Source: Aneurinibacillus sp. (GTDB lineage: Bacteria; Bacillota; UBA5301; DYFA01). From it: a stretch of 64,000 bases of DNA. The position numbers were made by a program, and so were the translations under genes. Under the pieces are notes generated by a model. It was not told the DNA's origin, ran no database searches, and worked only from the letters and a program-made list of their open reading frames with translations. Below are positions 1 to 64,000 of the stretch, piece after piece (position 1 is the stretch's first letter; each line of letters opens with the position of its first letter). Where the stretch lies: assembly GCA_020725425.1 (NCBI GenBank), contig DYFA01000008.1, forward strand, positions 27,993 through 91,992, read 5' to 3'.

Positions 1-1452
<1,452 letters not shown>

Positions 1453-1538
1453 CTATGGCACCACCAAGCCCTGGAAAAAATGAGGCGACAAAGCCAAATA
1501 CACCGGTGCTAATTCTGGGCCGAAGCCGCGTTTCCTTC

Positions 1539-1991
1539 TTATTGGTTCCCGGAACTTTTGCGAAGATAGCGCTCGGCCAGAATCACGGCCACGTAGTCGT
1601 CCACCGGGCGGTCCGGCGTACGCAGCGACGCAGGGAGCCACCGACTGAGGCCGCGCCCCGGGTGGGTGGACAGGTACCGGCGGCGGGCTTCCTGGGTCGA
1701 GAGGTGTTCGTCGACCGATACGAGGGAACAGGCCGGCCCCGGGAGGCCGGCGGCCTGAAGCGCCGCCCGGAAGGCCCTGGCACCGGTCCGGTCGCCGAGG
1801 ACGATGGCCGACAGGCCGTACTCTCTCTGCCACTGGCTCAGGCGCTCGACCACCTCTGTCGGGGGAACGATGAGTTGCGCCACCACCCGGCCGTCCGTCT
1901 GAACCAGGGCTATCCCGGCTTTGTCGCGTCCCGGGTCGACCGCAGCGATGTATCTGAGGGCACCTTCGTCCATGGGACGTTCCTTCTCCAT
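1539..1991 (-). CDS. YqgF/RuvX-like RNase H-fold putative pre-16S rRNA nuclease (alternative start at 1973)
   Basis: By-eye alignment to E. coli YqgF: VDPGRDKAGIALV~FDFGTKSIGVAV, AIVLGDRTG~IIVGLPLNMDG, VSVDEHLSTQEAR~KLHDERLSTVEAR, DDYVAVILAERYL~DSASAVIILESYF. About 145 aa. Confidence 0.55.
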   Translation of the reverse strand: MEKERPMDEGALRYIAAVDPGRDKAGIALVQTDGRVVAQLIVPPTEVVERLSQWQREYGLSAIVLGDRTGARAFRAALQAAGLPGPACSLVSVDEHLSTQEARRRYLSTHPGRGLSRWLPASLRTPDRPVDDYVAVILAERYLRKSSGNQ

Positions 1992-2042
1992 CCAACGCGC
2001 TTATCCTTTGCGACGACAACCGACCTGCCCAGGGGCGGGACC

Positions 2043-3038
2043 CTAGAACCGCAGGGACAGCTCCGCTGAGGCTTGGTGGCGCCCTTCCGCCGGAGAGGGG
2101 CGGGCACCGAAGTTGATCAGCGTGTAGCTGGCTCGCAGGGCGGCGTCTTCACTCAGGCGATAGTCGAGGCGCAGGGAGAGCCCGGCGTCGGTCCGCGTGC
2201 TGGCGAGCGAGCCACCCTGACGCTTCACTTCGTACCCGGCCTTGAGCAGGGTCCCGCCGTTCAGAGCGATCTGCCCCCCGACGCCCATGGTCTGCGGGGT
2301 CGAACTGACGGCGGCCCCGGCCAGGCGGTCCACGTCGACCAGCCGATAGTGGGCCAAGACGTCGACCCGCTCTGGAACCAGAGGGACCGTCGCCACCAGG
2401 TCCACCGCGGGTTTCGGATCTGCTGCCGCTTCCTCCGGGCGGGGCAGGGTCTCCCCGGGTGGGACCAACCTCCCCGCCAGGCGGATCCCTCCCACCTCCG
2501 CCAGGTACGCCGAGTCGGTTTGGTCCTCCTGAGCCGGAAGGCGCACCTCCGGGATGGAGAGGCGCGGCCAGAAAGCTTTTCCGGCTGGCTGGCCGACGAT
2601 CACCTCACCCTCTGGCTGTCTCCGGATGGGGCTCACCCGGTAACGCTCGGCCAGCTCCGCCACACGCGAGTAAAGGCTGGCGGCGGGCCGGACCAGCGTC
2701 AGCGTGTCGGAGAGGCGCAGGCGGGAAGAGGCAGGCCGCAAACCCGAAAGACCTGAAACAGCGGTCAACGCCACCGCCGATAGACCCCGGGTGGCTTCGG
2801 CTTCCGGGACAAGCGCGGTGCCTGGGCCGGCGTTCTGGAGCGCCAGGCGACCCAGGCTCTGCCGATCGCCGACCACGACTGGCCGGTCGACCAGCGCAGG
2901 AGCTGCCCGGAGGACCCCGGTGAAAGAAGCGTCGCCGGTGCGGGGGGAAAGAAGCGGGAGCGCAGCCGCCGCCGGCGCCGGCCGGACGGCCAGTGCCAGG
3001 AAGCTGGCAAGGATCATCGCCACGGCCTTGCCCCGCAT
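2043..3038 (-). CDS. Secreted protein with signal peptide and C-terminal Phe (...AELSLRF), candidate outer-membrane β-barrel protein
   Basis: N-terminal MRGKAVAMILASFLALAVRPAPAAA resembles a signal peptide. The C-terminal region has alternating hydrophobic residues and ends in F, as in OMP β-signals. No recognisable family. Confidence 0.45.
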   Translation of the reverse strand: MRGKAVAMILASFLALAVRPAPAAAALPLLSPRTGDASFTGVLRAAPALVDRPVVVGDRQSLGRLALQNAGPGTALVPEAEATRGLSAVALTAVSGLSGLRPASSRLRLSDTLTLVRPAASLYSRVAELAERYRVSPIRRQPEGEVIVGQPAGKAFWPRLSIPEVRLPAQEDQTDSAYLAEVGGIRLAGRLVPPGETLPRPEEAAADPKPAVDLVATVPLVPERVDVLAHYRLVDVDRLAGAAVSSTPQTMGVGGQIALNGGTLLKAGYEVKRQGGSLASTRTDAGLSLRLDYRLSEDAALRASYTLINFGARPSPAEGRHQASAELSLRF

Positions 3039-3067
3039 GCCCTTCTCCCCTTTCCCGATAAAATGGA

Positions 3068-3116
3068 GGCGGGAAGTCGCTTGAGTTCCCTGGTTCCCTC
3101 AAACGCCCTTCCCGCC
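3068..3116 (-). terminator. Hairpin (9-bp stem GGCGGGAAG / CTTCCCGCC, 31-nt loop) followed in minus-strand sense by CCATTTT; possible terminator or attenuator between the DUF3084 gene and the OMP-like gene
   Basis: Inverted repeat read directly from the sequence. The U-tract is short. Confidence 0.25.
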
Positions 3117-3308
3117 GGCAATGCCACTGGCCGCAGTGTAGGTGCTGGTGCGATCCCCGGTGCGAGTGTGCTGCGACTGAGCTGCGTCCCCTGGTGTCTG
3201 GCGTAGTGCGTCTGTGCGGTGTGTGCCAGTGACCGGTGCTTGCTGTTATGTTAACTTCACCGCCGATCCCGGATCTCCTGCCCGGGTCGGCCGGTAATGG
3301 CTGGCTGC

Positions 3309-4562
3309 TCAGGGACGGCTTTCCGGGCGGAGCTCCAGCCGGACCTGGAGCGGGCCCGCCGCCGACCAGGTGTCGTTCTGAGCCACCGCCTGGACGGTCA
3401 CGGTACCGGCATAGGTGCGGATCTTGTTGATCGTATCGGGAATCTCCGTCCAGTTGGTGGTTCGCCCCACCGTCCCCTCGGCGGTCGTCACCATCCCCTG
3501 CTGGATGGCCCGCTCGTTGACGTCGGAAAGCAAGGCCAGGATCTCGAGGAGCATCTGATCCGGTGAGAGAGCGGTGTCGATCCGGCGCGAGGCGATCACC
3601 TCGTCCTTCCGGAAGATGCGCTGGTTCCGGAAGAGCTGGAAGTAGACCGGGACGGGGTTGCCGACCAGGGTGTTGGTGTAGGAGATGGCCCGTACCACGA
3701 CCCGCTCGTCGGTTCCGGCGATCAGCTCCGCCGCCTGGTTGAAGTGCTCCGGCACCACCTGGAGCGCGGTCTGCTTCCCCTCGATCTTCGCTCCCCGCTT
3801 GCGGGCCGCCTCGTCGGCCGGCCCGTTCAGGAAGGCCAGGAGGTCCTTCTTGACCGCCTCGATCGGCCGCCCGCCCTGAATGACCGTGGAGAGCACGATC
3901 TCGTCCGCCCGGTAGGCCACGTTGCCGAAGAAGAGGTCGGTCCGGAGGTTGGAGATCTCCGCCTCGAGCTTGCCCTTCTCCCGAGTCAGGCTCTCCACCT
4001 GCTTGGTAAGGTCATCCACCGCTTTGGCCAGCGGCGCCGCCAATTCCTTCAGCCGGTCGACCCGGGCCTTCTCGAAGCCGTAGTCGCTGATCACCCGGGT
4101 GTACTCGCCCTGGATCTGCTCGAGCTGGTTTTTGACCTTCTTCAACGCTTCGTCCACCGCGCTGCGCTGATTCAACACCGCTTGGAACTGCTGGTTCAGA
4201 GTGTCGTACTCGGAGGTCCGGGTGGCGATCTCCATCTCCAGCTCGCGGGCGCGTCTCTGCTTCTCGGCGATCTCGGCGTCCTTCAGGCGGAGTTCCACCT
4301 GGTTGCGGGCGAGCGTCTCCTGGAGCTGCTTCATGGAGAAGAGGGCCGTCCGGACGTCGGCCGAGACGACGGCCATGACGGCCAGCGTGCTGCCGGCGAT
4401 CAGGATGCCGGTGATCACCGTGATCACAACCGAGGTGTGCCGGGGGCGCAAACCGAAGAGGGTGAGCCGTTTCCGCCCCACCTTCCGCCCGATCATGTCC
4501 CCCAGCCAGGCGATCAGCCCTCCGGTGACCACCAGCACCAGGATCAGGAATATCCCGTACAA
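3309..4562 (-). CDS. DUF3084-family membrane-anchored coiled-coil protein
   Basis: N-terminal TM (IFLILVLVVTGGLIAWLGDMIGRKVGRKRLTLFGLRPRHTSVVITVITGILIAGSTLAV) followed by a long coiled-coil matches the DUF3084 architecture found in cyanobacteria and Firmicutes. Confidence 0.55.
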   Translation of the reverse strand: MYGIFLILVLVVTGGLIAWLGDMIGRKVGRKRLTLFGLRPRHTSVVITVITGILIAGSTLAVMAVVSADVRTALFSMKQLQETLARNQVELRLKDAEIAEKQRRARELEMEIATRTSEYDTLNQQFQAVLNQRSAVDEALKKVKNQLEQIQGEYTRVISDYGFEKARVDRLKELAAPLAKAVDDLTKQVESLTREKGKLEAEISNLRTDLFFGNVAYRADEIVLSTVIQGGRPIEAVKKDLLAFLNGPADEAARKRGAKIEGKQTALQVVPEHFNQAAELIAGTDERVVVRAISYTNTLVGNPVPVYFQLFRNQRIFRKDEVIASRRIDTALSPDQMLLEILALLSDVNERAIQQGMVTTAEGTVGRTTNWTEIPDTINKIRTYAGTVTVQAVAQNDTWSAAGPLQVRLELRPESRP

Positions 4563-4590
4563 CCCCCTACCTCCTTCGCTTGGGCGAATC

Positions 4591-5742
4591 TCACTTCCGG
4601 GCCCGGATCACGAGGACCAGCCCCACCGCGGCCAGGAGCGCGTCGGGCCCGAAGGCCGCGATCGCCGGCGGGAGCGTCCCCCCCTGCCCCAGGGCGGTGA
4701 AGAGCGTCATCACCACGTAGTAAGCAAAGATGATGATCACCGCCAGCCCGAAGCCCACGGAGGTCGCCCGGCGGTGGTGCTGGATACCCAGCGGCACCCC
4801 TACCCAGGCGAAGATCAGGCTTACCAGGGGGGTGGCGAAGCGCAGGTAGTACTGGACCGAGAACTCCTTGAAGCGGTCATGGGCCGGCCCGAGCAGCGTC
4901 ATCTGCTGGCGGAGCTCGGCCATGGTCATCGTCTCGGGGCTCTTCTGAGCCCTCGGGATATCCTCCGGCCGCTCCTTGAGGGCCACCCGCTGCTTTCCAC
5001 CCCGGAAGGCCACCTCCGTCACCTGCCCCTTTCCCTGAGGCCCCGAAAACAGATACGTCTTCCCGTTTCGGAAGTACCACCCGTCGGTCTCCCAGACGAG
5101 GGCGTCGGCCGTGGTCTGGCGGAACGGTTCCCCGTCCCGCCACTCGAGCATGGCCACGTTGTGCATGGTAGCCGTCGCCCGGTCGAAGTCAGTGGCGTAG
5201 ATGAACCGGATCAGCCGATCCCCCTCGAAGTCCCGCAGCATCACGTTCTTGGTGACCCGGGGCAGCTCCCCTCCGTTGATCTCCTCAATCATCACCCGCT
5301 GCATCTCACTGTTGGCCCATGGTACCAGCCGCTCGTTCATCCCCAGAGTCACCGCGACCACCAGCGCCCCGATGACCAGGACCGGCGCCATCAGCCGGTA
5401 GAAGCTCACCCCACTGGCCCGCATCGCCACCAGCTCACAGGTCGAGGAGAGCCGGGAGAGCCCGAGGAGTGTCCCCAAGAGCACCGCCATCGGGAAGGTC
5501 CAGACCATGATCTGGGGCAGCTTCAGAAGGAGCAGACGCACGGCGGAGTCCACCGGTGCGCCTCCCGTCACCAGGCTGGCGAGGTTCACCAGTTCCCCGC
5601 CGACAAAAAGGGTGGTGAAGGCGGCCACGCCGTACAACAGCGGCCCCATCACCTGAAGGAAGATGTACCAGTCGAGCGTCCGCAGCGGCCTCCGAAGCCC
5701 TCGCGGCTGCCGCTCCGCGCTGCGCGGCTGCGCCGTCGTCAT
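4591..5742 (-). CDS. lptF: LPS export ABC permease, LptF/LptG (YjgP/YjgQ) family
   Basis: 383 aa, [17 protein letters not shown]..., with N- and C-terminal TM clusters and a central periplasmic domain. It overlaps the lptB stop by 4 nt. Confidence 0.85.
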
Positions 5743-6458
5743 AGTGAGAATTTCTCTCCCAGGTAGACCTGGCGGGCCCGGGGGTCGTTGGCGATCGCCT
5801 GGGCGTCCCCGTCCGCCAGGATCTGTCCCTGATGCAGGATGTAGGCCCGGTCGGTGATAGCCAGCGTCTCCCGGACGTTGTGGTCGGTGATCAGGACTCC
5901 CAGCCCCTTGGCCCGGAGGTAGGCGATGATCGCCTGGATGTCCGCCACGGCGATGGGGTCCACTCCGGTGAAGGGCTCGTCGAGCAGCAGGAAGGAAGGG
6001 GCGGTGGCCAGGGCCCGGGCGATCTCAGTGCGGCGCCGCTCGCCGCCGGAGAGCACCCCGCCCCTCACGCCCCGGACCTTCTCCAGGTTGAACTCAGCGA
6101 GGAGCTCCTCGAGGCGTCCCTTCCGCTCCGCGCCGGTCAGGGGCGTCACCTCGAGCACGGCGCGGAGGTTTTCCTCGACCGTGAGCTTGCGGAAAATCGA
6201 CGGTTCCTGGGCCAGGTAGCCGATCCCCAGCCGGGCTCTCCGGTACATCGGCAGGTGGGTGATGTCTCGGCCGTCGAGGGAGATATGGCCGCCCTCGGTC
6301 GGCTCGAGGCCGACGATCATGTAGAAGGTGGTGGTCTTCCCGGCGCCGTTCGGCCCGAGCAGGCCGACCACCTCGCCTGGCCCCACCGAGAGCGAGACCC
6401 GGTCCACCACCCGCCGCCGGCGGTACGTCTTCACCAGGTTTTCGGCCACCAGGGCCAC
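5739..6458 (-). CDS. lptB: LPS export ABC transporter ATP-binding protein
   Basis: [51 protein letters not shown]... [28 protein letters not shown] has the canonical LptB N-terminus and motifs. Confidence 0.9.
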
Positions 6459-6461
6459 GCT

Positions 6462-7061
6462 CTACTCCCCCTTCTCCCCGGCCTGCTCCACCGGGACGGT
6501 CACCCGGGAGCCTCCCTGAGCCTTGATCTTCGATCCGGCCAGGAAGAAGACGATCTCCTTGCCCCGCAACACGTTGCCGTCCGAGCGCACCTCAGGGTCC
6601 CCGCTCAGCACCACCTGCCGCTCCTTGCTGTCAAAGAACGCCGCGGCGGCGGTGGCGACGGCCTTGCCGGAGACGAGCCGCACCTCGCCCTGGGCCCGGG
6701 CCGTCCGGGCCTTCAGGTCGCAGGTCAACGTCCGGGCGGTCAGGACGAACCGGTCAGGCTCGGACTGCTCCAACCGGACTCCACCCTCCACCTTGACCTG
6801 CCCTGTCGCCTCGGCGTACTCCAACCGCTCACCGCTCAAGGTCAACCTGCCGCTGACCAGGGTAGCCGGCGCTCCGGACCCGCCGGTCACCACGCTGACC
6901 CGGCGGTTCACGTCGTATTCGACGGTCTCGCCGGAGAGTTCAACGGTCTCTCCGGCCGCCGCCCCCGGGCCGGCGGCCGCCGCCAGGGCCAGGAGGAGCA
7001 CCCCGAGCGGCGTCAACCAACGCCACTTCCTCATCCCTGCATCCCTCGCTGCCTCCTTCAT
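6462..7061 (-). CDS. lptA: LptA (OstA-N fold periplasmic LPS-bridge protein)
   Basis: Signal peptide, then repetitive β-jellyroll-like sequence (GETVELSGETVEYDV...GEVRLVSGKAV...VVLSGDPEV). It sits between lptC and lptB as in lptCAB operons. Confidence 0.7.
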   Translation of the reverse strand: MKEAARDAGMRKWRWLTPLGVLLLALAAAAGPGAAAGETVELSGETVEYDVNRRVSVVTGGSGAPATLVSGRLTLSGERLEYAEATGQVKVEGGVRLEQSEPDRFVLTARTLTCDLKARTARAQGEVRLVSGKAVATAAAAFFDSKERQVVLSGDPEVRSDGNVLRGKEIVFFLAGSKIKAQGGSRVTVPVEQAGEKGE

Positions 7062-7705
7062 CCCTGTCCCCCGGAGAAACGCACCCCGCCCGTGGCCCGG
7101 ACCCGCTTCAAGGCCAAGTCGCCCTGGATCTCCGGTGCCTGGAGCGTGGTCAAGCCGCGAGTGAAAGTCACCTGGCGGCCGGCGGCGCCCGTCGCCCGAA
7201 ACTCCTCCCGCCCTGCCTCCCAGCGCAGCGTCTCCGCCTTGAGGGAACCCCCGTTGCTGGCGGAGAGGGTCACCCCTCCATTGAAGACCAGCGCCTGGCT
7301 GCCGGACTCGAGCAGACCCTTCTCCGCTGTGAGGCGGGTGACCGTCCCGTCGGAGTTGTAATATGCCGCCTCAACACCGGTCAACCAAACCTCGCCGGTC
7401 CCGGTGGCCGATTCCGCCTGGGCCAGACTCAGTTCCCAGGCCACCCGGCCGGTAGAGGGGTCGATCACTCTCAGGCGCGTGGCCTGGAATTCGAAACCCG
7501 GCACTTTCGCTGTGGAGGAGCGGGAGGCGGGCCGGCGGTGGACTGGCCGCTGCTCCCGCCTCAGACCGGTCCGGACCAGGTTTCCCAGGACAGCCAGAAC
7601 CAGCGCCACGCCGAGAGCCACAAGCCAGGAGAGCGCCCGCCGCCCGGAAGGACCCACAACCTCACCCACTCGCCAGGATAGACGTTCGGCACCATTATAA
7701 CACAC
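7058..7705 (-). CDS. lptC: LptC-like membrane-anchored LPS transport protein
   Basis: Single N-terminal TM (LSWLVALGVALVLAVLGNLV) plus a ~150-aa β-rich periplasmic domain, immediately upstream of lptA-lptB. Confidence 0.55.
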   Translation of the reverse strand: MCYNGAERLSWRVGEVVGPSGRRALSWLVALGVALVLAVLGNLVRTGLRREQRPVHRRPASRSSTAKVPGFEFQATRLRVIDPSTGRVAWELSLAQAESATGTGEVWLTGVEAAYYNSDGTVTRLTAEKGLLESGSQALVFNGGVTLSASNGGSLKAETLRWEAGREEFRATGAAGRQVTFTRGLTTLQAPEIQGDLALKRVRATGGVRFSGGQG

Positions 7706-7779
7706 GCCTTCCGCCGCAGACCTAGCAAACTCTTCATCGCCTACAGGGGAAAACCTAAAGGAGGGCGAATGCAGAAGCC

Positions 7780-8697
7780 ATGAGCACCAAGCCCGTGCTG
7801 GAGGCCAGCGTCGTCATCCCCACCTACAACCGGCGCGAGTTTCTCCGGAAGTGCCTGCTTTCCCTCTTTGAGCAGACAGCCCCCGGGGACTCTTATGAGA
7901 TCGTGGTGGTGGACGACGGTTCGACTGACGGGACCGGCGACCTGGTGGCCGAGTTGTCCTCGCAGGCGCCTTGTCGCGTCTTTTGCCAGCACCAGCCGAA
8001 CTCAGGCCGGGCCCGGGCGCGCAACGCCGGTATTCGGGCCGCCCGCGGGCGGATCATCATTTTCCTCGACAGCGACATGGTGGTGGACGAGGGATTCATC
8101 GCCGCCCACCTGCGCTGCCAAAAGGAGCCGGGACGCATCGTCCACGGCCAGGTGATCAACACCCCGGACTTCTCCGACCCCCGCCTGGCCAAGCCGAAGT
8201 TGACCGACTACTCCCGGGCCTTCTTCGCCACGGGCAACGTCTCCGTCGAACGGGAGAAGCTCCTTGAAGCAGGACTCTTTTCTGAAGCGTTTACCGAGTA
8301 CGGCTGGGAGGACCTGGAGCTGGGAACCCGCCTGCGCCACCTGGGACTCGTGGCCGTCCGCTGCCCGGAGGCCCGGAGCTGGCACTACTTGCCCCGCTTG
8401 ACCTTTGCCCAGGTATCGTCGATTGTCCGGCGGGAGCGGGAGCGGGGCCACATGGCCGTCCTCTATTACCGGATGCACCCGGAGTGGCGGGTTAAGCTGG
8501 CCACCCTGCTCACCCCGGCGTTCTTCGCCTTGGACCGGTTGCTTTCCCTGGGACACTGGCCGGAGCGCCCCGCCACTCTGCGGCTCCTCGCCCGCCTCGA
8601 CCGGCCGGCGACCCATCTTCTCTTTCGGGCGCTGACCGCACTAGTGCGCAACCACGCTTACGCCGAGGGGTTGCGAGAAGGACTCGCCAGATACTAA
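7780..8697 (+). CDS. Family 2 glycosyltransferase
   Basis: VVIPTYNRREFLRKCLLSLFEQT...YEIVVVDDGSTDGT...IIFLDSDMVV shows the GT-A DxD signature. It is divergent from lptC. AAAGGAGGG lies upstream of the ATG at 7780 with a long spacer. Confidence 0.8.
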   Translation: MSTKPVLEASVVIPTYNRREFLRKCLLSLFEQTAPGDSYEIVVVDDGSTDGTGDLVAELSSQAPCRVFCQHQPNSGRARARNAGIRAARGRIIIFLDSDMVVDEGFIAAHLRCQKEPGRIVHGQVINTPDFSDPRLAKPKLTDYSRAFFATGNVSVEREKLLEAGLFSEAFTEYGWEDLELGTRLRHLGLVAVRCPEARSWHYLPRLTFAQVSSIVRRERERGHMAVLYYRMHPEWRVKLATLLTPAFFALDRLLSLGHWPERPATLRLLARLDRPATHLLFRALTALVRNHAYAEGLREGLARY

Positions 8698-8724
8698 GCC
8701 CCGGGCCGTCACCCCTCGACGAGT

Positions 8725-9516
8725 CTAAAGGCGTATCGCCTCAGCCAGCGCGATCAGGGGCGCGGTAGCCAGGGGCGTCATCGCTACCTTCCCCTTCCTG
8801 AGAAGCTTCGGGCCCTCTCCGGCAGCGCACTCCTCGACTTGCAGCGAGACCACCCTGGTCCGGTCCGGGCGGGGGCTGATCTCCAGGCTGATCCCGACGG
8901 AGCCGGCCTCCAGCGGCGTCCTGTGCTCCGCCCGGTCCGTCGGGTCCGGTCGGTCCGCCAGATCCAGACGGGCGAGCAGCCATGACCTGACTGTGACCCC
9001 TAAGCCGTCTGAGTCGGGCAGGACCATCCGAAGGAAGTCCAACAGGGCAGCCAGCCTCCGCTGCCCGTCCGCCTCATTCAGGACAACGTTGAACTGGACC
9101 CGGCTGACCATAGGTTTGGGGCCAGCGAGGCAGACGTCCGCGGCCAGCTCGTGGCAGTATCCGGTCACACTGAACCAACCTTTCCCCACCCGGTCTTCGA
9201 CCGGCTTCTTGAAAGCGAAGCCGCGCTCGCGGAGGGCCGCCTGGAGCGCCTCGCCCGTGACCCCCAGGCTGTTGGCCTTCCCGGCGTCCCGCGGAGGCTG
9301 AACGTCCGGGTGATACCACTCCGCCGGCAAGGCCGCAAACGTGTGGCCTGGGAAGACCATGGCGAGTTCCTGGGTCGCTCGCCGCGTCTTCGGCGTCCGC
9401 GACCGAACGTAGAGGGTGACGTGCCTCTCCTCGATCCTCAGGTGTTCCAGGTTGTGGGGGTCGAAGCGGCTGAAGACGCGGGCTACTTCGTCCGGGAACT
9501 GGCCATAACCATTTCT
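8725..9516 (-). CDS. Hypothetical protein (263 aa after start refinement to MRNGYGQFPDE...)
   Basis: The ORF-track start at 9669 was replaced by the ATG at 9514-9516, which is preceded by GGAGGG. No family recognised. Confidence 0.45.
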   Translation of the reverse strand, partial: RNGYGQFPDEVARVFSRFDPHNLEHLRIEERHVTLYVRSRTPKTRRATQELAMVFPGHTFAALPAEWYHPDVQPPRDAGKANSLGVTGEALQAALRERGFAFKKPVEDRVGKGWFSVTGYCHELAADVCLAGPKPMVSRVQFNVVLNEADGQRRLAALLDFLRMVLPDSDGLGVTVRSWLLARLDLADRPDPTDRAEHRTPLEAGSVGISLEISPRPDRTRVVSLQVEECAAGEGPKLLRKGKVAMTPLATAPLIALAEAIRL

Positions 9517-9545
9517 CATCGATAAACCCTCCGCCATCAAAAGAT

Positions 9546-9561
9546 TGTGACTTTTTTCACA
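9546..9561. promoter_or_regulatory. Perfect CRP/FNR-type palindrome TGTGA-N6-TCACA, 30 nt upstream of the 8725..9516 start, inside a ~200-bp AT-richer intergenic island
   Basis: TTGTGACTTTTTTCACAG read directly, followed by an A8 tract. This is the lowest-GC stretch in the window. Confidence 0.35.
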
Positions 9562-9724
9562 GACTGATTTGAAAAAAAAGCTCCGTTTATCTAACACTGT
9601 GCGCGCCGCCTGCCCGGTGGGTACCTGTGCGTTCCAGGCCACTTTTCCCGTGCAGTCATATTCTAGCACACTTTGTGAATGTTGTCACCATCCTGCTACA
9701 CTAGCTGCTCCCAGGTCGGGCCCC

Positions 9725-10933
9725 TCAAACGCTGCGGTGACGCACCTCCTCCCAAGCGGTAACGATGCCCTCCGCTATCCGGTCGGTGGCGCCCGGACCG
9801 CCCATCCGTTCCCGTCCCGCCGCGGCCCGGCAGGCGTATTCCGCGGGGTCGTTCAGGATGCGCCAGGCCGTTCCCGCCACTCGGCTGAAGTCGCGTTCTA
9901 CGAGTGCCACCGCCTCGCCTAACAGCTTCTTCTGGGCGGCAGCAAAGCGGGGAGTGAACTGTGCCCCCCGCCCGGGGAACGCCACCACCGGGCGGCCCAG
10001 CCCCGCCGCCTGCTCGTTGGCGGTTCCAGCGAGGCCCACCACCAAGTCGCTCGCCAGGACCACGTCACCGAACCGCCCGAGGACTAGGGTCAGGACGGGG
10101 CGAGGGCTGGAGGGCTGCGGCGCGTGGCCGTCCCGGCCGGGAAGGGGAGCCAGGTGGCTGGCCGCATTGAGGAGGACTGCTTCGCCGCCGGCAGTACAGA
10201 TGGCCTCAGCAGCCCGGTGGGGGTCCAGCGCCGGCGCCAGCGCCACGGGGAAGGCCATCGGCTGGGAGACCAACCCCACCAGGCGGGCGGCCACGGCGGT
10301 CAGGTCCTCCAGGTTGAGATAAGCTTCCTGGCGGCTGCCGGGGAGCAAGGCCACTACAAAAGCGGCCGGGCCCAGCAGGGGGCGGAGGTTGGCCCCGGAG
10401 ACGTCCAGGCAGTCCATCATGGCGTTGCCGACGTATTCGGCGGGCACCCCCTCGGAGCTTAGGTGGGTAGCGGTCAGGGCGTCACGGGGAAAGACCTTCA
10501 GGCACTCCCGCATCAGCGCCACTTCCACTGCGAAGTGCGGAGCGATGTAGTCGGACTTGGCGGTCGGCAGGAAGACGGTGGGGCGGCGCGCCTGCCGGCG
10601 GGCCAGGTAGAGCACGAGTATGTCCCCCACCGCCACCACCAGGTCCACTTCGCGGCCCAGGCGGCGCACCTCGGCTGCCTGACCCAGAAGGAGCGGAAGC
10701 AGCCCCGCCCGCAGGTCGGCGAGCAGGTTTGCCAGGGAGTTGCGGGTGAAGCCGCCGCTTGGCATCGCCCGGCGGGGACCGACCAGCGGGATGCCCGCCT
10801 TGGAGTACGGCTTCCCCTCGCCCACCACAGCCAGCGCTTTTACCTCAACCTCCGGCGCCGCCCGGCGGAGTTTGGCAGCCAGCGTGGCGCCAATCAAATC
10901 CTCGCCGTGGCCGTTGCTCAGAAAGAGAATCAC
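9725..10933 (-). CDS. Lipid-A-disaccharide synthase-related protein (LpxB-like GT19 paralogue)
   Basis: VILFLSNGHGEDLIGATLAAKLRR... resembles the LpxB N-terminus (AGEASGD). ...ALLPGSRQEAY... matches LPGSR of LpxB. The start was refined to the GTG at 10931-10933 (GGGGGAG 8 nt upstream), because the ORF-track start overlaps the upstream nucleotidyltransferase. Confidence 0.65.
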   Translation of the reverse strand: MILFLSNGHGEDLIGATLAAKLRRAAPEVEVKALAVVGEGKPYSKAGIPLVGPRRAMPSGGFTRNSLANLLADLRAGLLPLLLGQAAEVRRLGREVDLVVAVGDILVLYLARRQARRPTVFLPTAKSDYIAPHFAVEVALMRECLKVFPRDALTATHLSSEGVPAEYVGNAMMDCLDVSGANLRPLLGPAAFVVALLPGSRQEAYLNLEDLTAVAARLVGLVSQPMAFPVALAPALDPHRAAEAICTAGGEAVLLNAASHLAPLPGRDGHAPQPSSPRPVLTLVLGRFGDVVLASDLVVGLAGTANEQAAGLGRPVVAFPGRGAQFTPRFAAAQKKLLGEAVALVERDFSRVAGTAWRILNDPAEYACRAAAGRERMGGPGATDRIAEGIVTAWEEVRHRSV

Positions 10934-10961
10934 CGGACCCGCTCCCCCAAGGGCTCTCCTC

Positions 10962-12062
10962 TCATACCCGGGCGACCACTTCCCCGGGGCGCAGGATGGA
11001 CCCGGCGGCCACCTCCGCCGCGGCCTCGACGACGCAGGTGTCCGAGAGGACGCTCCCCTCGCCCACCGCCGCGCCGGGTTCGATCCGGCAGCCTTGGCCG
11101 AGCACGCACTGGGACACCCGGCTCCCCGCTTCCAGCACCGCCCCGGCCCACACGACACTCGTCTCCACCACGGCACCTTCCCCCACTACCACGCCCGGGC
11201 CGAGCACCACGTCGCCGAGGAGCTTCGCCCGGGGAGCGACCCGGGCGCCGTCACCCACCACCACCCGACCCTGCACCAGCGCCTGAGGGGAGACCTCCGC
11301 CCCGCGCCCGAGCACCAGCGGCCGGTCCTCCCCGGGCAGGACAACCCCCGGCGTGTAGAGGCGGACCGCCCCCTGCAGGATATCCTGGTGGGCCAAGCGG
11401 TACTGTTGCAGGGTGCCCACGTCGCACCAGTAGCCGTGCATGCGGTAGCCGTAGAACGGCCGCCCTTCCGCCACGAGGCGTGGGAAGAGCTGCTTGCCGA
11501 AGTCGTAGAACTCCCCGGCCGGGATCAGGTCGAGAACCCCGCGCTCGAAGAGGTAGATGCCGGTGTTGGCCAGGAGCGACAGGGCCTCATGGGGCTCCGG
11601 CTTCTCCTGGAACCCGGTGATGCGGCCGTCCGGAGCAGTCACCACCACGCCGAAGTGGCGCGGATCGGACACCGAGCGGAGGGCGATCGTCGCCAGCGCC
11701 CCCCGTTGCCGGTGGAAGGCCAGCATGGCGCTAAGATCGATGTCGGTCAGGGCGTCGCCGGCGATGACGAGAAAGGTGTCGCTGAGGAAATCGGCTACTT
11801 TCTTGACCCCGCCGGCCGTTCCCAGGAGCTCCTTCTCCCGGGAGTAGACCAGGTTCATCCCGAACCGGCGGCCGTCTCCGAAGTGCTCCACGATGCTCTC
11901 CGGCCGGTACCAGAGATTGGCCACCACCTCGCGCACGCCGTGGTACCCCAGCAGGGCCAGAATGTGCTCCATCGCCGGGCGGTTCACGATCGGCACCATC
12001 GGCTTGGGCAGGTTGGCGGTCAGGGGATCGAGGCGGGAGCCGACGCCAGCCGCCAGGATCAT
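10962..12062 (-). CDS. Sugar-1-phosphate nucleotidyltransferase with C-terminal left-handed β-helix (GlmU/GMP-like)
   Basis: MILAAGVGSRLDPLTANLPKPMVPIVNRPAMEHIL (NTP_transferase G-x-G-x-R-L) plus C-terminal hexapeptide repeats. The start is set at the internal ATG at 12062; the ORF-track start at 12140 remains possible. Confidence 0.8.
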   Translation of the reverse strand: MILAAGVGSRLDPLTANLPKPMVPIVNRPAMEHILALLGYHGVREVVANLWYRPESIVEHFGDGRRFGMNLVYSREKELLGTAGGVKKVADFLSDTFLVIAGDALTDIDLSAMLAFHRQRGALATIALRSVSDPRHFGVVVTAPDGRITGFQEKPEPHEALSLLANTGIYLFERGVLDLIPAGEFYDFGKQLFPRLVAEGRPFYGYRMHGYWCDVGTLQQYRLAHQDILQGAVRLYTPGVVLPGEDRPLVLGRGAEVSPQALVQGRVVVGDGARVAPRAKLLGDVVLGPGVVVGEGAVVETSVVWAGAVLEAGSRVSQCVLGQGCRIEPGAAVGEGSVLSDTCVVEAAAEVAAGSILRPGEVVARV

Positions 12063-12152
12063 CGCCCTGAGCCCCCGCAACCCCCCCGGTCCGTGCGGTG
12101 TAAGGCGCCTTTCGGTTGCCACACGCAGTCCCCCCTCCATCTGTTCCCGCGG

Positions 12153-13439
12153 CTAACGGGCCGCGGGTTCGCCAGTGTCGAAGTGGCGGGCGATCTCCTT
12201 CGCCACCAGGGCGGCCAGGCGGCGGGCGGCGCCCGGTTCGCCCATCGTGCGGCGGAGGGTCTCCGCCATCACCATCCGCCGGCGGGAGTCAGCCAGCAAC
12301 CCCGCCGCTTCTTCAGCCATGGCCCCGGGACTGACTTCGCCCCGCAGCTCCGGCACGACGTAGGCTTGGGCCAGCCGGTTGGGCCAGGCGGCGTAGGGCA
12401 TGCGGGCCACCACCCGGGGGAGGATCCGGCGCTTCAGCGCCTTGCCGAGGCGCGGCAAGTTGCCGAGGAGGCCGGCCAGCCCTTCCAGCGGAATGCGTTC
12501 GGGATGGGTGAGCGGCAGGGCGACGACCATCGGTACCCCGAGGTAGCCCAGTTCCGCGGTGTTCGTCCCCGGAATGGTGAGCGCCAGATCCGCCGCGGCC
12601 ATGAGGTCGAAGCGAGCTCCCCGCCGGACGGGGATCTGCGCTCCACGCTCAGTGGCGATGAGCCCGGCCTTCGTCCCGTCCCCTCCGGCTTCGGGGAGGA
12701 ACCGGGCAGAGACTCCGACTTCCGCCGCCAGCGGCCCCCGCAGCGCTCGCTCGATCTGCCCCTCCTCAGTGAAGGGGGAGAGGCTCAGGGCGAAGGCCGT
12801 CTCCGGCCGGCGCTCGCGGAGCAGCTCGGCCGTCCGGGCGAACAACGGGGTCATAAACTCGACCTCCGCCGGGCGGCTGCCGGGAAGGAGCAGGACGAGG
12901 TCGCGGCCGGCCACTCCCAGTTCCTCCCGCACCGCGGCTGGCTTCCGCTGCGGCCGGACCGCGTCCAGCATGAGGTTCCCGACGACGACCACTTTCTCCT
13001 CCGGGACCCCTTTGGCGAGGAGCTTCTCCCGGATGACCCCGTAAGGCACCGCAAACCGAGCGAAAGCGTCGGTCCAGTTCACGAAGCCTTCGGTGTAGGC
13101 GAGGGCTGGATAGCCTAACCGCTTCCGCAGGAGTACGGCGTTCGTCAGCTCTCCGCCCAGGAAGAGCACGGCGCCCCGGCGCCCGGGGTTGAAGCCCGGA
13201 GGCCGGAGGCCGAGCACGGCATAGCGCAGGAACTCCGTTGGGCCGAAGGCGGCGTCCACCCCCGGCAGGGCGGCCACCACCTGGCGTTCGCACCCGCTGG
13301 CAAAGGTGCACGGTGGCACGAAGACCGTGACCCGGGCGCCGGGCAGGGCCTCCTTCAACGCCGGGGCCGCCGGGGCGACCCACCCGGCCACCTCGCCGGG
13401 ACTGTTGGCGGTTAGAACCAGGTCACACGTCTCCGCCAC
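12153..13439 (-). CDS. Second LpxB-like (GT19-related) glycosyltransferase paralogue
   Basis: MAETCDLVLTANSPGEVAGWV..., ...LLLPGSRPAEVEFMTPLF... (LpxB LPGSR motif), 428 aa. It overlaps the lpxB stop. Confidence 0.65.
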   Translation of the reverse strand: MAETCDLVLTANSPGEVAGWVAPAAPALKEALPGARVTVFVPPCTFASGCERQVVAALPGVDAAFGPTEFLRYAVLGLRPPGFNPGRRGAVLFLGGELTNAVLLRKRLGYPALAYTEGFVNWTDAFARFAVPYGVIREKLLAKGVPEEKVVVVGNLMLDAVRPQRKPAAVREELGVAGRDLVLLLPGSRPAEVEFMTPLFARTAELLRERRPETAFALSLSPFTEEGQIERALRGPLAAEVGVSARFLPEAGGDGTKAGLIATERGAQIPVRRGARFDLMAAADLALTIPGTNTAELGYLGVPMVVALPLTHPERIPLEGLAGLLGNLPRLGKALKRRILPRVVARMPYAAWPNRLAQAYVVPELRGEVSPGAMAEEAAGLLADSRRRMVMAETLRRTMGEPGAARRLAALVAKEIARHFDTGEPAAR

Positions 13440-14580
13440 GATTCTTCCCCCGGCCTTCCTCTGCCGCCTCCAGAACGACTGCCGCCGCCCGCCCGGCCGC
13501 CCCCGGTTCCCCCAGCTTCGCCACCACTGCCTGAAGACGCTGCCGGGTCCTCTCCCGGCGGTCCGGGTCGCGCAAATAACCTTCGACCTCCTCGGCCAAA
13601 CGCTCGGCCGTCAGGTCTTCCTGCACCAGCTCCGGCACGACCTCCTCGCCGGCCAGGATGTTGGGGAGGGCGTAGTGGCGCACCTTCACCAGGCGGCGGG
13701 CGAGCCAGGCGGTGAAGGCGCCGACGCGATAGACCATCACCATGGGAGTGCCGAAGAGCGCCGCTTCCAGAGTCGCCGTCCCCGAGGCCACCATCAACAC
13801 GTCAGCCGCCTGCATGACGTCGTGCGCCGCCGGGGAGATGTGCACTGGCAGGCCGGAAGCGGCGGCCAGTCCGGCCACCCGTTCCCGGTCGATCGTCGGC
13901 GCGAGGCCCAAGGCCCATCGCAACCCGTCCAGCCGCCCGGCCAGTCTCTCTCCGGCGGCCAGCATCACCGGCAGGAGCTGCTCCACCTCCTGCCGCCGGC
14001 TCCCCGGGAGGAGGCCGACCAGGTACTCCCCCGGCCTCACCCCGAAGGCGGAGCGGGTCTTCTCCCGGTTGACCGGGGGGCGGATGAGATCCAGAAGGGG
14101 GTGGCCGACGAAGGTCACCCGCGCCCCGGCTTTCCGGTACACCTCCGCCTCAAAGGGGAAGACGGAGGCCACCCTGGTGCAACTCTTCGCCACCTTCGCG
14201 GCGCGCCCCTCTCCCCAGGCCCAGGCGGCCGGAGGGATGTAGTACACTGCAGGGATCCCGAGGCGGGCGGCGTACGCCGCCACCCCGAGATTGAACCCGC
14301 CGAAGTCGATCAACACCACCGCGTCGGGGCGCTCCCGGCGCAGGGCCCGCTTCACCTCGCCCTGCCACCGCCGGAAGAGCGGAAGGCGCCGGAGGGCCTC
14401 CCCAAAACCGATGAGGGACACCCGCGTGGGGTCGAAGAGCAGCCGCACCCCCGCCTCGGCCATCCGCTGGCCTCCGATGCCGAAGAGTTCCAGGCCGGGC
14501 CGGCGGCGGCGGAGCTCCCGGGCCAGCGTCGATCCGTGAAGATCGCCCGAGGCCTCTCCGGCCAGGAGCATGATCTTCAT
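13423..14580 (-). CDS. lpxB: Lipid-A-disaccharide synthase
   Basis: MKIMLLAGEASGDLHGSTLARELRRRRPGLELFGIGGQRMAEAG... LLPGSRRQEV... is the canonical LpxB. Confidence 0.85.
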   Translation of the reverse strand: MKIMLLAGEASGDLHGSTLARELRRRRPGLELFGIGGQRMAEAGVRLLFDPTRVSLIGFGEALRRLPLFRRWQGEVKRALRRERPDAVVLIDFGGFNLGVAAYAARLGIPAVYYIPPAAWAWGEGRAAKVAKSCTRVASVFPFEAEVYRKAGARVTFVGHPLLDLIRPPVNREKTRSAFGVRPGEYLVGLLPGSRRQEVEQLLPVMLAAGERLAGRLDGLRWALGLAPTIDRERVAGLAAASGLPVHISPAAHDVMQAADVLMVASGTATLEAALFGTPMVMVYRVGAFTAWLARRLVKVRHYALPNILAGEEVVPELVQEDLTAERLAEEVEGYLRDPDRRERTRQRLQAVVAKLGEPGAAGRAAAVVLEAAEEGRGKNRGGDV

Positions 14581-15368
14581 ATCCCCACCACCGAAAGCCC
14601 GTGCTCCTCCGCCAGGCGCCCCACTGCCGGCCGGTCCACCAGAAAGGTGGCGCCTGCCTCAACCGCAAGACAGGAGATCCCCGCCGACGCCATGGTCACC
14701 AGGGTCTCCGGCCCGACCGTAGGCACGTCGAACCGCGGATCCTGCCGGGGCTTGGCCACTTTCACCGCCACGGAACCCCCCCGCCCCAGCTCTCCCCCCC
14801 GGCGCAGGCAGGCGTCGGTCCCCTCGATCGCCTCCACCGCCAGGACAGCCAGGTTCTTGACCACCACCGTCTGGCCGAGATCCAGCCCGGCGATCTCCTT
14901 GGCCCGGGCGAAGCCGTACCGGATGTCGGCCCATTCCCGCTCGTCCGGCGCCCGGCGGGAGAGGAGCCCCGCCGGCGCCAGGAGGTGTCCCAGGTACTCG
15001 TCCTGGCGCTGGACCGTGACCCCGGCGGCCGCCAGCTCCTCGACCACCGCCAGCAGGAGCGTGTCGTCGTCCCGGTCGGCCACCCGCGAGAGCAGCGCCG
15101 CCATCCGTTCGTCCGGGACAAAGTCCCGGAAGAGCAGTTCCTTGGTGACCTTCCCGGCCAGGAGGGCCCGGACCACTCCCTCCGCCCGCAGGAGGGAAAG
15201 CAGCCGCTCAAGCTCGCCCAGGGGCACGCGGTGGAAGCTTCCCCCTTCTGCGGAAAGACCGGGGTCGGTCCCCCCGACCAGGGCCACCACCACCGGCGCT
15301 TCGCCCCGGCGGCGCGCCTCCCGGGCCGCCTCGACCGGCAGCGCCCCCCGGCCCGCCAGAATCGCCAT
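14577..15368 (-). CDS. lpxI: UDP-2,3-diacylglucosamine hydrolase LpxI (DUF1009)
   Basis: MAILAGRGALP... matches the LpxI N-terminus, and ...VAVKVAKPRQDPRFDVPTVG matches the LpxI C-terminal motif. There is an ATGA overlap with lpxB. Start chosen at 15368; the TTG at 15407 and the ATG at 15392 are alternatives. Confidence 0.75.
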   Translation of the reverse strand: MAILAGRGALPVEAAREARRRGEAPVVVALVGGTDPGLSAEGGSFHRVPLGELERLLSLLRAEGVVRALLAGKVTKELLFRDFVPDERMAALLSRVADRDDDTLLLAVVEELAAAGVTVQRQDEYLGHLLAPAGLLSRRAPDEREWADIRYGFARAKEIAGLDLGQTVVVKNLAVLAVEAIEGTDACLRRGGELGRGGSVAVKVAKPRQDPRFDVPTVGPETLVTMASAGISCLAVEAGATFLVDRPAVGRLAEEHGLSVVGI

Positions 15369-15496
15369 CCTCCCGGCGCTCCCCACTGCCATCCCCCTCA
15401 AACGCAACGGGCACCAGGCCAGCGATCAGACAGGATGGCGTGGTGCCCGCTGTGACCCCTCCGTTATTCTGCACGGAAGGAAGTTTTTCCTCTCGG

Positions 15497-16303
15497 TTAC
15501 CGGCAGATGCCCCGCTCGGCGCTCCGGATGAACCGGATGAAGTGGTCGATCTCAGGATATCCCTCGAGCTGGTTCTCCATCTGCTCGATGGCCTGGGTCA
15601 CGTTGAGGTCGGACCGGTACAGGATCTTGTAGGCCCGCTTGATCTCCTCCCGGACGTCCTGGGGCACGCCCTTGCGCCTGAGGCCCACCACGTTGATCCC
15701 GACCACCCGCGCCGGGTGGCCGTCCACCGTGACGAAGGGCGGGACGTCCTTGACGACCTTGGTGCAGGCGCCGATCATCGCCATCCGCCCGATCTTGGTG
15801 AACTGGTGAATCCCGGAGAGGCCGCCCACCGTGACGTGGTCCTCGATCACCACGTGGCCGCCGAGCGCCGCCCCGTTCACGATCACGCAGTGGCTGCCGA
15901 TCTGGCAGTCGTGGTCGATGTGGGCGTAGGTCATGACCAGGTTGTCGTTGCCGAGGCGCGTCTCGCCGCCGCCCCCCTCGGTCCCCCGGGTGATGGTGGC
16001 GTACTCGCGGATCAGGTTGTGGTCGCCGATGACGAGGTAGCTCTTCTCACCCTTGAACTTCAAATCCTGGGGTTCGATCCCGAGCTGGGCGCCGGCGTAG
16101 ATCTTGTTGTTCTTGCCGATGGTCGTCCACCCGGTGATCACGACGTGGGGGCCGATGATCGTCCCCTCACCGATCTGGACGTTCTCTCCGATGACGGAGT
16201 AGGGGCCGATCTCGACGTCCACGCCGATGACCGCTCCCGGGTGAACGATCGCCGTCGGATGGATCTTCCGGCTGATCGGGACCACCTTTGCTTCGGGTTT
16301 CAA
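15497..16303 (-). CDS. lpxA: Acyl-ACP--UDP-GlcNAc O-acyltransferase
   Basis: KIHPTAIVHPGAVIGVDVEIGPYSVIG hexapeptide repeats plus the C-terminal LpxA domain. TTG start at 16303 with GGGGGAGG 8 nt upstream. Confidence 0.9.
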   Translation of the reverse strand: MKPEAKVVPISRKIHPTAIVHPGAVIGVDVEIGPYSVIGENVQIGEGTIIGPHVVITGWTTIGKNNKIYAGAQLGIEPQDLKFKGEKSYLVIGDHNLIREYATITRGTEGGGGETRLGNDNLVMTYAHIDHDCQIGSHCVIVNGAALGGHVVIEDHVTVGGLSGIHQFTKIGRMAMIGACTKVVKDVPPFVTVDGHPARVVGINVVGLRRKGVPQDVREEIKRAYKILYRSDLNVTQAIEQMENQLEGYPEIDHFIRFIRSAERGICR

Positions 16304-16462
16304 CTAGAATTCCTCCCCCGCCCACGTTTCATGCCTTTTTCGTTCTTCGACCCTTATACTGTAATCCGGCCTCTGGTCACAAACCCGACCAGCCCCTCCC
16401 GGCCAAGAGTGCCACCGGGGGGCCACCACCGCCCCTGGGTCGAAATCAACAGCCAAAGTTGT

Positions 16463-16912
16463 CTACTTTTCTGCTTTTCTCGCCTCGCCAGCCATGCTGG
16501 CAAAGATGAGCTCCGCCTCGGCTACCATCGCTCCGTCCACCGTCGCCCGACCGGAGGCTTTGGCGACGCCGGCCTTGGCCCGTCCCAGCTCGACTTCGAT
16601 GATGAGCTGGTCGCCCGGGACCGCCGGCCGCCGGAACCGGGCGCGGTCGATCCCGGCGAGGACCGGTATTCGGCCCTCGAGCCCCGCGAGGGAGAGGTAG
16701 ACCGCCCCCGCCACTTGAGCCATGGCCTCCAGGATCAATACCCCCGGCATCAACGGGCGCCCGGGATAGTGGCCCAGGAACTGGGGCTCGTTCACCGTCA
16801 CGTTCTTTACACCCTTGCCCCGCACTCCCGGCTCCAGCTCGAGCAGCCGGTCCACCATCAGGAACGGGTAGCGGTGCGGCAAGATGGCCATGAGTTCACC
16901 GATGTCCACCAC
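16463..16912 (-). CDS. fabZ: 3-hydroxyacyl-ACP dehydratase
   Basis: VDIGELMAILPHRYPFLMVDRLLE aligns with B. subtilis FabZ [25 protein letters not shown]. GTG start with AGGGAGGTG upstream. Confidence 0.9.
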   Translation of the reverse strand: MVDIGELMAILPHRYPFLMVDRLLELEPGVRGKGVKNVTVNEPQFLGHYPGRPLMPGVLILEAMAQVAGAVYLSLAGLEGRIPVLAGIDRARFRRPAVPGDQLIIEVELGRAKAGVAKASGRATVDGAMVAEAELIFASMAGEARKAEK

Positions 16913-17768
16913 AAGACACCTCCCTGTCCAAGATCGCCGCCTGGAGGACGGCCTCCGCCAGGGCGGCGTTGAGGGCGTGTCCCGAGCGCAAGCCGAGCAC
17001 GTGAGCCCGTACGGGCGGGATCAGAGCCAGGTCGCCGAAGAGGTCCAAAAGCTTGTGCCGGGCCACCTCGTTCGGAAAACGGAGGGGGGCGGCATAACCC
17101 TCATCGCCGATGACCACCGCGCACTCCAGGCTCCCCCCGAGTGCCAGCCCCTCCGCCCACATTCGCTCGATGTCCGCCAGAAACCCGATGGTCCGAGCCG
17201 GCGCCAGCTCCGTCCGGAAGTCGTCCCGGCCCGGCACGAACTCGGCCAGTTGCACCCCGACTGCCGGGTGGGGGTGCGTGAAGACGTAGGTGAAACGGGG
17301 CGCCTCAGCCGGGATCGCCACGAGCGACGCCTCCCCCCGGGTGACTGCCACCGGGCGGTCCAGCGTCAGCACGGAGACTTCCCCCTCCTGCCGCACGATC
17401 CCCGCCTCAGCCAAAAGGCCGGCGAAGACGGCGGCGCTCCCGTCCCCCACCGGTACTTCCGGACCGTCCAGGCGCAGCAGGGCGTTGGTGACACCGACGC
17501 CGCGCACGGCGGCCAGCAGGTGTTCCACCGTCGCCACCTCCACCCCGGCGCTGTTCCGCAGGGTAGTGCAGAACGACGAGCGGCAGACCGCCCCGGCGTT
17601 GACCGGGATCTCCGGCTCGCCCGGCAGGTCGGTCCGGATGAACCGCAGGCCGGAGTCGGGCGGCGCCGGCTCGACCGTGAGCAGAACCGGTTTGCCGCTG
17701 TGCAGGCCGATTCCGGACAGCGCGGCCGGACGGGCCAGAGTGGCCTGGGAAAGGAGTGCTTCAGGCAC
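16896..17768 (-). CDS. lpxC: UDP-3-O-acyl-GlcNAc deacetylase
   Basis: QATLARPAALSGIGLHSGKPVLLTVEPAPPDSGLRFIRTD aligns with E. coli LpxC [40 protein letters not shown]. The start was refined to the GTG at 17768 (GGGGGAGG upstream); the ATG at 17840 has no RBS. Confidence 0.85.
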   Translation of the reverse strand: MPEALLSQATLARPAALSGIGLHSGKPVLLTVEPAPPDSGLRFIRTDLPGEPEIPVNAGAVCRSSFCTTLRNSAGVEVATVEHLLAAVRGVGVTNALLRLDGPEVPVGDGSAAVFAGLLAEAGIVRQEGEVSVLTLDRPVAVTRGEASLVAIPAEAPRFTYVFTHPHPAVGVQLAEFVPGRDDFRTELAPARTIGFLADIERMWAEGLALGGSLECAVVIGDEGYAAPLRFPNEVARHKLLDLFGDLALIPPVRAHVLGLRSGHALNAALAEAVLQAAILDREVSCGGHR

Positions 17769-18645
17769 GGACCGGTCGACCTCCCCCTGACTTCTGCGCC
17801 ATCGGCGGCCGTGGCGCCGGGCGCGGCACGGTTCCTGCATTCGCTCCGGCCGCCCGAATTCCTTTCCCTTTTCTTCCTCCGCCCTCTGCGGGCAAGCCCG
17901 GCAGACTCTCGAGGAGCCTCCGGTACCGCTCGCCCAAGAGCGACGTGGGAGCAGTGAAAACTTTCGCCGGAGACCCGTCCTCGACGATCTGCCCGCTGTC
18001 CATGAGGATGACCCGGTCGGCCGCCCGCAAGGCGAACGACAGCTCGTGCGTCACCACAACCATCGTCCGCTCGCCGTCCCGGACCAGTTCCTCCATCACG
18101 TCGAGCACCTCCCTTACCAGGAGGGGGTCGAGGGCCGCCGTCGGCTCGTCCCAGAGCATGAGGGCCGGGGAGAGGGCCAGCGCGCGGGCGATCCCCACCC
18201 GCTGCTGTTCGCCCCCGGAAAGCTGGGACGGCCGGCGGTCCGCCTTGGCCGCCAAGCCCACCCGGTCCAACGCTGTTTCGGCCGCCTCCAGCGCCTCCTC
18301 CACCGGTCGCCCGGCGGCGATCAGCCCCAGAGCGATGTTCTGCCGGGCCGAAAGCCGCGCCACGAGGTTGGAGTGCTGAAAGACGAACCCGATGCGCCGG
18401 CGGGCCGCGGCCAGCTCGGGCGGGGTGAGGCTCAGAAGGTTGCGCCCCTCGAACCAGATCTCCCCCGCGTCCGGCTCAAGCAAGCGGTTGAGGCAGCGGA
18501 CGAGGGTGGACTTCCCGCAGCCGCTGGGCCCCATGACCACCAGCGTCTGGCCGGCCGGTACGACCAGATCCACCCCGTCGAGCGCCACGATCTCGCCGTA
18601 GCGCTTGCGCAGCCCCCGCACATCAAGGACGGGCTCCCTCTTCAC
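17761..18645 (-). CDS. FtsE/LolD/MacB-type ABC ATP-binding protein
   Basis: GPSGCGKSTL Walker A, GEIWFEGRNLLSL (compare FtsE GKIWFSGHDITRL), and signature QLSGGEQQRVGIARA identical to the FtsE/LolD-group signature. It has a G/P/A-rich ~50-aa tail. Confidence 0.85.
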   Translation of the reverse strand: MKREPVLDVRGLRKRYGEIVALDGVDLVVPAGQTLVVMGPSGCGKSTLVRCLNRLLEPDAGEIWFEGRNLLSLTPPELAAARRRIGFVFQHSNLVARLSARQNIALGLIAAGRPVEEALEAAETALDRVGLAAKADRRPSQLSGGEQQRVGIARALALSPALMLWDEPTAALDPLLVREVLDVMEELVRDGERTMVVVTHELSFALRAADRVILMDSGQIVEDGSPAKVFTAPTSLLGERYRRLLESLPGLPAEGGGRKGKGIRAAGANAGTVPRPAPRPPMAQKSGGGRPVRA

Positions 18646-18649
18646 CGTG

Positions 18650-21124
18650 TCACCTCTTCGCCCCCGCCTGCCCCCACGCAGGCTGCGGGAAAATCATCTC
18701 TCGCCGGTTCAGGAGGAAGAGCAGCCCAGGGCGTCCCTCGGGGATCACGATCTCCCGCAGCATCCGGGCGTAGCTCAGCCCCATCGCCTGGCCCGCCTCG
18801 AGTTCCCCCACATCGATCGGGGCCAGCCGCCCGGCGAGCGCCGCGGTGAGGAGGCCCAGGGCTGCCCCGAGCGCTGCCACCGCCGGCCAGCCGATAAAGG
18901 GCAGCCCGGCGCCGGAGAGGGCGAAGACCGCCGAGAGTAGGGTGGCTCCGATCCCGGCACCGTAAACCGCGGCTGCGCCGGCCGTCCACCAACGCGGCAG
19001 GCGGCGCGACTTCCATCCCGTGCGCAGGGCCGAGATGATCAGGGCGTGGTCCAGCATCAGGACGGCCGCCACCAGGGCCACCGCCATCAAGCCCGCCACG
19101 GTGGTGCGGACCTTCCCCAGCACCTGGAAGAGCAGGCCCCGCAGGTCGGGCTTGAGGGACCCGGCGGGCGAGACGGCGGTCGAAACCTTCTCCCCGGCGG
19201 CCGCCCGCACTTCAGCCGACACCTGTTTCGCCGGGAAGCCCGCCGGCACGAGGATCTGCAAGCGTTCGCCCGGGATGACCTCTCCGCCGATGTAGCGGTC
19301 GATCAGCCGTACCGACCGGCCGAGTTCCTCATCCTTCAGGTCAGGCAGCGAGTCGCGCACATAGCGCATCTGCCGGCCGACGGAGTCCACGTCGATCTGG
19401 GCGATCCCCTCCAGGCGGCGGGAGATCTCCTCCAGGTCGGCTTTGAGTTTCGGCACGTCGATCGCCTGCATCGCCGTCAGGGTGCTGCCGGTAGCCTTGC
19501 TCAAGTCGCCGAGGAAGTCTTTCACACCCCCGGCGTTCTGCGCCAGAAGGCCGAAGTTGCCCACCTGCAACGCCAGCGACTGAGCCTGGGCCCGCCATTT
19601 GAGCAGGAGTGCCGTCACCGGGTTGATCTTCCCGATTATCTGGGACAACAAGTCCGTCTGCGGCAGCCCCGGCCCGGCGGCCTCGGCGGCCAGGTCCATG
19701 GCGGCCTTCGCCTCCGCCACCCCGCTCATCTTCCCGAGGAGGTCGTCGATCCCGGCCACCGTCCGGTTCAGTACGAGTACGATCTCGTCCGTCCGGACCT
19801 TGCCCAGGCCGTCCAGCGGGCCCGAAAGACCCCGGTGCGCCGCCTCCAGGGTGGACTGCGCCTTGGCGAGCCGGTCCAGGGTCTCTTGGTAGGAGTCGAG
19901 GGTGAGCTGCACCCGGGCCGCCGTCCTATCCGCGTGCTTGGCCAGAAGCTGGAGTTGGTTCAGGAGCCTCAGGCTTTCGTCCACCGTCGCCATCAGGGCG
20001 TAGCGCTGGTTGTGGATGGTCGCTGTCCCCACCGGCGCCCCCACCTTGTCGCCGGGCTTGACCCGGAAGGCCCGCCCGGCCGGGAACACCCCCTCCGCCG
20101 AAGACTGCCCAGGTGGCGCCGTGTCGCCCTGTACCGCCACGCCATGGGCCAGGCGCCCTTCCACGCCGGTGATCATCACCCGGAGGCTCCCCGGCCCAAG
20201 CTTGCTGCCGGGCGGCGGTATCCGCTGGCCCACCACCACTTCGTCGCCGCGCTGCAGGTTGACCCCGGGATCCATTTTCACCACGATGTCCGAGGCGTAA
20301 CTCAACAGGAACCGCCGCATCTCGGTCAGCGACGCCAGGAAGGACTGGGAATCATCCGCCCGGCTGCTGCGGGTCACGTCCTGCGCCTTATTCCCGGCTT
20401 CTCCGCCGAACTTGCGGTTCAGCGCCTCCGCCACCTGTTCCCCCGCCTGGCGCAGGTCCGGCACCCTGTAACCCATGGGGAAGCGCACCTCGACCAGCCG
20501 GTACTGCCCGAGCAGCGCCTTCACACTCCGCTCGACCTCCTCCGGCTTGTGGTTCCGCTCCACCGCCACCACCAGATCCCGGCCGTCGGCGAAGGCGACG
20601 GCCACCCCGGGCAGCCGCTCGAACCGCTCGAGGAAGAACCGGACCGCTCCGGATGCCACGCCGTGGATGACGATACTCGGCTCGACCAGCGTGGTATGGC
20701 CCGAGTAACCCGGGATGCTGCTGAAGGCGGAGTCGATGTTCTCCATTACGCTCCGGGTGCGCAGGTCCGGTGGCAGGGCCAGGAAAAAGTTGGTCTGGCC
20801 GGCGACGGTCAGCCCCGGCTTGAGCCGGGCCCCCGGAAAAGCCTTCGGCAGGTAAGCCGCGAGCTGCCGCTCCGCCCGCGCCTTGGCGTCGGCCCGCACG
20901 TGCAGCATGAAGTCGTACTCGCCGACCCCACCGATCAGGCCGGAGACCGTCCGGCCGAAATAGGCGTTCACCGCCCAGGCGGCGGCCGCCGACAAGAAGG
21001 AGAGCAGGGCCACTGTGACCAGGAGCAGCCGCCCGAGGTCCCGCAGAAACCCGTCCTGCAACGGCGCCAAGCCTTCAGTCAGCCAGGTGCGCAAGGTCGT
21101 CCTCCTCCATTGCCTGCGCACCAT
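18650..21124 (-). CDS. FtsX/MacB-topology (type VII ABC) permease with a ~600-aa periplasmic coiled-coil domain
   Basis: 824 aa with TM1 near the N-terminus (LGRLLLVTVALLSFLSAAAAWAV), about 600 aa without TM segments but rich in heptad-like stretches, then three C-terminal TMs separated by a short cytoplasmic loop (RTGWKSRRLPRWW) and a short outer loop. It lies 4 nt upstream of the FtsE-like ATPase. Confidence 0.6.
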   Translation of the reverse strand: MVRRQWRRTTLRTWLTEGLAPLQDGFLRDLGRLLLVTVALLSFLSAAAAWAVNAYFGRTVSGLIGGVGEYDFMLHVRADAKARAERQLAAYLPKAFPGARLKPGLTVAGQTNFFLALPPDLRTRSVMENIDSAFSSIPGYSGHTTLVEPSIVIHGVASGAVRFFLERFERLPGVAVAFADGRDLVVAVERNHKPEEVERSVKALLGQYRLVEVRFPMGYRVPDLRQAGEQVAEALNRKFGGEAGNKAQDVTRSSRADDSQSFLASLTEMRRFLLSYASDIVVKMDPGVNLQRGDEVVVGQRIPPPGSKLGPGSLRVMITGVEGRLAHGVAVQGDTAPPGQSSAEGVFPAGRAFRVKPGDKVGAPVGTATIHNQRYALMATVDESLRLLNQLQLLAKHADRTAARVQLTLDSYQETLDRLAKAQSTLEAAHRGLSGPLDGLGKVRTDEIVLVLNRTVAGIDDLLGKMSGVAEAKAAMDLAAEAAGPGLPQTDLLSQIIGKINPVTALLLKWRAQAQSLALQVGNFGLLAQNAGGVKDFLGDLSKATGSTLTAMQAIDVPKLKADLEEISRRLEGIAQIDVDSVGRQMRYVRDSLPDLKDEELGRSVRLIDRYIGGEVIPGERLQILVPAGFPAKQVSAEVRAAAGEKVSTAVSPAGSLKPDLRGLLFQVLGKVRTTVAGLMAVALVAAVLMLDHALIISALRTGWKSRRLPRWWTAGAAAVYGAGIGATLLSAVFALSGAGLPFIGWPAVAALGAALGLLTAALAGRLAPIDVGELEAGQAMGLSYARMLREIVIPEGRPGLLFLLNRREMIFPQPAWGQAGAKR

Positions 21125-21194
21125 TATAGCATTTGCCGGGCCTCGTCCGGTCCGGCAAATGGCGTGGAGAAAGCCAAACCCTTCCTGTTTCCGG

Positions 21195-21821
21195 CTACAG
21201 GCGGAAGTTCGCCTCCACGGGACCCTCCACCTCCACCACGTTCTTGTCCAGGTCGATGCGGATCGTCTCGCCCCGGATGGTCTTGTCGTCCTCCTCCTGG
21301 ATCACGACCTCGCCGGTCAGGATCAAGAGGGACTCGCGGTCGCGGTACTCCACGGTTCTGGCCGTGGCCGTCCGCTGCTTCTCCCTGAGGCTGACGTTCC
21401 CGGTGGCGATGAGCGACCGGTTCTTGGCCTCGTATTCCAGCCGGTCGGCTGTGAGGACCAGCTTGTCGCCTTTCTCCGGATCCTTGTCCTTCTTGACCAG
21501 CGTGACGTCGGTGTCCAGGAGGTATTTCTCCTCGTCGAACCAGGCGGAGAACCTGTCGCCCCACAGAGTGAGATCCTCCTGGGCCAGCCGGGCCCCTCCG
21601 TTCAGGACGGCGAACTTCTTCTTGGTGTCATAGACGATCTCGCCCGCCCACAACCTGACCTCACCCTGGACCAGCTCGATTGTCCCCTTGATGGTCACCA
21701 GGTCTTTCTCCAGCTTGAAGGCGCGGTTCTCCTTGACGGAGATGCGCAACTCCGCCGCCAGCCCTACTCCCGTCAGGGCCAGGGCGATGGCCAGAGCCAG
21801 CACCGCCCTCTGCGTTCTCAC
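21195..21821 (-). CDS. Second LptA/OstA-N-domain periplasmic protein
   Basis: Signal peptide, then repeated β-strand motifs (TIKGTIELVQGEVRLWAGEIVYD..., LTGEVVIQEED...) typical of the OstA-N jellyroll. 208 aa. Confidence 0.65.
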   Translation of the reverse strand: MRTQRAVLALAIALALTGVGLAAELRISVKENRAFKLEKDLVTIKGTIELVQGEVRLWAGEIVYDTKKKFAVLNGGARLAQEDLTLWGDRFSAWFDEEKYLLDTDVTLVKKDKDPEKGDKLVLTADRLEYEAKNRSLIATGNVSLREKQRTATARTVEYRDRESLLILTGEVVIQEEDDKTIRGETIRIDLDKNVVEVEGPVEANFRL

Positions 21822-22582
21822 TCCCGCTCCCTCCCCTCTGCCGGCCTCTCTCCCCCGCCGCCGAGCCCCGGCGCCACGAACGGCTCGCTTCGGCCGGTGC
21901 GGATGCTCAACTCCGCTGTCCCCCGGATCTCCCAGCTCCCGTCAGCCAGCGAGTAAATGATCGCCTCGCCGGTCAGGCGTTCCCCGTTCTCCCCCACCAG
22001 CACCACTCCACCAGAGGCGGTCAACGACTCCGCCTCCACCTCCACTGCCAGCCGGTCCGCCCGGAACCAGGCCCCTTCGATCTTGGCCTCCACCGGCTGG
22101 GCGCTCGTCACCTGCCCGGTCAAAGTGTCCCACTGCAGTTCCCGGGCGCGCAGCAGGTCTCCGTTCTCCCGGGAGACGACGATGTTCCCATATAGGGAAA
22201 AACTGCCCCGTTCCGGGTAATACACGCCCCTGTCGGCCACGACGTAGAGGTACGGCCGGCCCTCCCGGTACACCGCCCCCCGCCGCACGAGGTAGAAGTC
22301 CACCTGTCGGCTGTCCCGGGAGGTCCTGACCGTCGCCACCTGGAGTTCCCACTCCTTCCGCCCTTGATTCCGCCCGACCAGGCGGATATCGCGGAAGTGG
22401 AAGCCTGGTTGCTCGTGCCCGGCGCCGGCCGGGCGGCTCTCGCCCACCGGAGCCTCCGGCGTCCGGCCGAGCAGCACCAGCGCCGCCACCGCCAGGAAGA
22501 CCGCGGCCCCCCCGAGCCAGGGGGAGGACAAGGCCTTCCGGAGCCGTCCGGCGCCGGCCGCTCTCTCCATCCCCGCAACCAT
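21818..22582 (-). CDS. Second LptC-like membrane-anchored protein
   Basis: Start refined to the ATG at 22580-22582 (MVAGMERAAG...). Single TM (WLGGAAVFLAVAALVLLG) plus a β-rich domain. TGATG stop/start overlap with lptD. Confidence 0.55.
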   Translation of the reverse strand: MVAGMERAAGAGRLRKALSSPWLGGAAVFLAVAALVLLGRTPEAPVGESRPAGAGHEQPGFHFRDIRLVGRNQGRKEWELQVATVRTSRDSRQVDFYLVRRGAVYREGRPYLYVVADRGVYYPERGSFSLYGNIVVSRENGDLLRARELQWDTLTGQVTSAQPVEAKIEGAWFRADRLAVEVEAESLTASGGVVLVGENGERLTGEAIIYSLADGSWEIRGTAELSIRTGRSEPFVAPGLGGGGERPAEGRERE

Positions 22583-24879
22583 CAGCGAGGCACCCCCGGC
22601 GTAGCGCTCTCCGGGCTCAAGAGGCCGCCCAGGGACTGCGTGTCGAACAGGAGCCTCTCCCCCGCGCCCAGCCGGAAGAGCTGGGACGGCAGGGCCTTGA
22701 TCCGCCACTCCAACCATACTTCTCTCCGCGGCTCGTCGTAGCTCAGGCGCAACTCACGGCAGTGGAGGTCCCGCACCAACGCCACCTCGCCGCGGAGCAA
22801 CCGGTTGGACCAGCCGTCGTAACTCAGGGTCACCTCGGCCCGCCACAAGTCACCCAGGGGTGTCGCCGCCTGGGCGTCAAGGCGTTCCACGCGGGAGGTG
22901 CCCAGGTTCACGGCCGCCCCCAGCTTGACGAATTTGGTCTCGCTCGCCTGATAGGAATAGATGCCGGAGAGGCGCCGCCAAGTGCCGGTATTCGGGTCGT
23001 AGCTCACCATACCGCTCGCCGACAGGCGGGGCCGGCTGATCGCCAGGCGTCCGACCAGGTCCTGGTATTGGCCGGTCAGGAGGTTGTAGCCCGTGCCGAA
23101 GTCGGCGGTAAGTCCCGCCGCCACGTAGTTCACGTTGCCGGTGACGCTCTGCGCCGGACTGATACCGGTAGAGGCGAAGGGGTTGACCCCCAGGCGGTCC
23201 TGCCAGTTGTAGCGGAGGGTGGTCGAGAGCCGGGGCAGGGGCCGGTAAGTCAGCCCCGCCCCGGTGGTCGCACCCAGGGTGTAGTCCCCGTTCTGGTAGT
23301 AGGTGGCGGTGCTGGAGCCGTTGAGAGTGGCCGTGAGCCGGGAGGCCAGAGGGTAGGACAAGCCGGTCAGCCGGCCGGTGAGGCTTCCCATCGAGAGAGC
23401 GCGGCCGTCGGGGTAATAGATTGAGGACTCCTCGTAGCGCGAGAGAGTGGCCGTGAAAAACAGCGGCAGCGGCTTGCCCCGGTGGGTGAGCGTCCGGGTC
23501 TCGAGCGCCAGTTCCGGAAAGCGGGTGTAGCGGTTCCAGGGCGGCGGCGTCTCCCCTTCCACCACCGGCGGGGGGGTGAACTGCTGCTGGGCGGAGAGGC
23601 GGACAGTGAAGTCCGGAAAGGCGCGGGCAATCTGGGTCTGATAGCCAAGGTTGTCGTAGGGCGTCTTGTCGATCTGGTGGAACCGGGTGGCGCTGGCGGC
23701 GAACCGCCAGTCCCAGTCATTGGGCAGCCGTTGGGCCGTGTTGAAGCTCAGGCGGATGTTCCGCAGGTCGAGCTGGGAGGTGCCCGCCCCGCCGTCCGGG
23801 GGGAGAGTCTCAGTCACCGTCAGCCGGTAACTGGCGCTCAGGTCGGTCAGACCGGCGGGGGACTGCTGGGTCAGTTGCAGGTACGTGCCGGCTGCCTCTT
23901 GCTTCTGGAGACTTGAGAGGTACTTCTCCTCGTGGCTTCCGCGCAGAGTCCCCTTCCAGGCCGGGCCGAACTGCTGCCGGTGGTCCACCCCCCAGAATAC
24001 CTCCTCGTCGTTCCGGTCCCGGTACCCCTTGAGGTAGAGATACCACCACCCCGCTGCGTCCCAGGGCCTGTCTCCGGCGAGGTAGTTGTGCTTGAGCCCG
24101 AGGCCGAGGCCCTTCTTCTGGTACCAGTCCAGGAAGTACGCCCCGTAGGCCGCCGGGTTGCGGTAGTAGTTGTAGGTGGTCTTGACGAACCAGCCGTCGG
24201 TCTGCGAGTAACCGAGGCGCGGCAGCTCGAACTGGTTCTCCTTCTTGAGCGGGACGATCAGGTAGGGCAGGGTAAAGAGCCGGGTCCGCCCCTCGAAATA
24301 GGAGACCTGGCGGGCCTCCAGGCGGTCGTCCAGGTACACGGTGATCTCCCTGGCCTCCAGATGGTAGTGGGGTTGCGCCAGGTTGCAGGTGGTGAGGTTG
24401 GAATCGACCAGCCGCAGCATGGACTTGCTGCTCTCCATGAAACTCCCCACGACCAGCAGGTCATCCTTGAGGTCCTTCCCCTGGTAGGTGGTGGTGACGT
24501 CGAGAAAGGTCCCCGCCTCCTGCTTCAGGTCGTAGACGACCGACCTGGCCTCCAGCCGGTCGCTGCCCTTGCGGTAGCGCACATGTCCCTCCGCCCGGAC
24601 CACGTCGTATTCCAGATCCACCCGCAGGGTGTCCGCCTCCAGGGTGAGGTCACGGTAGGTCAGCCGGACATTCCCCTCAGCCACGAGGAGCTGGGCGTCG
24701 GCTTCGAAGCGCAACCCCTTCTCCGCCACCAGGTGAACGGCGTCCGGATCGGGCGCGGCCCGGGCGGTGAGGCGGCTGCCGAGCACGAGGGCGGTCACCA
24801 GCACGAGATAACCGAGGGTGGTGCGGTGCCTGCCTCCCATCCCGCTCGACCTGCTCCGGGTCACTGCAGCCATCGTCAC
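22582..24879 (-). CDS. lptD: LPS-assembly outer-membrane protein
   Basis: 765 aa with signal peptide. N-terminal OstA-like region (LVAEGNVRLTYRDLTLEADTLRVDLEYDVVRAEGHV), a large β-barrel region rich in Y/W/G, and an aromatic-rich C-terminus. Confidence 0.8.
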   Translation of the reverse strand: MTMAAVTRSRSSGMGGRHRTTLGYLVLVTALVLGSRLTARAAPDPDAVHLVAEKGLRFEADAQLLVAEGNVRLTYRDLTLEADTLRVDLEYDVVRAEGHVRYRKGSDRLEARSVVYDLKQEAGTFLDVTTTYQGKDLKDDLLVVGSFMESSKSMLRLVDSNLTTCNLAQPHYHLEAREITVYLDDRLEARQVSYFEGRTRLFTLPYLIVPLKKENQFELPRLGYSQTDGWFVKTTYNYYRNPAAYGAYFLDWYQKKGLGLGLKHNYLAGDRPWDAAGWWYLYLKGYRDRNDEEVFWGVDHRQQFGPAWKGTLRGSHEEKYLSSLQKQEAAGTYLQLTQQSPAGLTDLSASYRLTVTETLPPDGGAGTSQLDLRNIRLSFNTAQRLPNDWDWRFAASATRFHQIDKTPYDNLGYQTQIARAFPDFTVRLSAQQQFTPPPVVEGETPPPWNRYTRFPELALETRTLTHRGKPLPLFFTATLSRYEESSIYYPDGRALSMGSLTGRLTGLSYPLASRLTATLNGSSTATYYQNGDYTLGATTGAGLTYRPLPRLSTTLRYNWQDRLGVNPFASTGISPAQSVTGNVNYVAAGLTADFGTGYNLLTGQYQDLVGRLAISRPRLSASGMVSYDPNTGTWRRLSGIYSYQASETKFVKLGAAVNLGTSRVERLDAQAATPLGDLWRAEVTLSYDGWSNRLLRGEVALVRDLHCRELRLSYDEPRREVWLEWRIKALPSQLFRLGAGERLLFDTQSLGGLLSPESATPGVPR

Positions 24880-24909
24880 GTTCCGTTCCTGTCCGGTCGC
24901 CGGCGCCCC

Positions 24910-26037
24910 TCAGACCTGCTCCAGCCGGGTGACGAAGAAGAGCCCGAGGAGGGCGAAGGTCAGGCTGGGCAGCCAGGCGGCAGCGACTGGTGTCAGAAGG
25001 CCGTTAACCCCCAGAGACCGGCAGAGCGGTGTCAGGACGTAGTAGGTAAGCACCAGGGCCAGGGTCCCGCCGACTCCCGCGACATGTGCCGCGCGCGGCC
25101 GCCGCAACACCCAGAGCGCCAGCGGCAGGCCGAGCAAGGCGAAGAAGAGGCTGGCGAAGGGCAGGGCGAGCTTCAGGTGGTAGTCCACCAGGAACGGCCG
25201 GACATTCACGCCGCTCCGACCGAAGAGTGTGATGTTGGCCCGAAGTTCAGCCCGGCTCATCTCCTGCGTGGTCTTCTGCTCACCGAAGAACCGCTCCACC
25301 CCCTCATCCACCCGCAGGTCGAGGCTGGAGAAGCGGGCCTCCCTGGTCACGAAGCCGTCCCGGTCCAGCTCCCGGCTGATCCCGTTCTCCAGGTGCCAGA
25401 CACCTTCGGCGTGCCGGGCAAACCGGGCGGTGATCAGTTCCGGGTAAGGATTGACTCCTCTCTTGAACACCATCACGTCTTCCATGACCAGGTTGGCCCG
25501 ATCGAAGCGGCGGATGTAGAAGACGGTGTCGTCCTGGCCGCGGAAGAAGACGTTCTCGCGGATTTCCGGGGAGGAATCCTGGAAGACGAGGCGCCGGATG
25601 ATGTTCTCGGCCGCGTGGTTGGTCCGGGGGACCACTGTCTCATTCACGAAGTAGCTGCCCGCCGAGAGGAAAAGCGTCACCGCCAGGAGCGGAGCCATGA
25701 CCCGTCCCAGGCTGAGGCCGCTTCCGACCATGATTACCAGTTCCGAGTCGCGGGAGAGCCGGTGGAGGGCGAGCAGAGCGCCCGCCAGGACGGCCACCGG
25801 GACCACCTGCACCACCAGGCCGGGCAGCCGGTAACCGAGCAGGCGCAGGACTGTGCCGGCGGCGACTCGCTTCACGATCAGCCAGTCCGCGAGGGTGAAA
25901 AGCAGGTCGGAAAGGGCCAGAACGGTGACGGCTAGCAGGGCAAGGGCGAAGGAACTGAGAAACTCACGCAGGAGATATCGATCCAGCAGGAGGACCGAGA
26001 GCGTCTTAGGCGCGGCGGACTTCTCCCGCTTCACCAC
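24910..26037 (-). CDS. lptG: LPS export ABC permease, LptF/LptG family (partner of 4591..5742)
   Basis: LLDRYLLREFLSSFALALLAVTVLALS... shows the YjgP/YjgQ topology. Confidence 0.85.
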   Translation of the reverse strand: MVKREKSAAPKTLSVLLLDRYLLREFLSSFALALLAVTVLALSDLLFTLADWLIVKRVAAGTVLRLLGYRLPGLVVQVVPVAVLAGALLALHRLSRDSELVIMVGSGLSLGRVMAPLLAVTLFLSAGSYFVNETVVPRTNHAAENIIRRLVFQDSSPEIRENVFFRGQDDTVFYIRRFDRANLVMEDVMVFKRGVNPYPELITARFARHAEGVWHLENGISRELDRDGFVTREARFSSLDLRVDEGVERFFGEQKTTQEMSRAELRANITLFGRSGVNVRPFLVDYHLKLALPFASLFFALLGLPLALWVLRRPRAAHVAGVGGTLALVLTYYVLTPLCRSLGVNGLLTPVAAAWLPSLTFALLGLFFVTRLEQV

Positions 26038-26867
26038 TGAACAGTCACGCCCAAGGCGCCGCCCGTCCGGGCGCCTGCACCGTTCGCGGTCAGATCGACC
26101 CGGTACTGTCCGAGCTCAGCGGTGACCCCGGCCGACCAGCCGGTCTCAGCGGCCGCCGTGACCGCGGCGTGATAGGACAGCCTCCCCCGGGTCAGGGTCG
26201 CCTCCGCCACCCAGCTCGACCCTTCCAGGGTGGCAGCGGCCACATCGCGCCCCTCCAGGGTCAGGCGGAGAGCGGGACTCACCTGGCGGCCGAGGGTGAG
26301 CTGGACGGTGGCTGGGATGACCGTAGATGAGCCTCCGTCGGACTTGAGGGTGGTATCGAAGGCGTCGCACACCGCTACCCCCGCCCAGGTCCGCTCCTCC
26401 GGCTGGTAGACCACCCCGAAGTCCAGGCCCAGGCCGCGCTCGGCCGGAGTCGGTCCCACCCCGTCCACCGTCAGTTGGTACTGCACCAGCCGGACCGTGG
26501 CACCGGCAGCCAGCCCCGGCCGCCACCTGCGGCCCCAGGTGTAGCCGAACGACTTCGTCTCTTCCACCCCGCCGCTGAACAAAAGCCGCGAGTCGGCCAC
26601 CACGACGGCCGCCGCGCCCGCCCCGTTGTCCGGAACGGCGTAACCGGCCACATAATTGAGTTCCAGGGGGTTCGGATCAAGAAAGGTGACGGACAGGTCG
26701 ACTCGCCCGCCGAGTCCGGGGTCGAGGAAGGCCACCATCGCCGGGTTGAGTCTGCGGGCCGCCGTCCATTCCGGGCCGCTCGCCGCAGCCGGAAGGGGAG
26801 CACTTCCCGCCCCCCAGACCAGCAGCACACCGCCCAGGAAAGCGACCGCCAGCCACCGCCCGCGCAT
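26031..26867 (-). CDS. Putative outer-membrane β-barrel protein (signal peptide, C-terminal ...GALGVTVQW)
   Basis: Start refined to the ATG at 26867 (MRGRWLAVAFLGGVLLVWGAGSA), with AGGGGGT 7 nt upstream. Alternating hydrophobic pattern and terminal Trp. 278 aa. The ORF-track N-terminus overlaps lpxD and was rejected. Confidence 0.5.
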   Translation of the reverse strand: MRGRWLAVAFLGGVLLVWGAGSAPLPAAASGPEWTAARRLNPAMVAFLDPGLGGRVDLSVTFLDPNPLELNYVAGYAVPDNGAGAAAVVVADSRLLFSGGVEETKSFGYTWGRRWRPGLAAGATVRLVQYQLTVDGVGPTPAERGLGLDFGVVYQPEERTWAGVAVCDAFDTTLKSDGGSSTVIPATVQLTLGRQVSPALRLTLEGRDVAAATLEGSSWVAEATLTRGRLSYHAAVTAAAETGWSAGVTAELGQYRVDLTANGAGARTGGALGVTVQW

Positions 26868-26923
26868 GATACTACCCCCTGCAACGACGTTGTCCACCGC
26901 GTTGCTTTTCGGCAGGGAGCGGG

Positions 26924-28027
26924 CTATTTCCTCCCTTGGGGGTTTTTCCCGGCCTGGAGCTGCCGGACGAGCTCCTCGAGCTGTGCGAGGCGCCGGCGCA
27001 ACTCCCGCACTTCCTTCAGGGTCTCGGGCAGACGGCGGGCAGCCGCCCGGGTGCGCAGCTCCTCGCTGTGCGGGCGGGCCGGGACCCCGGAGACGACCGA
27101 ACCCGGCGGGACGTCCGCCGCCACGACCGAGCAAGCCATGACCACGCTGCCGGCGCCAACGGTGAAGTGGCCGCCGATCCCCGACTTGCCCGCCATCGTG
27201 CACCGGTCCTCCAACCGCGAGGAGCCGGCCAGCGCCACCTGGGCCACGAGGAGGCAGTCCTCGCCGATTTGGGCGTTGTGTCCGACCTGCACCAGATTGT
27301 CGATCTTGGTCCCCCGGCCGATGCGGGTCTCGCCGCACGTCGCCCGGTCGACGGTGACGTTGGCCCCGATCTCGACGTCGTCCTCGACCACCACCGTGCC
27401 GATATGGGGCACCTTGCGGTGGCGGCCGCCGGTCGTCACGAAGCCGAAGCCGTCGCTGCCCAGCACCGCCCCGGGGTGGATCAGCACGTTCCGGCCGATC
27501 CGCACCCGCTCCCGCACCACGACGTTGGCATGGAGCACCGAGCCCTCTCCGATGACGCTGTCGGGGCCGACGTACACTCCCGGGTACAGGACCACCCGGT
27601 CGCCCAGGCGCACTCCCGCCTCGACCACCGCCCCCGCCCCGATCGAGACCTCGCGGCCCAGCGCCGCGCTGGGGTGAACCACGGCCTGCGGGTGGACACC
27701 GGGCGCCGGACGGTAGTCCGGGGCGAAGACTTCAAGGAGCGTCGCAAAGGCGAGACGGGGGTTGTCGACGAAAATGACCGCCCGGCCGGGTCCTCCTGCT
27801 TCCGACACCTGGTCCCGCACGGCGGCCGCGAGGATGAGCACCCCGGCCGGGCTGGCCACCGCCTCCGCTGAACGCCCCGGGTCGGCGAACGTCACGTCCG
27901 CCGGCCCCGCCTCATCCAGCCCGGCGATGCCCGTCACCGCCCTCACCGGGTCTCCCTGGAGTTCGCCGCCGACCAGGCACGCCAGTTCCTGGGCGGTCCA
28001 CACCTTCTCTTCGGCCACTGCCCTCAC
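26924..28027 (-). CDS. lpxD: UDP-3-O-acylglucosamine N-acyltransferase
   Basis: Long run of hexapeptide repeats ([45 protein letters not shown]...) and an LpxD-type N-terminus. Confidence 0.9.
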
Positions 28028-29241
28028 CTCATCAGGACGTCCACCACCGCCGCCGTCAGGTCAAGGCCGTCGGCGGGCCGCTCGCCCGCGGTCGCCACCA
28101 GCTCCGGCGCCCCGAGTCCGTGGCGTTGCGCCACCAGGGTGGCGACGCGCCGGACGTCAGCGATGATCCTGGCCTGCAGCGCGTTGCGCCGGAGCTCGAG
28201 CGGCGTCGGGGAGTCCGGTCCACGAGAGCCTGGGTCAGTCTGGGCGCCTGTTCGGCGCGCTGCGGCCGCTCCAGACCCTTGAACCGCTCCGGTCGAACTC
28301 CGGCCGGCAAGGTCCTGCAGGCGGCGGACCAACTCTTCGTTAAGAGCTTGCCGGACCGCCTCGACCTGCCGGGCGACTTCGTCCGCCATCTCGGCAGCGT
28401 ACGCCCGGAGCTCGCGGCCGGCGCTCTCCTCCACTTCCCTGGCGTAGGCAGCCAATTGATCCTCCATGTCCTTCTGGGCCGCCTTAATGTCCTGCTCGAT
28501 AGCGGCCTGCACCTGGCGGAGCTCCTCCTGCAGCGCCTCCTCCCGGGCGGCCGCCGCCGGGTCCTTGTCCTGCAGGCCCAACCGGAGCTGGAGGCTGAGC
28601 AGGCGGGCTTCCCGTTCCCGGCGGATTTGCTCGGTCCGCGCGGCCAGGGCCGCCTTCAGTTCGCCCCGTTTGACCCCGATCTGTTCATCCACCCGGGCGG
28701 CCAGGACCGCCCGGCGGGCCGCCACCTTCCGCTCGGCTTCCTCCTCCAGCCGCCGGCGCTCGGCCTCCCAGCGGCGGGCATAAACCGACTGAAGGGTGCG
28801 GAGAGCCTCTTCCCGCCCGTCCTTTTGGGCCTGACCGATGGCCGCCATCACCTGGCGGACCCTTTCGCCGGTCTGGAGCGAGGCTCCGGCCTGCTGGGTG
28901 ATCGAAGCCACCGCCGACCGCTCCGCCGCCAGGTTCCGTCGCTCACGCTCGATTTCCGCCGTAAGCTCGGTCAACTCCTGCCAGGCGGGATGGGCCGGCA
29001 TGGCGGCCGCCAGGAGGACGAAGCTTGTCCCCCGGGCGGGCGGCAGGGGGCGTTCGCCGCCGGCAGCCGCCGCCAGCGAAAGGTCCGCGCCCCGCCGGGC
29101 CGCGCTCCACCACCCTCGGCCGGCACCGCTGGTCATCGCCAGGAGACCGGCGAGGAAAGCACCGCCGAGGAGAAGAACGGCCAGAACTGTCGGGATGCGC
29201 TTGGTGGCCACTCTACTTCCGCCCCTGTCCTCCACCGGCAC
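28024..29241 (-). CDS. Membrane-anchored coiled-coil protein of unknown function between skp and lpxD (alternative GTG start at 29211)
   Basis: TM ([21 protein letters not shown]) then about 330 aa rich in E/R/A/L/Q heptads ([28 protein letters not shown]...). No family recognised. ATGA overlap with lpxD. Confidence 0.5.
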
Positions 29242-29677
29242 GGATCACGGCGTCGGTGATGTCCGCGCCGCCATACAGAACGCTCTGCTTCTCCAGCACC
29301 ACGGTGAGACCCTGCTTCTTGGCCACGTCGCCGGTCACCTGCACGACCTTGGCGAGAGCAGCCGAGACCAGGGCTTCCTTCTTCTTGTCGAGCTTCGCCT
29401 GGTACTCTTGGAAGAGCTTGACCTTGTCCTCCTGGGACAGCGAAGCCGAGTTCCGATCATATTCCTGCTGCATGGCGGCGGTTTCCTTCTCCAGTTGTTG
29501 CCGCATCGCCTTCATGTCGGGAAACTCGTTCGCCACCCGGGCGGTGTCGACGTAGCCGATCGTCGAAACCCGGTCGGCCCGCGCCAGCGACCAGCCGGTC
29601 AACCCCGCCGCGGCGGCGACCCCGACCAACACGAGAGCCAGGATCGCCGGGAACCTGAACGGAATCCGCAGGTGCAA
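29213..29677 (-). CDS. skp: OmpH/Skp periplasmic chaperone
   Basis: 154 aa, signal peptide, IGYVDTARVANEFPDMKAMRQQLEKETAAMQQEYD... is a typical Skp coiled-coil. It sits between bamA and lpxD as in Gram-negative bacteria. Confidence 0.8.
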   Translation of the reverse strand: MHLRIPFRFPAILALVLVGVAAAAGLTGWSLARADRVSTIGYVDTARVANEFPDMKAMRQQLEKETAAMQQEYDRNSASLSQEDKVKLFQEYQAKLDKKKEALVSAALAKVVQVTGDVAKKQGLTVVLEKQSVLYGGADITDAVIRAGGGQGRK

Positions 29678-29798
29678 TTGGTGTTCCTCCTCGTCGGGAT
29701 GGGTTTTGGAAAGCTGAGGGAATCAAGCTCATTGTACCGGACCGCTCAGCGGGAGGCAATGTCAAGAAATCCTCCAGCTAGCGGATTCCGTCCAGCGT

Positions 29799-31097
29799 TC
29801 ACAGGTTCCCCACCAGAGCGAGCCAGACCTTGCCCCCGCCAGCGACTAGATCCACGGTGAGGTACTCGTTGGCCGCCACCCCGTACGACAACCGCCAGGA
29901 CTCCCCCGGGTACTCCCGCTCGAATCCCCAGCGTTGAAAGGCGGAAATCCTCTTCTGGAACCGCAGCATCTGGCCGCCCTCCAGGTTCCAGAGATAGGAC
30001 AGCTGTCCCTCCCAGCCGACCGGAACCCCCACCCCCAGGTGGAGAAAGGTCTTCAAGCCGGTCAGCAGCAACCGGCTCCCCACGAGCAGTTCGCCAGGCC
30101 CGGCTGACCACCCGCCCAGCATCCGCAGTTCGGGGCCGGGAGCCTCGGCTCCCGCGCTGACCACTCCTTCCAGCCGCAGCCGCCAGGCGGTCGACTCCAC
30201 CCCGACCTCAAGCGTGGTCTGAACGCCCGGGACCAGGCGGGTCTTGGCCTGAAGCCCCCACTGGGCAATCGACGGCGTCTCCCGCACCCTCCGCTCGATC
30301 TCCTGCTGGATGGGCACCCGGTAGGCGTTCAGGAAAGCCACCGGCAAACCAACCATCAGGGCGCCCCGGGAGTCGAGTTCGGCGCTCAATTGGCGCAGGG
30401 CCACCGCCGGAACAGTCTCCGACCGCAACTGGACGTTCACCCGGTGCACCAGCGGCCCCTGGGGAACCAACCTGGCGGTGATGGTGGTCACCTCGCCCGC
30501 CTCCAGCTTCGCCTCGACCCGGAAGCCGGGCGAGTGACGCTCAAGTTCCTGCTCGAGAAGGGGCTCCAAGGTGAAGCGCGCCCAGGTAAAAGCCGCAACC
30601 GGTAAGCCGCCCAGGATTTCCCCGGCCGCGGCGTCCAGGGTGGTTACCGCTTCCCGAAGCAGGGGTTGAAGGGCCGGATCGACCCCCTCGACTTCGAGCC
30701 TGGTATAGACCTCCCGGATCACCGGCGCCACCGGGACCACGTGGAGCTTGACTTCAGTCGTCTCCCCGGCGATGACGGTCACCGCGGTCGTCTTATATCC
30801 CGCCAGCACCCGATCGAATACCTCCGCCACCACCTTCTCCACCGCCGGCCGCGAGCGCTCGACCGTCGCCACCTCCTGGCCTTGGAGAGCCTTGGTCGCC
30901 ACGGCCGCCAGCGCCTCCCGGATGCGCTCCGCCACCACTTCCGGCAACTGGCTCGCCAACTCCACCTTGACCTCCCGAACCACGGCGGGAGGAGAACCCT
31001 CAGCGGCCACGCCAAAGGCGGCCCCGAGGACCGAGGCCGCACTCACGAGGGCTGTCAGGATGATTGCCGGCCAACGCCGGGGTCGCCCGTGACTCAC
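29799..31097 (-). CDS. Secreted 432-aa protein of unknown function between bamA and skp
   Basis: Signal peptide (WPAIILTALVSAASVLGAAFG). No recognisable motifs. Confidence 0.5.
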   Translation of the reverse strand: MSHGRPRRWPAIILTALVSAASVLGAAFGVAAEGSPPAVVREVKVELASQLPEVVAERIREALAAVATKALQGQEVATVERSRPAVEKVVAEVFDRVLAGYKTTAVTVIAGETTEVKLHVVPVAPVIREVYTRLEVEGVDPALQPLLREAVTTLDAAAGEILGGLPVAAFTWARFTLEPLLEQELERHSPGFRVEAKLEAGEVTTITARLVPQGPLVHRVNVQLRSETVPAVALRQLSAELDSRGALMVGLPVAFLNAYRVPIQQEIERRVRETPSIAQWGLQAKTRLVPGVQTTLEVGVESTAWRLRLEGVVSAGAEAPGPELRMLGGWSAGPGELLVGSRLLLTGLKTFLHLGVGVPVGWEGQLSYLWNLEGGQMLRFQKRISAFQRWGFEREYPGESWRLSYGVAANEYLTVDLVAGGGKVWLALVGNL

Positions 31098-31131
31098 GCT
31101 CCACCTCCGGCGCCCATACCCCCGGGCCCTC

Positions 31132-32838
31132 CTAGAAGGTCTGGCCCAGGCTGAAGTAGGTCTTGCCGCCGTCGCGACCGATACCGTAGTCGATGCGCAT
31201 TATCCCCACCGGGGTGTCGACCCGTAACCCCACGCCGTAGCCCGTCTTGAACTTGGCGAGTTCCACCGGCTCGTTGGTGTCCCAGGCGTCGCCGGCGTCG
31301 GCAAAGAGCACTCCCGTCAAGTTCTGAGCGAGCTGAAACCGGTATTCGGCGTTGAACACCAGGTACTTGTCGCCGGAGAAGGCCATGGTCTCATAGCCCC
31401 GGATGGTGTCGGCGCCGCCCACCAGGAACCGTTCGAGCACCGGCTCCACACCGCGATAGTCGAGGAACCCTCCCGCCAGACGGACCGCCACCACCTGTCC
31501 CGACTTGCCGGCTTTCCAGTAGTGGGCGAGGTCGGTGTTATACTTGGCGAAGGTGTAGTCCGAACCCAGCAACTGGCCGGCCCACTCCACTGAGAGCTCC
31601 CTCCGCCCGCCCTGGGAGGGCTTGAGGAAGAAGTCGCGGGTGTCGTTCACGATGCTGGTCGTGATGGAGCGGCTCTTCCCGGTGCCGCCCTCAACCGGCG
31701 TCCCATCCGTGTAGGTCCGGGCCACGTCCTCCATCTTGAGCTTGGTGTAGATCCGCGTATCCTCGGAGAGCGGCCGGCCCACCGTCACCTCTCCGCCTCG
31801 CTGATGGTCGTTATAGGTCACCGGCGAACCGCCCTCGATCTGATCCAGCGTCCGCTGCGTGTCGTATACCCGGAAGCCGAGCGAGGTCCGGTGGCGGTCG
31901 AGGTACGGCTCGAAGAAGCCCACGTCGTAGGTGGTGCGCCGCTGGCCGAACTCCCACTTCACGTTGACCCGCTGCCCCCGGCCGAAGAAGTTGTCCTCGG
32001 CCACCTCGACGTAGCCGAACAGGCCGTCGCTCGAGGAGTAGCCGGCGCCGAAGGCGGCCGAACCGGTCTTTCGCTCCTTCACCTCGATGGTGAGGTCGGC
32101 GACGTCGGGATCCTGGGTTTCCGTGAACTTCCGCCCCACTTCATCGAAGAACCCGAGGTTCAGCACGCGCCGCAGCGACTTCTCGAGTTCCTTCAGGTTC
32201 AGCACGTCGCCGGACTTCACCGTGAGCTCGCGCCGGATGACGTGGTCCTTTGTCTTCTGGTTCCCGCTGATCTCGATCTTCCCGAGACGGGTCTCGGTCA
32301 GCTTGATCCTCACGGTCCCCGTCTCATCCACCGCCACGTCGGTGATGCGCAGGGGGATTCCGTAGTCCTTCACGGAACGCTCCAACAGGGCGCGCAGCCC
32401 CTCCTGGAGCTTCTTTCCGTTGATGATCTCGCCCGGTTTGAGGCCGATCGCCTCTTTCAGCGGCTCCTTCGGCACGTCCGGGGCGCCGGTCAGCGAGACC
32501 TCCTTCAACTTGGGATTCTCGATCACCTCGAAGATGACCGTCACGCCGCCCTCCGCCGGGGCGAACCGCGCCGAAGCGTTGAAGAAGTATCCCAGGTCCA
32601 TGATGGCCTGGAGGTCCTTGCGGACAGCCTCCTCCGTCGCCGGCTCACCCACCTTGGTAGACTGGATCGCGGCGAGAATCATGTCGCTTGCGACTTCACG
32701 GTTGCCTTCCACCTTGATCGCCTTAACCACCGGGTTGGCCGCCAGAACCGCCCCGGTGGCCAAGCTCCCCGCCAGGACCAGCACGAGGACGACGGCGGCA
32801 ACCGCCGCGGACCCGGGAATCGACAGAGGTTTCTTCAC
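31132..32838 (-). CDS. bamA: Outer-membrane protein assembly factor BamA (Omp85)
   Basis: Signal peptide, POTRA-like repeats (VKAIKVEGNREV..., LKEVSLTGAPDV..., IEISGNQKTKDHVIRREL) and a C-terminal β-barrel ending ...KTYFSLGQTF. GTG start with AAGGAGG 7 nt upstream. Confidence 0.85.
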   Translation of the reverse strand: MKKPLSIPGSAAVAAVVLVLVLAGSLATGAVLAANPVVKAIKVEGNREVASDMILAAIQSTKVGEPATEEAVRKDLQAIMDLGYFFNASARFAPAEGGVTVIFEVIENPKLKEVSLTGAPDVPKEPLKEAIGLKPGEIINGKKLQEGLRALLERSVKDYGIPLRITDVAVDETGTVRIKLTETRLGKIEISGNQKTKDHVIRRELTVKSGDVLNLKELEKSLRRVLNLGFFDEVGRKFTETQDPDVADLTIEVKERKTGSAAFGAGYSSSDGLFGYVEVAEDNFFGRGQRVNVKWEFGQRRTTYDVGFFEPYLDRHRTSLGFRVYDTQRTLDQIEGGSPVTYNDHQRGGEVTVGRPLSEDTRIYTKLKMEDVARTYTDGTPVEGGTGKSRSITTSIVNDTRDFFLKPSQGGRRELSVEWAGQLLGSDYTFAKYNTDLAHYWKAGKSGQVVAVRLAGGFLDYRGVEPVLERFLVGGADTIRGYETMAFSGDKYLVFNAEYRFQLAQNLTGVLFADAGDAWDTNEPVELAKFKTGYGVGLRVDTPVGIMRIDYGIGRDGGKTYFSLGQTF

Positions 32839-32878
32839 TGTTCTGCCTCCTTAGAGTGCATTCAGAGTGCGTCGAGTG

Positions 32879-33577
32879 TCAGGGACGCCCGGTCAGCGAG
32901 CGTTCGGCGATCTGCACCAGTTCGACCAGGTCCAAGGGGAGAGGGGTATCCCCTCCCTCCTCGACGGTGGCCGGCTCGGGCTGCTTCGCCACGGGAACCG
33001 GTTCAGCCGGCGCGGCAGGAACGGGCGTTGGATTTGCGGGTACCGGCACCGCCGGCGCCTGGGAGGGGTGGTCCTCCTCTGCCGGCGCAGGCTCCTCAAC
33101 CGGCGAAGGTTGAACTGAAGGCTGAACTGACGGTTGAACCGGTGAAGGTTGGGCGGCCGGCGACTGGTCCGGCCCGGGCGGGGCGGCCTGCGGGATCAGG
33201 TCGACTACCTGGCCGACCTCCCGGCCAGCGACTCCGGGCAACGTTCCCGGGCGGGCCACCTGCAGCGGAACTGGCGGGGCTGGCCGGGCCAGCTGCCACA
33301 GGGCAAAGCCACTGAACGCCAGCACGAGAAGCGCCACCCCGACGCCTATACCTGCCCAGGCCGGCCGGCGGGTCCGCCTTCCGGCCGATGGGAAGCGGAT
33401 GAGGCTCACCGCGCGCCGGCTCTCCGCCCACGCCTTCCTGACCTCCGCCTCCACCAGGCTGAGGCTCAGTTCTCCCTGGACCGACTCCTGCCGCTCGAAT
33501 TCGTTCTCGGCCTTGGCCAGCCAGTGGCGGGCGAAGCGGAGATGGTTCAAGACCGACTGCACGCCGGACATCTCCAT
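32879..33577 (-). CDS. Putative membrane anti-sigma factor (cytoplasmic N-domain, one TM, Pro-rich repetitive extracytoplasmic tail)
   Basis: TM IGVGVALLVLAFSGFALW, then PSPVQPSVQPSVQPSPVEEPAPAEE... encoded by ~12-nt tandem DNA repeats at 33100-33145. Immediately downstream of the sigma-factor gene. Confidence 0.45.
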   Translation of the reverse strand: MEMSGVQSVLNHLRFARHWLAKAENEFERQESVQGELSLSLVEAEVRKAWAESRRAVSLIRFPSAGRRTRRPAWAGIGVGVALLVLAFSGFALWQLARPAPPVPLQVARPGTLPGVAGREVGQVVDLIPQAAPPGPDQSPAAQPSPVQPSVQPSVQPSPVEEPAPAEEDHPSQAPAVPVPANPTPVPAAPAEPVPVAKQPEPATVEEGGDTPLPLDLVELVQIAERSLTGRP

Positions 33578-33583
33578 TCCTCC

Positions 33584-34231
33584 TCAAACCGAGGCCCGGA
33601 ACTCTCGGACGACGCGGGCCAACATCCCCCGGAGCCGCCGGATGGCCCGCTTCTCCAGCCGATGAAGATAGGAGACGCTGATCGCCAGCTCCTCCGCCAC
33701 CCGGCCCGGCTCCTGATCCTGCAGGTAAACGGCGGAGAGCACCCTTTGTTCCTTTTGGGGAAGGCGGGCGACAGCCACTTGGAGGAAATGGCGGACGTCG
33801 CCGGCTTCCGCTCGGGCCACCGGGTCGGATTCGGCGCCCGCCGCGACCATGGCGGCAATGGCCAGCTCACCGGAGCCCATCTGTTCCAGCGAGACGTCCC
33901 CGGCTCCGGCCTTCTGCCGGCCGAAGTAGTCCAGCATCCGGCCGCGGATGCGGTGTTGGGCAAAAGAGGGGAAGGGCACCCCGCGGTCGGGGTCGTATGC
34001 TTCCACCGCCTCGATGAGGCCGACGGTCCCTTCCTGGATGAGGTCCATGGCGTTTTCCGGCCCGGCGCCCAGCGCCAGGGCGATTCGGACCACCAGGATC
34101 TGGTACCCTTCGATCAACCGGTAACGGCTCTCGGGGTCCCCGCTCCCCTTGAACGAGCGCCACAACACCGCTTCCTCCTCCGGCGAGGGCGGTTTCCGAC
34201 TATTCAGGTGGCGGAGATACTCGTCCAACAT
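33584..34231 (-). CDS. Sigma-70 family RNA polymerase sigma factor (group-3-like region 2 and region 4)
   Basis: DLIQEGTVGLIEAVEAYDPDRGVPFPSFAQHRIRGRM (region 2.2-2.4) and AEELAISVSYLHRLEKRAIRRLR (region 4.2 HTH). Confidence 0.8.
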   Translation of the reverse strand: MLDEYLRHLNSRKPPSPEEEAVLWRSFKGSGDPESRYRLIEGYQILVVRIALALGAGPENAMDLIQEGTVGLIEAVEAYDPDRGVPFPSFAQHRIRGRMLDYFGRQKAGAGDVSLEQMGSGELAIAAMVAAGAESDPVARAEAGDVRHFLQVAVARLPQKEQRVLSAVYLQDQEPGRVAEELAISVSYLHRLEKRAIRRLRGMLARVVREFRASV

Positions 34232-34358
34232 GGTCCGGACTCTCTTTCCGCAAAGTCCTGGGGTGAGTTCGACCCCCGGAATAGTAAATCCTTCCCCGGC
34301 GGGGCGTCAATTGGTGGGGGCCCTGGCAGGATGCGGGGTTCGGCCCAGGCTCACCCCA

Positions 34359-37300
34359 CTAGAAGCGGTGGCGCGCCTCGATCCCCCACTTCAACTCGCC
34401 CCGGTTGTCGTATGAGGTCGTGAAGGTCAGCCCGTACCGGATGCGATACTCGAGGCCGATGGTCTCCCAAGGCTCGAGGTCCATTGTCCGGGTATAGGTC
34501 AAGTAGACGTTGTCCACCAGGTACTTGCCCACATGAAGCTGAACATTCTTCTCCCGGAAACGGGGAGCCAGCGAGAGTTGGTCAAGCTGCAGGGCGTCGG
34601 CCACGGCGACTTCCAGGCCGGAGAAGACCCTGTGGGAGAGCTCCTGCTCCGCCATGCGGAAGAGTTCGGCCTCCCGTCCGCCGGATCCTTGGCCGGCCAC
34701 AATCCGGGTGATGTCCCCCGGCAACGAGAGGGCCGCCACGATCTCCGCCTGGCTGAGCGGGGGCTCCGACGACAGGTTGAGCGCCAGTTTCTCCGCCGGA
34801 CCGGTCACACTGAGCTTGACCTTCAGCGTCGTCCTCGTTCCTCCTCCGCCGGTCGCGTCGGCCGGAAGGACCGCGGGAGCCTCGGTCAGCGGCACCACCG
34901 CCTCCGCCGTCACGTCCAGCGTCGGGAGAATACCCCGGTAGGCGGCGAACACCGCCTGTCCCCGCGTCACCCGGAAGGGGGTATTCAGGTAGACGATGGT
35001 TCCCCGGCTGGCCTCAGCTTCGCCCGTGAAGGTGGGTTTGCTCAGACGGCCGCGCAGGGCCAGGGTCCCATAGGCGCGAGCGTCGACGCTGCGGTCGGCG
35101 GTGACGATCCGCATGTCCTCCCGGCTGGTGACTGTCAGGTCGAGGGCGGGATCCCAGGTCACCCGGCGGGGGCCGCTCTTGGCGCCCAGAGTGAGCGTGG
35201 AGCGCCGCAGCACCGCCTGGCCGGCGATGACCGCCTCCTCCAGCGGCCCGCGCACGGTGGTGTCCACATCCAGCCAGGCTTCGAAGACCGGGCTCTGGTA
35301 GTGGATGTCCCGTCCGGTCAGAGCCAGGTCCAGGTCCCTCACTCTCAGACCCGCCAGGCCAACCCGCCCGCTGAGTCGCGCCTCCCCCCCTTTGTAAAAG
35401 CCGATCAGCTCCTGGGTCCGAACCCCGTCCAGCCCCAGTTGCACCCGGCCTCGCAGGCCGGTGATCTCCCCGCCGAGCGCCGGATGGTTCACCGTCACTC
35501 CGGCGGCCACGATCTCTCCGTCAACCTGCGGCGCGTCCGCCGGCCCGGTCAGGCGGAGCCACAGCGATCCCGGGCCGGAGAGGCGGAGAGCGGGTACGAC
35601 CAGCGAGAGCAGCCCCATGTCCCCTTGGTCCATCGCCAGGCGCAGGTTCCAGGCCTGTTCCTCCGCCTCCAAGCCCAACCGGGAGAGGAGGGTCGATGGG
35701 AGCGGCCAGGCGCCGGTGGCGGTCAGGCGGCGGTCGCCGCTCGCCATCACCACTTCCTCCAAGTTGATGGCGCCGCTGGAGTAGACTGCCCGGCCCCGGA
35801 CAGTGCTGAGCGGCATCCCGTTGACCCGGGCGCCCGTCACGGTCACGTCCAGGCTGGCCCAGGGGTCCGCGGCCCTGCCCTTCACCACCAGGTCGGCGTC
35901 AGCTTGCCCGGCCACCTCCGCCTGCGCGCCGAAGAACGCCGCCAAGGGCCGGATGTCCATCCGCCGGAGGCGGGCCTCCACTTCCACGGACGTCCGGCCG
36001 AGCCGCCCCACCGCCACCAGGAGCCCTTCGCCTTCCACCTCCCCCATCCGCAGGCGGTTGATCGTCACTTCGCCGTCGCGGAGCGCCAGATCCACGTCGC
36101 CGGACAGCTTCCACCCTCCCAGGCGCAGCTCGCCGGTCTCGGCGATCAACCGGGCGGAAGGGTTGGGGAAGCGGCCCCAGACGTGCAGGATACCCGTGAC
36201 CTTCCCGGCTATCCGGTAGGAGGAGCGTAGAGAAGCCAATTGGAGCAGATTCTCCACTTCCCCCTGGTCGAGGCGGAGCCGCAAGTCGAGTTGGGCTGTC
36301 CGGGGCTCGATTTCGCCGCTGACGAAGTAGCGTCCGCCCCCCTGCTCCACTTCCACCCCCTTGAGGAAGAACCTCCCGTCCTGGTACCGCAGGGTGCCTT
36401 TCAAGGTTTCCGCGGCGTAAGCCCGGTAAGCGACGCCGGCGCCCGCGACCTCGCCTTCCAGCACGGGCTGGCGCAGGTTGCCCCGCACTGTGCCTTGGAA
36501 GGAGCCGGTTCCCCGCCACGCCCCCTCCTCTGCCCCGGGCAGGGGCAGGCGGGCCAGATCGAGGCGCTCCGCCGCCACCCGCAGGTCCAGCTCCTGGCCG
36601 ACCAGACGGCCCTCTCCCGTCACAGCCGCGCCCTCCGCCTCGACCTCAAGCCGGTCGATCTCCAGTGCACCATCGGCGTAGCGGAAGCGGGCGGCGGCCC
36701 GGGTGTAGGGAAAGCCGGCCACCCTTCCGGCGGCCAGAGCCACCTGGCCCGTCACGACTGCGGTGCGCGCCGGGCCGCGCAGCACAAACGCGCCGTCGGT
36801 CGTGCCGCTGAGCGCGGCCTGGACGCCGGCCAGCGCCAGAACCGTATCGGCTGGCAGCGCGCCCACGGTCAGGGTGAGGTCAAGGGGGTACTCCGGCCCC
36901 AGGCTCACCGTCCCGCTTGCCTGGAGAGACCCCTCGGCCCGGTGGACCTCCATTCCCTCCAGGACAAGCTCCCGGCGTGTCAGGCGGAAGCGTCCCCGCC
37001 CATCCGTGAACGCCTGTCGCCGGAAGGATGGGGAGAACAGGGTAAACTCGCCGGAAAGCTGCGGGTCATCCTCGGTTCCGCCCAGTTCCGCCAGTATGTC
37101 AGCCGAGCCGTCCAGCGTCATCCCCGGAATGTACTGGGCCAGGGCTGAAAGCTGCACCCCCTGCCCGCTCAGCGTTCCGGAAAGCCGCCCGTCGGCGGTG
37201 CGGCGTCCGTAGCCGGATAACCGTCCGTCCGGAGAGGAGGCGGTGAAATAGTCCACGGCCACTTCCCCCCGGCTGACGGTGAACCCGGCCCGGGCGGTGG

Positions 37301-39176
37301 TCAGGCGCTCCTCCCCGATCCGGACTCCGCTGAGGGATACCGTTCCGGTGGCGGCGAGCTGGTCCCACTCCAGGCCTTCACCGCCGCCGGTGAAGAGGGC
37401 GCTGATCCGACCCCCCACCGCCACCGGCAGGGACAATCCGGCGGCTTGCGCCAGGGAGGCCAGGTCGGCCTCGTTCAACCGGCCGGAGAAGGCGTAACGC
37501 GGCTTCCCCCTCAGCAGCTCAGACGCAGTGGCGGTCGCTTCCAGCCGTCCTCCGGCGGCCACCACGGCCACCCGTTCCAGGTTGAGCCGCCCTTGAGCAT
37601 AGGCCCCCTCAACCTCGGCGGTCTCGACCGGCAGGCCGGCCCACTGGGCTCCCAGCAACGCCATCCGGCCCCGGACGGCCGGGTCAGCCAGCGCCCCTTG
37701 GAGTTCTAAGGTCCCGCTCAGCCGCCCTCCAGTCAGAGGCCGCAGTCGGGCGGCGACCTCCGCCGGCGCTATCCGCCGGAGCTCTTCGGAGGGGACGCCC
37801 TCCAGGTGGAGCCTGACCGAACCGTGCGGCCGACGCCAGTCCCGGACCTCGCCGCTGGCACTGACCCGGCCCCCGCCTATCCGGGCGGTGAGGTGCCGCG
37901 TCCGCAGGCCGTCGCCGGCGAACTCGACCGTCCCGCTCAAGTCGGACACGGCTGAGACCCCGCCTGGCGCGGTGAACGATACCTCGTTGAGCCGCAGGAA
38001 ACCGGAGAGAAGCGGGCTCCGCCACTCCCCTCGGGCAGTCAGTTCGAGAGTGGCCCGCCCGTTGAGCGCAGTCCCTTTGAGCGACGCGGGCAGCGCCTGG
38101 GCCAACGCTGGCAACGAGGCGTTTTCACCGGTCAGCTTTACGTCCAGGGAGGGGTCATCCAGGTCGTTCACTCTTCCCTGCGCTGTCCACCGGGTCTCCA
38201 GGAAATCGAAGCCGAGCTGGGAGATGACCACGCTGTCTCCCTGGAGGGTGAACTGGCCCACCACGGCGGAGAAGGGAGTGGTGAGGGAAGGATGTTGCCA
38301 GACGGCGTCACGCACTGTCACCTCGGCGGAAATGAGGCGTGGCAGCGCGCCGTCGATGATCAGCGCCCCTTGGAGGTCGCCCCTCCCCGCCAGAAACTGG
38401 CCGAACTGGGCGCTCCGGGGGAGAAACGACTGGAGTCTCGCCAGCTCGACACCGTTCAGTGCCAGGTCGAGCCGGGCGGGGGCCGCCCCCCCGAATCCAG
38501 CGGTGGCAGCGATTCTGGCCCCCGGCAGGAGTTCCGTCCGGCCAGTCAGTCTTACCTGGGTTCGCCCCTGCGGAGTGGCGCTCACGCGGCCGTTGACCTC
38601 CGTCAAACGGAAGCCAGCCGTCGACGCCTCCGCCGGGGTGGCGGCTGAACCGGCCAGAAGGGAGGGGTGCCACCCCTGCACCGTCACTTCCCCCTCCCGG
38701 ATAACCAGCTCGCCCTGCCAGCCCTCGCCGGGCTCGCCGGGGCGGAAGTATCGGGAGAGATTCCAGGCGCCGTCCGCTCCCCGGCTCACCTTTAGCCGCG
38801 GGCGCACCAGCTCCACCTGGCTGACCAGGGCCGATAACCGGCCGCGCCGCTTCAACCAGGACCATGGGCTGAGGCGGATCGCTACCTGCTCCGCGGCGAG
38901 AACCTCTTTTCCTGAGTCCTCCCAGGCGGTCAAGCCGTCTATCACCAGCAACCCGAAGGGCGCCGGCCGCAATTCGCCCAGCGAAATCCGGAGCCCCGTC
39001 TGGCGGGCCAGCGTCCGCTCGACCGTCCGCCGGACCGGGTTGACCACGGGGCCTTTGCCCAGGAAGAGAAGGTAGGAAGAGGCGGCCGCCGCCGACAGCC
39101 CGGCCACGGCCAACAGGCAGAGGGCGATCAGATTGCGCCGGGACAGGACCCTGACTGCCACGCGCCATCCTCCCAA
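34359..39176 (-). CDS. tamB: TamB/AsmA-family translocation-and-assembly module protein
   Basis: 1605 aa with an N-terminal anchor (LIALCLLAVAGLSAAAASSYLLFLG), very long β-rich repetitive sequence, and a C-terminal DUF490-like end ...IGLEYRIRYGLTFTTSYDNRGELKWGIEARHRF. Confidence 0.8.
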   Translation of the reverse strand: MGGWRVAVRVLSRRNLIALCLLAVAGLSAAAASSYLLFLGKGPVVNPVRRTVERTLARQTGLRISLGELRPAPFGLLVIDGLTAWEDSGKEVLAAEQVAIRLSPWSWLKRRGRLSALVSQVELVRPRLKVSRGADGAWNLSRYFRPGEPGEGWQGELVIREGEVTVQGWHPSLLAGSAATPAEASTAGFRLTEVNGRVSATPQGRTQVRLTGRTELLPGARIAATAGFGGAAPARLDLALNGVELARLQSFLPRSAQFGQFLAGRGDLQGALIIDGALPRLISAEVTVRDAVWQHPSLTTPFSAVVGQFTLQGDSVVISQLGFDFLETRWTAQGRVNDLDDPSLDVKLTGENASLPALAQALPASLKGTALNGRATLELTARGEWRSPLLSGFLRLNEVSFTAPGGVSAVSDLSGTVEFAGDGLRTRHLTARIGGGRVSASGEVRDWRRPHGSVRLHLEGVPSEELRRIAPAEVAARLRPLTGGRLSGTLELQGALADPAVRGRMALLGAQWAGLPVETAEVEGAYAQGRLNLERVAVVAAGGRLEATATASELLRGKPRYAFSGRLNEADLASLAQAAGLSLPVAVGGRISALFTGGGEGLEWDQLAATGTVSLSGVRIGEERLTTARAGFTVSRGEVAVDYFTASSPDGRLSGYGRRTADGRLSGTLSGQGVQLSALAQYIPGMTLDGSADILAELGGTEDDPQLSGEFTLFSPSFRRQAFTDGRGRFRLTRRELVLEGMEVHRAEGSLQASGTVSLGPEYPLDLTLTVGALPADTVLALAGVQAALSGTTDGAFVLRGPARTAVVTGQVALAAGRVAGFPYTRAAARFRYADGALEIDRLEVEAEGAAVTGEGRLVGQELDLRVAAERLDLARLPLPGAEEGAWRGTGSFQGTVRGNLRQPVLEGEVAGAGVAYRAYAAETLKGTLRYQDGRFFLKGVEVEQGGGRYFVSGEIEPRTAQLDLRLRLDQGEVENLLQLASLRSSYRIAGKVTGILHVWGRFPNPSARLIAETGELRLGGWKLSGDVDLALRDGEVTINRLRMGEVEGEGLLVAVGRLGRTSVEVEARLRRMDIRPLAAFFGAQAEVAGQADADLVVKGRAADPWASLDVTVTGARVNGMPLSTVRGRAVYSSGAINLEEVVMASGDRRLTATGAWPLPSTLLSRLGLEAEEQAWNLRLAMDQGDMGLLSLVVPALRLSGPGSLWLRLTGPADAPQVDGEIVAAGVTVNHPALGGEITGLRGRVQLGLDGVRTQELIGFYKGGEARLSGRVGLAGLRVRDLDLALTGRDIHYQSPVFEAWLDVDTTVRGPLEEAVIAGQAVLRRSTLTLGAKSGPRRVTWDPALDLTVTSREDMRIVTADRSVDARAYGTLALRGRLSKPTFTGEAEASRGTIVYLNTPFRVTRGQAVFAAYRGILPTLDVTAEAVVPLTEAPAVLPADATGGGGTRTTLKVKLSVTGPAEKLALNLSSEPPLSQAEIVAALSLPGDITRIVAGQGSGGREAELFRMAEQELSHRVFSGLEVAVADALQLDQLSLAPRFREKNVQLHVGKYLVDNVYLTYTRTMDLEPWETIGLEYRIRYGLTFTTSYDNRGELKWGIEARHRF

Positions 39177-39287
39177 GGCAGGAGACTTCAGTTATCCTTC
39201 GACGGGGAAGAAGACCGTTCCTCCCCTATAAGCCATGGGGCTTGGGCGCAAATGGTGTCAGGGCAGGGAATTATGGACAAGGTGCTA

Positions 39288-41342
39288 CTAAGGGTCGCGC
39301 CGCGGCCTCTCCCACCGCGGGGCGGGAGGGGGTTTGAGCGGCGGCTCCGTCGTCCCTCCCGGCCCGATCTCGATCTGCACTTCCGCTCCACCCAGGACGA
39401 CGTAGGGCAGCGCCAGCCGTGCTTTAGGGTTGGACCGTTCCTGGTGGTTTGACTGGACAGCCGGGGCTTTCCCGGTGCGCCGGGCCGGGGGGTGTCCGGG
39501 AGGCTTGGCCGGTTCGGAGACCGGCTCTCCTTGAGCGTCCTCCCCGTTTTCCCCCGCCCGGACCAGTTCCGCCACCAGTTCGTGATTGCGGTCCCGCCGG
39601 ACGAACTGGTCAATCAGGGCCTCGAAGCTCTCGGCGTTGGTTTTGGGTTCCTGGATCTTGTCGGGACCCTTCGCCGGTTTCTCGGGGTTGGGCGGATGGC
39701 CCCCGTCGGCAGGAAGCGACTCCTCCTCCTCTTCGCCGGCGGCGGCGGTTCCCCCGCCGCGCACCGCCACGACGAACCGGCCGGCCGGAAAGTCCGCCGG
39801 CACCGGCAGGAGGATGCGTTCCCGGCGCACTTCGCCCCGGTAGGGGCGGATCAACACTTCCAGCTCAGCCGACTCCCCCGGCTTCACCGGGCGATCCGGT
39901 ATCAGCCGGACCTTTTCGATCACCCCGGTTCGCCGCTCCTCGCCCACCCGGGCCGAGAGCTCCACCTGGCGCAGGCTCACCGGCCGGAAGGGGTTCCTGG
40001 TCACCAGGGCCACCCCGCTGACCAGATCCCGCAAGGCGGTCGCGGCGATATCGGCCGGGCTGTAGAACGTGTTCTCCCGGGTGACCGCGCCGCCTGGCAA
40101 GCCGTCGCCCCGCATGGTCAGACGCACCTCGGCCGTCCCCCGCCCGATGCGGGTCAGTCCCCGGTCCATCGCCTGCAGAGCGGCCAGCGCCACCAGGTTG
40201 GTCGCCAGCACCTCGTCCGGCGCCACCATGGCCGTGAAGGTCGTCTTTTCGCGCCGGTCCAGGTCCTCCACGTTAACCTTGACCTCGATCCCCGGCGCAC
40301 GGACGGCCAGTTTCCCCGCCACCCCCGCCGGCCGGTCTTCGAGCAACATCCCCGCGAACTGCCGGGGGGCTCCCAGCTTGAACGGGGCTTCCTGGCTCCT
40401 GACCGTCTGGTAGATCTCGGCCAGGCTCACCGGCAGCTCGACCCGCCCCTTGTTCAGGAAGGGGTGGCCGAAACCAACGAAGTAGTCGTCCTCCGTATAG
40501 GTCACCGTGCCGATGGCAGTGACCGAGAGGTCTCCGGTAACCAGGGCGGCGCCGAAGGCGCTCCCTGGAACGAGCTGGCCCGGCGCGGCATCGGTGGACT
40601 CCGCTCCTTTTGGTCCTGCACTGGTCGGCAGGCGGCCGCCCAGCTCCACCCGGTAACCCAGCGGCTCCACCAGGTTTTGCAGCCGCCGGAAGACCCGCTC
40701 GCTCGCTCCCGAGACCAGAAGCGGGGTGGCCAGGGGGGTGGCTGGCGGTAGCGCCAGCGAACCGTCCGGCCTGGCTGTTATGACCTCAGGCAGGGTTTCT
40801 TCAGCGCTCTCTCCCGGCTTGGTGGCGCTTTCGCCCCGGGCGCGGGCCAGAGCCAACACGTCCAGCATCCGCTCGATCGGGGTGAGGAAGCCGACGCGAT
40901 GGTCGCTGAAGGAGAAACCATAACTGACGGCGCCGATCAGCCGGCCGCCCACGTATACCGGGCTGCCGCTCATGCCGGCGGCGATGCCTCCGGTCTCCTC
41001 GATCAGGGGCCCGCCGACTCTCACCAGGATGAGGTCGCCCACCGGCCCGGCATTCGGCACCACGCCGAGGATCTCGACGTCGAAGGGTTCGACCCTTGTT
41101 CCCCGGATGACGGTCAGCCCGGTGCCTTTCATCCCGGCCCGGACCTCCGCCAGCGGCATGATGCTGCGCTGCTCCGGGGCCTGCGCCTCGGCCCGGTTTC
41201 CGGGCGCTCCGGAGAGCCCGACCAGCAAACCGAGGACGGCGACCAGGAGCAAGCCGGCAACGCGCCTTTTCGACCACGGGCGAGACGCGTCCGAGGGCAG
41301 ACGATTCGTAAGCCATTCCTCCCTGCGCGCGGCGTGGGACAA
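39288..41342 (-). CDS. spoIVB: SpoIVB-family (peptidase S55) sporulation serine protease with a long low-complexity C-terminal extension
   Basis: PDZ-like N-region (GMKGTGLTVIRGTRVEPFDVEILGVV), S55 core motifs (GIAAGMSGSPVYVGGRLIGAVSYGF; GTVTYTEDDYFVGFGHPF), then about 200 aa rich in E/P/G/K. Confidence 0.7.
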   Translation of the reverse strand: MSHAARREEWLTNRLPSDASRPWSKRRVAGLLLVAVLGLLVGLSGAPGNRAEAQAPEQRSIMPLAEVRAGMKGTGLTVIRGTRVEPFDVEILGVVPNAGPVGDLILVRVGGPLIEETGGIAAGMSGSPVYVGGRLIGAVSYGFSFSDHRVGFLTPIERMLDVLALARARGESATKPGESAEETLPEVITARPDGSLALPPATPLATPLLVSGASERVFRRLQNLVEPLGYRVELGGRLPTSAGPKGAESTDAAPGQLVPGSAFGAALVTGDLSVTAIGTVTYTEDDYFVGFGHPFLNKGRVELPVSLAEIYQTVRSQEAPFKLGAPRQFAGMLLEDRPAGVAGKLAVRAPGIEVKVNVEDLDRREKTTFTAMVAPDEVLATNLVALAALQAMDRGLTRIGRGTAEVRLTMRGDGLPGGAVTRENTFYSPADIAATALRDLVSGVALVTRNPFRPVSLRQVELSARVGEERRTGVIEKVRLIPDRPVKPGESAELEVLIRPYRGEVRRERILLPVPADFPAGRFVVAVRGGGTAAAGEEEEESLPADGGHPPNPEKPAKGPDKIQEPKTNAESFEALIDQFVRRDRNHELVAELVRAGENGEDAQGEPVSEPAKPPGHPPARRTGKAPAVQSNHQERSNPKARLALPYVVLGGAEVQIEIGPGGTTEPPLKPPPAPRWERPRRDP

Positions 41343-41446
41343 TCAGGACATGGCGCAATACTTTGCCGCTCCGGCCGTCAATTCCTGCCCTGCGACGCGG
41401 GGGCCCCGCCTGGAAGCCTCTGGGGACCGGCGGACGGACGGCCCGC

Positions 41447-41839
41447 TTACTGGTCGAGGTGGCTCAGGACGAGGGTGGCCAGGCCGATTCCGCCCGCCTC
41501 CGCCATCTTGGTCGCGTAAGCCTGGGTGAGGAAGTCCCGGTAGATGTCGCCCGCCAAGCCCCCGGGGAGGAATGACCCCGGCCCCTGGCTGATTGTGCGC
41601 CACATCTGCTGCCAGAGCAGGTTCAGAAACACCCCTTCGAGGTCGCGAGCGGCCTGTCGGGCTGCCGCCTCGTCCAGGGTGGAGGTCTGGTTCCCGGTCT
41701 CAGCCCGAGCCAGAGCCGCGGCAAAGCCGGGAGACGGGCTGAGGCTGCGCCACGCCGTTCCCGCCAAAGGCGCGAGGGGCCGGAACTGCAAGCTGGAGAG
41801 CGAAGTCAACGGCGCCAGGTCACGGGCCACCCAAGCCAC
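41447..41839 (-). CDS. flgJ: Flagellar rod-binding protein (FlgJ N-terminal-domain-like)
   Basis: DLEGVFLNLLWQQMWRT...GDIYRDFLTQAYATKMAEAGGIGLA resembles rod-binding domain motifs. It is directly upstream of flgI. Confidence 0.55.
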   Translation of the reverse strand: MAWVARDLAPLTSLSSLQFRPLAPLAGTAWRSLSPSPGFAAALARAETGNQTSTLDEAAARQAARDLEGVFLNLLWQQMWRTISQGPGSFLPGGLAGDIYRDFLTQAYATKMAEAGGIGLATLVLSHLDQ

Positions 41840-41842
41840 CCC

Positions 41843-42985
41843 CTAGATGATCTCCAGTTCGCCATGGAGCGCCCCGGCGGCCTTGACCGCCTGCAGGATC
41901 GCCACCACGTCCCGCGGCGTCGCCCCGAGGGCGTTCAGCGCCTTCACCAGGTCAGCCACGCTGGTCCCCCCGCCGAGGGTGGTGAAGCGGGCCTGCTCTT
42001 CTCCGGCGATGATTCCGGTTTCCGGTGTCACGACCGTCCGGCCCTCGGACAGGGGTTCCGGCTGGGAGACCTTCGCCCCCGCGGTGATCCGGATGGACAG
42101 GCTCCCGTGGGCCACCGCCACCGGAGAGATGGTGACGTTCTGCCCCATGACGATCGTCCCGGTCCGCTCGTTCACCACGACCCTGGCCACCACGCCCGGT
42201 TTCACCGGCAGTTCGCTCAAGGCAGCGATGAACTCGACCGGCCGGGCCTCGTAGGCCACCGGCACCGTCACCGTGACCGTCCCCTTGTCGACCGCCCGGG
42301 CCGATTCGGGGGCGAAGGCCTGGTTGATCGCCTGCGCCACCCGGGCAGCCGTCGTGAAGTCGGGCTGGTGAAGCACCAGCGTCAGGAAGTCGTTCGCCAC
42401 GGCGTTGGGTACCTCCCGCTCGACCAGCGCCCCGCCCGGCACGATCCCGACTGTCGGGTGGTTCTTCTGGATTTTGCTTCCGCCCGACCCAGCGTTGAAT
42501 CCTCCGATCGAGACGGGGCCCTGGGCCATAGCGTAGATCTCCCCGTCCACCCCTCGCAGCGGGGTGAGGAGGAGGACGCCTCCTTGCAAGCTCTTGGCGT
42601 CGCCGAAGGAGGAGACAGTCACATCGAGCTGGTCGCCGGTGCGGGCGAAGGCCGGCAGGTCCGCCGTGACCATCACCGCCGCCACGTTCTTCACCCGTAG
42701 CTGGGCGGCGGGCACGCTCACCCCGTACCGGGCCAGAGCATTCGCCACCATCTGCACGTTGGCCATCGTCCCGGCCGAGTCGCCCGTCCCCTCGAGGCCC
42801 ACCACCAATCCCAGGCCGCTCAGTTGGTTCGGGCGGTCGTTGGCAATCCGGGCCAGGTCCTTCAGCCGGGTCACAGGGACTTCCGCCGCGCTTGCCCCGG
42901 CCGCGGCCAGCAGCACGGCCGCCATCACCGCCGCGACCGCCGTTCGTCTCCGACTACCAACCCTGCCCTCTCTTCCCAGGTTCAT
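41843..42985 (-). CDS. flgI: Flagellar P-ring protein
   Basis: Signal peptide; NQLSGLGLVVGLEGTGDS...; 380 aa. Confidence 0.9.
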   Translation of the reverse strand: MNLGREGRVGSRRRTAVAAVMAAVLLAAAGASAAEVPVTRLKDLARIANDRPNQLSGLGLVVGLEGTGDSAGTMANVQMVANALARYGVSVPAAQLRVKNVAAVMVTADLPAFARTGDQLDVTVSSFGDAKSLQGGVLLLTPLRGVDGEIYAMAQGPVSIGGFNAGSGGSKIQKNHPTVGIVPGGALVEREVPNAVANDFLTLVLHQPDFTTAARVAQAINQAFAPESARAVDKGTVTVTVPVAYEARPVEFIAALSELPVKPGVVARVVVNERTGTIVMGQNVTISPVAVAHGSLSIRITAGAKVSQPEPLSEGRTVVTPETGIIAGEEQARFTTLGGGTSVADLVKALNALGATPRDVVAILQAVKAAGALHGELEII

Positions 42986-42998
42986 TGCCTTGTCCCTC

Positions 42999-43649
42999 CT
43001 AGAACAGCCAACTGAAGATGCGGCTCAGGATGCCCGGCTTCTGCTTGTCCCCGACCACCCCGTCACCCAGATAGATGATCTCGGCGTTAGCCACGAAGGT
43101 GGAAAGGACTGTGTTGTCCCGGCTGATGTCCTCCGGCCTCACCTGCCCCCGGAGCTTGATCGTCTGGTGTTCCTTGTTGACCGTGATGGCCTGAACCCCC
43201 TCCACCACCAGATTCCCGTTGGGGAGCACCTCGCTGACCACCACGGTCATTTTGGCGGAGAGGGACCCGCCCCGGGTAGTGGTGCCGGACGCAGTCAGGT
43301 TGTCGCCGCCCTTGGCTTTGATCTCCGGAAAGAAGCTAAGGAAGCCCAGCCCCGGCCCGGCGGACACGCCGGCCTCCTTCTTGTTGCTGCTCGAGGCCTT
43401 CTGGTTGGCCTCCGCCTTCTCCACGATGATGATCGTCAGCAGGTCCCCCGGCGCCTTGGCCCGGTGGTCGCTCAGCAGGTCGTTGCCGGGAGCCGCCTTG
43501 CTCCAGAGCGAGCCGTTGGCCGCCCCGGCCGCCTGGACCGTCCGTACCGCCGGCGCCCACCCGGCCAGCAGCGCGGCGACCACCACGACTATCCACCGCA
43601 CCGGCCGACCCCTCCGAAACGCGCTCATTTTGACCCCTCCCGACCTCAC
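42999..43649 (-). CDS. flgH: Flagellar L-ring protein
   Basis: SLWSKAAPGNDLLSDHRAKAPGDLLTIIIVEKAEANQ... and ...GNLVVEGVQAITVNKEHQTIKLRGQVRPEDI are canonical FlgH. Confidence 0.85.
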   Translation of the reverse strand: MRSGGVKMSAFRRGRPVRWIVVVVAALLAGWAPAVRTVQAAGAANGSLWSKAAPGNDLLSDHRAKAPGDLLTIIIVEKAEANQKASSSNKKEAGVSAGPGLGFLSFFPEIKAKGGDNLTASGTTTRGGSLSAKMTVVVSEVLPNGNLVVEGVQAITVNKEHQTIKLRGQVRPEDISRDNTVLSTFVANAEIIYLGDGVVGDKQKPGILSRIFSWLF

Positions 43650-44665
43650 AGCCCGGCCGCCGGCCCGCCGTCGAGGGCGATCAGGACCTCGCCCGGTCCC
43701 CGCACGACGCCGGACACCGTCCGGTTGGACTGCAGATTCTGCACTCTTATCACTTCACCAGCGCCGCCGGCCTCCAGAGCCATCCCCGGCACAGCAAGGA
43801 CCAGCCCGCCGGCCTCCACGGTCACGGTGACCCGGTCACCCCGCCGGACGACCACCGGCACCATCACGTCACTCCGCCGTAATGGGGCGCCGGCCGGAAT
43901 CGACCGGACTGTCTGCCGCCCCACCGCCTGCTCCTCCGTCCGCAGCGCCCCGTCCGGCAGCCGGGTCAGCTCGATCTCCACCACGCCCACCTGGCCGGGC
44001 TGAATCACGCTGCCCCGGGCGAGACCTTCCCGGGCGACCACCGCCGGGACCTTGACTGCCACCAGCGCCCGTGGACGCAGAGTGGCGTGGGGCTCGCCGT
44101 CGACCACGAGGTCCACTGGGCCGATGAGCGTGCCGGTGGCCGCCGCCCGGGCGATCTGTCCTACCTCCCCCAGCACACACAGTCGGAGGTCGCCCTCGGG
44201 CACCACCGGGTCGACCCAGTTGACCAGCGTCAGCGCCACCCGGCCGGCCTCCACGCCGAGCAGCCGGGCGATCTCCTCCCGGTAGAGCCGCTCGGCCTCC
44301 TCCCGGCAGAGCAGCCGCCCGGGCCGTTTCACCGCCACGCCCTCGCTCCCGGTCAACACCACCTTCTCCGGGTCGAAGCCGGCTTGACGCAGCCGGGTGG
44401 TGATCTGCTGCCGGGTGAAGACCCGGACCTGTCCCGGCCGGGGAGCCTGACCCAGAACCACGGCGGCAACCTCTTCCGCCACCGCTTCGCCGCGGCTCTG
44501 AGCGATGTCGCCGAGCCGAACCTGTACCCCGGCCACCACGGCCTCAGCCGGGAGGTCCACTGTCAGGGCGAAGGCGGGGGCCCAGGCCAGGAGCGCCATC
44601 AGCGCCCCGGCAGCCGCCGCCGGTAGCCGCCTCACCCCTCTGCCCAGGTCCGCCCGGCCGTTCAT
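43646..44665 (-). CDS. flgA: Flagellar P-ring assembly chaperone FlgA
   Basis: Signal peptide, SAF-type C-terminal domain (VLALDGGPAAG end), overlapping flgH. Confidence 0.7.
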   Translation of the reverse strand: MNGRADLGRGVRRLPAAAAGALMALLAWAPAFALTVDLPAEAVVAGVQVRLGDIAQSRGEAVAEEVAAVVLGQAPRPGQVRVFTRQQITTRLRQAGFDPEKVVLTGSEGVAVKRPGRLLCREEAERLYREEIARLLGVEAGRVALTLVNWVDPVVPEGDLRLCVLGEVGQIARAAATGTLIGPVDLVVDGEPHATLRPRALVAVKVPAVVAREGLARGSVIQPGQVGVVEIELTRLPDGALRTEEQAVGRQTVRSIPAGAPLRRSDVMVPVVVRRGDRVTVTVEAGGLVLAVPGMALEAGGAGEVIRVQNLQSNRTVSGVVRGPGEVLIALDGGPAAGL

Positions 44666-44688
44666 CGCCGCTCACCTCTCAGCGCCGC

Positions 44689-45477
44689 TCATCGCTTCAG
44701 GTTGTTGGCCACCTGGAGCATGTCGTCGGAGGCCTGGATCGCCTTGGAGTTGGTCTCGTAGGCTCGCTGGGCGACGATCATGTTGACCATCTCCTCCACC
44801 ACCTGGACGTTGGAGGACTCGATGTACCCCTGAGCGATGGTGCCGAACCCCGGCTGGCCGGGCGTCCCGACGATCGCTTCGCCCGAGGCGGCGGTGGGGC
44901 GGAAGAGGTTCCGGCCCATGGCCAGAAGCCCCGCCGGATTGGTGAAGCGGGCGATCTGGATCTGCCCCAGTTGCTGCGGGGCCGCGTCCCCCGCCAGGAG
45001 GACCGATACCGTCCCGTCGTTGCCGATGGAGATCTCGGTCGCCTCAGACGGGATGACCAGCTCCGGCTCGAGCGGGAAGCCGTCCGAGTTCACCATCCGG
45101 CCTGTGCCGTCCCGTTTGAAGGCGCCGTCCCGGGTGTAGGCCACGGTGCCGTCGGGCATCACCACCTGGAAGAAGCCGTCGCCCTCGATCACCATGTCCA
45201 GGGGGTTGTCGGTCGGGCGAAACTCGCCGACCGTGAAGATCTTCTGCGTGGCCACCGGGCGGACGCCCTGACCCACCTGGATCCCGACCGGCACGGTGGA
45301 ACCCTGGACCACCTGTCCGCCGGCGGCCCGCAACGTTTGATAGAGCAGGTCCTGGAAGTCCACCCGGTTTCGCTTGAACCCGTTGGTGTTCACGTTGGCC
45401 AGGTTGTTGGCGATGGTGTCGATGTTGAGTTGCTGGGCCATCATGCCCGAGCCTGCGGTGAACAGCGAACGAATCAT
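44689..45477 (-). CDS. flgG: Flagellar basal-body rod protein FlgG (FlhP-like)
   Basis: [47 protein letters not shown] and the C-terminal ...[26 protein letters not shown] rod signature. Confidence 0.9.
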
Positions 45478-45633
45478 GACGAGACCCTCCCCGGTTGTTC
45501 GTCAGAACCGGCGGAGGGCGAGCGGCTGCGTCCGTCGTTCGGCAGCCGGATGGCCTCGACCCCTCGCAGGGTCGTCCAGCCCGTCTTCTCCCCTCTGTCC
45601 GGTTCCTTCTGGAGCTCTGCTAAGACGTCGCTT

Positions 45634-46401
45634 CTATACGCGGCCCACCTCGTTGACCGCCTTCTGCATCAGCTCGTCCTCCATCTGGATGAGCCGCTGG
45701 TTCGCCTCGTAACTCCGCACCGACGCGATGAGACCGATCATCTCCCGGACAGTGTTCACGTTGGAGCGCTCGATGAACCCCTGGTGCACCTCTGTCCCGG
45801 CGTCCACCGGCTGCCCGGCCGCTGCCGTGGCGAACAGGTTGTCGCCCTCCTTGACCAGCCGGCTCCCCTGCGGGAAGCGGACCAGCCTCAGGCGGTCCAC
45901 CACTTGGCCGTCCACCGCGACCGTCCCGTCAGCCGCCACCTGGACCTCGCCGTCGCCCAGCTCGATCGGACCCTGCTCACCCAGGACGGGGAAGCCGCCC
46001 TCAGTCACGAGAAGCCCTTCGCCGTTCCGGGTGAAAGCACCGTCCCGGGTGTACCGGAGGCCGTTGGGCGTCTGGACGACAAACAACCCTTCCCCGGCGA
46101 TCCCCAGATCCAGAGGATTGCCGGTCGCGGTGAGCGGCCCCGGCGCCCAGTCGGTGGCGGTCTCTGTCGCTACCGCCCCGAGGCTCAACGGTCCCACCAC
46201 GGGCGGGTATCCGGCCGGGCCCATCCCCGGGCTGGCGGCGTCGTTGTAGCGGCGCAGGAGGAGGGCGGGGAAGCTCTCCCCCACCAGCTCGTCCCGCTTG
46301 AATCCGTTGGTGGTGACGTTGGCCAGGTTGTTGGCGATCACGTCGGTGCGGCGAAGTTCGACGAGCATCCCGGACGCTCCGATGTAGAGCCCGCGAATCA
46401 T
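45634..46401 (-). CDS. flgF: Flagellar basal-body rod protein FlgF (FlhO-like)
   Basis: [40 protein letters not shown] ... SVRSYEANQRLIQMEDELMQKAVN. Confidence 0.85.
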   Translation of the reverse strand: MIRGLYIGASGMLVELRRTDVIANNLANVTTNGFKRDELVGESFPALLLRRYNDAASPGMGPAGYPPVVGPLSLGAVATETATDWAPGPLTATGNPLDLGIAGEGLFVVQTPNGLRYTRDGAFTRNGEGLLVTEGGFPVLGEQGPIELGDGEVQVAADGTVAVDGQVVDRLRLVRFPQGSRLVKEGDNLFATAAAGQPVDAGTEVHQGFIERSNVNTVREMIGLIASVRSYEANQRLIQMEDELMQKAVNEVGRV

Positions 46402-46507
46402 CGCCTCACCTCCCCGTCAGTCTGCAGTTCAGTGTTCGGCGCGCCCCAGCCTGGGCTTAAGAAGGGATTGAACCCGCGCGCCGCAAACTAGAACACGGGG
46501 GGTCGAC

Positions 46508-46702
46508 ATGAACGTCACGCTGAACTTCCTGGTTGCCTTCTTCTTCGTTTACGTGCTGTTCAAGGCGTATCTGTTCTACCGCCTCCATCTGGCCCTGCGC
46601 AAGCTTGCGAACAAGCAGAAGGCCCTGAAGAACCTCCCCTCCTTCGACGCCACGCGCCAGCGGGACGATTCCTCGGGCCCTCCCCGATCAAGTGAGCTTT
46701 AG
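46508..46702 (+). CDS. Possible small membrane protein (64 aa)
   Basis: ATG preceded by ACGGGGGG. N-terminal TM-like LNFLVAFFFVYVLFKAYLFY, then a basic stretch. Lower GC and an un-GC-like codon pattern. It lies in an otherwise empty gap between flgF and mreB. Confidence 0.3.
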   Translation: MNVTLNFLVAFFFVYVLFKAYLFYRLHLALRKLANKQKALKNLPSFDATRQRDDSSGPPRSSEL

Positions 46703-46745
46703 TCTCTGACTCCCCGGCCGATACGGCCTGACAGGCCAACGGGCC

Positions 46746-47759
46746 TCAGCCTGTCTTGCTCGCCCAAATGGTGCTGGAGAGGCCGCCCACGCCTTCGAGC
46801 ACCCGGCCTGTCCCCAGCGCCACGCAGGACTGCGGGTCGTCCGCCACGAAGACCGGAATGCCGCCGGTTTCGTCGCTGAGCAGGCGGTCCAGGCCGCGGA
46901 GCAGGGCTCCGCCGCCGGTCAGGATGATCCCCTTCTCGAAGATGTCCGCCGCCAGCTCCGGCGGGGTCTTCTCCAGGACCCCCTTCACGCAGTCCACCAC
47001 GGCGCTGACCGGCTCCTGCAATGCTTGAAACGCCTCTTCCGAAGAATAGGTGATGATGCGGGGCAGGCCCGTCATCAGATCCCTTCCCTTGACCTCCATC
47101 TCGAGGTGCGGGGTGTGCCGGTAAGCCGTCCCCACCTGCAGCTTGATCTCCTCCGCCGTCCGCTCCCCCACCATCAGGTTGTAGACCTTGCGGATGTGGC
47201 GGGCGGTCGCCTCGTCGAACTTGTCCCCCGCCACCCGGAGCGACTCGCCGACCACGATCCCGCCGAGGGAGATCACCGCTACGTCCGAGGTCCCACCGCC
47301 GATATCCACCACCATGTTGCCCGAGGGCTCGGCGATGGGCAGACCGGCCCCGATGGCCGCCGCCATCGGCTCCTCGATGATGCACACCTGCTTCGCCCCG
47401 GCTTCCAGCGCGGCGTCCCGGACCGCCCGCCGCTCGACGCTGGTGACCGAGGCCGGCACAGAGACCGCCACCCGGGGCTTGAAGAACCGGCTGCGGCCGC
47501 AGACTTTCCGGATGAAGTGCTGCAGCATCGCCCGGGTGTGGTCGTAGTCGGCGATGACCCCTTCCCGAAGGGGGCGGACAGCCTGGATGTGCCCTGGAGT
47601 GCGGCCGATCATCTGCCGCGCCTCTTCGCCTACAGCGAGAATCTGGCCCGAGTCAGTGGAAACCGCCACCACCGACGGCTCCCGGACAACTATCCCCCGC
47701 CCGCGGACATAGACGAGGATGGTGGCTGTCCCTAGATCGATTCCGATGTCCAACGCCAT
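46746..47759 (-). CDS. mreB: Rod-shape-determining actin homologue MreB/Mbl
   Basis: MALDIGIDLGTATILVYVRGRGIVVREPSVVA..., full MreB length (337 aa). Start refined to the ATG at 47757-47759 with GGGGGAGG 6 nt upstream. The long ORF-track N-extension was rejected. Confidence 0.9.
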   Translation of the reverse strand: MALDIGIDLGTATILVYVRGRGIVVREPSVVAVSTDSGQILAVGEEARQMIGRTPGHIQAVRPLREGVIADYDHTRAMLQHFIRKVCGRSRFFKPRVAVSVPASVTSVERRAVRDAALEAGAKQVCIIEEPMAAAIGAGLPIAEPSGNMVVDIGGGTSDVAVISLGGIVVGESLRVAGDKFDEATARHIRKVYNLMVGERTAEEIKLQVGTAYRHTPHLEMEVKGRDLMTGLPRIITYSSEEAFQALQEPVSAVVDCVKGVLEKTPPELAADIFEKGIILTGGGALLRGLDRLLSDETGGIPVFVADDPQSCVALGTGRVLEGVGGLSSTIWASKTG

Positions 47760-47878
47760 GGATTGCCTCCCCCCGTCGGGAAACCCATAAAAAAAGGAAC
47801 AAGCTGCCGGTACTGTTTTCCACGCCGGCAGACAAATTCCTTTTCCATTTCCATCCGGGCAGTTGGGGGGCTGGCGAG

Positions 47879-48133
47879 TCACGAGGCCTTCCGGCGGTAC
47901 TTGCGGCGGGTCGCTTCCCCGCCCCGGATGTGCCGCTCCGCCTTGTTGTTCTCCAGGACGCGCTTGACCCGGCGGGCCAAGTCCCGGTTCACCCGCGGCA
48001 GGCGTTCCGTCATGTCCTTGTGGATGGTGCTCTTCGAGACGTCGAAAACCTCGGCGGCTTGCCGTACGGTGGCTTTGGTGTTCAGGATGTAGGTCCCAAC
48101 CTCCAGGACCCGGCGCCGGATGTAGTCCCGCAT
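47879..48133 (-). CDS. spoIIID: Stage III sporulation transcription factor SpoIIID
   Basis: MRDYIRRRVLEVGTYILNTKATVRQAAEVFDVSKSTIHKDMTERLPRVNRDLARRVKRVLENNKAERHIRGGEATRRKY is near-colinear with B. subtilis SpoIIID. ATG at 48131-48133 with GAGGGGG 8 nt upstream. Confidence 0.9.
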   Translation of the reverse strand: MRDYIRRRVLEVGTYILNTKATVRQAAEVFDVSKSTIHKDMTERLPRVNRDLARRVKRVLENNKAERHIRGGEATRRKYRRKAS

Positions 48134-48141
48134 GCCACCAG

Positions 48142-48193
48142 CCCCCTCGCACACGATTTGCTAAATCTATATGCGAGGGGGTGGGCGATATGA
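48142..48193 (-). promoter_or_regulatory. Perfect 10-bp inverted repeat (CCCCCTCGCA / TGCGAGGGGG, 20-nt AT-rich loop) containing the spoIIID Shine-Dalgarno and overlapping a σE-like promoter
   Basis: Read directly. In gene sense: ...tcATATCgcccaccccctcgCATATAgatttagcaaatcgtgtgCGAGGGGGctggtggcATG. Candidate -35 ATATC, 13-nt spacer, -10 CATATAGAT. The 3' arm carries GAGGGGG. Confidence 0.35.
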
Positions 48194-48205
48194 CGGCTGG
48201 CGGCT

Positions 48206-48934
48206 TCAGCCCTCAGGTAGCACGCCTTCCGGAGCCGGCGGCCGGTGGGCCTGGTCGCCCCGGTAGAGGGCGAAGTGGAGCGCTCCCGGCGCCCCCAACA
48301 CCCCCAGCGGCTGGCCCCGGGCGACCGTCTGGGACAAGCGCACCCGCACCTCGCCGGCGAAGCGGTACCGGGTCACCCATCCGCCGGGGTGTTGCACCGC
48401 CACTTCCCACCCTGCCGGCTCCCGTCCGTAGTCGGACCCGGCCGTCCGCACCTCGACCACTTTCCCGCCGGCCGCCGCCTCGATCGCCTGACCAGGGCGA
48501 CCGGCCAGATCAATCCCGGGGTGGAAGCGAAAATCCCCGAAGACCGGGTCCCGCCGCCAGCCGAAGCCGGCCGTCACCCGCCCGGCGAGGGGGAGTCGGA
48601 AGTCCGAGGCCGCTTGGAGGCTCTCCACCTGGGGCAGCCGGTCCGGCTGAGCCTGGGGGGCCCCGGCCGGCAGGGAGGCAGGTCCGGCCGGGGCGGCGTT
48701 CTCCCCCACCCCGACTGGCGCGGGAGTGACCGGCGCCGGCGCTGATGGCCCCGGCGCCCGCAACGGCCCGAGGAAGCCGGCCGCAAAGCCCGCGATGAAA
48801 CAGACCAGAGCGGCCGCCACCGCCCGGCGGTGCGCCGCGGCCCGGCGGAGCGCCCGCCCGCCTGCCGCCATCAGGTCGTAGCCGTGGCCGAAGAACGCCC
48901 GGAGTAGACGCTGCCGGTCGCGCATCGCCATCAC
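48206..48934 (-). CDS. M23/LytM-domain protein in the SpoIIQ-like position
   Basis: N-terminal TM (LVCFIAGFAAGFLG), Pro/Ala-rich linker, and a C-terminal LytM-like domain with HPGID. Confidence 0.7.
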   Translation of the reverse strand: MMAMRDRQRLLRAFFGHGYDLMAAGGRALRRAAAHRRAVAAALVCFIAGFAAGFLGPLRAPGPSAPAPVTPAPVGVGENAAPAGPASLPAGAPQAQPDRLPQVESLQAASDFRLPLAGRVTAGFGWRRDPVFGDFRFHPGIDLAGRPGQAIEAAAGGKVVEVRTAGSDYGREPAGWEVAVQHPGGWVTRYRFAGEVRVRLSQTVARGQPLGVLGAPGALHFALYRGDQAHRPPAPEGVLPEG

Positions 48935-48964
48935 CCGGACTTAGTCTCGCCAGAATCTTCCTGC

Positions 48965-49960
48965 CTATTCTTGGGAACGCTGAAAATCGTCCAGCTTCTG
49001 CAACACCGTGCCGGGATAGTAGTAGGAAAGAATCTCCCGGTAGGAGCGCCCCAGTTTGGCCAGCCCGTTGGCCCCGTACTGGCACAGCCCGACCCCGTGG
49101 CCGTTACCTATCGTCGTGATTTCGACTCCGCTGCCGCGCTGCCGCCAGGTGAACCGCGTGGAGCGGAGATCCAGCTTTGTCCGGAGTTCGACGCCGGAGA
49201 AGCGTTTCCCGCCCACCATGGCCTCCCGGACCCGTCCGGACACCCCGGTCTCCAGGATGACCATCGGCTCCCGCCCGGCCTTCCCCGCCAGCGCCGGGAC
49301 AGCTTCCAGACTGACACCCAAGCGCTGTTCGAGTTCGGCCCGGGTGAAGAGGCGCGTCTCAGAGTAACGAGGTGACTCCCGATCCCAACTGCATGGCACG
49401 GAGCGCAGGTAGGGCACGTAGGTGCCCCAGACGTCCTCGGAGTTCTCTGTGCGGCCCCCGCAGGTCGAGCTGTACACGGCCGCAATCGGCTGACCGTCGT
49501 AGGTGAGGATCTCCCCCCGCGTCTCCTCGACCGCCCGGGTGACCCGCCGCCAGAGCCGGAAGTACGGCCAGAAACCCCACTTGCGCCGCAGCTCGGAGGA
49601 GCTCGCCCAGGCCTGCCCCCGGCGGGGATCGGTGGAGATGTCCGCCTCCGGGTGCTCGGCGCACCCCATGCCGCCGTACTTGCGCATCACCCGCACCGTG
49701 TAGGTGCGGGCCGCCACCGCTTGCGCCTTCAGCGCCTCCGGCTCAAAGAGCGCCGGCACCTCGGCGGCCACCACTCCCACCAGGTAATCCTCGAGCGCCA
49801 GGGTGAGCGGCCCCTGGCCTTCCACCCAGACCGTCACTGTATCCTGGGGCTCGGCCGGGCGCCCCGGGCCGACCACTCCCAGCCACAGGACCAAAGCGAC
49901 CGGCACCCCGATCACCACGGCGAGGCAAAACCAGAGGACCGTCGACAGCGACAGGCGCAC
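48965..49960 (-). CDS. spoIID: Stage II sporulation protein D (lytic transglycosylase)
   Basis: ...YLVGVVAAEVPALFEPEALKAQAVAARTYTV...SSTCGGRTENSEDVWG... are the SpoIID hallmarks. GTG start with GGAGGGAG upstream. Confidence 0.9.
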   Translation of the reverse strand: MRLSLSTVLWFCLAVVIGVPVALVLWLGVVGPGRPAEPQDTVTVWVEGQGPLTLALEDYLVGVVAAEVPALFEPEALKAQAVAARTYTVRVMRKYGGMGCAEHPEADISTDPRRGQAWASSSELRRKWGFWPYFRLWRRVTRAVEETRGEILTYDGQPIAAVYSSTCGGRTENSEDVWGTYVPYLRSVPCSWDRESPRYSETRLFTRAELEQRLGVSLEAVPALAGKAGREPMVILETGVSGRVREAMVGGKRFSGVELRTKLDLRSTRFTWRQRGSGVEITTIGNGHGVGLCQYGANGLAKLGRSYREILSYYYPGTVLQKLDDFQRSQE

Positions 49961-50068
49961 CCTTCTCCCTCCGTTCCCGGCTTGTCTCCCGGAGGAAGCC
50001 TATGCGCCCGCCCCTGTGAATAGGACTCCTTTCTGACGCCGCCGAAGTCAAGAAGTCCACGGCCTAGC

Positions 50069-51370
50069 TCACGCGGTGTCGGCCTCCGGCAAGGGGACGT
50101 CCTGCCGCCCGACCGCCGCCCCGAGAAGGCGCAGGTTCTCCTCCAGGTTGGCGTAGCCCCGGTCCAGGTGGTGGACGTACCCGATCTCCGTCACTCCTCC
50201 TGCGGCCAGCCCCGCCACGACCAGCGCCGCCCCGCCGCGCAGGTCGGTCGCTTTCACCCGGGCCCCGCAGAGTTGCGGCACGCCGGCCACCTCGGCCATC
50301 CGCCCCTGCACCCTTACCTTCGCCCCCAGCCGGCGCAGCTCCTCAACGTGCCGGAACCGGTCCTCGAAGACGTTCTCCGTGATGACCGCCCTCCCCGAAC
50401 TCACTGCCATCAGCGCCATCCACGGCGGCTGCAGGTCGGTCGGGAAACCGGGATAGGGCAGGGTGATAATGTCGGCCGCCCGCGGGCACCCGTCGGAGCA
50501 CACGCGGAGAGTCTCGTTGCCACCCTCCCCGGTGCCGCTCTCGACCTGGATCTCCAGCCCCGCCTCCCGCGCCTTGGCGACCACTGGTTCCAGATGACGG
50601 CAAACCACGTTCTCGATGGTCACTTCCCCGCCAGCGGCCCCGGCGGCCATCAGGTAAGTTCCCGCCTCGATCCGGTCGGGGATGATGCGGTGGCGGCCGC
50701 CCTGCAGCTCCGGGACCCCTTCGATGCGGATCGTGTCGGTGCCGGCCCCCCGGACCCGGGCCCCGAGGGCGTTGAGGAAGGTGGCCAGGTCCACGATCTC
50801 CGGCTCCCGGGCAGCGTTCTCGATCACGGTGTTTCCTTCGGCCAGGGTGGCAGCCATCATTAGGTTTTCCGTCGCCCCTACGCTGGGAAAATCGAGGTAG
50901 ATCTCAGCGCCCCGGAGCCGCTCGGCGCGCGCCTCCACGTAACCGTAGCCGGCCACGACCTCGGCCCCCATGGCACTGAACCCTTTCAGGTGGAGGTCGA
51001 TGGGGCGCGCCCCGATGGCACACCCGCCGGGGAGAGCGATACGCGCCACTCCCTGCCGGGCGAGCAGCGGGCCCATCACCAGAAAGGAGGCGCGCATCCG
51101 GCGAACCAGCTCGTAGGGGGCCTCGCTGTTCACCAGTTCGGCGGTGGTCAGAGTCAGGGCTCCACCCGACTCGGTCTCGACCGCCGCCCCCAGGTGAACC
51201 AGCACTTCGAGCATGGTAGTCACGTCATCAAGGGTGGGCACCGCTTCGAGCTGCACTTTTCCCCCAGTCAACAGCGCTCCCGCCAGAACCGGGAGGGCGG
51301 CATTCTTCGCGCCCCCGATCCGAACTCGGCCGGACAGCTTCCGTCCTCCCTCGATGACGATCATCTCCAC
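50069..51370 (-). CDS. murA: UDP-N-acetylglucosamine 1-carboxyvinyltransferase
   Basis: VEMIVIEGGRKLSGRVRIGGAKNAALPVL aligns with B. subtilis MurAA [29 protein letters not shown]. The GTG start at 51370 was chosen over the ORF-track ATG at 51505, which adds 45 non-homologous residues. Confidence 0.9.
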   Translation of the reverse strand: MEMIVIEGGRKLSGRVRIGGAKNAALPVLAGALLTGGKVQLEAVPTLDDVTTMLEVLVHLGAAVETESGGALTLTTAELVNSEAPYELVRRMRASFLVMGPLLARQGVARIALPGGCAIGARPIDLHLKGFSAMGAEVVAGYGYVEARAERLRGAEIYLDFPSVGATENLMMAATLAEGNTVIENAAREPEIVDLATFLNALGARVRGAGTDTIRIEGVPELQGGRHRIIPDRIEAGTYLMAAGAAGGEVTIENVVCRHLEPVVAKAREAGLEIQVESGTGEGGNETLRVCSDGCPRAADIITLPYPGFPTDLQPPWMALMAVSSGRAVITENVFEDRFRHVEELRRLGAKVRVQGRMAEVAGVPQLCGARVKATDLRGGAALVVAGLAAGGVTEIGYVHHLDRGYANLEENLRLLGAAVGRQDVPLPEADTA

Positions 51371-51498
51371 CCGGCGTCCGCCCCCTTCCCTGTTTCCTGC
51401 CCTAGCCTTGCCAGGATTTCCCGTGGTATGCGTCGCGGGCTCCGGCCGCGGACGATGGATAATTCTGCCGCGCCGGGAGAAAATTGAGGCACGACCCC

Positions 51499-51528
51499 TT
51501 GACAATCGGAAACGAAGGGCTATATTAT
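51499..51528 (+). promoter_or_regulatory. σA-type promoter of groES-groEL (TTGACA, 16-17 bp spacer, TATATTAT)
   Basis: cTTGACAatcggaaacgaagggcTATATTATca read directly, immediately upstream of CIRCE. Confidence 0.55.
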
Positions 51529-51538
51529 CAGAATTGGT

Positions 51539-51589
51539 TTAGCACTCTCCCCCGTCGAGTGCTAAGCACTCTTCAAGGGGAAGTGCTAA
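51539..51589 (+). promoter_or_regulatory. CIRCE operator (HrcA site) TTAGCACTC-N9-GAGTGCTAA, plus an overlapping second near-copy TAAGCACTC-N9-AAGTGCTAA
   Basis: The first repeat (51539..51565) is a perfect match to the CIRCE consensus. The second (51563..51589) shares 3 nt with it. Confidence 0.85.
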
Positions 51590-51620
51590 GAGTTTCGTGG
51601 CAGAAGGAGGTGTGGTCTGC

Positions 51621-51899
51621 ATGATCAAGCCGCTCGCGGACCGGGTTGTGGTGAAGGTCCTCTCCCAGGAGGAGGTCACCAGTGGGGGGATCGTCCTGCC
51701 GGATACCGCCAAGGAGAAGCCCCAGGAGGGCGAGGTGGTGGCGGTGGGGCCGGGCAAGTACGAGGACGGCAAGCTCGTGCCCATGACCGTAAAGGTCGGG
51801 GAGAAGGTCATCTTCTCCAAGTACGGCGGAACCGAAGTCAAAATCGACGGAGAGGAGTACCTCATCCTGCGGGAGAGCGACATCCTCGCAATCAAGTAG
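51621..51899 (+). CDS. groES: Co-chaperonin GroES
   Basis: [45 protein letters not shown].... AGGAGG lies 10 nt upstream of the ATG at 51621. The ORF-track start at 51597 was rejected. Confidence 0.95.
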
Positions 51900-51936
51900 C
51901 CAATTCTGATCTTCTGCAAAAAGGGGGTAACAGTGG

Positions 51937-53556
<1,620 letters not shown>

Positions 53557-53580
53557 TCCATAGACCCCAGGACAGACGAG

Positions 53581-53615
53581 GGTCCCGGGTACGTCCGCAA
53601 GCGTAACCCGGGACC
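53581..53615. terminator. Bidirectional intrinsic-terminator-like hairpin between convergent groEL and cytochrome genes
   Basis: GGTCCCGGGT-acgtccgcaagcgta-ACCCGGGACC (10-bp stem) followed by ttctctctgactatttcg. Confidence 0.5.
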
Positions 53616-53635
53616 TTCTCTCTGACTATTTCGTC

Positions 53636-55006
53636 CTATTTCGTCTTCGCCTCGAACTCGGCCAGGTTCTTCTCGGACGTGGTCAGCAGGTACTCGCTGC
53701 CCCACGGGTTGTGGATGCCCTTCGACTTCTCGGCCTCGGCCAGGTGCAGGGCGGTGTTCACCGGGTCGATGAGGGCCTTCAGAGCGGTGATGTCCACGCC
53801 CTTCGCCTTAAGCTCGTCGAGCTTCTTCTGAGCGGCGGCGAGGCGAGGCAGCAAGGTCTCGAGCCGGTGCTCGGTCTTCTCCTGGATCTCCTTGATCTCT
53901 TCAGCAGTCATGCCGGCGTGGCAGCTACCGCAGGAGTCAGCCACGACGTCCTTGCCTTTGGACTTGTAGGTGAAGGTCGGGGTGCCGGCCTTGAAGAAGT
54001 GCGTGCCGCTCGGCATGTGGCAGTCGATGCACTTCACGACCTTCTTGACTGCCGGGATGTTCAGGCCCGGGATCGGGCTGCCGTCAGAGTTCTTGCCGGT
54101 GAGCATCTCGGTCTGAGGATGGTGCGGCGAGGAGCCGAGCTGGATCTTGCTCGAGGAGACGTGGCACTGCGTACAGGTCGTCTGCTCGTCCTTGCGGAGC
54201 TGAGCCTTGAAGCCGGTGACCTTGTGCGGGTCGTGGCAGACCACGCAGGTGATGCCCACCCGGTCGTTCTTCAGGTCACCGGTCTTGAACCGCTCGGCGT
54301 CCGGTTTCTTGTCCGCCGGCGCCAGGATCCAGGTGGCCGAGTGGCACCGGATGCAGTTGGACTTGGCGTAGCGGTCCCAGTTCTCCTTGTTCGGGTTCTC
54401 CTGGGTCCCCAGGGCCTTCAGGAAGATGCCCGGGTGGCCCGTGGTGGCCATCTGACCGACTTGGCGCTCCCCGCCGTGGCAGGGCTCGCAGCCGTTGTTG
54501 CTCAGGTCCACCTTGATCTTGGTCTTGTCGCCGGTCGAGGCGTGCTCGGCCCCGGGGCCGTGGCAGCTTTCGCAGCCGACGCCCAGGTCAGCCCAGGACT
54601 TGGACTGCTTGTCGTAGCCCACCGTGTGGCACTCGGCGCAGCCTGCGTTCCAGGGAGTCGGTCGCTCGCTGTAGGACCACTTCTTGGCCTCCGAGTTCCA
54701 GCCGCCCGGGAGGAAGCTGAAGTCCTTCCGCAGGTAGTACTGGGAGGCGCCGTAGCCGAGGGTGTAGGCGACGTCCTCCGCCTTGAACTTGGTGTTCGCC
54801 TCAAAGTTGCCCAGGATGGCGCCGGGTACCCTGGCGTCCTGAATGATCTTGGCGTGTCCGGTGGCCTTCCAGTCGACGTACTGTTGCTGGTGGCACGTGC
54901 CGCAGGTCGCAGAGCCGACGTACTTCGCATCAGCAGCCAGAACTGCGCCTGCAACCCCGATCAGCAGCAACGACGTCAGAAGACAGATCAGCGTAAGCTT
55001 CTTCAT
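53636..55006 (-). CDS. Secreted multiheme c-type cytochrome (nine CXXCH motifs)
   Basis: Signal peptide MKKLTLICLLTSLLLIGVAGAVLA. Heme motifs CGTCH, CAECH, CESCH, CEPCH, CIRCH, CVVCH, CTQCH, CIDCH, CGSCH. Start set at the ATG at 55006, which has AGGAGGT at a 7-nt spacer; the ATG at 55012 sits too close to the SD. Confidence 0.85.
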   Translation of the reverse strand: MKKLTLICLLTSLLLIGVAGAVLAADAKYVGSATCGTCHQQQYVDWKATGHAKIIQDARVPGAILGNFEANTKFKAEDVAYTLGYGASQYYLRKDFSFLPGGWNSEAKKWSYSERPTPWNAGCAECHTVGYDKQSKSWADLGVGCESCHGPGAEHASTGDKTKIKVDLSNNGCEPCHGGERQVGQMATTGHPGIFLKALGTQENPNKENWDRYAKSNCIRCHSATWILAPADKKPDAERFKTGDLKNDRVGITCVVCHDPHKVTGFKAQLRKDEQTTCTQCHVSSSKIQLGSSPHHPQTEMLTGKNSDGSPIPGLNIPAVKKVVKCIDCHMPSGTHFFKAGTPTFTYKSKGKDVVADSCGSCHAGMTAEEIKEIQEKTEHRLETLLPRLAAAQKKLDELKAKGVDITALKALIDPVNTALHLAEAEKSKGIHNPWGSEYLLTTSEKNLAEFEAKTK

Positions 55007-55265
55007 TCTCATACCTCCTTCTCAGGTTGTCGACATTCGCGTTGCGGCTGCTTTTACCCGCTCATCTCCTCCCTTCCGGTAAAAGGGTTCTAGGTCGATA
55101 CTGGCATTCCTGCCAAAACGTGGCCATACGGGTCAAGTCCCGGAATTGGCGAGCGCGAAGAACCGCTGCAGATCAGGCGCGCTCTCCCTGAAGAGCCTGG
55201 TCCATGCGGTTTCGAGCGGGCGCCTCAAGTGTTCCCGGTTCCAGGGACAGACCTCTTGGCAGGCT

Positions 55266-55354
55266 CGGCAGGTGCCACACCCTCTCCGAGAGGCCCGGAA
55301 CGGACGTTCTGGAGCCGACCAGACCCCGCAACATCTACGTGCGGCACCTGCCGA
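55266..55354. other. 12-bp perfect inverted repeat (TCGGCAGGTGCC ... GGCACCTGCCGA) enclosing 66 nt, in the ~460-nt gene-free leader upstream of the cytochrome gene
   Basis: Arms at 55265-55276 and 55343-55354, read directly. No convincing ORF in the 55013..55473 region on either strand. Confidence 0.3.
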
Positions 55355-55473
55355 GCGGCCGGGAGACCCGGATCACCGAGGAGACGGACAACAGAAATCC
55401 TGACTGGACGGGGCTCCCTTGCCCGCTGTGCACCTGACGCCGCCGACCGGCCGCCGGCAGGGCGCGGCCTTCG

Positions 55474-55740
55474 CTAATCGTGCCGGTAGTCGTGATGGTC
55501 GTGGGGCGCCTTTCCGCCGAAGACATCCCGGTACGCCTGCGCCTGATCGGGGTCGATCATCAGCAGGGCCCGGAACTCTTCGGCGACGTGGTGCCGCTCC
55601 TCGTTGGCGATATGGTGGAACAGATCCCGGATCTGGGGATACGGGGTCTCCCGGGCGAACATCTCGTACTCGCTGATCGCTGCCAGCTCTCCCCTTAGCG
55701 CCGTCCGCAGGTTCTCCGCCGTCCGCCATGCCTCGCTCAC
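55474..55740 (-). CDS. Small ferritin-like / rubrerythrin-family protein with His-rich C-terminus
   Basis: 88 aa. ELAAISEYEMFARETPYPQIRDLFHHIANEERHHVAEEF has E...EY and EExxH spacing reminiscent of diiron or ferritin-like sites. C-terminal HDHHDYRHD. Confidence 0.5.
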   Translation of the reverse strand: MSEAWRTAENLRTALRGELAAISEYEMFARETPYPQIRDLFHHIANEERHHVAEEFRALLMIDPDQAQAYRDVFGGKAPHDHHDYRHD

Positions 55741-55854
55741 GGTTCATTCACCTCCGCCGCTTTGGGCCATCGGCCCCGATGGCACCTGCCCCATCTTATG
55801 ACGGAGGCACACGCCTCGCCACTCGCCCCGCATATCTCGGTTCAGGCCAGCTCC

Positions 55855-56958
55855 CTACTTCTTCTTCGCCTGCCAGGCGTGGAGGACGAGCGCCACGGCG
55901 ATGACTCCGTAGGCCAGGAAGACCCGGAAGTACTCCCCCACCTGCGGGATGCCGAAGATCTTCTGCCCGGCGAGCGGCGACACCACGAACAGGGTGTGGA
56001 AGAGGATCACTCCGACCAGGGCGTTCCAGATGCTCGCCCGCCGGGAGGTGGCACCCCCCACCAGGAGGGCGGCGATGGAGAACGTGCCCACCTGCTCGTG
56101 GCTGTTGTAGGTGTTCATCGTCCCAATGTTCTGGAGGAAGATGAGCTGCCCCCAGGCCGCCAGGACCGTGGAGATGATGATGGCGATGATCCGGGTCCGG
56201 TCGACGTCGATGCCGGCCACCTCGGCTACGTGCATGTCCTGCCCGACCGCTCTCATCTGTTGGCCAAGCCTGGTGCGGATGAGGAAGGAGATCACAAGGC
56301 AAAGCAACGCAGTCACGACGAAGGTGAAGAGCGGAACGCGGTAGGGCCCTACCATCAGCGTCCCGAAGAAGGCGTTATCCAGGGCGTTCGAGATCTCGAT
56401 CAGGTCCACGGTATTCCGGAGGCCAATGCCTGAGGGCAGCATCAGCACGGGGTTCTCCATCGGGATGAGTGTCCCGACGAGCACCAGGAAGACCAGCTGG
56501 TACAAGCCGTTGGCGAAGAAGCCCATGATGAGGCTGGTGACCATTTCCCGGCCTTTGGCCCGGTTCAGCACCCGACCGGTCAGCCAGCCGAAGAGGACCG
56601 CGAAGGGCACCGCCAGGACCGCCGCCAGCCCCACCCCGGCCAGGCCCGCCACCTCGTAGTGGGTGACGATGACCAGCGCCATCTGGGCTGCCATGGCCCC
56701 GATGACAATACCGAAGTTGAGGCCGAGCCCAGCCATGATCGGCACGAGGAGGGACAGGACCAGGAAGGAGTTCCGGGCCAAGCGCGTGATCAACTCGTTG
56801 ATCAGATAGTTCACGTCCAGCCGGGCCGCCACGACCATCGCCACGCAGAGAACGGTGAAAAAGAGCGGGACGGACCCCCGGGTGAAGATGGTCTGGACCG
56901 CCCGGCGCGGGCGGGGGGTCGTAGTGGTCGCAGTGGTTGCCGCAGATTGTGCCGTCAT
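55855..56958 (-). CDS. ABC transporter permease (BMP/nucleoside-simple-sugar family, YufQ-like)
   Basis: Multi-TM (about 9-10 hydrophobic segments); it forms an operon with the next permease and a tandem-domain ATPase. Confidence 0.8.
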   Translation of the reverse strand: MTAQSAATTATTTTPRPRRAVQTIFTRGSVPLFFTVLCVAMVVAARLDVNYLINELITRLARNSFLVLSLLVPIMAGLGLNFGIVIGAMAAQMALVIVTHYEVAGLAGVGLAAVLAVPFAVLFGWLTGRVLNRAKGREMVTSLIMGFFANGLYQLVFLVLVGTLIPMENPVLMLPSGIGLRNTVDLIEISNALDNAFFGTLMVGPYRVPLFTFVVTALLCLVISFLIRTRLGQQMRAVGQDMHVAEVAGIDVDRTRIIAIIISTVLAAWGQLIFLQNIGTMNTYNSHEQVGTFSIAALLVGGATSRRASIWNALVGVILFHTLFVVSPLAGQKIFGIPQVGEYFRVFLAYGVIAVALVLHAWQAKKK

Positions 56959-56962
56959 CGTG

Positions 56963-58012
56963 CTACCTCCTTCCCGCCCTGGTCAAGGCGTAGAGAATCA
57001 TGCCATTCTGGATGATCCCCCGGGCGATCTCGCTGATGTCCGCCCCCCGAAGGACCGTCTGGGTGACCGGGAGGGCGATGGTAAGCAGGGTGTGAAAGAG
57101 AGTGGTCCCGATGATCACGTTCCCGATGGAGGCCTTGCTGAGCGTGGCCCCGCCGATGAGGATGGCCGCCACAGCCGGAAAGGCCATGTACAGCGGGGCG
57201 GTGTAGAGCTGGAGGAACCCGTAGCTCTGGGCGTACACGAGGATACCGATGGCGCCCAGGACGGTGGAGAGAATGATGCCCGCCGCCCGCATGGCCCGCA
57301 CGTTGATGCCGGAGGAGGTGGCGTACGCCGGGTTCGAGCCGGCGGCCAGCATCGCCAGCCCTGTCCGGGAGCGGAAGAAGAGCCAGGCAAGGAGGCAGAA
57401 GGCGGCAAAGAAAGCGAGGAGCCCCGTCGGGACAGTTACACCCAGCACCGTGAAGGAGAGCCAGTTATTCAGGACCTTGCCGAAGTTGCTGCCCAGGGTG
57501 AGGGTATAGCGGAGCCCCGAGCCTCCGATGGCGAAGATGAGGGCCGGATTCTTGAAGGGGGCCATCAACCAGAAGATGCACATCACGGAGACGATGGCAA
57601 ACCCCACGTAAGTCCCGACCATCATCTCCTGGCCCCGGACCCGGTCTAGGAGCAAGGCGTACAGGTAACCGGCCAGGACGCCCAGGGGCAGGGCGAAACC
57701 GACGGCGGCGAAGAACCCGCCGAACCCGCTGAGGTTCAGGTTCAGGGCGATGACCCCGCCGACCAGGCCGCAGACGATGCCGACCGGCAGCCCGAAGTTG
57801 AGCCCGGTGCCACTGACCAGCGTCGGCAGCATGGCGAGGACGAGGAGCCCGTTCATGCCGACGCGGACCAGTGAATCGCTGAGCAGGATCGTCAGGTCCA
57901 TCTGCATGACGAAAGCCAAAACGAACAGACTCAAGACGAATCCGGTGATGATGAGGCGCGGCAGCCCGAACCCCTCCACCAGGCCGGCGCAGGCTTGAAC
58001 GATCGCTTTCAT
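56963..58012 (-). CDS. ABC transporter permease (BMP family, YufP-like)
   Basis: Multi-TM; 4-nt gap to the downstream permease. Confidence 0.8.
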   Translation of the reverse strand: MKAIVQACAGLVEGFGLPRLIITGFVLSLFVLAFVMQMDLTILLSDSLVRVGMNGLLVLAMLPTLVSGTGLNFGLPVGIVCGLVGGVIALNLNLSGFGGFFAAVGFALPLGVLAGYLYALLLDRVRGQEMMVGTYVGFAIVSVMCIFWLMAPFKNPALIFAIGGSGLRYTLTLGSNFGKVLNNWLSFTVLGVTVPTGLLAFFAAFCLLAWLFFRSRTGLAMLAAGSNPAYATSSGINVRAMRAAGIILSTVLGAIGILVYAQSYGFLQLYTAPLYMAFPAVAAILIGGATLSKASIGNVIIGTTLFHTLLTIALPVTQTVLRGADISEIARGIIQNGMILYALTRAGRR

Positions 58013-58013
58013 C

Positions 58014-59618
58014 TCAACTGACCTCCTTCCGGGCGCCTGCCTTGCCGGCCATCATCAGGCCGAAGTCGACGTCGGGGGCGTCGGGCGGGAGGATCCCCGC
58101 CAGCTTTCCTTCGTAGACGATGGCGATGCGGTCGCAGATCTTCCGCAGTTCGGCCAGTTCGCTCGAGGTCATGATGATGGTCATACCGTGATCCCGGTTG
58201 AACTTGACGAGCAGGTCCAAGACAAGCTGCTTCGCCCCCACGTCGATCCCCCGGGTCGGCTCGGAGACCCAGAGAACCTCCGGCTGGAGGGTGAAGGCCC
58301 GGGCCAGGCAGACCTTCTGCTGGTTGCCGCCGGAGAGACGACGCACCAGCTGGGCCGGCCCGGTGCAACGGATATCCAGTTCCTCGATCATCTTCAGGGC
58401 GTGGGCCCGGATGGCCTTGCGGTTCGCAAGGCGCAGGGGCGCCAGGGGTCCTGGATGGAGGAACTTGTCCTGGGCCTGCATGGCGGTGAGGGCGATGTTC
58501 AGCTCGAGGGACTCATCCAACAGCAGACCTACCCCGCGGCGGTCCTCGGAGACGAAGCCCATCCCCGCCCGGAGCGCCTTCCGGGAGTCGCCGAGCGCCA
58601 CCGGCACCCCGTCCTTCACCACCCGCCCGGTCGCAGGGTAGAGCCCCATGACGCCGTTGGCGATCCCCAGCTTGCCGTGGCCGCCGAGGCCGCCGATCCC
58701 CAGGATCTCGCCCCGGCGCACCTTGAGGCTGAGCCCCTTCACCCGCTCCCCGGGCATCTCCACCCGGAGATCCTCGAGTTCCAGGACCACGTCACTCTCT
58801 TTGGGCTCCGAACGGCGGGGCGGCAGTTCCGCCCGGACTACCTTCCGCCCCACCATCAACTGGGCGATCCGCTCCACCTGGGCCTCGCTTCGAGGCATGC
58901 GGGCGACCACCTCGCCATCTCGCAGGATGGTGATGTTGTGGCTGACGGCCATCACTTCATCCAGGCGGTGGGTGATGAAGAGGATGGCGATGCCTTCGGC
59001 GGCCAGCCGCTTCATGGCGTCCAGGAGCAGTTCTGCCTCGCTCTCGGTCAGGACGGCCGTGGGCTCGTCGAAGACCAGCAGGCGGGCGTTCTTCTTATCC
59101 AGTTCCCGGGCGATCTCGACGAACTGCATGTACCCCACCGGTAACCCCGCCACGGGGGCCCACTCGTCAATGGTGAGGCCGAGCTTCCCGAGGGCCTCCC
59201 GGGCGTGTGCCCGCATGGCCTTTTCGTCCAAAGTCTCAAACGGCGGGCCGAAGAGTCGGCTCACCGGGTTTTGTCGCGTTATCTCCCGATTCAACTTGAT
59301 GTTCTCGGTGATGGTGAACGCGGGCAACAGCATGAACTCCTGGTGGACCATGCCGATCCCCAGGTCCATGGCTTGCCTGGGCGAGGTGATGGTAACCCTT
59401 TCCCCGCCCAAGAGGATCTCGCCCTCGAACCCGCCGGTCTCCTGGATGACCGGCATCCCGAAGAGCACGTTCATCAGGGTGGACTTGCCCGCCCCGTTCT
59501 CGCCGACCAGGGCGTGGATCTCACCGGGCTGCACCGACAGATCGACGTTTTTCAGGACGGTGGTTCCGAAGTAGCTTTTGGTGATGCCACGTAATTCCAG
59601 GACGTTCACGCCGGACAT
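58014..59618 (-). CDS. ABC transporter ATP-binding protein with duplicated nucleotide-binding domains (BMP/sugar-nucleoside type)
   Basis: MSGVNVLELRGITKSYFGTTVLKNVDLSVQPGEIHALVGENGAGKSTLMNVLFG..., plus a second NBD (...RRLSGGNQQKVCLARAF...). Start refined to the ATG at 59618 (GGGAGGAGG 6 nt upstream). The 106-aa ORF-track N-extension was rejected. Confidence 0.85.
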   Translation of the reverse strand: MSGVNVLELRGITKSYFGTTVLKNVDLSVQPGEIHALVGENGAGKSTLMNVLFGMPVIQETGGFEGEILLGGERVTITSPRQAMDLGIGMVHQEFMLLPAFTITENIKLNREITRQNPVSRLFGPPFETLDEKAMRAHAREALGKLGLTIDEWAPVAGLPVGYMQFVEIARELDKKNARLLVFDEPTAVLTESEAELLLDAMKRLAAEGIAILFITHRLDEVMAVSHNITILRDGEVVARMPRSEAQVERIAQLMVGRKVVRAELPPRRSEPKESDVVLELEDLRVEMPGERVKGLSLKVRRGEILGIGGLGGHGKLGIANGVMGLYPATGRVVKDGVPVALGDSRKALRAGMGFVSEDRRGVGLLLDESLELNIALTAMQAQDKFLHPGPLAPLRLANRKAIRAHALKMIEELDIRCTGPAQLVRRLSGGNQQKVCLARAFTLQPEVLWVSEPTRGIDVGAKQLVLDLLVKFNRDHGMTIIMTSSELAELRKICDRIAIVYEGKLAGILPPDAPDVDFGLMMAGKAGARKEVS

Positions 59619-59668
59619 GCATAACCTCCTCCCGGTGCCGGAGCAACGCCTGTCGCCCGGGCCGTCAG

Positions 59669-59702
59669 GCGCAAGAGAGTGCGAGGGCCGGGTCTGGCCC
59701 GG
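59669..59702 (-). terminator. Strong hairpin (GTGCGAGGGCCGGG-tctgg-CCCGGCACCTCGCAC) between the substrate-binding-protein gene and the ATPase gene; likely intra-operon attenuator or terminator
   Basis: Inverted repeat read directly. No U-tract, which is common in high-GC genomes. Confidence 0.35.
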
Positions 59703-59728
59703 CACCTCGCACCTCTCAGGTCTTAGTC

Positions 59729-60832
59729 TTACTTCCCGAAGATGACCGAGCCGACGAGGTACATGTAGAAGTTGCCCTTGTCGCTCAGCTTCTCGAAGTC
59801 CATGGTGGAGCCGGCCTCGGCCTCGACGACCTTCTTGACCGCGTTCAGGTCCTTGAGGTTGAGCTTCTTCTCCACGGCGAGCTTCGCCAGCTCGATGCCG
59901 GCGGTGGTGTTCAGATAGCCGGTGGCCACCGGCCAAGTGGCGAAGCGGCCGGCGGCGCCGCGCTTTTTGATCTCGGCGCTGATCGCCTTGGTGATCGCCG
60001 GGAAGTTGCCCTTCATGTCATCGGTGATCTTCAGGCCCAACGCGCCGGGATACCCGTGGGTCGGGCTCGGGCAGCACTGCTCGGGGAAGATGCACCCCGC
60101 GTCGAGGGAGGCCTTGATGAGCGGCTCCTGCATACCGCAGTTGGTCGAGAAGACCGCGATGTCCTTGCCGTGCTTGGCCACTTGCCTTGGCACGTCCTCC
60201 AGGATGAACTGCTGGGCCGCCGGAAGGCCGCCCTCGCCCATCGGATCAGGCGCCGTCACGAAAATGAACTCGATCCCGAGCTTCTCGCACTCCTTCTTCA
60301 TGATGTCGCGCCGCTCAGCGAGCTGCTGGTAGGACATGTGGCGCGGGAAGGAGTAGTGAAGGAACTTCTTGGCGCCCATCTTCTTGGCCAACTGGATGAT
60401 GGACTTGCCGCGGGCAGGGTTGTTCGGGATGAGCGCGGCGTCGGCGTACCTCTCCACCATCGGCGGGTCCTCGTGCGGTTCGCCCAGGATGAAGATGATG
60501 TCCGGGCGGGTCTCTTTGACCTTCCGGATGGCCGCCACCGTCCCCGGCACAGCCTGGTTGATCACGATGGCCTTGACGTCCTTGTCGGCCGCCAGACCGG
60601 TGATCTGGGCGATGGTGGTCTCCTGCTCCTGCATGAAGTTGTCGGGATAAGTTACGTGCTTGATAAGGCCCGGGTACTTGCGGATGGCTGCTTCAGCGCC
60701 CCGGTACTCGTCCTCGTTCTGGGAGACGGTCCCGGTCACAACGCCGATCTTGTAGGACGGCGCGGCGCTGACCAGGGCAATCGAGCCCAGGACCAGGCCC
60801 AAGGCGACCAGCAGGACTACCAACTTCTTCAC
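59729..60832 (-). CDS. ABC transporter substrate-binding protein (periplasmic-binding-protein fold; probable ligand receptor of the downstream BMP-type ABC system)
   Basis: Start refined to the GTG at 60832 (MKKLVVLLVALGLVLGSIALVSA signal peptide; AGAGGAGG 8 nt upstream). YKIGVVTGTVSQNEDEYRG... resembles BMP/DUF3798-type binding proteins. Confidence 0.7.
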   Translation of the reverse strand: MKKLVVLLVALGLVLGSIALVSAAPSYKIGVVTGTVSQNEDEYRGAEAAIRKYPGLIKHVTYPDNFMQEQETTIAQITGLAADKDVKAIVINQAVPGTVAAIRKVKETRPDIIFILGEPHEDPPMVERYADAALIPNNPARGKSIIQLAKKMGAKKFLHYSFPRHMSYQQLAERRDIMKKECEKLGIEFIFVTAPDPMGEGGLPAAQQFILEDVPRQVAKHGKDIAVFSTNCGMQEPLIKASLDAGCIFPEQCCPSPTHGYPGALGLKITDDMKGNFPAITKAISAEIKKRGAAGRFATWPVATGYLNTTAGIELAKLAVEKKLNLKDLNAVKKVVEAEAGSTMDFEKLSDKGNFYMYLVGSVIFGK

Positions 60833-60922
60833 ACTCTCAGCCTCCTCTTTTCTCTTGTTCGCACTGGATGCCTTTGAATAGTGCACCATAAAGATTAAAC
60901 ACCGAAGAACAATTTCCTTTCG

Positions 60923-61864
60923 TCAGGTGAAAAGGTCGATTTGCTGAAGGCTGGCCCCTATACCAGCCTGTTTCAGCGGGGTCAGCGCATCCGCCCCGTT
61001 CGGACCCTTCGTCCAAATCTGGAGTTGATGATAGATGGGGTCGGCCTCGTCGATCCACCGGTTCCCGTCCGCGTCGTACGCCGCCAGCTCCCCCAATCCG
61101 TCTCCCGTCGTCGGGCCGAACAGCTCGCGGCCGTCGTTGATCTCCCCGTCGCCGTTGCGGTCCAGGGCCAGGAAACCGCTGCCGGGCTTCACGAAGTGGA
61201 TGTCCTCCGGCCGGCCGTCGAAATTGAGATCGAACTGGAAGGCCGTATCCGCGAGCTCGGTGGCCAGCCCGTCGAAGTTGATCACCAGGGGGTCGACCTT
61301 GAGGGCGTCGCCGGCCCGGAGCTCGAACCGCGTCCGGGACATGAATTCGCGGGAGGCGGTGAGTTCAAGGCGAAACTTGATCTCCTGGCCGTCGCGGGTC
61401 CGGACGACGCCTTCGGCAGTGAAGGACAGCTCCTGACGTTCGGCGTACGTCTGTTCCTCGGTGTAGGAGACGCCCCATCCCTGGCGCTCCTCGACCGCCG
61501 CCCGCTCCGGCTCCCGGCGACAGTGTTCGGCGCAGTTGCGGGCCTCGACGGGCTGGAAGTCCTTCGCTTTCAGGATGCGGATCCTGCGGCCGGTGAGATA
61601 CTCGATGATGAGCTTGGCCAGCCGCATCCGGGGGTCGAGTTCGTCTTCAAGTTCGTCCAGGGGCGGCTGGTCTTCAGTCCTGGCTGCCTTGACTTTGCTC
61701 TCGGGGGACAACTCCAGGCGGTCGGCGGGAGAAGCTGGGGGACGAGTTGCGGGTTGGTCGACCGGACGGTCGCCCACCCATACCGTCAAGCTGGCACTCT
61801 CCGTGTGACGCTCGACGTACTGGTAGCTGGCCGCCAGCGAGATGCTACCCTCCGTGATGAACAT
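60923..61864 (-). CDS. Hypothetical protein with EF-hand/dockerin-like calcium-binding loops
   Basis: LDRNGDGEINDGRELFG and YDADGNRWIDEADP loops. Acidic N-region. No signal peptide recognised. Confidence 0.45.
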   Translation of the reverse strand: MFITEGSISLAASYQYVERHTESASLTVWVGDRPVDQPATRPPASPADRLELSPESKVKAARTEDQPPLDELEDELDPRMRLAKLIIEYLTGRRIRILKAKDFQPVEARNCAEHCRREPERAAVEERQGWGVSYTEEQTYAERQELSFTAEGVVRTRDGQEIKFRLELTASREFMSRTRFELRAGDALKVDPLVINFDGLATELADTAFQFDLNFDGRPEDIHFVKPGSGFLALDRNGDGEINDGRELFGPTTGDGLGELAAYDADGNRWIDEADPIYHQLQIWTKGPNGADALTPLKQAGIGASLQQIDLFT

Positions 61865-61946
61865 CTGCGCTCGCCACCTTTTCCCGGCATTATGCCTTTT
61901 AGCAATGGATCGGCCGCCGGGCGGCCGACCTTTAGCGGCTCGGCCT

Positions 61947-63614
61947 TCACCAGACAGCCACAGCCGTCCCTCCCGGGAAGGTGTGCAGCTCTCTCGGCCG
62001 GCGCGCCGCCGGCTGATTCTGCACCAGAGCAGTGAGGGCTTTCCCCTCGGCCAGCAGAAGGAGACGCTCCTCGGGCAGGGCCGGCCGGGCGGCCCGCTCG
62101 TCCAGTATCCGGGAGAGCTCCGCCGGGGTCACAGTCTGAACCGGGGGGAGGACATAGTACTCCACAAAGGGGTTATGGGTCTCATTGACCAGGAGCACCC
62201 GGTCTCCCGGCCGGGCCAGGTCGTTCACCGTCCGGGCGGCGGCCGGCCAGGGGTTCACGAGGTAGATGTGCCGCTCGAGCTGGGTAAAGACGATCAGATA
62301 GGCCAGAAAGGCGCCACCCGCCAGGAGCACGACCGAGGCCAGCGGCCGGCGGAGGAGGCCGGCGGCGGCGGAGGCGATGAGGGCGCACAGAAAGACAGCC
62401 AGGAAGGGCAGGAGCACGGGGACCAGCCCCTGCTGCGCCTGAGGGAAGCGGGGCACGGTGCTCAAGACCCCCGCGACCAGAAGGAGCCCGGCCGCCAGGG
62501 TGAACCAGGAGATCCGGCGGTACTCGGTCAGGCGCCGTCGGCGGCTTTCTTCCCCGGTCTCATCCCGGCTGAGCAGCAGGTGGAGAAAGCGGCCGGTCAG
62601 GAGAGCCAGGGGGGGCAGGGACGGCAGGAGGTAGCGAATCACCCGCCAGCGGATGGTAAGGGGCAGGAAGAACGCCACCAGAAACCAGCTGAGCAGGAAG
62701 AGAGCCGCCCACCCTTCCCGCTGCTGTCGCCGGGTCAGCGCCTCCTGCACGCCCAGCTTCAGGGCGGAGACGAGCAGCCCCGCCCAGGGTAGAACGGCCA
62801 GGATCAGCAGCGGGACGTACGCCAAAGGTCCGCCGGGAGACGCCGGGGCGATGTCCTTCAGATAGCGGACGTTGCCCGCGCCGAAGAAGTAGTTGAGGAA
62901 GGACGGGCCTAACAGCCGGTACTCCAGGTAGTACCAGGGCACCGCCGTCAGGAGAAAGGCGGCGAACCCGGCCAGGAAGGCCGGAAGCGACGGGAGACGA
63001 GCTCCCTCCCGGGTCGCACCCGGCAGAAGCAGACGCAGGCCCAGGTAGAGTGCGACCACCCCAACCGGCAACACCACCCCCTGCAAGCCGCGGGTCAGCA
63101 CCGCGAGCCCGGTGGAAGCGCCGGCGAGGAGCCAGTCGGCGAGACGGCCCTCCGCCACCCACCGGAGAAGCGCCCAGAAGCTGAGCAGGGAGAAGAAGAG
63201 CAACGGCACATCCTGCTGGGGGACCTGCCCCATGTACGCCATGAGGAAGGAGGTGGCGAAGACAACCCCGCCCCAGAAGGCTTCCTTAGGGGAGTAGAGG
63301 CGCCGCCCGATAGCGTAGGTGAGCAGCACCGAGCCCACAGCCAGAAGGGAGTGCCAGCCCCGCGTGGCCCAGTCATGGAAGCCGAAAAGCCTGTAGGAAA
63401 GGGCCATGGGCCAGATGCTCAACGGCGGCTTGTCGACGAAATCGTCTCCCCGGTAGTGCAGGGTCAGCCAGTCGCCAGTGGCGAGGATGTTGCGGGCGAT
63501 CTTCCCGTAGTAGGCAGTGTCACCGTCGGTCAGCGGCATGCCGACCTTGAAGAAGAACAACACCGCCGCCAGGGCGAGAAGGACCAGGAAGGACCGGCGC
63601 TCTCCCGCCGTCAT
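61947..63614 (-). CDS. arnT: ArnT/PMT-family (GT83/GT39) polyprenyl-phosphate-sugar-dependent glycosyltransferase
   Basis: 555 aa. N-terminal MPLTDGDTAYYGKIARNILATGDWLTLHYRGDDFVDKPPLSIW contains the DxD/DKPPL signature of ArnT and PMT enzymes. About 11 TM segments. Confidence 0.7.
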   Translation of the reverse strand: MTAGERRSFLVLLALAAVLFFFKVGMPLTDGDTAYYGKIARNILATGDWLTLHYRGDDFVDKPPLSIWPMALSYRLFGFHDWATRGWHSLLAVGSVLLTYAIGRRLYSPKEAFWGGVVFATSFLMAYMGQVPQQDVPLLFFSLLSFWALLRWVAEGRLADWLLAGASTGLAVLTRGLQGVVLPVGVVALYLGLRLLLPGATREGARLPSLPAFLAGFAAFLLTAVPWYYLEYRLLGPSFLNYFFGAGNVRYLKDIAPASPGGPLAYVPLLILAVLPWAGLLVSALKLGVQEALTRRQQREGWAALFLLSWFLVAFFLPLTIRWRVIRYLLPSLPPLALLTGRFLHLLLSRDETGEESRRRRLTEYRRISWFTLAAGLLLVAGVLSTVPRFPQAQQGLVPVLLPFLAVFLCALIASAAAGLLRRPLASVVLLAGGAFLAYLIVFTQLERHIYLVNPWPAAARTVNDLARPGDRVLLVNETHNPFVEYYVLPPVQTVTPAELSRILDERAARPALPEERLLLLAEGKALTALVQNQPAARRPRELHTFPGGTAVAVW

Positions 63615-64000
63615 CTGCGTACCCTCCTCGGCTGCGGCCAGCCCGGAGCCAGCCGCGCCATGAGCCGAAGGTAGTCCAGGATGGTCGCCACCACCTTCAT
63701 CTTGCTGCCGCCGCGCTTCTGGTCGTAGCGCAGAACCAGCGGGACCTCGGCCGCCCGGGCGCCGAGAGTTCCGGTCTTGAGCAGGATTTCAGCCATGGCG
63801 GAGAAGGTGGTCGACTCCACCACCCTGTCTCCGTAGTATTCGAAGAGCCTCTTCAACATCCCGGCCCGATAGGCTCGGTAACCGCAGGTGTAGTCCCTTA
63901 CGCCCGGTATGGGCAGGAGAACCGCGAGCATCCGGTTGACGGCGTAACTCAGAAAGCGCCGGAGGAGGGAGAGCCCGACCTCCCTGGCTCCCGGCTGGTA
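63611..64000 (-). CDS. Polyprenyl-phosphate glycosyltransferase (GT2, ArnC/DPM1-like), C-terminal part; the 5' end lies beyond the window
   Basis: The frame is open to position 64000 (...YQPGAREVGLSLLRRFLSYAVNRMLAVLLPIPGVRDYTCGYRAYRAGMLKRL...), as in ArnC-type enzymes. It overlaps the arnT-like start by 4 nt. Confidence 0.7.
   Translation of the reverse strand, partial: YQPGAREVGLSLLRRFLSYAVNRMLAVLLPIPGVRDYTCGYRAYRAGMLKRLFEYYGDRVVESTTFSAMAEILLKTGTLGARAAEVPLVLRYDQKRGGSKMKVVATILDYLRLMARLAPGWPQPRRVRR

Follow-up and report, generated by a model that had tools for sequence, protein, structure and literature searches.

The 64-kb window (the whole stretch of DNA analysed, part of a 187-kb contig) carries an ordinary example of the already described outer-membrane (OM) gene cluster of diderm Firmicutes, in this case from the genome of an uncultured, high-GC member of the Bacillota. 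We consider it very probable that the cluster was inherited vertically and encodes most of the machinery of a lipopolysaccharide (LPS) outer membrane. Families were assigned by Pfam and NCBIfam profile searches, using curated equivalog cutoffs where available (Table 1), and the matches bear out the colinear OM gene set described in an earlier sequence-only reading, whose core is supported: a diderm Firmicute's OM cluster, accompanied by sporulation genes.

Between 1539 and 46401, the minus strand carries 38 of the 39 genes; the earlier proposal of a single strand thus stands for all but a family 2 glycosyltransferase. This stretch is 96% coding, with 11 gaps over 60 bp (74-270 bp). It reaches left past position 2043 to a RuvX-like gene, the match of which falls just under the gathering score, and is flanked there by atpH-atpA. 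Directly upstream of the cluster are murA, spoIID, an M23 gene, spoIIID and mbl, and family matches confirm the murA-spoIID-M23-spoIIID-mbl-flhO/flhP synteny proposed for the right side. The window has a GC content of 0.678 and the cluster one of 0.687, compared with the earlier estimate of about 70%.

Table 1. Features of the window. Bit scores are followed by the model cutoff in brackets; EQ, NCBIfam equivalog.
Feature	Position	Strand	Evidence
atpA	3-845 (cut by window edge)	-	ATP-synt_ab 156 bits
atpH	820-1452	-	OSCP 149 bits
RuvX/YqgF-like (COG0816 type), left-most member	1539-1991	-	Pfam RuvX full length, 25.1 bits (gathering 29.2)
Putative OM beta-barrel protein	2043-3038	-	Signal peptide; C-terminal '...ELSLRF'; weak Porin_4, E 3e-3
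DUF3084 (COG4372) membrane coiled-coil protein	3309-4562	-	Pfam 104 bits (25)
lptF/G	4591-5742	-	LptF_LptG Pfam 276 bits
lptB	5739-6458	-	TIGR04406 361 bits (240)
lptA-like	6462-7061	-	LptD_N/OstA Pfam 29.9 bits (20.4)
lptC	7058-7705	-	TIGR04409 43.6 bits (38)
Family 2 glycosyltransferase, sole plus-strand cluster gene	7780-8697	+	Glycos_transf_2 113.6 bits; GC3 0.84
Protein without family match	8725-9519	-	GC3 0.79; Shine-Dalgarno-supported start 9519
LpxB-related TIGR03492 protein	9725-~10933	-	326.6 bits (219)
Sugar-1-phosphate nucleotidyltransferase	10962-12140	-	NTP_transferase 175.8 bits
Second LpxB-like protein	12153-13439	-	LpxB-like Pfam 52.7 bits
lpxB	13423-14580	-	EQ 293 bits (190)
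lpxI	14577-15407	-	Both Pfam LpxI domains pass
lpxA	15497-16303	-	EQ 367 bits (226)
fabZ	16463-16912	-	EQ 176 bits (113)
lpxC	16896-17768/17840	-	EQ 231 bits (187)
ABC ATPase partner of 824-aa protein	17761-18645	-	ABC_tran 127 bits
ABC membrane protein, 824 aa, large extracytoplasmic domain	18650-21124	-	One N-terminal TM, three C-terminal TMs, EAA-like loop
Second lptA-like	21195-21821	-	LptD_N Pfam 57.5 bits
lptC paralogue	21818-22717	-	TIGR04409 52 bits (38)
lptD-like	22582-24879	-	PRK04423 LptD, N-terminal 235 aa, E 1.6e-12
lptF/G, second block	24910-26037	-	LptF_LptG 281 bits
Putative small OM beta-barrel, ~279 aa	26031-26870	-	Signal peptide from 'MRGRWLAVAF...'; C-terminal '...GVTVQW'
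lpxD	26924-28027	-	TIGR01853 335.5 bits (242.5)
Long membrane-anchored coiled-coil protein	28024-29241	-	Sequence features
Skp/OmpH	29213-29677	-	OmpH Pfam 62.6 bits (32.4)
Mini-Omp85, SonA-like	29799-31097	-	Predicted: three POTRA-like domains, 10-stranded barrel
bamA	31132-32838	-	Omp85 161 bits; POTRA x3; TIGR03303 299 bits (297)
232-aa bitopic proline-rich protein	32879-33577	-	TM residues 75-93; anti-sigma-like or SonB-like position
Sigma-70-family factor	33584-34231	-	Sigma70_r2 + r4; TIGR02937 83 bits (43)
tamB, 1605 aa	34359-39176	-	Pfam TamB 152 bits (22.4)
S55-domain serine peptidase family	39288-41252	-	Family conserved in diderm Firmicutes
flgJ (rod-binding)	41447-41839	-	Rod-binding 44 bits
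flgI (P ring)	41843-42985	-	FlgI 447 bits
flgH (L ring)	42999-43649	-	FlgH 176 bits
flgA	43646-44665	-	ChapFlgA 113 bits
flgG/flhP	44689-45477	-	Rod-protein domains
flgF/flhO	45634-46401	-	Rod-protein domains
mbl	46746-47759	-	MreB_Mbl 478 bits
spoIIID	47879-48133	-	EQ 136 bits (111)
M23, SpoIIQ-like	48206-48934	-	M23 55 bits; N-terminal TM, degenerate LytM
Sigma-E-type promoter match	49997-50025		
spoIID	48965-49960	-	EQ 325 bits (235)
murA	50069-51505	-	EPSP_synthase 339 bits

The cluster encodes lipid A steps 1-5 (LpxA/C/D/I/B with FabZ), although LpxI scores under its NCBIfam equivalog cutoff. These Lpx enzymes would yield the lipid A disaccharide, FabZ acting at the shared acyl-ACP branch point, and LptB2FG, LptC, LptA-type bridges and the LptD-like protein would then move the product to the outer leaflet. 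The LptD-like protein, matched in its N-terminal domain only, is a probable LptD; its C-terminal barrel and the LptF/G proteins are below NCBIfam equivalog cutoffs. Pfam/NCBIfam annotation of the 64-kb window identified no lpxK, waaA, waaM, kdsABCD, msbA or SLH-porin OmpM, all of them parts of the cluster in Negativicutes and Halanaerobiales (PMC5007114), and the window therefore does not demonstrate a complete LPS pathway.

Such absences, together with the several members under equivalog cutoffs, might be expected of a cluster in decay, left over in bacteria whose outer membrane is disappearing or already gone. We judge this very unlikely. The ORFs are intact and free of frameshifts with a strong codon-position GC bias (GC3 0.78-0.94, the sole exception being 0.72 across the overlong ORF 26031-27338), order and sequence are kept across relatives at 56-93% identity, and the missing LPS genes may sit elsewhere on the contig or in the remaining genome.

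For beta-barrel proteins, BamA, Skp, TamB and a small SonA-like Omp85 paralogue would provide insertion. The AF2 model of this 432-aa paralogue (pLDDT 79.8) consists of three beta-alpha-alpha-beta-beta units and then 10 strands, and its best Foldseek matches are BamA, TamA and FhaC (E 1e-10). The gene sits between bamA and skp, as does that for SonA (PMC13018214); the likeness to SonA is one of fold and position rather than of established sequence homology. The window order 232aa-bamA-432aa-skp parallels the sonB-bamA-sonA-skp1 operon of Negativicutes (PMC13018214). FlgA, FlgH and FlgI would supply the P and L rings with which a Firmicute-type flagellar rod can cross a second membrane. We infer that the cluster proteins work like their E. 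coli or Negativicute homologues, and the block is probably read as a few long transcripts.

The sigma-70-family gene directly follows tamB. Its product shares 40% identity with that of the Pelosinus sigma gene after tamB.

Is the contact between sporulation and OM genes peculiar to this organism? The two sets could form an operon dedicated to OM remodelling coupled to sporulation, functionally fused in the source organism only. The genes share a strand with short gaps, no terminator signal above background separates spoIIID/mbl from the flg/OM genes, and germinating Acetonema up-regulates BamA, SonA and SonB (PMC13018214). This is nevertheless very unlikely, since the distribution of SonA/SonB does not follow the ability to sporulate (PMC13018214), the window's single sigma-E-type promoter match belongs to spoIID and no OM gene has one, and the embedded sigma gene has a sigma-70-like promoter ahead of it. 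The junction is, moreover, not special to the source genome but common to all three diderm Firmicute clades. Junction and gene order are kept in four related MAG loci, in Limnochorda (L.) pilosa AP014924, Pelosinus UFO1 and Orenia metallireducens, and in one non-flagellated Firmicutes MAG. We take the murA-spoIID-spoIIID-mbl backbone to occur also in monoderm Bacillus subtilis, which counts further against a remodelling operon. Its region presumably runs atp-murAA-spoIID ... spoIIQ ... spoIIID-mbl-flhO-flhP-fabZ, with backbone order and orientation as in the right flank of the window and fabZ kept near flhP; without lpx, lpt, bamA, tamB or flgAHI, it would be the monoderm state expected once the cluster is lost. 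These comparisons favour a vertically inherited cluster, and the murA-spoIID-M23-spoIIID-mbl-flgF-flgG contact, with OM genes directly after the rod genes flgF/flgG, is very probably the ancestral diderm-Firmicute order.

Clusters of this kind were reportedly described by Taib in 2020. Antunes 2016 (PMC5007114) describes lpxI replacing lpxH, fabZ beside lpxC, TamB/BamA/Skp, a flgAHI-flgFGJ block and DUF3084/COG0816, listing DUF3084 as a conserved locus member and COG0816 as one of three conserved unknowns. According to PMC11456536, Taib 2020 found the cluster in each of the 46 Limnochordia genomes that it covered.

The comparison with Limnochordia, Halanaerobiales and Negativicutes suggested earlier reveals the same order in each. 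L. pilosa HC45 (AP014924.1, about 3.245-3.267 Mb; class Limnochordia), also of high GC, shares M23-spoIIID-mbl-flgF-flgG-flgA-flgH-flgI-...-S55-bamA-skp-...-lpxD and, thereafter, ...-large membrane protein and ABC ATPase-lpxC-NTP transferase-lpxA. Protein identities are only 37-73%, however, and the L. pilosa stretch has atpC directly upstream and an additional NAGPA gene, and lacks murA, spoIID, tamB, the sigma gene and the SonA-like gene. Orenia metallireducens LWDV01000010 (Halanaerobiales) likewise matches with atpC-...-murA-spoIID-M23-spoIIID-flgF-flgG-flgA-flgH-flgI-flgJ-S55-tamB-bamA-skp-lpxD, but is of low GC with three skp copies; a long OmpH-like paralogue occupies the position of the window's coiled-coil protein, and mbl, sigma and SonA-like genes are absent from the stretch examined. 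Unlike the window, the published Halanaerobiales locus carries lpxK, waaA, kdsABCD, msbA and SLH proteins (PMC5007114). Pelosinus sp. UFO1 CP008852 (Negativicutes) shares spoIID-M23-spoIIID-mbl-flgFGAHIJ-...-S55-...-tamB-sigma70, but there S55 and tamB are separated by mlaEFD and a TolC-type OEP gene, and the Negativicutes locus (Acetonema longum and Veillonella parvula among examples) holds several copies of OmpM as well as Kdo/core genes.

The host is a Bacillota MAG. Placement in a classical Gram-negative phylum, with sporulation genes mis-called or horizontally acquired, might be argued from the nearest public loci and proteins, titled 'Betaproteobacteria bacterium MAG126' and 'Chitinophagales bacterium MAG147'. 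These mutually contradictory labels come from one BioProject, in which a 61%-identical POTRA/beta-barrel protein is assigned to 'Methanocella sp.'. NCBI entries 100% identical to window proteins are instead titled 'MAG: Bacillota bacterium', and among the best 120 GroEL matches all those named are Bacillota, bar one from the BioProject with self-contradictory labels. SpoIIID and SpoIID both score above the equivalog cutoffs set for them. The murA-spoIID-M23-spoIIID-mbl order recurs in L. pilosa, Orenia and Pelosinus, whereas in proteobacterial FlgI loci the resemblance stops at the flg genes. A Gram-negative host, already largely refuted, is thus extremely improbable, and identical proteins, sporulation genes and shared order together uphold a diderm Firmicute. 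Three genes suggest that this host is endospore-forming, and the source organism presumably sporulates.

The gene earlier called spoIVB, and placed at the flank, is the sole S55-type gene and sits within the cluster, with tamB on one side and flgJ on the other. SpoIVB is ruled out, TIGR02860 scoring 53 bits where its cutoff demands 305. The Pfam S55 match spans profile positions 104-210 only and the alignment to PDB 9lnf just 97 residues; GMSGSP, FGHP and GD are the family invariants, and the AF2 model has a pLDDT of 82. Homologues occupy the same locus position in L. pilosa, Halanaerobiales and Negativicutes. The S55 gene tree groups the window and Limnochordia, the L. pilosa protein included, against Halanaerobiales and Negativicutes in 100/100 bootstraps (99/100 after Dayhoff recoding). 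This favours the Limnochordia-like affinity suggested previously, but in the GroEL tree the lineage falls outside the clan of labelled Limnochordia; the source appears to be an uncultured high-GC lineage related to labelled Limnochordia and not nested within them.

Among the remaining members, the 2043-3038 protein has no PDB relative, 26031-26870 has no Pfam match and 8725-9519 none in Pfam or NCBIfam. The ABC pair 17761-21124 is of an unusual type. The family of its 824-aa membrane protein comprises 194 clusters in 1.84 billion, with a weak BPD_transp_1 match in 8 of 38 members and fusion to ABC_tran in 5 of 38; L. pilosa has an equivalent pair in front of lpxC.

The feature is the known outer-membrane (OM) gene cluster of diderm Firmicutes, a cluster type described since 2016-2020, and the source MAG is already public. 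Its 39 genes lie at positions 1539-46401, 38 on the minus strand and one on the plus strand, and cover 96% of that length; the spaces between genes are longer than 60 bp at 11 places and reach 270 bp at most. GC content is 67.8% in the window and 68.7% in the cluster. Reading frames were picked by third-position GC (GC3), which is 0.78-0.94 in all real genes but one, the exception being a value of 0.72 over an overlong ORF (26031-27338). Every frame was scanned against Pfam and key frames against NCBIfam. The sequence-only reading had recognized a diderm-Firmicute OM cluster, and the Lpx, Lpt, Bam, Tam and flg content bears this out. Its left limit of 2043 is to be moved, as the cluster reaches the RuvX-like gene. 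Two overlapping ORFs considered there as atpF, at 1453-2019 (minus) and 1455-2069 (plus), were rejected on poor codon bias and absence of a family match; the true gene at that place is the RuvX-like ORF.

Cluster genes in transcription order (high to low coordinates), with flanking features and putative regulatory sites
Feature	Coordinates	Strand	Remark
GT-C glycosyltransferase (ArnT/PMT_2-type) and GT2-like fragment	61947-64000	-	right edge; GT2-like fragment assigned by eye, no family match
Multihaem c-type cytochrome	53636-55012	-	adjoins groEL
Sigma-70 promoter and CIRCE repeats	51499-51589	+	before groES
CIRCE, perfect inverted repeat	51539-51565		before groES
CIRCE, degenerate second copy	51563-51589		before groES
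Sigma-E match	49997-50025	-	37 bp upstream of spoIID
flgF, flgG, flgA, flgH, flgI, flgJ		-	block 1
S55-domain peptidase	39288-41252	-	block 2
tamB		-	block 3
sigma-70-family gene, 232-aa bitopic proline-rich protein	32879-34231	-	block 3; directly after tamB
bamA		-	block 4
432-aa protein	29799-31097	-	block 4
skp		-	block 4
Long coiled-coil protein, lpxD, small putative OM protein		-	block 5
lptF/G, lptD-like, lptC paralogue, lptA-like		-	block 6
824-aa membrane protein and ABC ATPase	17761-21124	-	block 7
lpxC, fabZ, lpxA, lpxI, lpxB		-	block 8
LpxB-like gene, sugar-1-phosphate nucleotidyltransferase, TIGR03492 LpxB-related gene		-	block 9
Three GT19 (LpxB-type) genes	9725-14580	-	within blocks 8 and 9; row-like arrangement
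Unknown gene		-	block 10
GT2 gene		+	block 10; sole plus-strand member of the cluster
lptC, lptA-like, lptB, lptF/G		-	block 11
DUF3084, putative OM protein		-	block 12
RuvX-like gene	1539-1991	-	block 12
atpH, atpA	3-1452	-	after the cluster, without atpB, atpE, atpF upstream

LpxA, LpxB, LpxC, LpxD, FabZ, LptB, both LptC copies and, marginally, BamA score above the NCBIfam equivalog cutoffs; LpxI, LptF/G, Skp, TamB and FlgA/H/I score above Pfam gathering scores and DUF3084 is clearly found by Pfam. The RuvX-like (COG0816-type) protein aligns over the full length of its Pfam family with 25.1 bits, under the cutoff of 29.2. LptD is defined by an N-terminal OstA/LptD_N jellyroll and a C-terminal 26-strand barrel, and the LptD-like call is based on the N-terminal domain only, which matches PRK04423 (E 1.6e-12); the C-terminal 460 aa are beta-rich, with no Pfam match. 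A homologue of this protein adjoins lptF/G in the locus of a non-flagellated Firmicutes MAG, JACPQT01 (locus L068). Sequence searches of the PDB gave nothing significant for the LptD-like protein, the 824-aa membrane protein or ORF 2043-3038, and no window ORF has a family match to BamB-E. Two or three signal-peptide proteins in the window have barrel-type C-termini.

Antunes et al. (2016; PMC5007114) described a large conserved OM locus in Negativicutes and Halanaerobiales, which carries genes of LPS synthesis and transport with lpxI not lpxH, fabZ beside lpxC, TamB/BamA/Skp, a block of flgAHI and flgFGJ, OmpM, and three conserved proteins of unknown function, among them DUF3084 (COG4372) and COG0816. 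According to a citing paper (PMC11456536), Taib et al. (2020) extended the locus to Limnochordia; Limnochorda pilosa is described as a Gram-negative spore-former. The present cluster shares several of these features. The lpxA/C/D/I/B genes are co-localized, lpxI occurs in place of lpxH, fabZ adjoins lpxC, the lpt genes share one locus with TamB/BamA/Skp, and the grouping of flgA/flgH/flgI with flgF/flgG/flgJ matches the diderm-Firmicute arrangement.

There are also differences. The Negativicutes and Halanaerobiales cluster includes lpxK, waaA, waaM, kdsA-D, msbA, mla, TolC-type and OmpM genes, whereas in the 64-kb window no ORF has a family match to lpxK, waaA, waaM, kdsABCD or msbA, no SLH match indicative of the SLH-porin OmpM occurs and mla and TolC-type genes are absent. 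The lpxK, waaA, kds and msbA genes may lie elsewhere in the genome. Conversely, three LpxB-type genes, two LptC, two LptA-like genes and a rare ABC pair set the window apart from the Antunes locus. The GT19 trio comprises a true LpxB, an LpxB-like protein of 428 aa and a TIGR03492 LpxB-related protein, with the sugar-1-phosphate nucleotidyltransferase between two of the three genes. The 824-aa partner of the ABC ATPase combines a large extracytoplasmic domain with an EAA-like loop at the C-terminus. Its family is rare, at 194 clusters in a set of 1.84 billion representatives, and includes members that are fused to an ABC ATPase. The pair is common to the window and L. pilosa, where it also stands in front of lpxC (locus L065, 16860-19662).

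Upstream of flgF are mbl, spoIIID, an M23 peptidase gene, spoIID and murA, followed by a divergent groES-groEL pair. SpoIIID (TIGR02844) scores 136.4 bits against an equivalog cutoff of 111.5 and is 65-99% identical to the spoIIID copies of related and reference loci; SpoIID (TIGR02870) scores 324.7 bits against 234.75. The M23 protein carries a membrane helix at its N-terminus and a LytM domain in which part of the metal-binding motifs is missing. This architecture and the gene's position between spoIID and spoIIID fit SpoIIQ, but the score against the Bacillus-type SpoIIQ model is only 16 bits, the cutoff being 250.

Is this contact of OM with sporulation genes special, as the "fusion" of the sequence-only reading would have it? 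Loci around the homologue of the S55-domain peptidase were compared in L. pilosa, Orenia metallireducens, Pelosinus UFO1 and the JACPQT01 MAG (n = 4). The L. pilosa order is atpC, one unknown gene, M23, spoIIID, mbl, flgF, flgG, flgA, flgH, flgI, two further genes and S55, then bamA, skp, one gene, lpxD, two genes, an ABC ATPase, lpxC, an NTP transferase and lpxA. Orenia has atpC, DUF1694, murA, spoIID, M23, spoIIID, flgF, flgG, flgA, flgH, flgI, flgJ and S55, then tamB, bamA, three skp-type genes and lpxD. In Pelosinus spoIID, M23, spoIIID, mbl, flgF, flgG, flgA, flgH, flgI, flgJ, two genes and S55 are followed by mlaEFD, an OEP gene, tamB and a sigma gene, and the JACPQT01 MAG has atpBEFHAGDC, one gene, M23, spoIIID, S55, bamA, skp and lpxD. 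The gene order of the window recurs unchanged in four MAG loci that are closer to it; proteobacterial FlgI loci have the flg genes alone in common. The junction is therefore the ancestral arrangement for all three clades of diderm Firmicutes. The contact reflects inherited synteny and does not amount to a new functional fusion. B. subtilis presumably keeps the backbone of atp, murAA, spoIID, spoIIQ, spoIIID, mbl, flhO, flhP and fabZ without the OM genes; a literature search on its mbl-flhO-flhP-fabZ synteny found no usable statement. One detail of arrangement differs. The atp operon stands upstream of M23/spoIIID in L. pilosa, Orenia and the JACPQT01 MAG, whereas in the window atpH and atpA are the downstream neighbours of the cluster. 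A chimeric assembly was considered and rejected, GC and GC3 being uniform and the junction being kept in the eight related or reference loci examined.

The spoIVB flank proposed from sequence alone does not hold, the only S55-type gene being internal to the cluster. A SpoIVB should match TIGR02860 over its full length with at least 305 bits and have a PDZ domain ahead of an entire S55 domain. The S55 protein scores 53.2 bits, and the approximately 95 residues that align with SpoIVB all lie in the serine-bearing C-terminal half of the protease domain. Score, architecture and position thus exclude a true SpoIVB. In the family alignment an invariant GMSGSP (Ser) precedes an invariant FGHP (His) by some 165 residues, which we take to be the reverse of the motif order in SpoIVB. 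The structural model has a pLDDT of 82 and a pTM of 0.81. Judged from the motifs and the model, the protein is probably an active serine peptidase whose family is not that of SpoIVB. Limnochordia, Halanaerobiales and Negativicutes all have this family at the same place in the locus, and it is presumably the COG0750 member of the conserved OM locus.

The host belongs to the Bacillota, as indicated by identical labelled proteins, GroEL neighbours and the SpoIIID and SpoIID equivalogs. Entries titled "MAG: ... [Bacillota bacterium]" on a 187,517-bp contig are 100% identical to three proteins of the window, and among the best 120 GroEL matches the named organisms are all Bacillota but for one "Chitinophagales" MAG, which comes from BioProject PRJNA950955. 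GroEL identities are 79-82% to Moorella, 80% to Carboxydochorda and Limnochordaceae and 78% to L. pilosa. Close relatives of the window among the PRJNA950955 MAGs (loci L001 and L002; proteins P0010, P0123, P0245, P0248 and P0252) are titled Betaproteobacteria, Chitinophagales and Methanocella. These titles disagree with one another and with the gene content and are not to be trusted. Origin in a classical Gram-negative phylum, the outcome named beforehand as contrary to the sporulation-gene calls, is removed by the Bacillota-labelled identical proteins and the GroEL neighbours.

Neighbour-joining of S55 sequences separates the window group plus Limnochordia (L. pilosa, Limnochordales) from Halanaerobiales plus Negativicutes in 100/100 bootstraps, and in 99/100 after Dayhoff-6 recoding, used against GC bias. 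For one cluster gene the lineage therefore sides with Limnochordia. In the GroEL neighbour-joining tree the window group forms its own clan between labelled Limnochordia and Moorella. A Limnochordia-like identity, suggested earlier, is thus favoured by S55, but GroEL leaves the group outside the labelled Limnochordia clan. The window GC of 0.68 fits that of cultured Limnochordia, 69.5-71% (PMC11456536). On these single-gene placements the host is an uncultured Bacillota lineage near Limnochordia.

The 432-aa protein encoded between bamA and skp fits SonA, a Negativicute mini-Omp85 with three POTRA domains and a 10-stranded barrel, whose gene lies between bamA and skp in the order sonB-bamA-sonA-skp1 (PMC13018214); SonA reports to date are limited to Negativicutes. 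The AlphaFold (AF2) model (pLDDT 79.8) predicts a signal helix, three beta-alpha-alpha-beta-beta (POTRA-like) units and a ten-strand barrel, and Foldseek relates it to BamA, TamA and FhaC (E 1e-10). The modelled fold matches the published SonA topology, as does the gene order. A word-based search detected 12 homologues, all lineage-internal, and the L. pilosa, Orenia and JACPQT01 MAG loci have no gene at the SonA position. Pelosinus UFO1 has a sigma gene of 40% identity at the same position after tamB (locus L066, 20935-21573); the accessible parts of the OM-cluster literature contain no mention of this sigma gene. The 232-aa protein, encoded 5′-ward of bamA, is anti-sigma-like or SonB-like in its position.

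A bolder proposal, which we consider improbable, is that the window belongs, with its handful of relatives (a JGI contig of 850 kb, the MAGs of PRJNA950955 and two MAGs labelled 'Bacillota'), to a deep lineage of diderm Bacillota that lies outside crown Limnochordales and retains modules otherwise found only in Negativicutes, namely the SonA-type mini-Omp85 between bamA and skp and the sigma gene with its membrane partner after tamB. The lipid A or glycolipid of such a lineage might also be atypical, since its cluster lacks lpxK, waaA, kds and msbA and holds three glycosyltransferases of LpxB type and a rare ABC transporter instead. If true, the proposal would mean that the ancestral Firmicute OM cluster already contained the SonA and sigma modules and that L. 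pilosa and Halanaerobiales lost them afterwards.

The loss and retention of the OM have their main model in the diderm Firmicutes, whose single large OM cluster is the key genomic evidence. A further deep, high-GC lineage with the same junction of sporulation genes, flagellar rings, S55 peptidase and OM genes strengthens the case for an ancestral order and adds taxon sampling for dating the SonA, embedded sigma factor and S55 peptidase modules. The cluster by itself raises no new question; the parts deserving attention are the SonA-like gene, the embedded sigma gene, the ABC pair and the missing Kdo/core genes.

The single sigma-E match in the window (B. subtilis consensus, up to three mismatches; 0.25 expected by chance per window) precedes spoIID, and no such match occurs before any OM gene in the window. 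An AT-rich CATAT...CATATAGAT stretch before spoIIID has four mismatches to that consensus. The groES promoter is near-consensus sigma-70 (TTGACA-16/18-TATATT), and a weaker sigma-70-like site stands in front of the embedded sigma gene. Terminator-like sites number 13 against 9.9 expected from shuffled background, which is not above background, and searches for tRNAs, Rfam families and meaningful tandem repeats gave none. At the right edge, the GT-C glycosyltransferase and the GT2-like fragment are possibly a polyprenyl-phosphate-sugar modification pair.

Follow-up and report, generated by a model that had tools for sequence, protein, structure and literature searches.

Two divergent LpxB-like glycosyltransferase families linked to lipid A genes that may glycosylate the lipid A disaccharide

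In the window, the whole 64,000-nucleotide stretch of DNA analysed here, the minus-strand segment at 9725-14580 encodes one canonical LpxB together with two divergent homologues of it (P1 and P2) and, between these two, a sugar-1-phosphate nucleotidyltransferase. All four open reading frames of this originally predicted set were recovered from the ORF list on the minus strand. Judged by their sequences, P1 and P2 are ancient, distinct LpxB-derived GT-B families rather than recent duplicates. In several phyla their genes are linked or fused to those for lipid A, which makes the addition of further sugars to lipid A their probable role. We consider it moderately probable that P2, P1 and a GT2 enzyme attach sugars to the lipid A disaccharide while it still faces the cytoplasm and has not yet been flipped. 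The observations presented below concern homology, fold, conserved nucleotide-binding residues, synteny and natural gene fusions. The gene order is lpxC-fabZ-lpxA-lpxI-lpxB-P2-NTPtr-P1, with NTPtr denoting the nucleotidyltransferase, and the features of the locus are as follows.

16896..17840, minus strand: lpxC, which opens the lipid A run, with homologues at equal relative position in 30+ related loci
16463..16912, minus strand: fabZ, named by its position between lpxC and lpxA, which matches related loci
15497..16303, minus strand: lpxA, 38-93% identical (mostly 60-72%) to the same-position gene of related loci
14577..15407, minus strand: lpxI, UDP-2,3-diacylglucosamine diphosphatase (PF06230, 162 bits; PF17930, 115.6 bits)
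13423..14580, minus strand: canonical lpxB (TIGR00215 and PF02684 scores)
12153..13439, minus strand: P2, predicted LpxB-like GT-B glycosyltransferase (profiles, motifs, AF2 model, fusions)
10962..12140, minus strand: predicted hexose-1-phosphate nucleotidyltransferase with C-terminal LbH (PF00483)
9725..10933, minus strand: P1, TIGR03492 'lipid-A-disaccharide synthase-related' GT-B protein (327.8 bits)
9660..9688, minus strand: promoter-like site, GTGACA-17-TAGAAT with extended TG (10/12 matches), just 3' of the P1 stop
8725..9669, minus strand: lineage-specific ORF, no assigned function (NCBI call of 264 aa, seen in locus L095)
7780..8697, plus strand: GT2 glycosyltransferase (PF00535, 113.6 bits)
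7058-7705, minus strand: lptC, downstream of the module (Pfam label on the same gene in L095)
6462-7061, minus strand: lptA, downstream of the module (Pfam label on the same gene in L095)
5739-6458, minus strand: lptB, downstream of the module (Pfam label on the same gene in L095)
4591-5742, minus strand: lptF/G (LptF_LptG, 276 bits)

Neighbouring genes within 9725-14580 either overlap or lie 12-28 bp apart, and the search for terminators between them gave no convincing one, in agreement with the earlier proposal of an operon-like arrangement that includes lpxI and lpxB. The start of lpxB overlaps lpxI by 4 bp, the end of lpxB and the start of P2 share 17 bp, and P1 begins with a GTG at 10933 served by the ribosome-binding site GGGGGAG. 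The best explanation of this arrangement, as read from the DNA, is that the segment forms part of one lipid A/LPS assembly operon of a two-membraned Firmicute. Promoter-like sites numbered two against 0.3 expected, and the one at 9660..9688 is probably where the lpx-P1 transcription unit ends. The ORF at 8725..9669 had no Pfam or NCBIfam match, a homologue in none of the other loci compared except L095 (the contig of the window itself), and a GC3 (0.79) below that of neighbouring genes; it probably lies outside the conserved module. The window GT2 shares 43% identity with a Halanaerobiaceae gene adjoining P2, and the position of the lptC-lptA-lptB-lptF/G group (4591..7705) is conserved in related loci.

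The protein encoded by 13423-14580 scored 293.5 bits against TIGR00215 (LpxB equivalog cut-off, 190.25 bits) and 300.7 bits against PF02684, and matched the E. coli LpxB structure 5W8S with an E value of 9e-53. In an alignment with E. coli and related LpxB proteins, its Asp92, Phe96 and Asn97 occupied invariant columns, with Asp92 in register with the E. coli catalytic base Asp98 (ID.P.FN motif). On these sequence criteria it is the sole bona fide LpxB of the three GT19-like genes, as had been predicted; P2 scored only 62.8 bits against TIGR00215 and P1 had no match.

P2 corresponds to an NCBI gene call of 428 aa (P0001) and P1 to one of 402 aa (P0121), each with 100% identity over 100% of the query. 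The TIGR00215 match of P2 was confined to residues 150-233, and its PF02684 score of 52.7 bits, though above the 22.6 domain threshold, came from residues 150-232 only. P1 is a full-length member of TIGR03492 (profile positions 1-394 of 396, cut-off 219.2 bits); it had no match in Pfam, and none to TIGR00215 or PF02684 at E<=0.01. P2, also considered as a TIGR03492 member, was rejected at 39.5 bits against the same cut-off. The 'lipid-A-disaccharide synthase-related' label originally proposed for both paralogues therefore suits P1 and fails for P2, which, by sequence, is a separate family with its own invariant motifs and without a dedicated curated model. That the two are divergent proteins retaining LPGSR, and not ordinary LpxB duplicates, was borne out by both profile scores and motifs.

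The P1 signature motifs, taken from family alignments, are SNGHGED, PSGGF, VGD, PTAKSDY, LPGSR and GTANEQ, and those of P2 are NSPGE..W, PPCxFASGxE, FLGG(D/E), AYTEG, PGSRP, PGTNTxE, a PLNxPExIPLEG insertion and WPN. Across 20 diverse P2 members N[SGA]PGE..W, PC.[FH]ASG.E, FLGG[DE], LPGS[RK]P, GTNT.E, WPN and the insertion, which follows the GT..E strand, were invariant or nearly so, and the motifs are common to the Sericytochromatia, cyanobacterial and moss proteins of a family that comprised 491 cluster representatives at E<=1e-30. Full-length homology among the three families was evident from profile-profile comparison (LpxB vs. P2, E 7e-39; LpxB vs. P1, E 4e-22; P2 vs. P1, E 2e-19), and for P1 and LpxB only this method (hhalign) detected it. 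In E. coli LpxB, UDP is bound by P198-R201 (P-G-S-R) and T277, and the ribose by Glu E281 (PMC5785501). The LPGSR motif was found in all three proteins, and the UDP-binding motifs read LLPGSR and SGTATLE in LpxB, LLPGSRP and PGTNTAE in P2, and LLPGSR and AGTANEQ in P1, where the Glu of GT..E is offset by one position relative to LpxB. The AF2 models (pLDDT 92.8 for P2 and 91.2 for P1) confidently predict a GT-B fold for both proteins. The top PDB match of P2 was LpxB (5W8X, E 1e-12), and P1 matched UDP-GlcNAc 2-epimerase and GT4 enzymes (E ~1e-10) with LpxB at rank 42. That the P1 structure matches only generic GT-B enzymes argues against the lipid A glycosylation reading.

Synteny was assessed in 80 related genome loci, of which 48 had enough flank and 71 had room downstream of P2. 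The usual order was lpxB-P2-msbA-P1-GT2, at times followed by a WaaL-like gene. The gene msbA lay directly 3' of P2 in 46 of the 71 loci and at another place of the locus in a further 18; P1 was present in 37 and GT2 in 27 of the 48, and lpxB adjoined P2 upstream in 18 of the 48, across deep lineages. Individual contexts included P2, GT2, msbA, P1 and Wzy_C in Halanaerobiaceae, a waa-like core cluster in Saganbacteria (P2-msbA-P1-GT4-GT9-GT4-GT9-PMT_2-GT2) and, in Geitlerinema, a P2 divergent from a Wzy_C gene and near lpxD. In the window, msbA is gone from its position between P2 and P1. Natural fusions joined LpxB to P2 (P0347 and P0438), P2 to GT2 in both orders (P0416, P0460), P1 to GT2 (P0209) and P2 to an LmtA-like domain; the P0438 cluster had 92 members, one of them found at identical length on 25 contigs of up to 628 kb. 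The surroundings of LpxB::P2 fusion genes read lpxC-fabZ-GnnA-like-lpxA-[LpxB::P2]-ICMT-like, with P1 adjoining.

The conserved partners are thus msbA and the GT2 glycosyltransferase, with a WaaL-like gene in some loci. The nucleotidyltransferase, which the original prediction had made the key linked partner, occurred in only 8 of the 80 loci, always immediately upstream of P1, and is not a conserved partner of the module; linkage of the paralogues is indeed conserved, but to msbA, GT2 and WaaL-like genes instead. It carries an NTP_transferase domain (PF00483, 175.8 bits) and an LbH domain; its best NCBIfam match was a mannose-1-P guanylyltransferase (NF052502, 286.9 bits, below the cut-off of 440) and its closest solved structure a UTP-glucose-1-P uridylyltransferase (8X7S, E 1e-75). 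A literature search returned no paper on the P1 or P2 families, and the synteny of TIGR03492 with msbA, P2 and GT2, or its fusion to GT2, was not found in any paper.

We propose that LpxB would make the tetra-acyl GlcN disaccharide at the cytoplasmic face of the inner membrane, and that P2, whose translation is coupled to that of lpxB here and which elsewhere forms part of a fusion with LpxB, would glycosylate this product or a close derivative with a nucleotide sugar. The GT2 enzyme and P1 (TIGR03492) would then add more lipid-A-proximal sugars, and the product would be flipped, in most relatives by an MsbA whose gene lies between those of P2 and P1, and, where a WaaL-like gene is present, ligated to a polysaccharide. 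In the window lineage, in which msbA lies out of the module, the nucleotidyltransferase (putatively of UDP-glucose or GDP-mannose type) probably makes the P1 donor. From the gene families and their arrangement we infer the lipid A disaccharide as acceptor, as well as the succession of steps, the nature of the sugars and their addition at the cytoplasmic stage.

A rather unlikely alternative is that P2, and perhaps P1, is a second lipid A disaccharide synthase acting on other precursors, e.g. GlcN3N-based or differently acylated ones, or a heteromeric partner of LpxB, and that no extra sugars are added. LpxB is the nearest family to P2 by sequence, profile and structure, and the UDP-binding residues are retained. 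The E. coli LpxB forms a dimer with swapped C-termini (PMC5785501), so that pairing with a paralogue is conceivable. Further, LpxB::P2 fusions adjoin a GnnA-like oxidoreductase gene, and six Capillibacterium/Hydrogenispora-type loci run lpxC-fabZ-lpxA-lpxI and then lptC/A/B, with P2 ~5 kb upstream and no lpxB within 10 kb, which leaves room for P2 as the disaccharide synthase. However, a canonical LpxB adjoins P2 in 18 of 48 loci and is also fused to it, an arrangement in which redundant isozymes are seldom kept, and P2 falls far short of the LpxB equivalog cut-off. Moreover, the LpxB N-domain motifs GE[AT]SGD, ID.P.FN and SPS.WAW are replaced in P2 by other, equally invariant motifs. The comparison with the LpxB active site proposed at the outset found the catalytic Asp out of register in both proteins: by alignment, P2 has Leu or Phe at this position and a conserved acid (D/E97) 4-5 residues later, and the invariant Asp104 of P1 lies 3 residues after it. 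P2 keeps WPN, while P1 is devoid of the LPN motif. The displacement of these acidic residues by 3-5 positions also argues against the glycosylation of lipid A by P1 and P2.

It is improbable, in our view, that P1 and P2 make a separate, non-lipid-A envelope glycolipid or glycoconjugate and that the lpx/msbA linkage reflects shared envelope regulation only. This possibility draws on the wider distribution of P2, which has relatives in Sericytochromatia, some cyanobacteria and streptophyte plants as well, and on the match of the P1 fold to generic GT-B enzymes. In Sericytochromatia P2 has neither lpx nor msbA genes in its vicinity, P2 is unlinked to lpx genes in one cyanobacterial MAG, and N-terminally extended homologues are found in mosses and streptophyte algae. 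Both the solitary Sericytochromatia gene and the streptophyte homologues, where no LPS is known, count against the lipid A glycosylation reading. A separate product is nevertheless difficult to reconcile with fusion of P2 to LpxB and to an LmtA-like lipid A 1-phosphate methyltransferase domain, with msbA lying between P2 and P1 in most loci, and with the setting of the genes among GT9, GT4 and WaaL-like LPS core genes. Of the two products originally envisaged, an extra glycolipid or a modified lipid A, the latter, as glycosylation of lipid A/LPS, is the best reading, and the former is less supported. Finally, it is very improbable that P1 and/or P2 lost catalysis after LpxB duplication and survive as structural or regulatory subunits: although the LpxB catalytic Asp is not conserved in register and P1 has no LPN, each family keeps dozens of invariant residues in GT-B nucleotide-binding and inter-domain motifs (PGSR, GT..E/GTANEQ) at ~40% identity as well as an acidic residue, invariant or nearly so, within a few positions of the LpxB base, and both persist across phyla.

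If glycosylation of the lipid A disaccharide is correct, the module would open a new branch early in LPS assembly, in two-membraned Firmicutes as well as in the Cyanobacteria/Margulisbacteria group, provide candidate genes for joining core sugars to lipid A where Kdo is absent, and offer a new marker for outer-membrane evolution in Terrabacteria. Cyanobacterial LPS is reported to be free of Kdo, heptose and phosphate (PMC3087551). No homologue of WaaA, LpxK or KdsB was found in the window or in 92 other loci searched. A tentative and doubtful extension of the glycosylation proposal is that P2, TIGR03492 and GT2 form an ancestral Kdo-independent route that places the first core sugars directly on the lipid A disaccharide in diderm Terrabacteria (these would be Limnochordia, Halanaerobiales, Margulisbacteria/Saganbacteria, Sericytochromatia and Cyanobacteria). 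The three would be the missing enzymes for cyanobacterial LPS, and P2, inherited by the plastid-bearing lineage, would have been kept in mosses and streptophyte algae, so that plant genomes would hold a bacterial envelope enzyme that has gone unrecognised. Halothermothrix orenii, however, has lpxK and kdtA (PMC2626281), so that P1 and P2 do not simply stand in for the Kdo route.

Considering known systems, MurG (GT28) resembles the proposed enzymes as a lipid-linked-acceptor GT-B protein related to LpxB, but gave no significant sequence match, and the genes here have a lipid A and not a peptidoglycan context. The FLGGD loop of P2 may resemble a MurG-type glycine loop. The closest analogy of role would be with the GT30 Kdo transferase WaaA/KdtA and the waa clusters: P1 and P2 are proposed, likewise, to be cytoplasmic-face GT-B enzymes extending the lipid A disaccharide before flipping by MsbA, and their genes lie between lpxB/msbA and core glycosyltransferase and WaaL-like genes. 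In contrast, they have no sequence relationship to GT30, and at least one carrier lineage, Halothermothrix, has kdtA elsewhere. TIGR03492, an NCBIfam hypothetical equivalog with no function assigned, includes P1 in full length and leaves P2 outside. GT19 is generally treated as a family of one activity, that of LpxB; P1 and P2 represent two additional sister families, deep and widely conserved, whose connection with lipid A genes is documented by synteny and natural fusions. With E. coli LpxB itself (5W8S/5W8X; TIGR00215, PF02684, CAZy GT19) they share the GT-B fold, similar length, full-length profile homology and the same operon, together with the PGSR pyrophosphate motif and the ribose-binding Glu of GT..E, in P2 also (L/W)PN, and they are predicted to be peripheral rather than integral membrane proteins. 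They differ from LpxB in that its N-terminal loop motif, D98 base register and SPS.WAW are replaced by family-specific invariant motifs, in the conserved ~25-residue insertion (PLNxPExIPLEG...G) of P2 before the C-terminal helices, and in scoring far below the equivalog cut-off while co-occurring with, and being fused to, true LpxB.

In the best-supported reading of this locus, two relatives of LpxB encoded next to lpxB, P1 (a TIGR03492 protein) and P2 (an LpxB-like GT-B family), together with a further glycosyltransferase, GT2, would be lipid A/LPS glycosyltransferases that act after LpxB; acceptor, sugars and step order are inferred. Homology, fold, motif conservation, synteny and gene fusions are shown. 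The genes of the window, which is high in GC (~68%) and carries almost all of its genes on the minus strand, together form an outer-membrane cluster typical of two-membraned Firmicutes. In reverse orientation, the window matches NCBI contig JASEFQ010000001.1 (assembly GCA_030019095.1, a 'Bacillota bacterium' MAG).

Features of the window
4591-7705: lptC-lptA-lptB-lptF/G, the Lpt set beyond the GT2 gene
7780-8697, plus strand: glycosyltransferase gene GT2
8725-9669, minus strand: ORF without family match, following P1; GC3 0.79, below that of its neighbours; the NCBI call is 264 aa
9725-10933, minus strand: P1
10962-12140, minus strand: nucleotidyltransferase gene NTPtr
12153-13439, minus strand: P2
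13423-14580, minus strand: lpxB, preceded by lpxC-fabZ-lpxA-lpxI
17761-21124: 824-aa protein without Pfam match and an ABC ATPase, directly upstream of lpxC
21195-21821: LptA/LptD_N-like gene of a second set of Lpt-like genes
21818-22717: LptC-like gene of the second set
22582-24879: 765-aa protein without family match, adjoining the second set
24910-26037: second LptF/G gene, of the second set
61947-63614: ArnT-like PMT_2 glycosyltransferase
Also in the outer-membrane cluster: TamB, sigma factor, BamA, OmpH and LpxD genes
Further genes of this cluster: flagellar L- and P-ring genes, MreB, SpoIID and SpoIVB-type genes

The four ORFs of 9725-14580, originally predicted to be three GT19 genes and a nucleotidyltransferase, were recovered at exactly the same coordinates, with P1 and P2 also being NCBI gene calls. 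The gene singled out as a bona fide lpxB encodes a canonical LpxB (TIGR00215, 293.5 bits against a cut-off of 190.25), and the interposed gene indeed encodes an NTP_transferase plus LbH enzyme, whose closest solved relative is the UTP-glucose-1-P uridylyltransferase 8X7S (E 1e-75), with GDP-mannose pyrophosphorylases next. The assignment of both paralogues as 'lipid-A-disaccharide synthase-related' proteins held for P1, which matches TIGR03492 over its full length (327.8 bits; cut-off 219.2), but not for P2 (39.5 bits). P1 gave no Pfam match and no hit in a sequence search against solved structures (PDB), and P2 matches LpxB models weakly and in its central part only (TIGR00215, 62.8 bits; PF02684, 52.7 bits). 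In profile-profile comparison, LpxB, P2 and P1 are homologous over their full length (LpxB/P2, E 7e-39; LpxB/P1, E 4e-22; P2/P1, E 2e-19).

Within the run from lpxI to P1, lpxI shares 4 bp with lpxB, which in turn shares 17 bp with P2; gaps of 12 bp and 28 bp separate P2 from NTPtr and NTPtr from P1, respectively. This spacing, the lack of a convincing terminator between these genes and a promoter-like site just past the P1 stop (9688-9660), which belongs to the ORF at 8725-9669, fit the predicted co-transcription with lpxB and lpxI in one unit ending at P1. Since a homologue of this ORF was found in none of the related loci searched, it looks like an insertion specific to this lineage, placed between P1 and GT2. 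The pair formed by the 824-aa protein and its ATPase has a similar counterpart (820 aa plus ATPase) at the same position in a Capillibacterium locus (L017 12681-15892), which suggests a conserved transporter in the outer-membrane cluster. The window holds two sets of Lpt-like genes, at 4591-7705 and 21195-26037. Just outside it, the PMT_2 gene is preceded by GT4 (MraY/WecA-type), WecB-type epimerase and GT2 genes (L094 7024-10004); with PMT_2 these look like a polyprenyl-phosphate-sugar route, whose target at the outer face could be lipid A or a different envelope polymer.

Relatives of P2 number in the hundreds, with Firmicutes MAGs (Limnochordia-like, Hydrogenispora, Capillibacterium) and Halanaerobiales as the main sources. 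Scanning a single genome for each species yielded 247, the best 80 of which also take in Margulisiibacteriota, Saganbacteria, Sericytochromatia and Aerophobetes, and a full HMM search yielded 491 cluster representatives at E<=1e-30. When the loci of the best 80 relatives were searched by tblastn with the window proteins, the recurring order was lpxC-fabZ-lpxA-lpxI-lpxB-P2-msbA-(NTPtr)-P1-GT2. msbA lies directly downstream of P2 in 46 of the 71 loci with room for it, and elsewhere in the locus in 18 more; in most loci the encoded protein aligns with E. coli MsbA over nearly its full length at 31-41% identity. Among the 48 loci that extend 5 kb or more to both sides, P1 is present in 37, GT2 in 27, lpxB directly upstream of P2 in 18 and a WaaL-like Wzy_C gene in 9. 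NTPtr, always immediately upstream of P1, is present in only 8/80 loci, and was therefore rejected as the defining partner of the module. The original prediction is partly supported: its biology broadly holds, but msbA and GT2, not NTPtr, are the partners that are conserved, and one family had been misassigned. In Halanaerobiaceae the block comprises P2, GT2, msbA, P1 and Wzy_C, and a Saganbacteria contig carries P2-msbA-P1-GT4-GT9-GT4-GT9-PMT_2-GT2, a waa-like core cluster, the PMT_2 gene near its end lying at L071 18327-19928.

In the window, a 12-bp gap (12141-12152) stands where most relatives carry msbA between P2 and P1, and no full MsbA is encoded in its 64 kb or in 10 kb past each end. 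The msbA position is likewise empty in the closest relative (L007, 80% identity) and kept in the next (L008, 68%), so the loss or relocation of msbA in the window's lineage was recent. Both loci come from PRJNA950955 MAGs which, like L010, L014, L018 and L061 of the same project, carry a Limnochordia-type cluster (P2 identity 38-80%) under the labels Betaproteobacteria, Chitinophagales, Bacteroidota, Patescibacteria and Syntrophothermus; the taxonomy assigned to these bins looks unreliable.

P1, P2, GT2 and LpxB are tied together by natural fusions. LpxB is joined to P2 in a protein of 789 aa (P0347; LpxB part 332 bits) and in another of 814 aa (P0438; 244 bits) whose cluster has 92 members; one of these, P0475, identical in length to P0438, occurs in independent assemblies on 25 contigs, the longest of 628 kb, so the fusion is not an assembly artefact. 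Further fusions are GT2+P2 (P0416), P2+GT2 (P0460, Eremiobacterota), P1+GT2 (P0209) and P2 with a domain like the Leptospira lipid A 1-phosphate methyltransferase LmtA (P0400; 60 bits, below cut-off). The LpxB::P2 genes stand in lipid A clusters, in the order lpxC-fabZ-GnnA-like-lpxA-LpxB::P2-ICMT-like (L096 8213-13064 and the P0347 contig), with a GFO_IDH_MocA (GnnA-like) oxidoreductase before lpxA, a PEMT/ICMT-like methyltransferase after the fusion and without lpxI; a P1 orthologue (39% identity, E 5e-71) adjoins these clusters, and LpxD and Lpt genes are close.

AlphaFold models predict GT-B folds for both P2 and P1 with confidence (pLDDT 92.8 and 91.2). The best solved match of the P2 model is LpxB 5W8X (E 1e-12); the P1 model retrieved generic GT-B enzymes, LpxB ranking only 42nd, and its fold search therefore says nothing on the acceptor. 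Judged by the residue roles described for the E. coli LpxB structure (PMC5785501), the nucleotide-binding residues of the C-domain are retained: PGSR is common to all three proteins, GT..E takes the form PGTNTAE in P2 and AGTANEQ in P1, and WPN in P2 stands in place of the LPN of LpxB. In the N-domain, the LpxB motifs give way to family-specific invariant ones, namely NSPGE..W, PPCxFASGxE, FLGG(D/E) and AYTEG in P2, which also has a conserved insertion of ~25 residues (PLNxPExIPLEG...), and SNGHGED, PSGGF, VGD, PTAKSDY and GNxMMD in P1. Such a pattern would be expected of active glycosyltransferases that keep nucleotide-sugar binding and have a changed acceptor and/or sugar. In the aligned P2 and P1, no acid stands in register with the catalytic Asp of LpxB (E. 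coli D98, window D92); a conserved acid follows 4-5 residues later in P2 (position 97, Glu in the window and Asp in about 90% of the family) and 3 later in P1 (D104), a register taken from alignments only, which differ between methods in the N-terminal loop. This out-of-register candidate acid weakens the lipid A glycosyltransferase reading.

So does the distribution of P2: in Sericytochromatia the gene has no lipid A genes as neighbours, and plants also carry members of the family. A wider search with a Sericytochromatia P2 retrieved cyanobacterial relatives (Geitlerinema sp. FC II, 'Cyanobacteria bacterium SBC', Pantanalinema, Stenomitos) and full-length streptophyte ones (the mosses Physcomitrium patens, LOC112285494, and Ceratodon, and the algae Chlorokybus, Mesostigma and Closterium, including P0320, P0324 and P0335); no angiosperm homologue was matched at the limited sensitivity of this query, and no curated NCBIfam model covers these relatives. 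The P2 signature motifs are common to the window, Sericytochromatia, cyanobacterial and moss proteins, and a moss protein aligns with the window P2 over its full length (31% identity, E 3e-51) vs. local matches only with the window LpxB (E 4e-7). The moss proteins bear an N-terminal extension of ~75-90 residues, which might be a transit peptide. In Geitlerinema, P2 and a Wzy_C gene are divergently transcribed, and lpxD is 7 kb away from P2.

In the proposed mechanism, P2, P1 and GT2 would act on the cytoplasmic face after LpxB and before flipping by MsbA, with P2 coupled to LpxB more tightly than P1 or GT2, and NTPtr as a putative lineage-specific supplier of the P1 donor. Alternatively, P2 itself might be a disaccharide synthase, a rival reading kept alive by six Capillibacterium/Hydrogenispora-type loci (L012, L015, L017, L019, L020, L021) where lpxC-fabZ-lpxA-lpxI is directly followed by lptC-lptA-lptB, with no lpxB within 10 kb (e.g. 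L017 15939-21226); an msbA-P1-GT2-P2-Wzy_C block lies just upstream of this lpx run. In local views, tblastn with the E. coli proteins WaaA, LpxK and KdsB matched nothing in the window, 86 loci or six further loci, the 10 kb past each window end held no homologue either, and KdsA matched in only two of the 86. The strong form of the idea that P1 and P2 replace the Kdo route is rejected as unproven and kept only as a speculative reading, these absences being local, and Halothermothrix orenii has lpxK and kdtA away from the P1/P2 locus (PMC2626281), so replacement of the Kdo transferase cannot hold in general. A recent tandem duplication is rejected on the basis of the ~26% identity of P2 to LpxB and of the orthologues that each paralogue has across phyla.

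Literature searches on TIGR03492 and on LpxB paralogues or homologues returned only the E. coli LpxB structure paper, those on Limnochordia and LPS nothing about the P1/P2 genes, and Leptospira lpxB1/lpxB2 appeared in the papers found as a gene list only. Compared with known systems, P1 belongs to TIGR03492, which is curated but has no function assigned to it, and P2 is related to LpxB yet falls outside both the LpxB equivalog and TIGR03492, and is a family without a dedicated curated model. By analogy, the module may be functionally like WaaA and the waa core transferases, with which it shares no sequence relationship. The cluster of the LpxB::P2 lineage (organism GC 58%) hints at a lipid A like that of Leptospira, GlcN3N-based and possibly methyl-phosphorylated.

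What the first reader, a model, noticed from the sequence alone, without database searches (positions are those of the whole stretch)
29799..31097. Unannotated 432-aa secreted protein occupying the slot between bamA and skp
The bamA-skp-lpxD-fabZ-lpxA-lpxB core order is highly conserved in Gram-negatives. Here an extra secreted protein with no recognisable family sits between bamA and skp. Its position argues for a role in OMP biogenesis or BAM function in an organism that appears to lack the BamB-E lipoproteins.
Basis: inference. Interest (0 to 1): 0.55.

Follow-up and report, generated by a model that had tools for sequence, protein, structure and literature searches.

The report
SonA: small POTRA-barrel beside BamA
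The gene between bamA and skp is real and encodes an outer-membrane protein of the SonA family, first described in February 2026 in other two-membraned Firmicutes; its function in building the outer membrane is still unknown.

Summary
Window 29799..31097 (-) is a real 432-aa gene with a good ribosome-binding site and an export signal. It lies 34 bp after bamA and 121 bp before skp.

The "no recognisable family" part is out of date. Pfam, NCBIfam and PDB sequence searches find nothing. However, the protein is a full-length homologue of Acetonema longum F7NM22, published as SonA (PMC13018214). Identity is 27% (BLASTP E 4e-37; profile E 1.5e-42).

It has the SonA architecture: three beta-alpha-alpha-beta-beta POTRA-like modules and a compact 10-strand C-terminal barrel. 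It also has the SonA context, sonB-bamA-sonA-skp.

New here:
- The family, about 240 clusters at 50% identity, also fills this slot in Halanaerobiales, in this high-GC Bacillota lineage, and in MAGs labelled Armatimonadota.
- The three modules are copies of one another but show no sequence relation to BamA's POTRA domains.
- SonB lacks a signal peptide and always follows a sigma-factor gene, so it looks like an anti-sigma factor. V. parvula lacks SonA and SonB, and its consecutive tamB and bamA locus tags leave no room for the sigma gene.

The most likely function is an outer-membrane-anchored periplasmic scaffold for BamA/TamB/Skp. This is unproven. It is a new member of a known kind, of moderate interest.

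The parts
29799..31097 (-). sonA orthologue, 432 aa including signal peptide
   Evidence: ORF. BLASTP to A. longum SonA F7NM22 (= P0048): 27% identity over 415 columns, E 4e-37. The profile of the window clade hits P0048 at E 1.5e-42.
31002..31097 (-). predicted Sec signal peptide (about residues 1-32), no lipobox
   Evidence: Sequence inspection. Residues 1-34 have low pLDDT, with a helix at 9-26. All family members have similar N-termini. A. longum SonA is listed as Sec/SPI.
30726..30986 (-). POTRA-like module 1 (residues 38-124, beta-alpha-alpha-beta-beta)
   Evidence: AF2 secondary structure. hhalign to module 2: 97.9%, E 3.7e-13.
30456..30725 (-). POTRA-like module 2 (residues 125-214), carries the GLPVxAxxW motif
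   Evidence: W172 is invariant and P166 nearly invariant in 90 sequences.
30189..30455 (-). POTRA-like module 3 (residues 215-303), carries the GLPVxF motif
   Evidence: P252 is invariant.
29802..30188 (-). C-terminal 10-strand beta-barrel domain (residues 304-432), ending in WLALVGNL
   Evidence: The domain-only AF2 model has pLDDT 89.1, pTM 0.77 and 10 strands. Best Foldseek match is the designed 10-strand transmembrane barrel 8uzl, TM 0.53.
31102..31108 (-). ribosome-binding site GGAGGTG for sonA
31132..32838 (-). bamA (568 aa, 3 POTRA domains + Omp85 barrel)
32879..33577 (-). sonB orthologue (232 aa): cytoplasmic N-terminal helix motif, one transmembrane helix, Pro-rich tail; anti-sigma-like
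   Evidence: 34% identity over 98 aa, E 2e-11, to the A. longum ORF in the SonB position. 36% over 50 aa, E 9e-11, to the S. sputigena ORF. Family layout.
33584..34231 (-). sigma-70 family factor (215 aa; regions 2 and 4), 6 bp upstream of sonB
   Evidence: Present with SonB in 71 of 76 SonA loci that have enough flank.
34359..39176 (-). tamB (1605 aa)
   Evidence: PF04357, 2.9e-44
29213..29677 (-). skp / ompH (154 aa)
   Evidence: PF03938, 6e-17
29731..29759 (-). promoter-like site (TTGCCT-17-TACAAT) in the sonA-skp gap; consensus match only
34281..34310 (-). promoter-like site (TTGACG-18-TACTAT) upstream of the sigma gene; consensus match only

Best explanation
The gene is the orthologue of SonA, the small 'POTRA-barrel' outer-membrane protein of diderm Firmicutes.

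Shown by tools here:
- Full-length homology to A. longum SonA.
- A Sec-type N-terminus.
- Three tandem beta-alpha-alpha-beta-beta modules of about 88 aa that are copies of one another.
- A compact 10-strand C-terminal barrel with very short loops.
- The conserved gene order tamB - sigma - sonB - bamA - sonA - skp - (unknown) - lpxD.

Inferred:
- The barrel is an outer-membrane anchor.
- The working part is the periplasmic array of POTRA-like modules. Like POTRA domains elsewhere, these would bind partner polypeptides by beta-strand augmentation.
- The most likely job is a docking scaffold for the ancestral BamA/TamB/Skp outer-membrane biogenesis machinery. That machinery has only three POTRA domains on BamA and no reported BamB-E.
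- sonA is probably transcribed with sigma-sonB-bamA, given gaps of 6, 40 and 34 bp.

My confidence that this is a SonA orthologue is about 0.9. My confidence in the scaffold mechanism is about 0.4. The figure below is a blend of the two.
For: Identity:
- P0048 is UniRef F7NM22, A. longum SonA.
- BLASTP of the window protein against P0048 gives 27% identity and E 4e-37. This meets the paper's own homologue criteria of 25% identity and 1e-30.
- The window-clade profile hits P0048 at E 1.5e-42 over residues 17-426.
- Against the Selenomonas sputigena slot protein: 27% identity, E 1e-44.

Architecture:
- AF2 full-length model, pLDDT 79.8: three b-a-a-b-b modules and 10 strands.
- The 50 best PDB Foldseek hits listed are all Omp85-family proteins (BamA, TamA, FhaC, CdiB, Toc75), E 1e-10 to 4e-6.
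- The barrel modelled alone has pLDDT 89 and pTM 0.77.

Context:
- The same order is seen in A. longum, S. sputigena and 80 Negativicutes loci.
- It is also seen in Anoxybacter fermentans, Halanaerobiales, in Armatimonadota-labelled MAGs, in the window clade, and in two members only 19-20% identical.

Periplasmic modules carry more of the conservation. Window versus A. longum identity is 27-34% in the modules and 16% in the barrel.

Published work on the orthologue reports detection in A. longum, co-expression with BamA with upregulation during germination, and insertion into liposomes.
Against: - No function has been demonstrated for any SonA.
- Cross-linking co-IP with anti-BamA in A. longum recovered a porin and an S55 peptidase, not SonA.
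- V. parvula and Acidaminococcus fermentans keep BamA and TamB but lack SonA, so SonA is not indispensable to BamA or TamB.
- The modules have no detectable sequence relation to BamA POTRA domains (hhalign probability <=1.4%). Transferring 'POTRA function' therefore rests on fold alone.
- Barrel closure was not checked on coordinates, because none were available to me.
Confidence: 0.6

Rival explanations
1. SonA is the missing outer-membrane partner of TamB, a functional stand-in for TamA. TamB's C-terminal domain would dock on the SonA POTRA-like array, and the small barrel would anchor the bridge in the OM.
For: - tamB heads the same conserved cluster in the window and in most of the loci fetched.
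- TamA also has three POTRA domains, and TamA from P. aeruginosa is among the best structural hits, with the highest TM of the list (0.23).
- No TamA homologue exists in A. longum although TamB is expressed.
- The SonA authors raise this possibility.
Against: - V. parvula keeps TamB without SonA.
- In Borrelia, TamB binds BamA directly (PMC5582053, abstract), so BamA could serve as the partner here too.
- The barrel has 10 strands rather than 16, and the barrel modelled alone gives no Omp85 match.
- No interaction data exist.
Confidence: 0.25
2. SonA is the outer-membrane sensor of a trans-envelope signalling module: SonA, then the bitopic anti-sigma factor SonB, then the adjacent sigma factor. 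The module would report the state of OMP assembly and autoregulate bamA-sonA(-skp).
For: - SonB has no signal peptide or lipobox. It has a conserved cytoplasmic N-terminal helix motif, one transmembrane helix and a Pro-rich periplasmic tail.
- SonB directly follows a sigma-70-family gene, with a 6-bp gap in the window.
- Sigma and SonB accompany SonA in 71 of 76 loci with enough flank, including A. longum, Halanaerobiales and the Armatimonadota-labelled MAGs.
- V. parvula lacks SonA and SonB. Its TamB, BamA and Skp genes carry consecutive locus tags Vpar_0526, 0527 and 0528-30, which leaves no room for the sigma gene. Genes on both sides of bamA are therefore missing together.
Against: - The SonB N-terminus matches no known anti-sigma family.
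- No binding or regulon data exist.
- Co-loss is seen in one lineage only, and the sigma loss is inferred from locus-tag numbering.
- POTRA-like arrays are not known as signalling domains.
Confidence: 0.2
3. SonA is a self-inserting 'pioneer' barrel. It would seed conversion of the outer spore membrane into an outer membrane at germination, before BamA is present. This is the model of the SonA paper.
For: A. longum SonA and BamA insert into liposomes at physiological temperature and are upregulated at germination. An S55 (SpoIVB-like) peptidase gene lies next to tamB in the window and its relatives.
Against: - The same paper finds no correlation between SonA presence and sporulation ability among Negativicutes.
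- Selenomonadaceae carry it.
- Spontaneous liposome insertion is a general property of small barrels, as the paper itself notes.
Confidence: 0.1
4. SonA is an ordinary small OMP, such as an adhesin, a porin-like anchor or a peptidoglycan tether. Its link to bamA would be only historical synteny.
For: The barrel modelled alone resembles generic small barrels: a designed TMB10, OmpA, PcoB and KdgM. No catalytic or transport motif was found.
Against: - Adjacency to bamA persists down to 19-20% identity and across several orders.
- Gaps to neighbouring genes are operon-like.
- Its external loops are very short, which is poor for adhesion.
- The periplasmic modules are conserved more strongly than the barrel.
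Confidence: 0.05

Closest known systems
SonA of Acetonema longum (UniProt F7NM22; Beskrovnaya et al., Nat Commun 2026, PMC13018214)
   Same: - Homologous over the full length (27% identity, E 4e-37).
- Same size (426 vs 432 aa) and a Sec-type signal.
- Three b-a-a-b-b modules plus a 10-strand barrel.
- Same position in tamB-sigma-sonB-bamA-sonA-skp.
   Different: - The host is a high-GC (about 68%) Bacillota MAG, not a Negativicute.
- Only 16% identity in the barrel.
- One Skp gene and a 405-aa coiled-coil ORF follow it here. A. longum instead has Skp, a 319-aa protein and a second Skp.
- Nothing experimental is known for this member.
Omp85 superfamily: BamA and TamA (also FhaC, CdiB, Toc75)
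   Same: N-terminal periplasmic b-a-a-b-b (POTRA-type) modules are followed by a C-terminal OM barrel. BamA of these organisms and TamA also have three modules. The 50 best PDB structural matches of the full-length model are Omp85 proteins.
   Different: - The barrel has 10 strands, not 16.
- There are no Pfam Omp85 or POTRA hits.
- There is no profile-profile similarity to the neighbouring BamA, in modules or barrel.
- The barrel modelled alone gives no Omp85 hit.
- Global TM-scores are only 0.16-0.23.
So it resembles Omp85 proteins in layout, but it does not qualify as a member.
BAM accessory lipoproteins BamB-E
   Different: SonA has no lipobox and no cysteine, so it is not a lipoprotein. 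It has an integral barrel and no fold relation to BamB-E. It was not recovered with BamA in A. longum.
Sigma/anti-sigma envelope modules (sigmaE-RseA; FecA-FecR-FecI). Comparison from general knowledge; relevant to the SonB side finding.
   Same: A sigma-70-family gene is immediately followed by a bitopic membrane protein with a cytoplasmic N-terminal domain. Both are embedded among OM-biogenesis genes, with an OM barrel protein encoded in the same cluster.
   Different: There is no sequence match of SonB to RseA, FecR or other anti-sigma families. The sigma factor scores like group-3 factors (FliA/WhiG/SigE-like) but below every family cut-off except the general sigma-70 superfamily model TIGR02937. 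No functional data exist.

Membership tests
SonA (as defined in PMC13018214) | Sequence homology to A. longum F7NM22 (the paper's cut-offs: 25% identity, E 1e-30) | tested here: met
   P0048 = F7NM22. BLASTP 27% identity, E 4e-37. Profile E 1.5e-42, full length.
SonA (as defined in PMC13018214) | Three N-terminal beta-alpha-alpha-beta-beta (POTRA-type) domains | tested here: met
   AF2 model: modules at residues 42-122, 129-212 and 219-302. The modules are mutually homologous at 96-98% hhalign probability.
SonA (as defined in PMC13018214) | Ten-stranded C-terminal beta-barrel | tested here: met
   Ten strands in both models. The domain model has pLDDT 89 and pTM 0.77. Its best match is a designed 10-strand transmembrane barrel. 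Barrel closure was not inspected on coordinates.
SonA (as defined in PMC13018214) | Synteny sonB-bamA-sonA-skp | tested here: met
   Window genes at 32879..33577, 31132..32838, 29799..31097 and 29213..29677, all on the minus strand. Same order in A. longum.
SonA (as defined in PMC13018214) | Outer-membrane localisation, co-expression with BamA, insertion into lipid bilayers | not testable with these tools
   Only indirect evidence: a Sec-type N-terminus, a 34-bp gap after bamA with its own ribosome-binding site, and weak PDB sequence hits only to designed transmembrane barrels.
Omp85 superfamily (BamA/TamA/TpsB) | 16-stranded Omp85 barrel (Pfam PF01103) | tested here: not met
   No Pfam hit in the window protein or in 90 family members. 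The barrel has 10 strands. hhalign barrel versus BamA barrel gives probability 0.9%. The domain-only fold search returns no Omp85.
Omp85 superfamily (BamA/TamA/TpsB) | POTRA domains recognisable by sequence (PF07244 and relatives) | tested here: not met
   No Pfam POTRA hit. hhalign of each module against each BamA POTRA gives <=1.4%, while the BamA POTRAs match each other at 95-97% as a positive control.
Omp85 superfamily (BamA/TamA/TpsB) | POTRA fold (b-a-a-b-b) N-terminal to a barrel | tested here: met
   Secondary-structure order. Foldseek hits to BamA, TamA, FhaC, CdiB and Toc75 at E 1e-10 to 4e-6.
BAM accessory lipoproteins (BamB-E) | Lipoprotein signal peptide with lipobox cysteine | tested here: not met
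   There is no cysteine anywhere in the 432-aa sequence.
BAM accessory lipoproteins (BamB-E) | Stable association with BamA | not testable with these tools
   For the A. longum orthologue, co-IP was negative.

The most novel reading that the evidence does not exclude
The sigma factor, SonB and SonA together form a previously unrecognised envelope-signalling circuit built into the outer-membrane gene cluster of diderm Bacillota. SonA would be an OM POTRA-barrel sensor, SonB a bitopic anti-sigma factor rather than an OM lipoprotein, and the sigma factor would drive bamA-sonA(-skp). This would be a Terrabacterial counterpart of sigmaE/RseA or FecA/FecR/FecI. A weaker version is that SonA is the long-sought OM partner of TamB in bacteria without TamA.
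Probability: 0.2. Interest if true: 0.75.

Novelty: new member of a known kind. Interest (0 to 1): 0.35.

Why it matters
How bacteria outside the Proteobacteria assemble an outer membrane without BamB-E, TamA and Lol is an open question. SonA is one of very few candidate extra components.

The window shows that SonA is not a Negativicutes peculiarity. The same gene in the same slot is found in Halanaerobiales, in this high-GC Bacillota lineage, and in MAGs labelled Armatimonadota. That pattern suggests it is an old part of the diderm Bacillota OM cluster.

Two points from this work could redirect experiments:
- The POTRA-like modules are an internal triplication with no sequence link to BamA, so SonA is not simply a shortened BamA copy.
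- SonB looks like an anti-sigma factor paired with a conserved sigma gene. This suggests the cluster carries its own regulator.

The gene itself, however, is a re-discovery of a published family.

Tried and rejected
- **Family libraries.** Pfam and NCBIfam scans of the protein, and Pfam scans of 90 relatives, gave nothing.
- **PDB by sequence.** A profile search found only weak hits to de novo designed beta-barrels.
- **Duplicated BamA.** I tested whether SonA is a shortened copy of BamA. hhalign of whole profiles and of separate domains against an alignment of 78 BamA sequences (the window's plus 77 from the fetched loci) was negative. Recent derivation from BamA is rejected. A very ancient common origin cannot be excluded.
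- **Omp85-like barrel.** I tested whether the barrel alone resembles part of an Omp85 barrel. It does not; it matches generic small barrels.
- **Broad genome scans.** The search for related loci with broad alignments A2, A3 and A4 failed because no stretch was conserved enough. The narrower A5 worked but returned mostly Selenomonadaceae.
- **Alignment-based protein search.** The search for homologous proteins with the 90-sequence alignment added only two proteins.
- **Paper supplements.** The supplementary tables of the SonA paper are not held. I made the link to F7NM22 through an exact cluster look-up instead.
- **Enzyme identity.** Some NCBI records call homologues 'acylphosphatase'. No Pfam or NCBIfam support exists, so I treat this as a mis-annotation.
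- **Lipoprotein reading.** Rejected for both SonA (no cysteine) and SonB (no signal peptide).

Full report
**1. The observation**

Window 29799..31097 (-) is a 432-aa ORF with a GTG start. A GGAGGTG ribosome-binding site lies 4 nt upstream, and the ORF begins 34 bp after the stop codon of the preceding gene.

That preceding gene, 31132..32838 (-), is BamA. It matches TIGR03303 at 299 bits and Pfam Omp85 at 5e-47, and has three POTRA stretches. The following gene, 29213..29677 (-), is Skp/OmpH, and LpxD is at 26924..28027 (-).

The window is 65-72% G+C and is full of long spurious ORFs on the opposite strand, so length is no argument. The gene is real because it has 12 close homologues (56-100% identity). 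A profile of these finds 242 clusters at 50% identity, nearly all 410-450 aa with signal-peptide-like N-termini.

The N-terminus has the layout of a Sec signal peptide. The protein has no cysteine, so it is not a lipoprotein. Pfam and NCBIfam find nothing for it, and Pfam finds nothing for 90 diverse relatives.

**2. What it is**

An AlphaFold2 model (pLDDT 79.8) shows three consecutive beta-alpha-alpha-beta-beta modules at residues 42-122, 129-212 and 219-302. Ten beta-strands follow at 305-431.

Against the PDB, the 50 best matches listed are all Omp85-family proteins: BamA, TamA, FhaC, CdiB and Toc75. E-values run from 1e-10 to 4e-6, though global TM-scores are low at 0.16-0.23.

The C-terminal 136 residues modelled alone give pLDDT 89.1, pTM 0.77 and ten strands joined by very short loops. 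Their best match is a designed 10-strand transmembrane barrel (8uzl, TM 0.53). Next come generic small or partial barrels (OmpA, porins, PcoB, KdgM, nitrobindin), and no Omp85 protein appears.

**3. It is a published family**

A literature search found Beskrovnaya et al., Nat Commun, 14 Feb 2026 (PMC13018214). [quoted passage not shown] SonA is encoded in a sonB-bamA-sonA-skp1 unit that is syntenic in all but two of the 36 Negativicutes examined. It is co-expressed with BamA and able to insert into liposomes.

An exact look-up shows that my hit P0048 is F7NM22 itself. The window protein aligns to it over its full length at 27% identity, E 4e-37. The window-clade profile hit it at E 1.5e-42. 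Both exceed the paper's own homologue cut-offs.

The A. longum contig reads TolC - TamB - sigma70 - 186 aa - BamA - SonA - Skp - 319 aa - Skp - LpxD. The window reads S55 peptidase - TamB - sigma70 - 232 aa - BamA - 432 aa - Skp - 405 aa - LpxD. The 232-aa ORF is the SonB orthologue, with 34% identity over 98 aa and E 2e-11.

**4. Distribution beyond the paper**

The paper's text does not mention Halanaerobiales or Limnochordia. I found the same gene in the same slot in the following:
- 80 genomes, mostly Selenomonadaceae, including Selenomonas sputigena ATCC 33150 and Mitsuokella multacida DSM 20544.
- Anoxybacter fermentans, Halanaerobiales, complete genome.
- The window's own clade.
- MAGs labelled Armatimonadota.
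- Two metagenomic members only 19-20% identical to the window protein.

Single-sequence searches with the window's proteins recover the order TamB - sigma - SonB - BamA - SonA - Skp(-Skp) - LpxD in most of the first 86 loci fetched. Most of the exceptions are consistent with loci cut short at a contig end.

The Armatimonadota label is NCBI's only. Those MAGs also carry a SpoIVB-type S55 peptidase next to tamB, as the window does. Spread outside Bacillota is therefore unproven.

**5. Relation to Omp85**

The three SonA modules are homologous to one another (hhalign 96-98%, E 1e-9 to 4e-13). None matches any of the three POTRA domains of the neighbouring BamA family (<=1.4%). The BamA POTRAs do match each other (95-97%), which serves as a positive control. 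Whole-profile comparison is also negative.

SonA therefore shares the Omp85 layout and the POTRA fold. It fails the sequence tests and the 16-strand barrel test for membership. It is not a recent truncated copy of BamA.

Conservation is higher in the periplasmic modules than in the barrel. Window versus A. longum identity is 27-34% in the modules and 16% in the barrel. Conserved motifs include VFxRVLxGY, GLPVxAxxW, LPGF/LPEF and GLPVxF. This suggests that the barrel is an anchor and the modules do the work.

**6. Mechanism**

My best reading is an OM-anchored periplasmic scaffold that binds partner polypeptides by beta-augmentation. It would serve the BamA/TamB/Skp machinery, which here has only three POTRA domains on BamA. 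The support is conserved synteny and the published co-expression.

The evidence against is real. BamA co-IP in A. longum did not recover SonA. V. parvula and A. fermentans do without it.

The rivals are:
- OM partner of TamB (no TamA exists in these organisms).
- Sensor for the sigma/SonB pair.
- The paper's germination 'pioneer' model, which is weakened by the lack of correlation with sporulation.
- A bystander OMP.

**7. Side finding**

SonB is called a putative OM lipoprotein in the paper. In A. longum, Selenomonadaceae, the window clade, Halanaerobiales and the Armatimonadota-labelled MAGs it has no signal peptide. It has a conserved cytoplasmic N-terminal helix motif, a basic stretch, one transmembrane helix and a Pro/Ala-rich tail.

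It directly follows a sigma-70-family gene in 71 of 76 SonA loci with enough flank. In V. parvula, TamB, BamA and Skp have consecutive locus tags (Vpar_0526, 0527 and 0528-30), and the paper reports that SonA and SonB are absent there. The consecutive tags leave no room for the sigma gene either, so genes on both sides of bamA are missing together.

This reads like a sigma/anti-sigma pair functionally tied to SonA. It is an inference, not a demonstration.

**8. Verdict**

The gene is a new, non-Negativicute member of the SonA family, which is already published. Interest is moderate. The function remains open, and the sigma/SonB/SonA link is the most promising lead.

Noticed in passing
window 32879..33577 (-) and 33584..34231 (-): The SonB orthologue has no signal peptide or lipobox. 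It has a conserved cytoplasmic N-terminal helix motif, one transmembrane helix and a Pro-rich tail, and it lies 6 bp after a sigma-70-family gene. The pair accompanies SonA in 71 of 76 loci with enough flank, including A. longum. V. parvula lacks SonB and SonA, and its consecutive tamB/bamA locus tags leave no room for the sigma gene. This looks like a sigma/anti-sigma pair rather than the 'OM lipoprotein' of the SonA paper.
   Followed up: partly
window 39288..41342 (-): A 684-aa protein with a SpoIVB-type Peptidase_S55 domain lies directly upstream of tamB. The same is true in L001, L003 and L089/L090. In A. longum an S55-domain protein (F7NM31) was one of only two proteins that co-purified with BamA (PMC13018214).
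   Followed up: partly
window 28024..29241 (-): A 405-aa Glu/Arg/Ala-rich ORF follows skp. It appears coiled-coil from its composition, has an N-terminal hydrophobic segment and has no family hit. It occupies the place where Negativicutes, Halanaerobiales and the Armatimonadota-labelled MAGs have 'Skp - unknown protein of about 320-416 aa - second Skp'. A. longum's 319-aa protein has a faint OmpH hit. BLASTP to the S. sputigena counterpart was not significant.
   Followed up: partly
window 26031..26885 (-): An ORF with a signal-peptide-like start (MRGRWLAVAFLGG...) lies between lpxD and lptF/G and has no family hit. The same slot holds a YjbH-like OM barrel in A. longum and Anoxybacter fermentans.
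   Followed up: no
window 22582..24879 (-) and 18650..21124 (-): The 765-aa protein gives only a weak N-terminal LptD hit (1.6e-12, far below the cut-off) and no Pfam hit. An 824-aa ORF with no hit lies between lptA and lptB. The LPS translocon of this lineage is therefore very divergent.
   Followed up: no
window 41843..42985 (-): A flagellar P-ring protein FlgI (PF02119, 4.6e-134) is consistent with a diderm-type flagellum in this Bacillota MAG.
   Followed up: no
proteins P0193, P0194, P0211 (Selenomonadaceae; Selenomonas sp. oral taxon 920): NCBI records name these SonA homologues 'acylphosphatase'. No Pfam match supports this in the 90 family members scanned, which included the representatives of these clusters (P0069, P0059) but not these records themselves. 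It appears to be a propagated mis-annotation.
   Followed up: partly
window 29731..29759 (-) and 34281..34310 (-): These are the only two sigma-70-type promoter-like matches in 28000..34600, against 0.2 expected from shuffles. One lies just upstream of skp and one just upstream of the sigma gene. This fits a sigma-sonB-bamA-sonA transcript and a separate skp start. They are consensus matches only.
   Followed up: no
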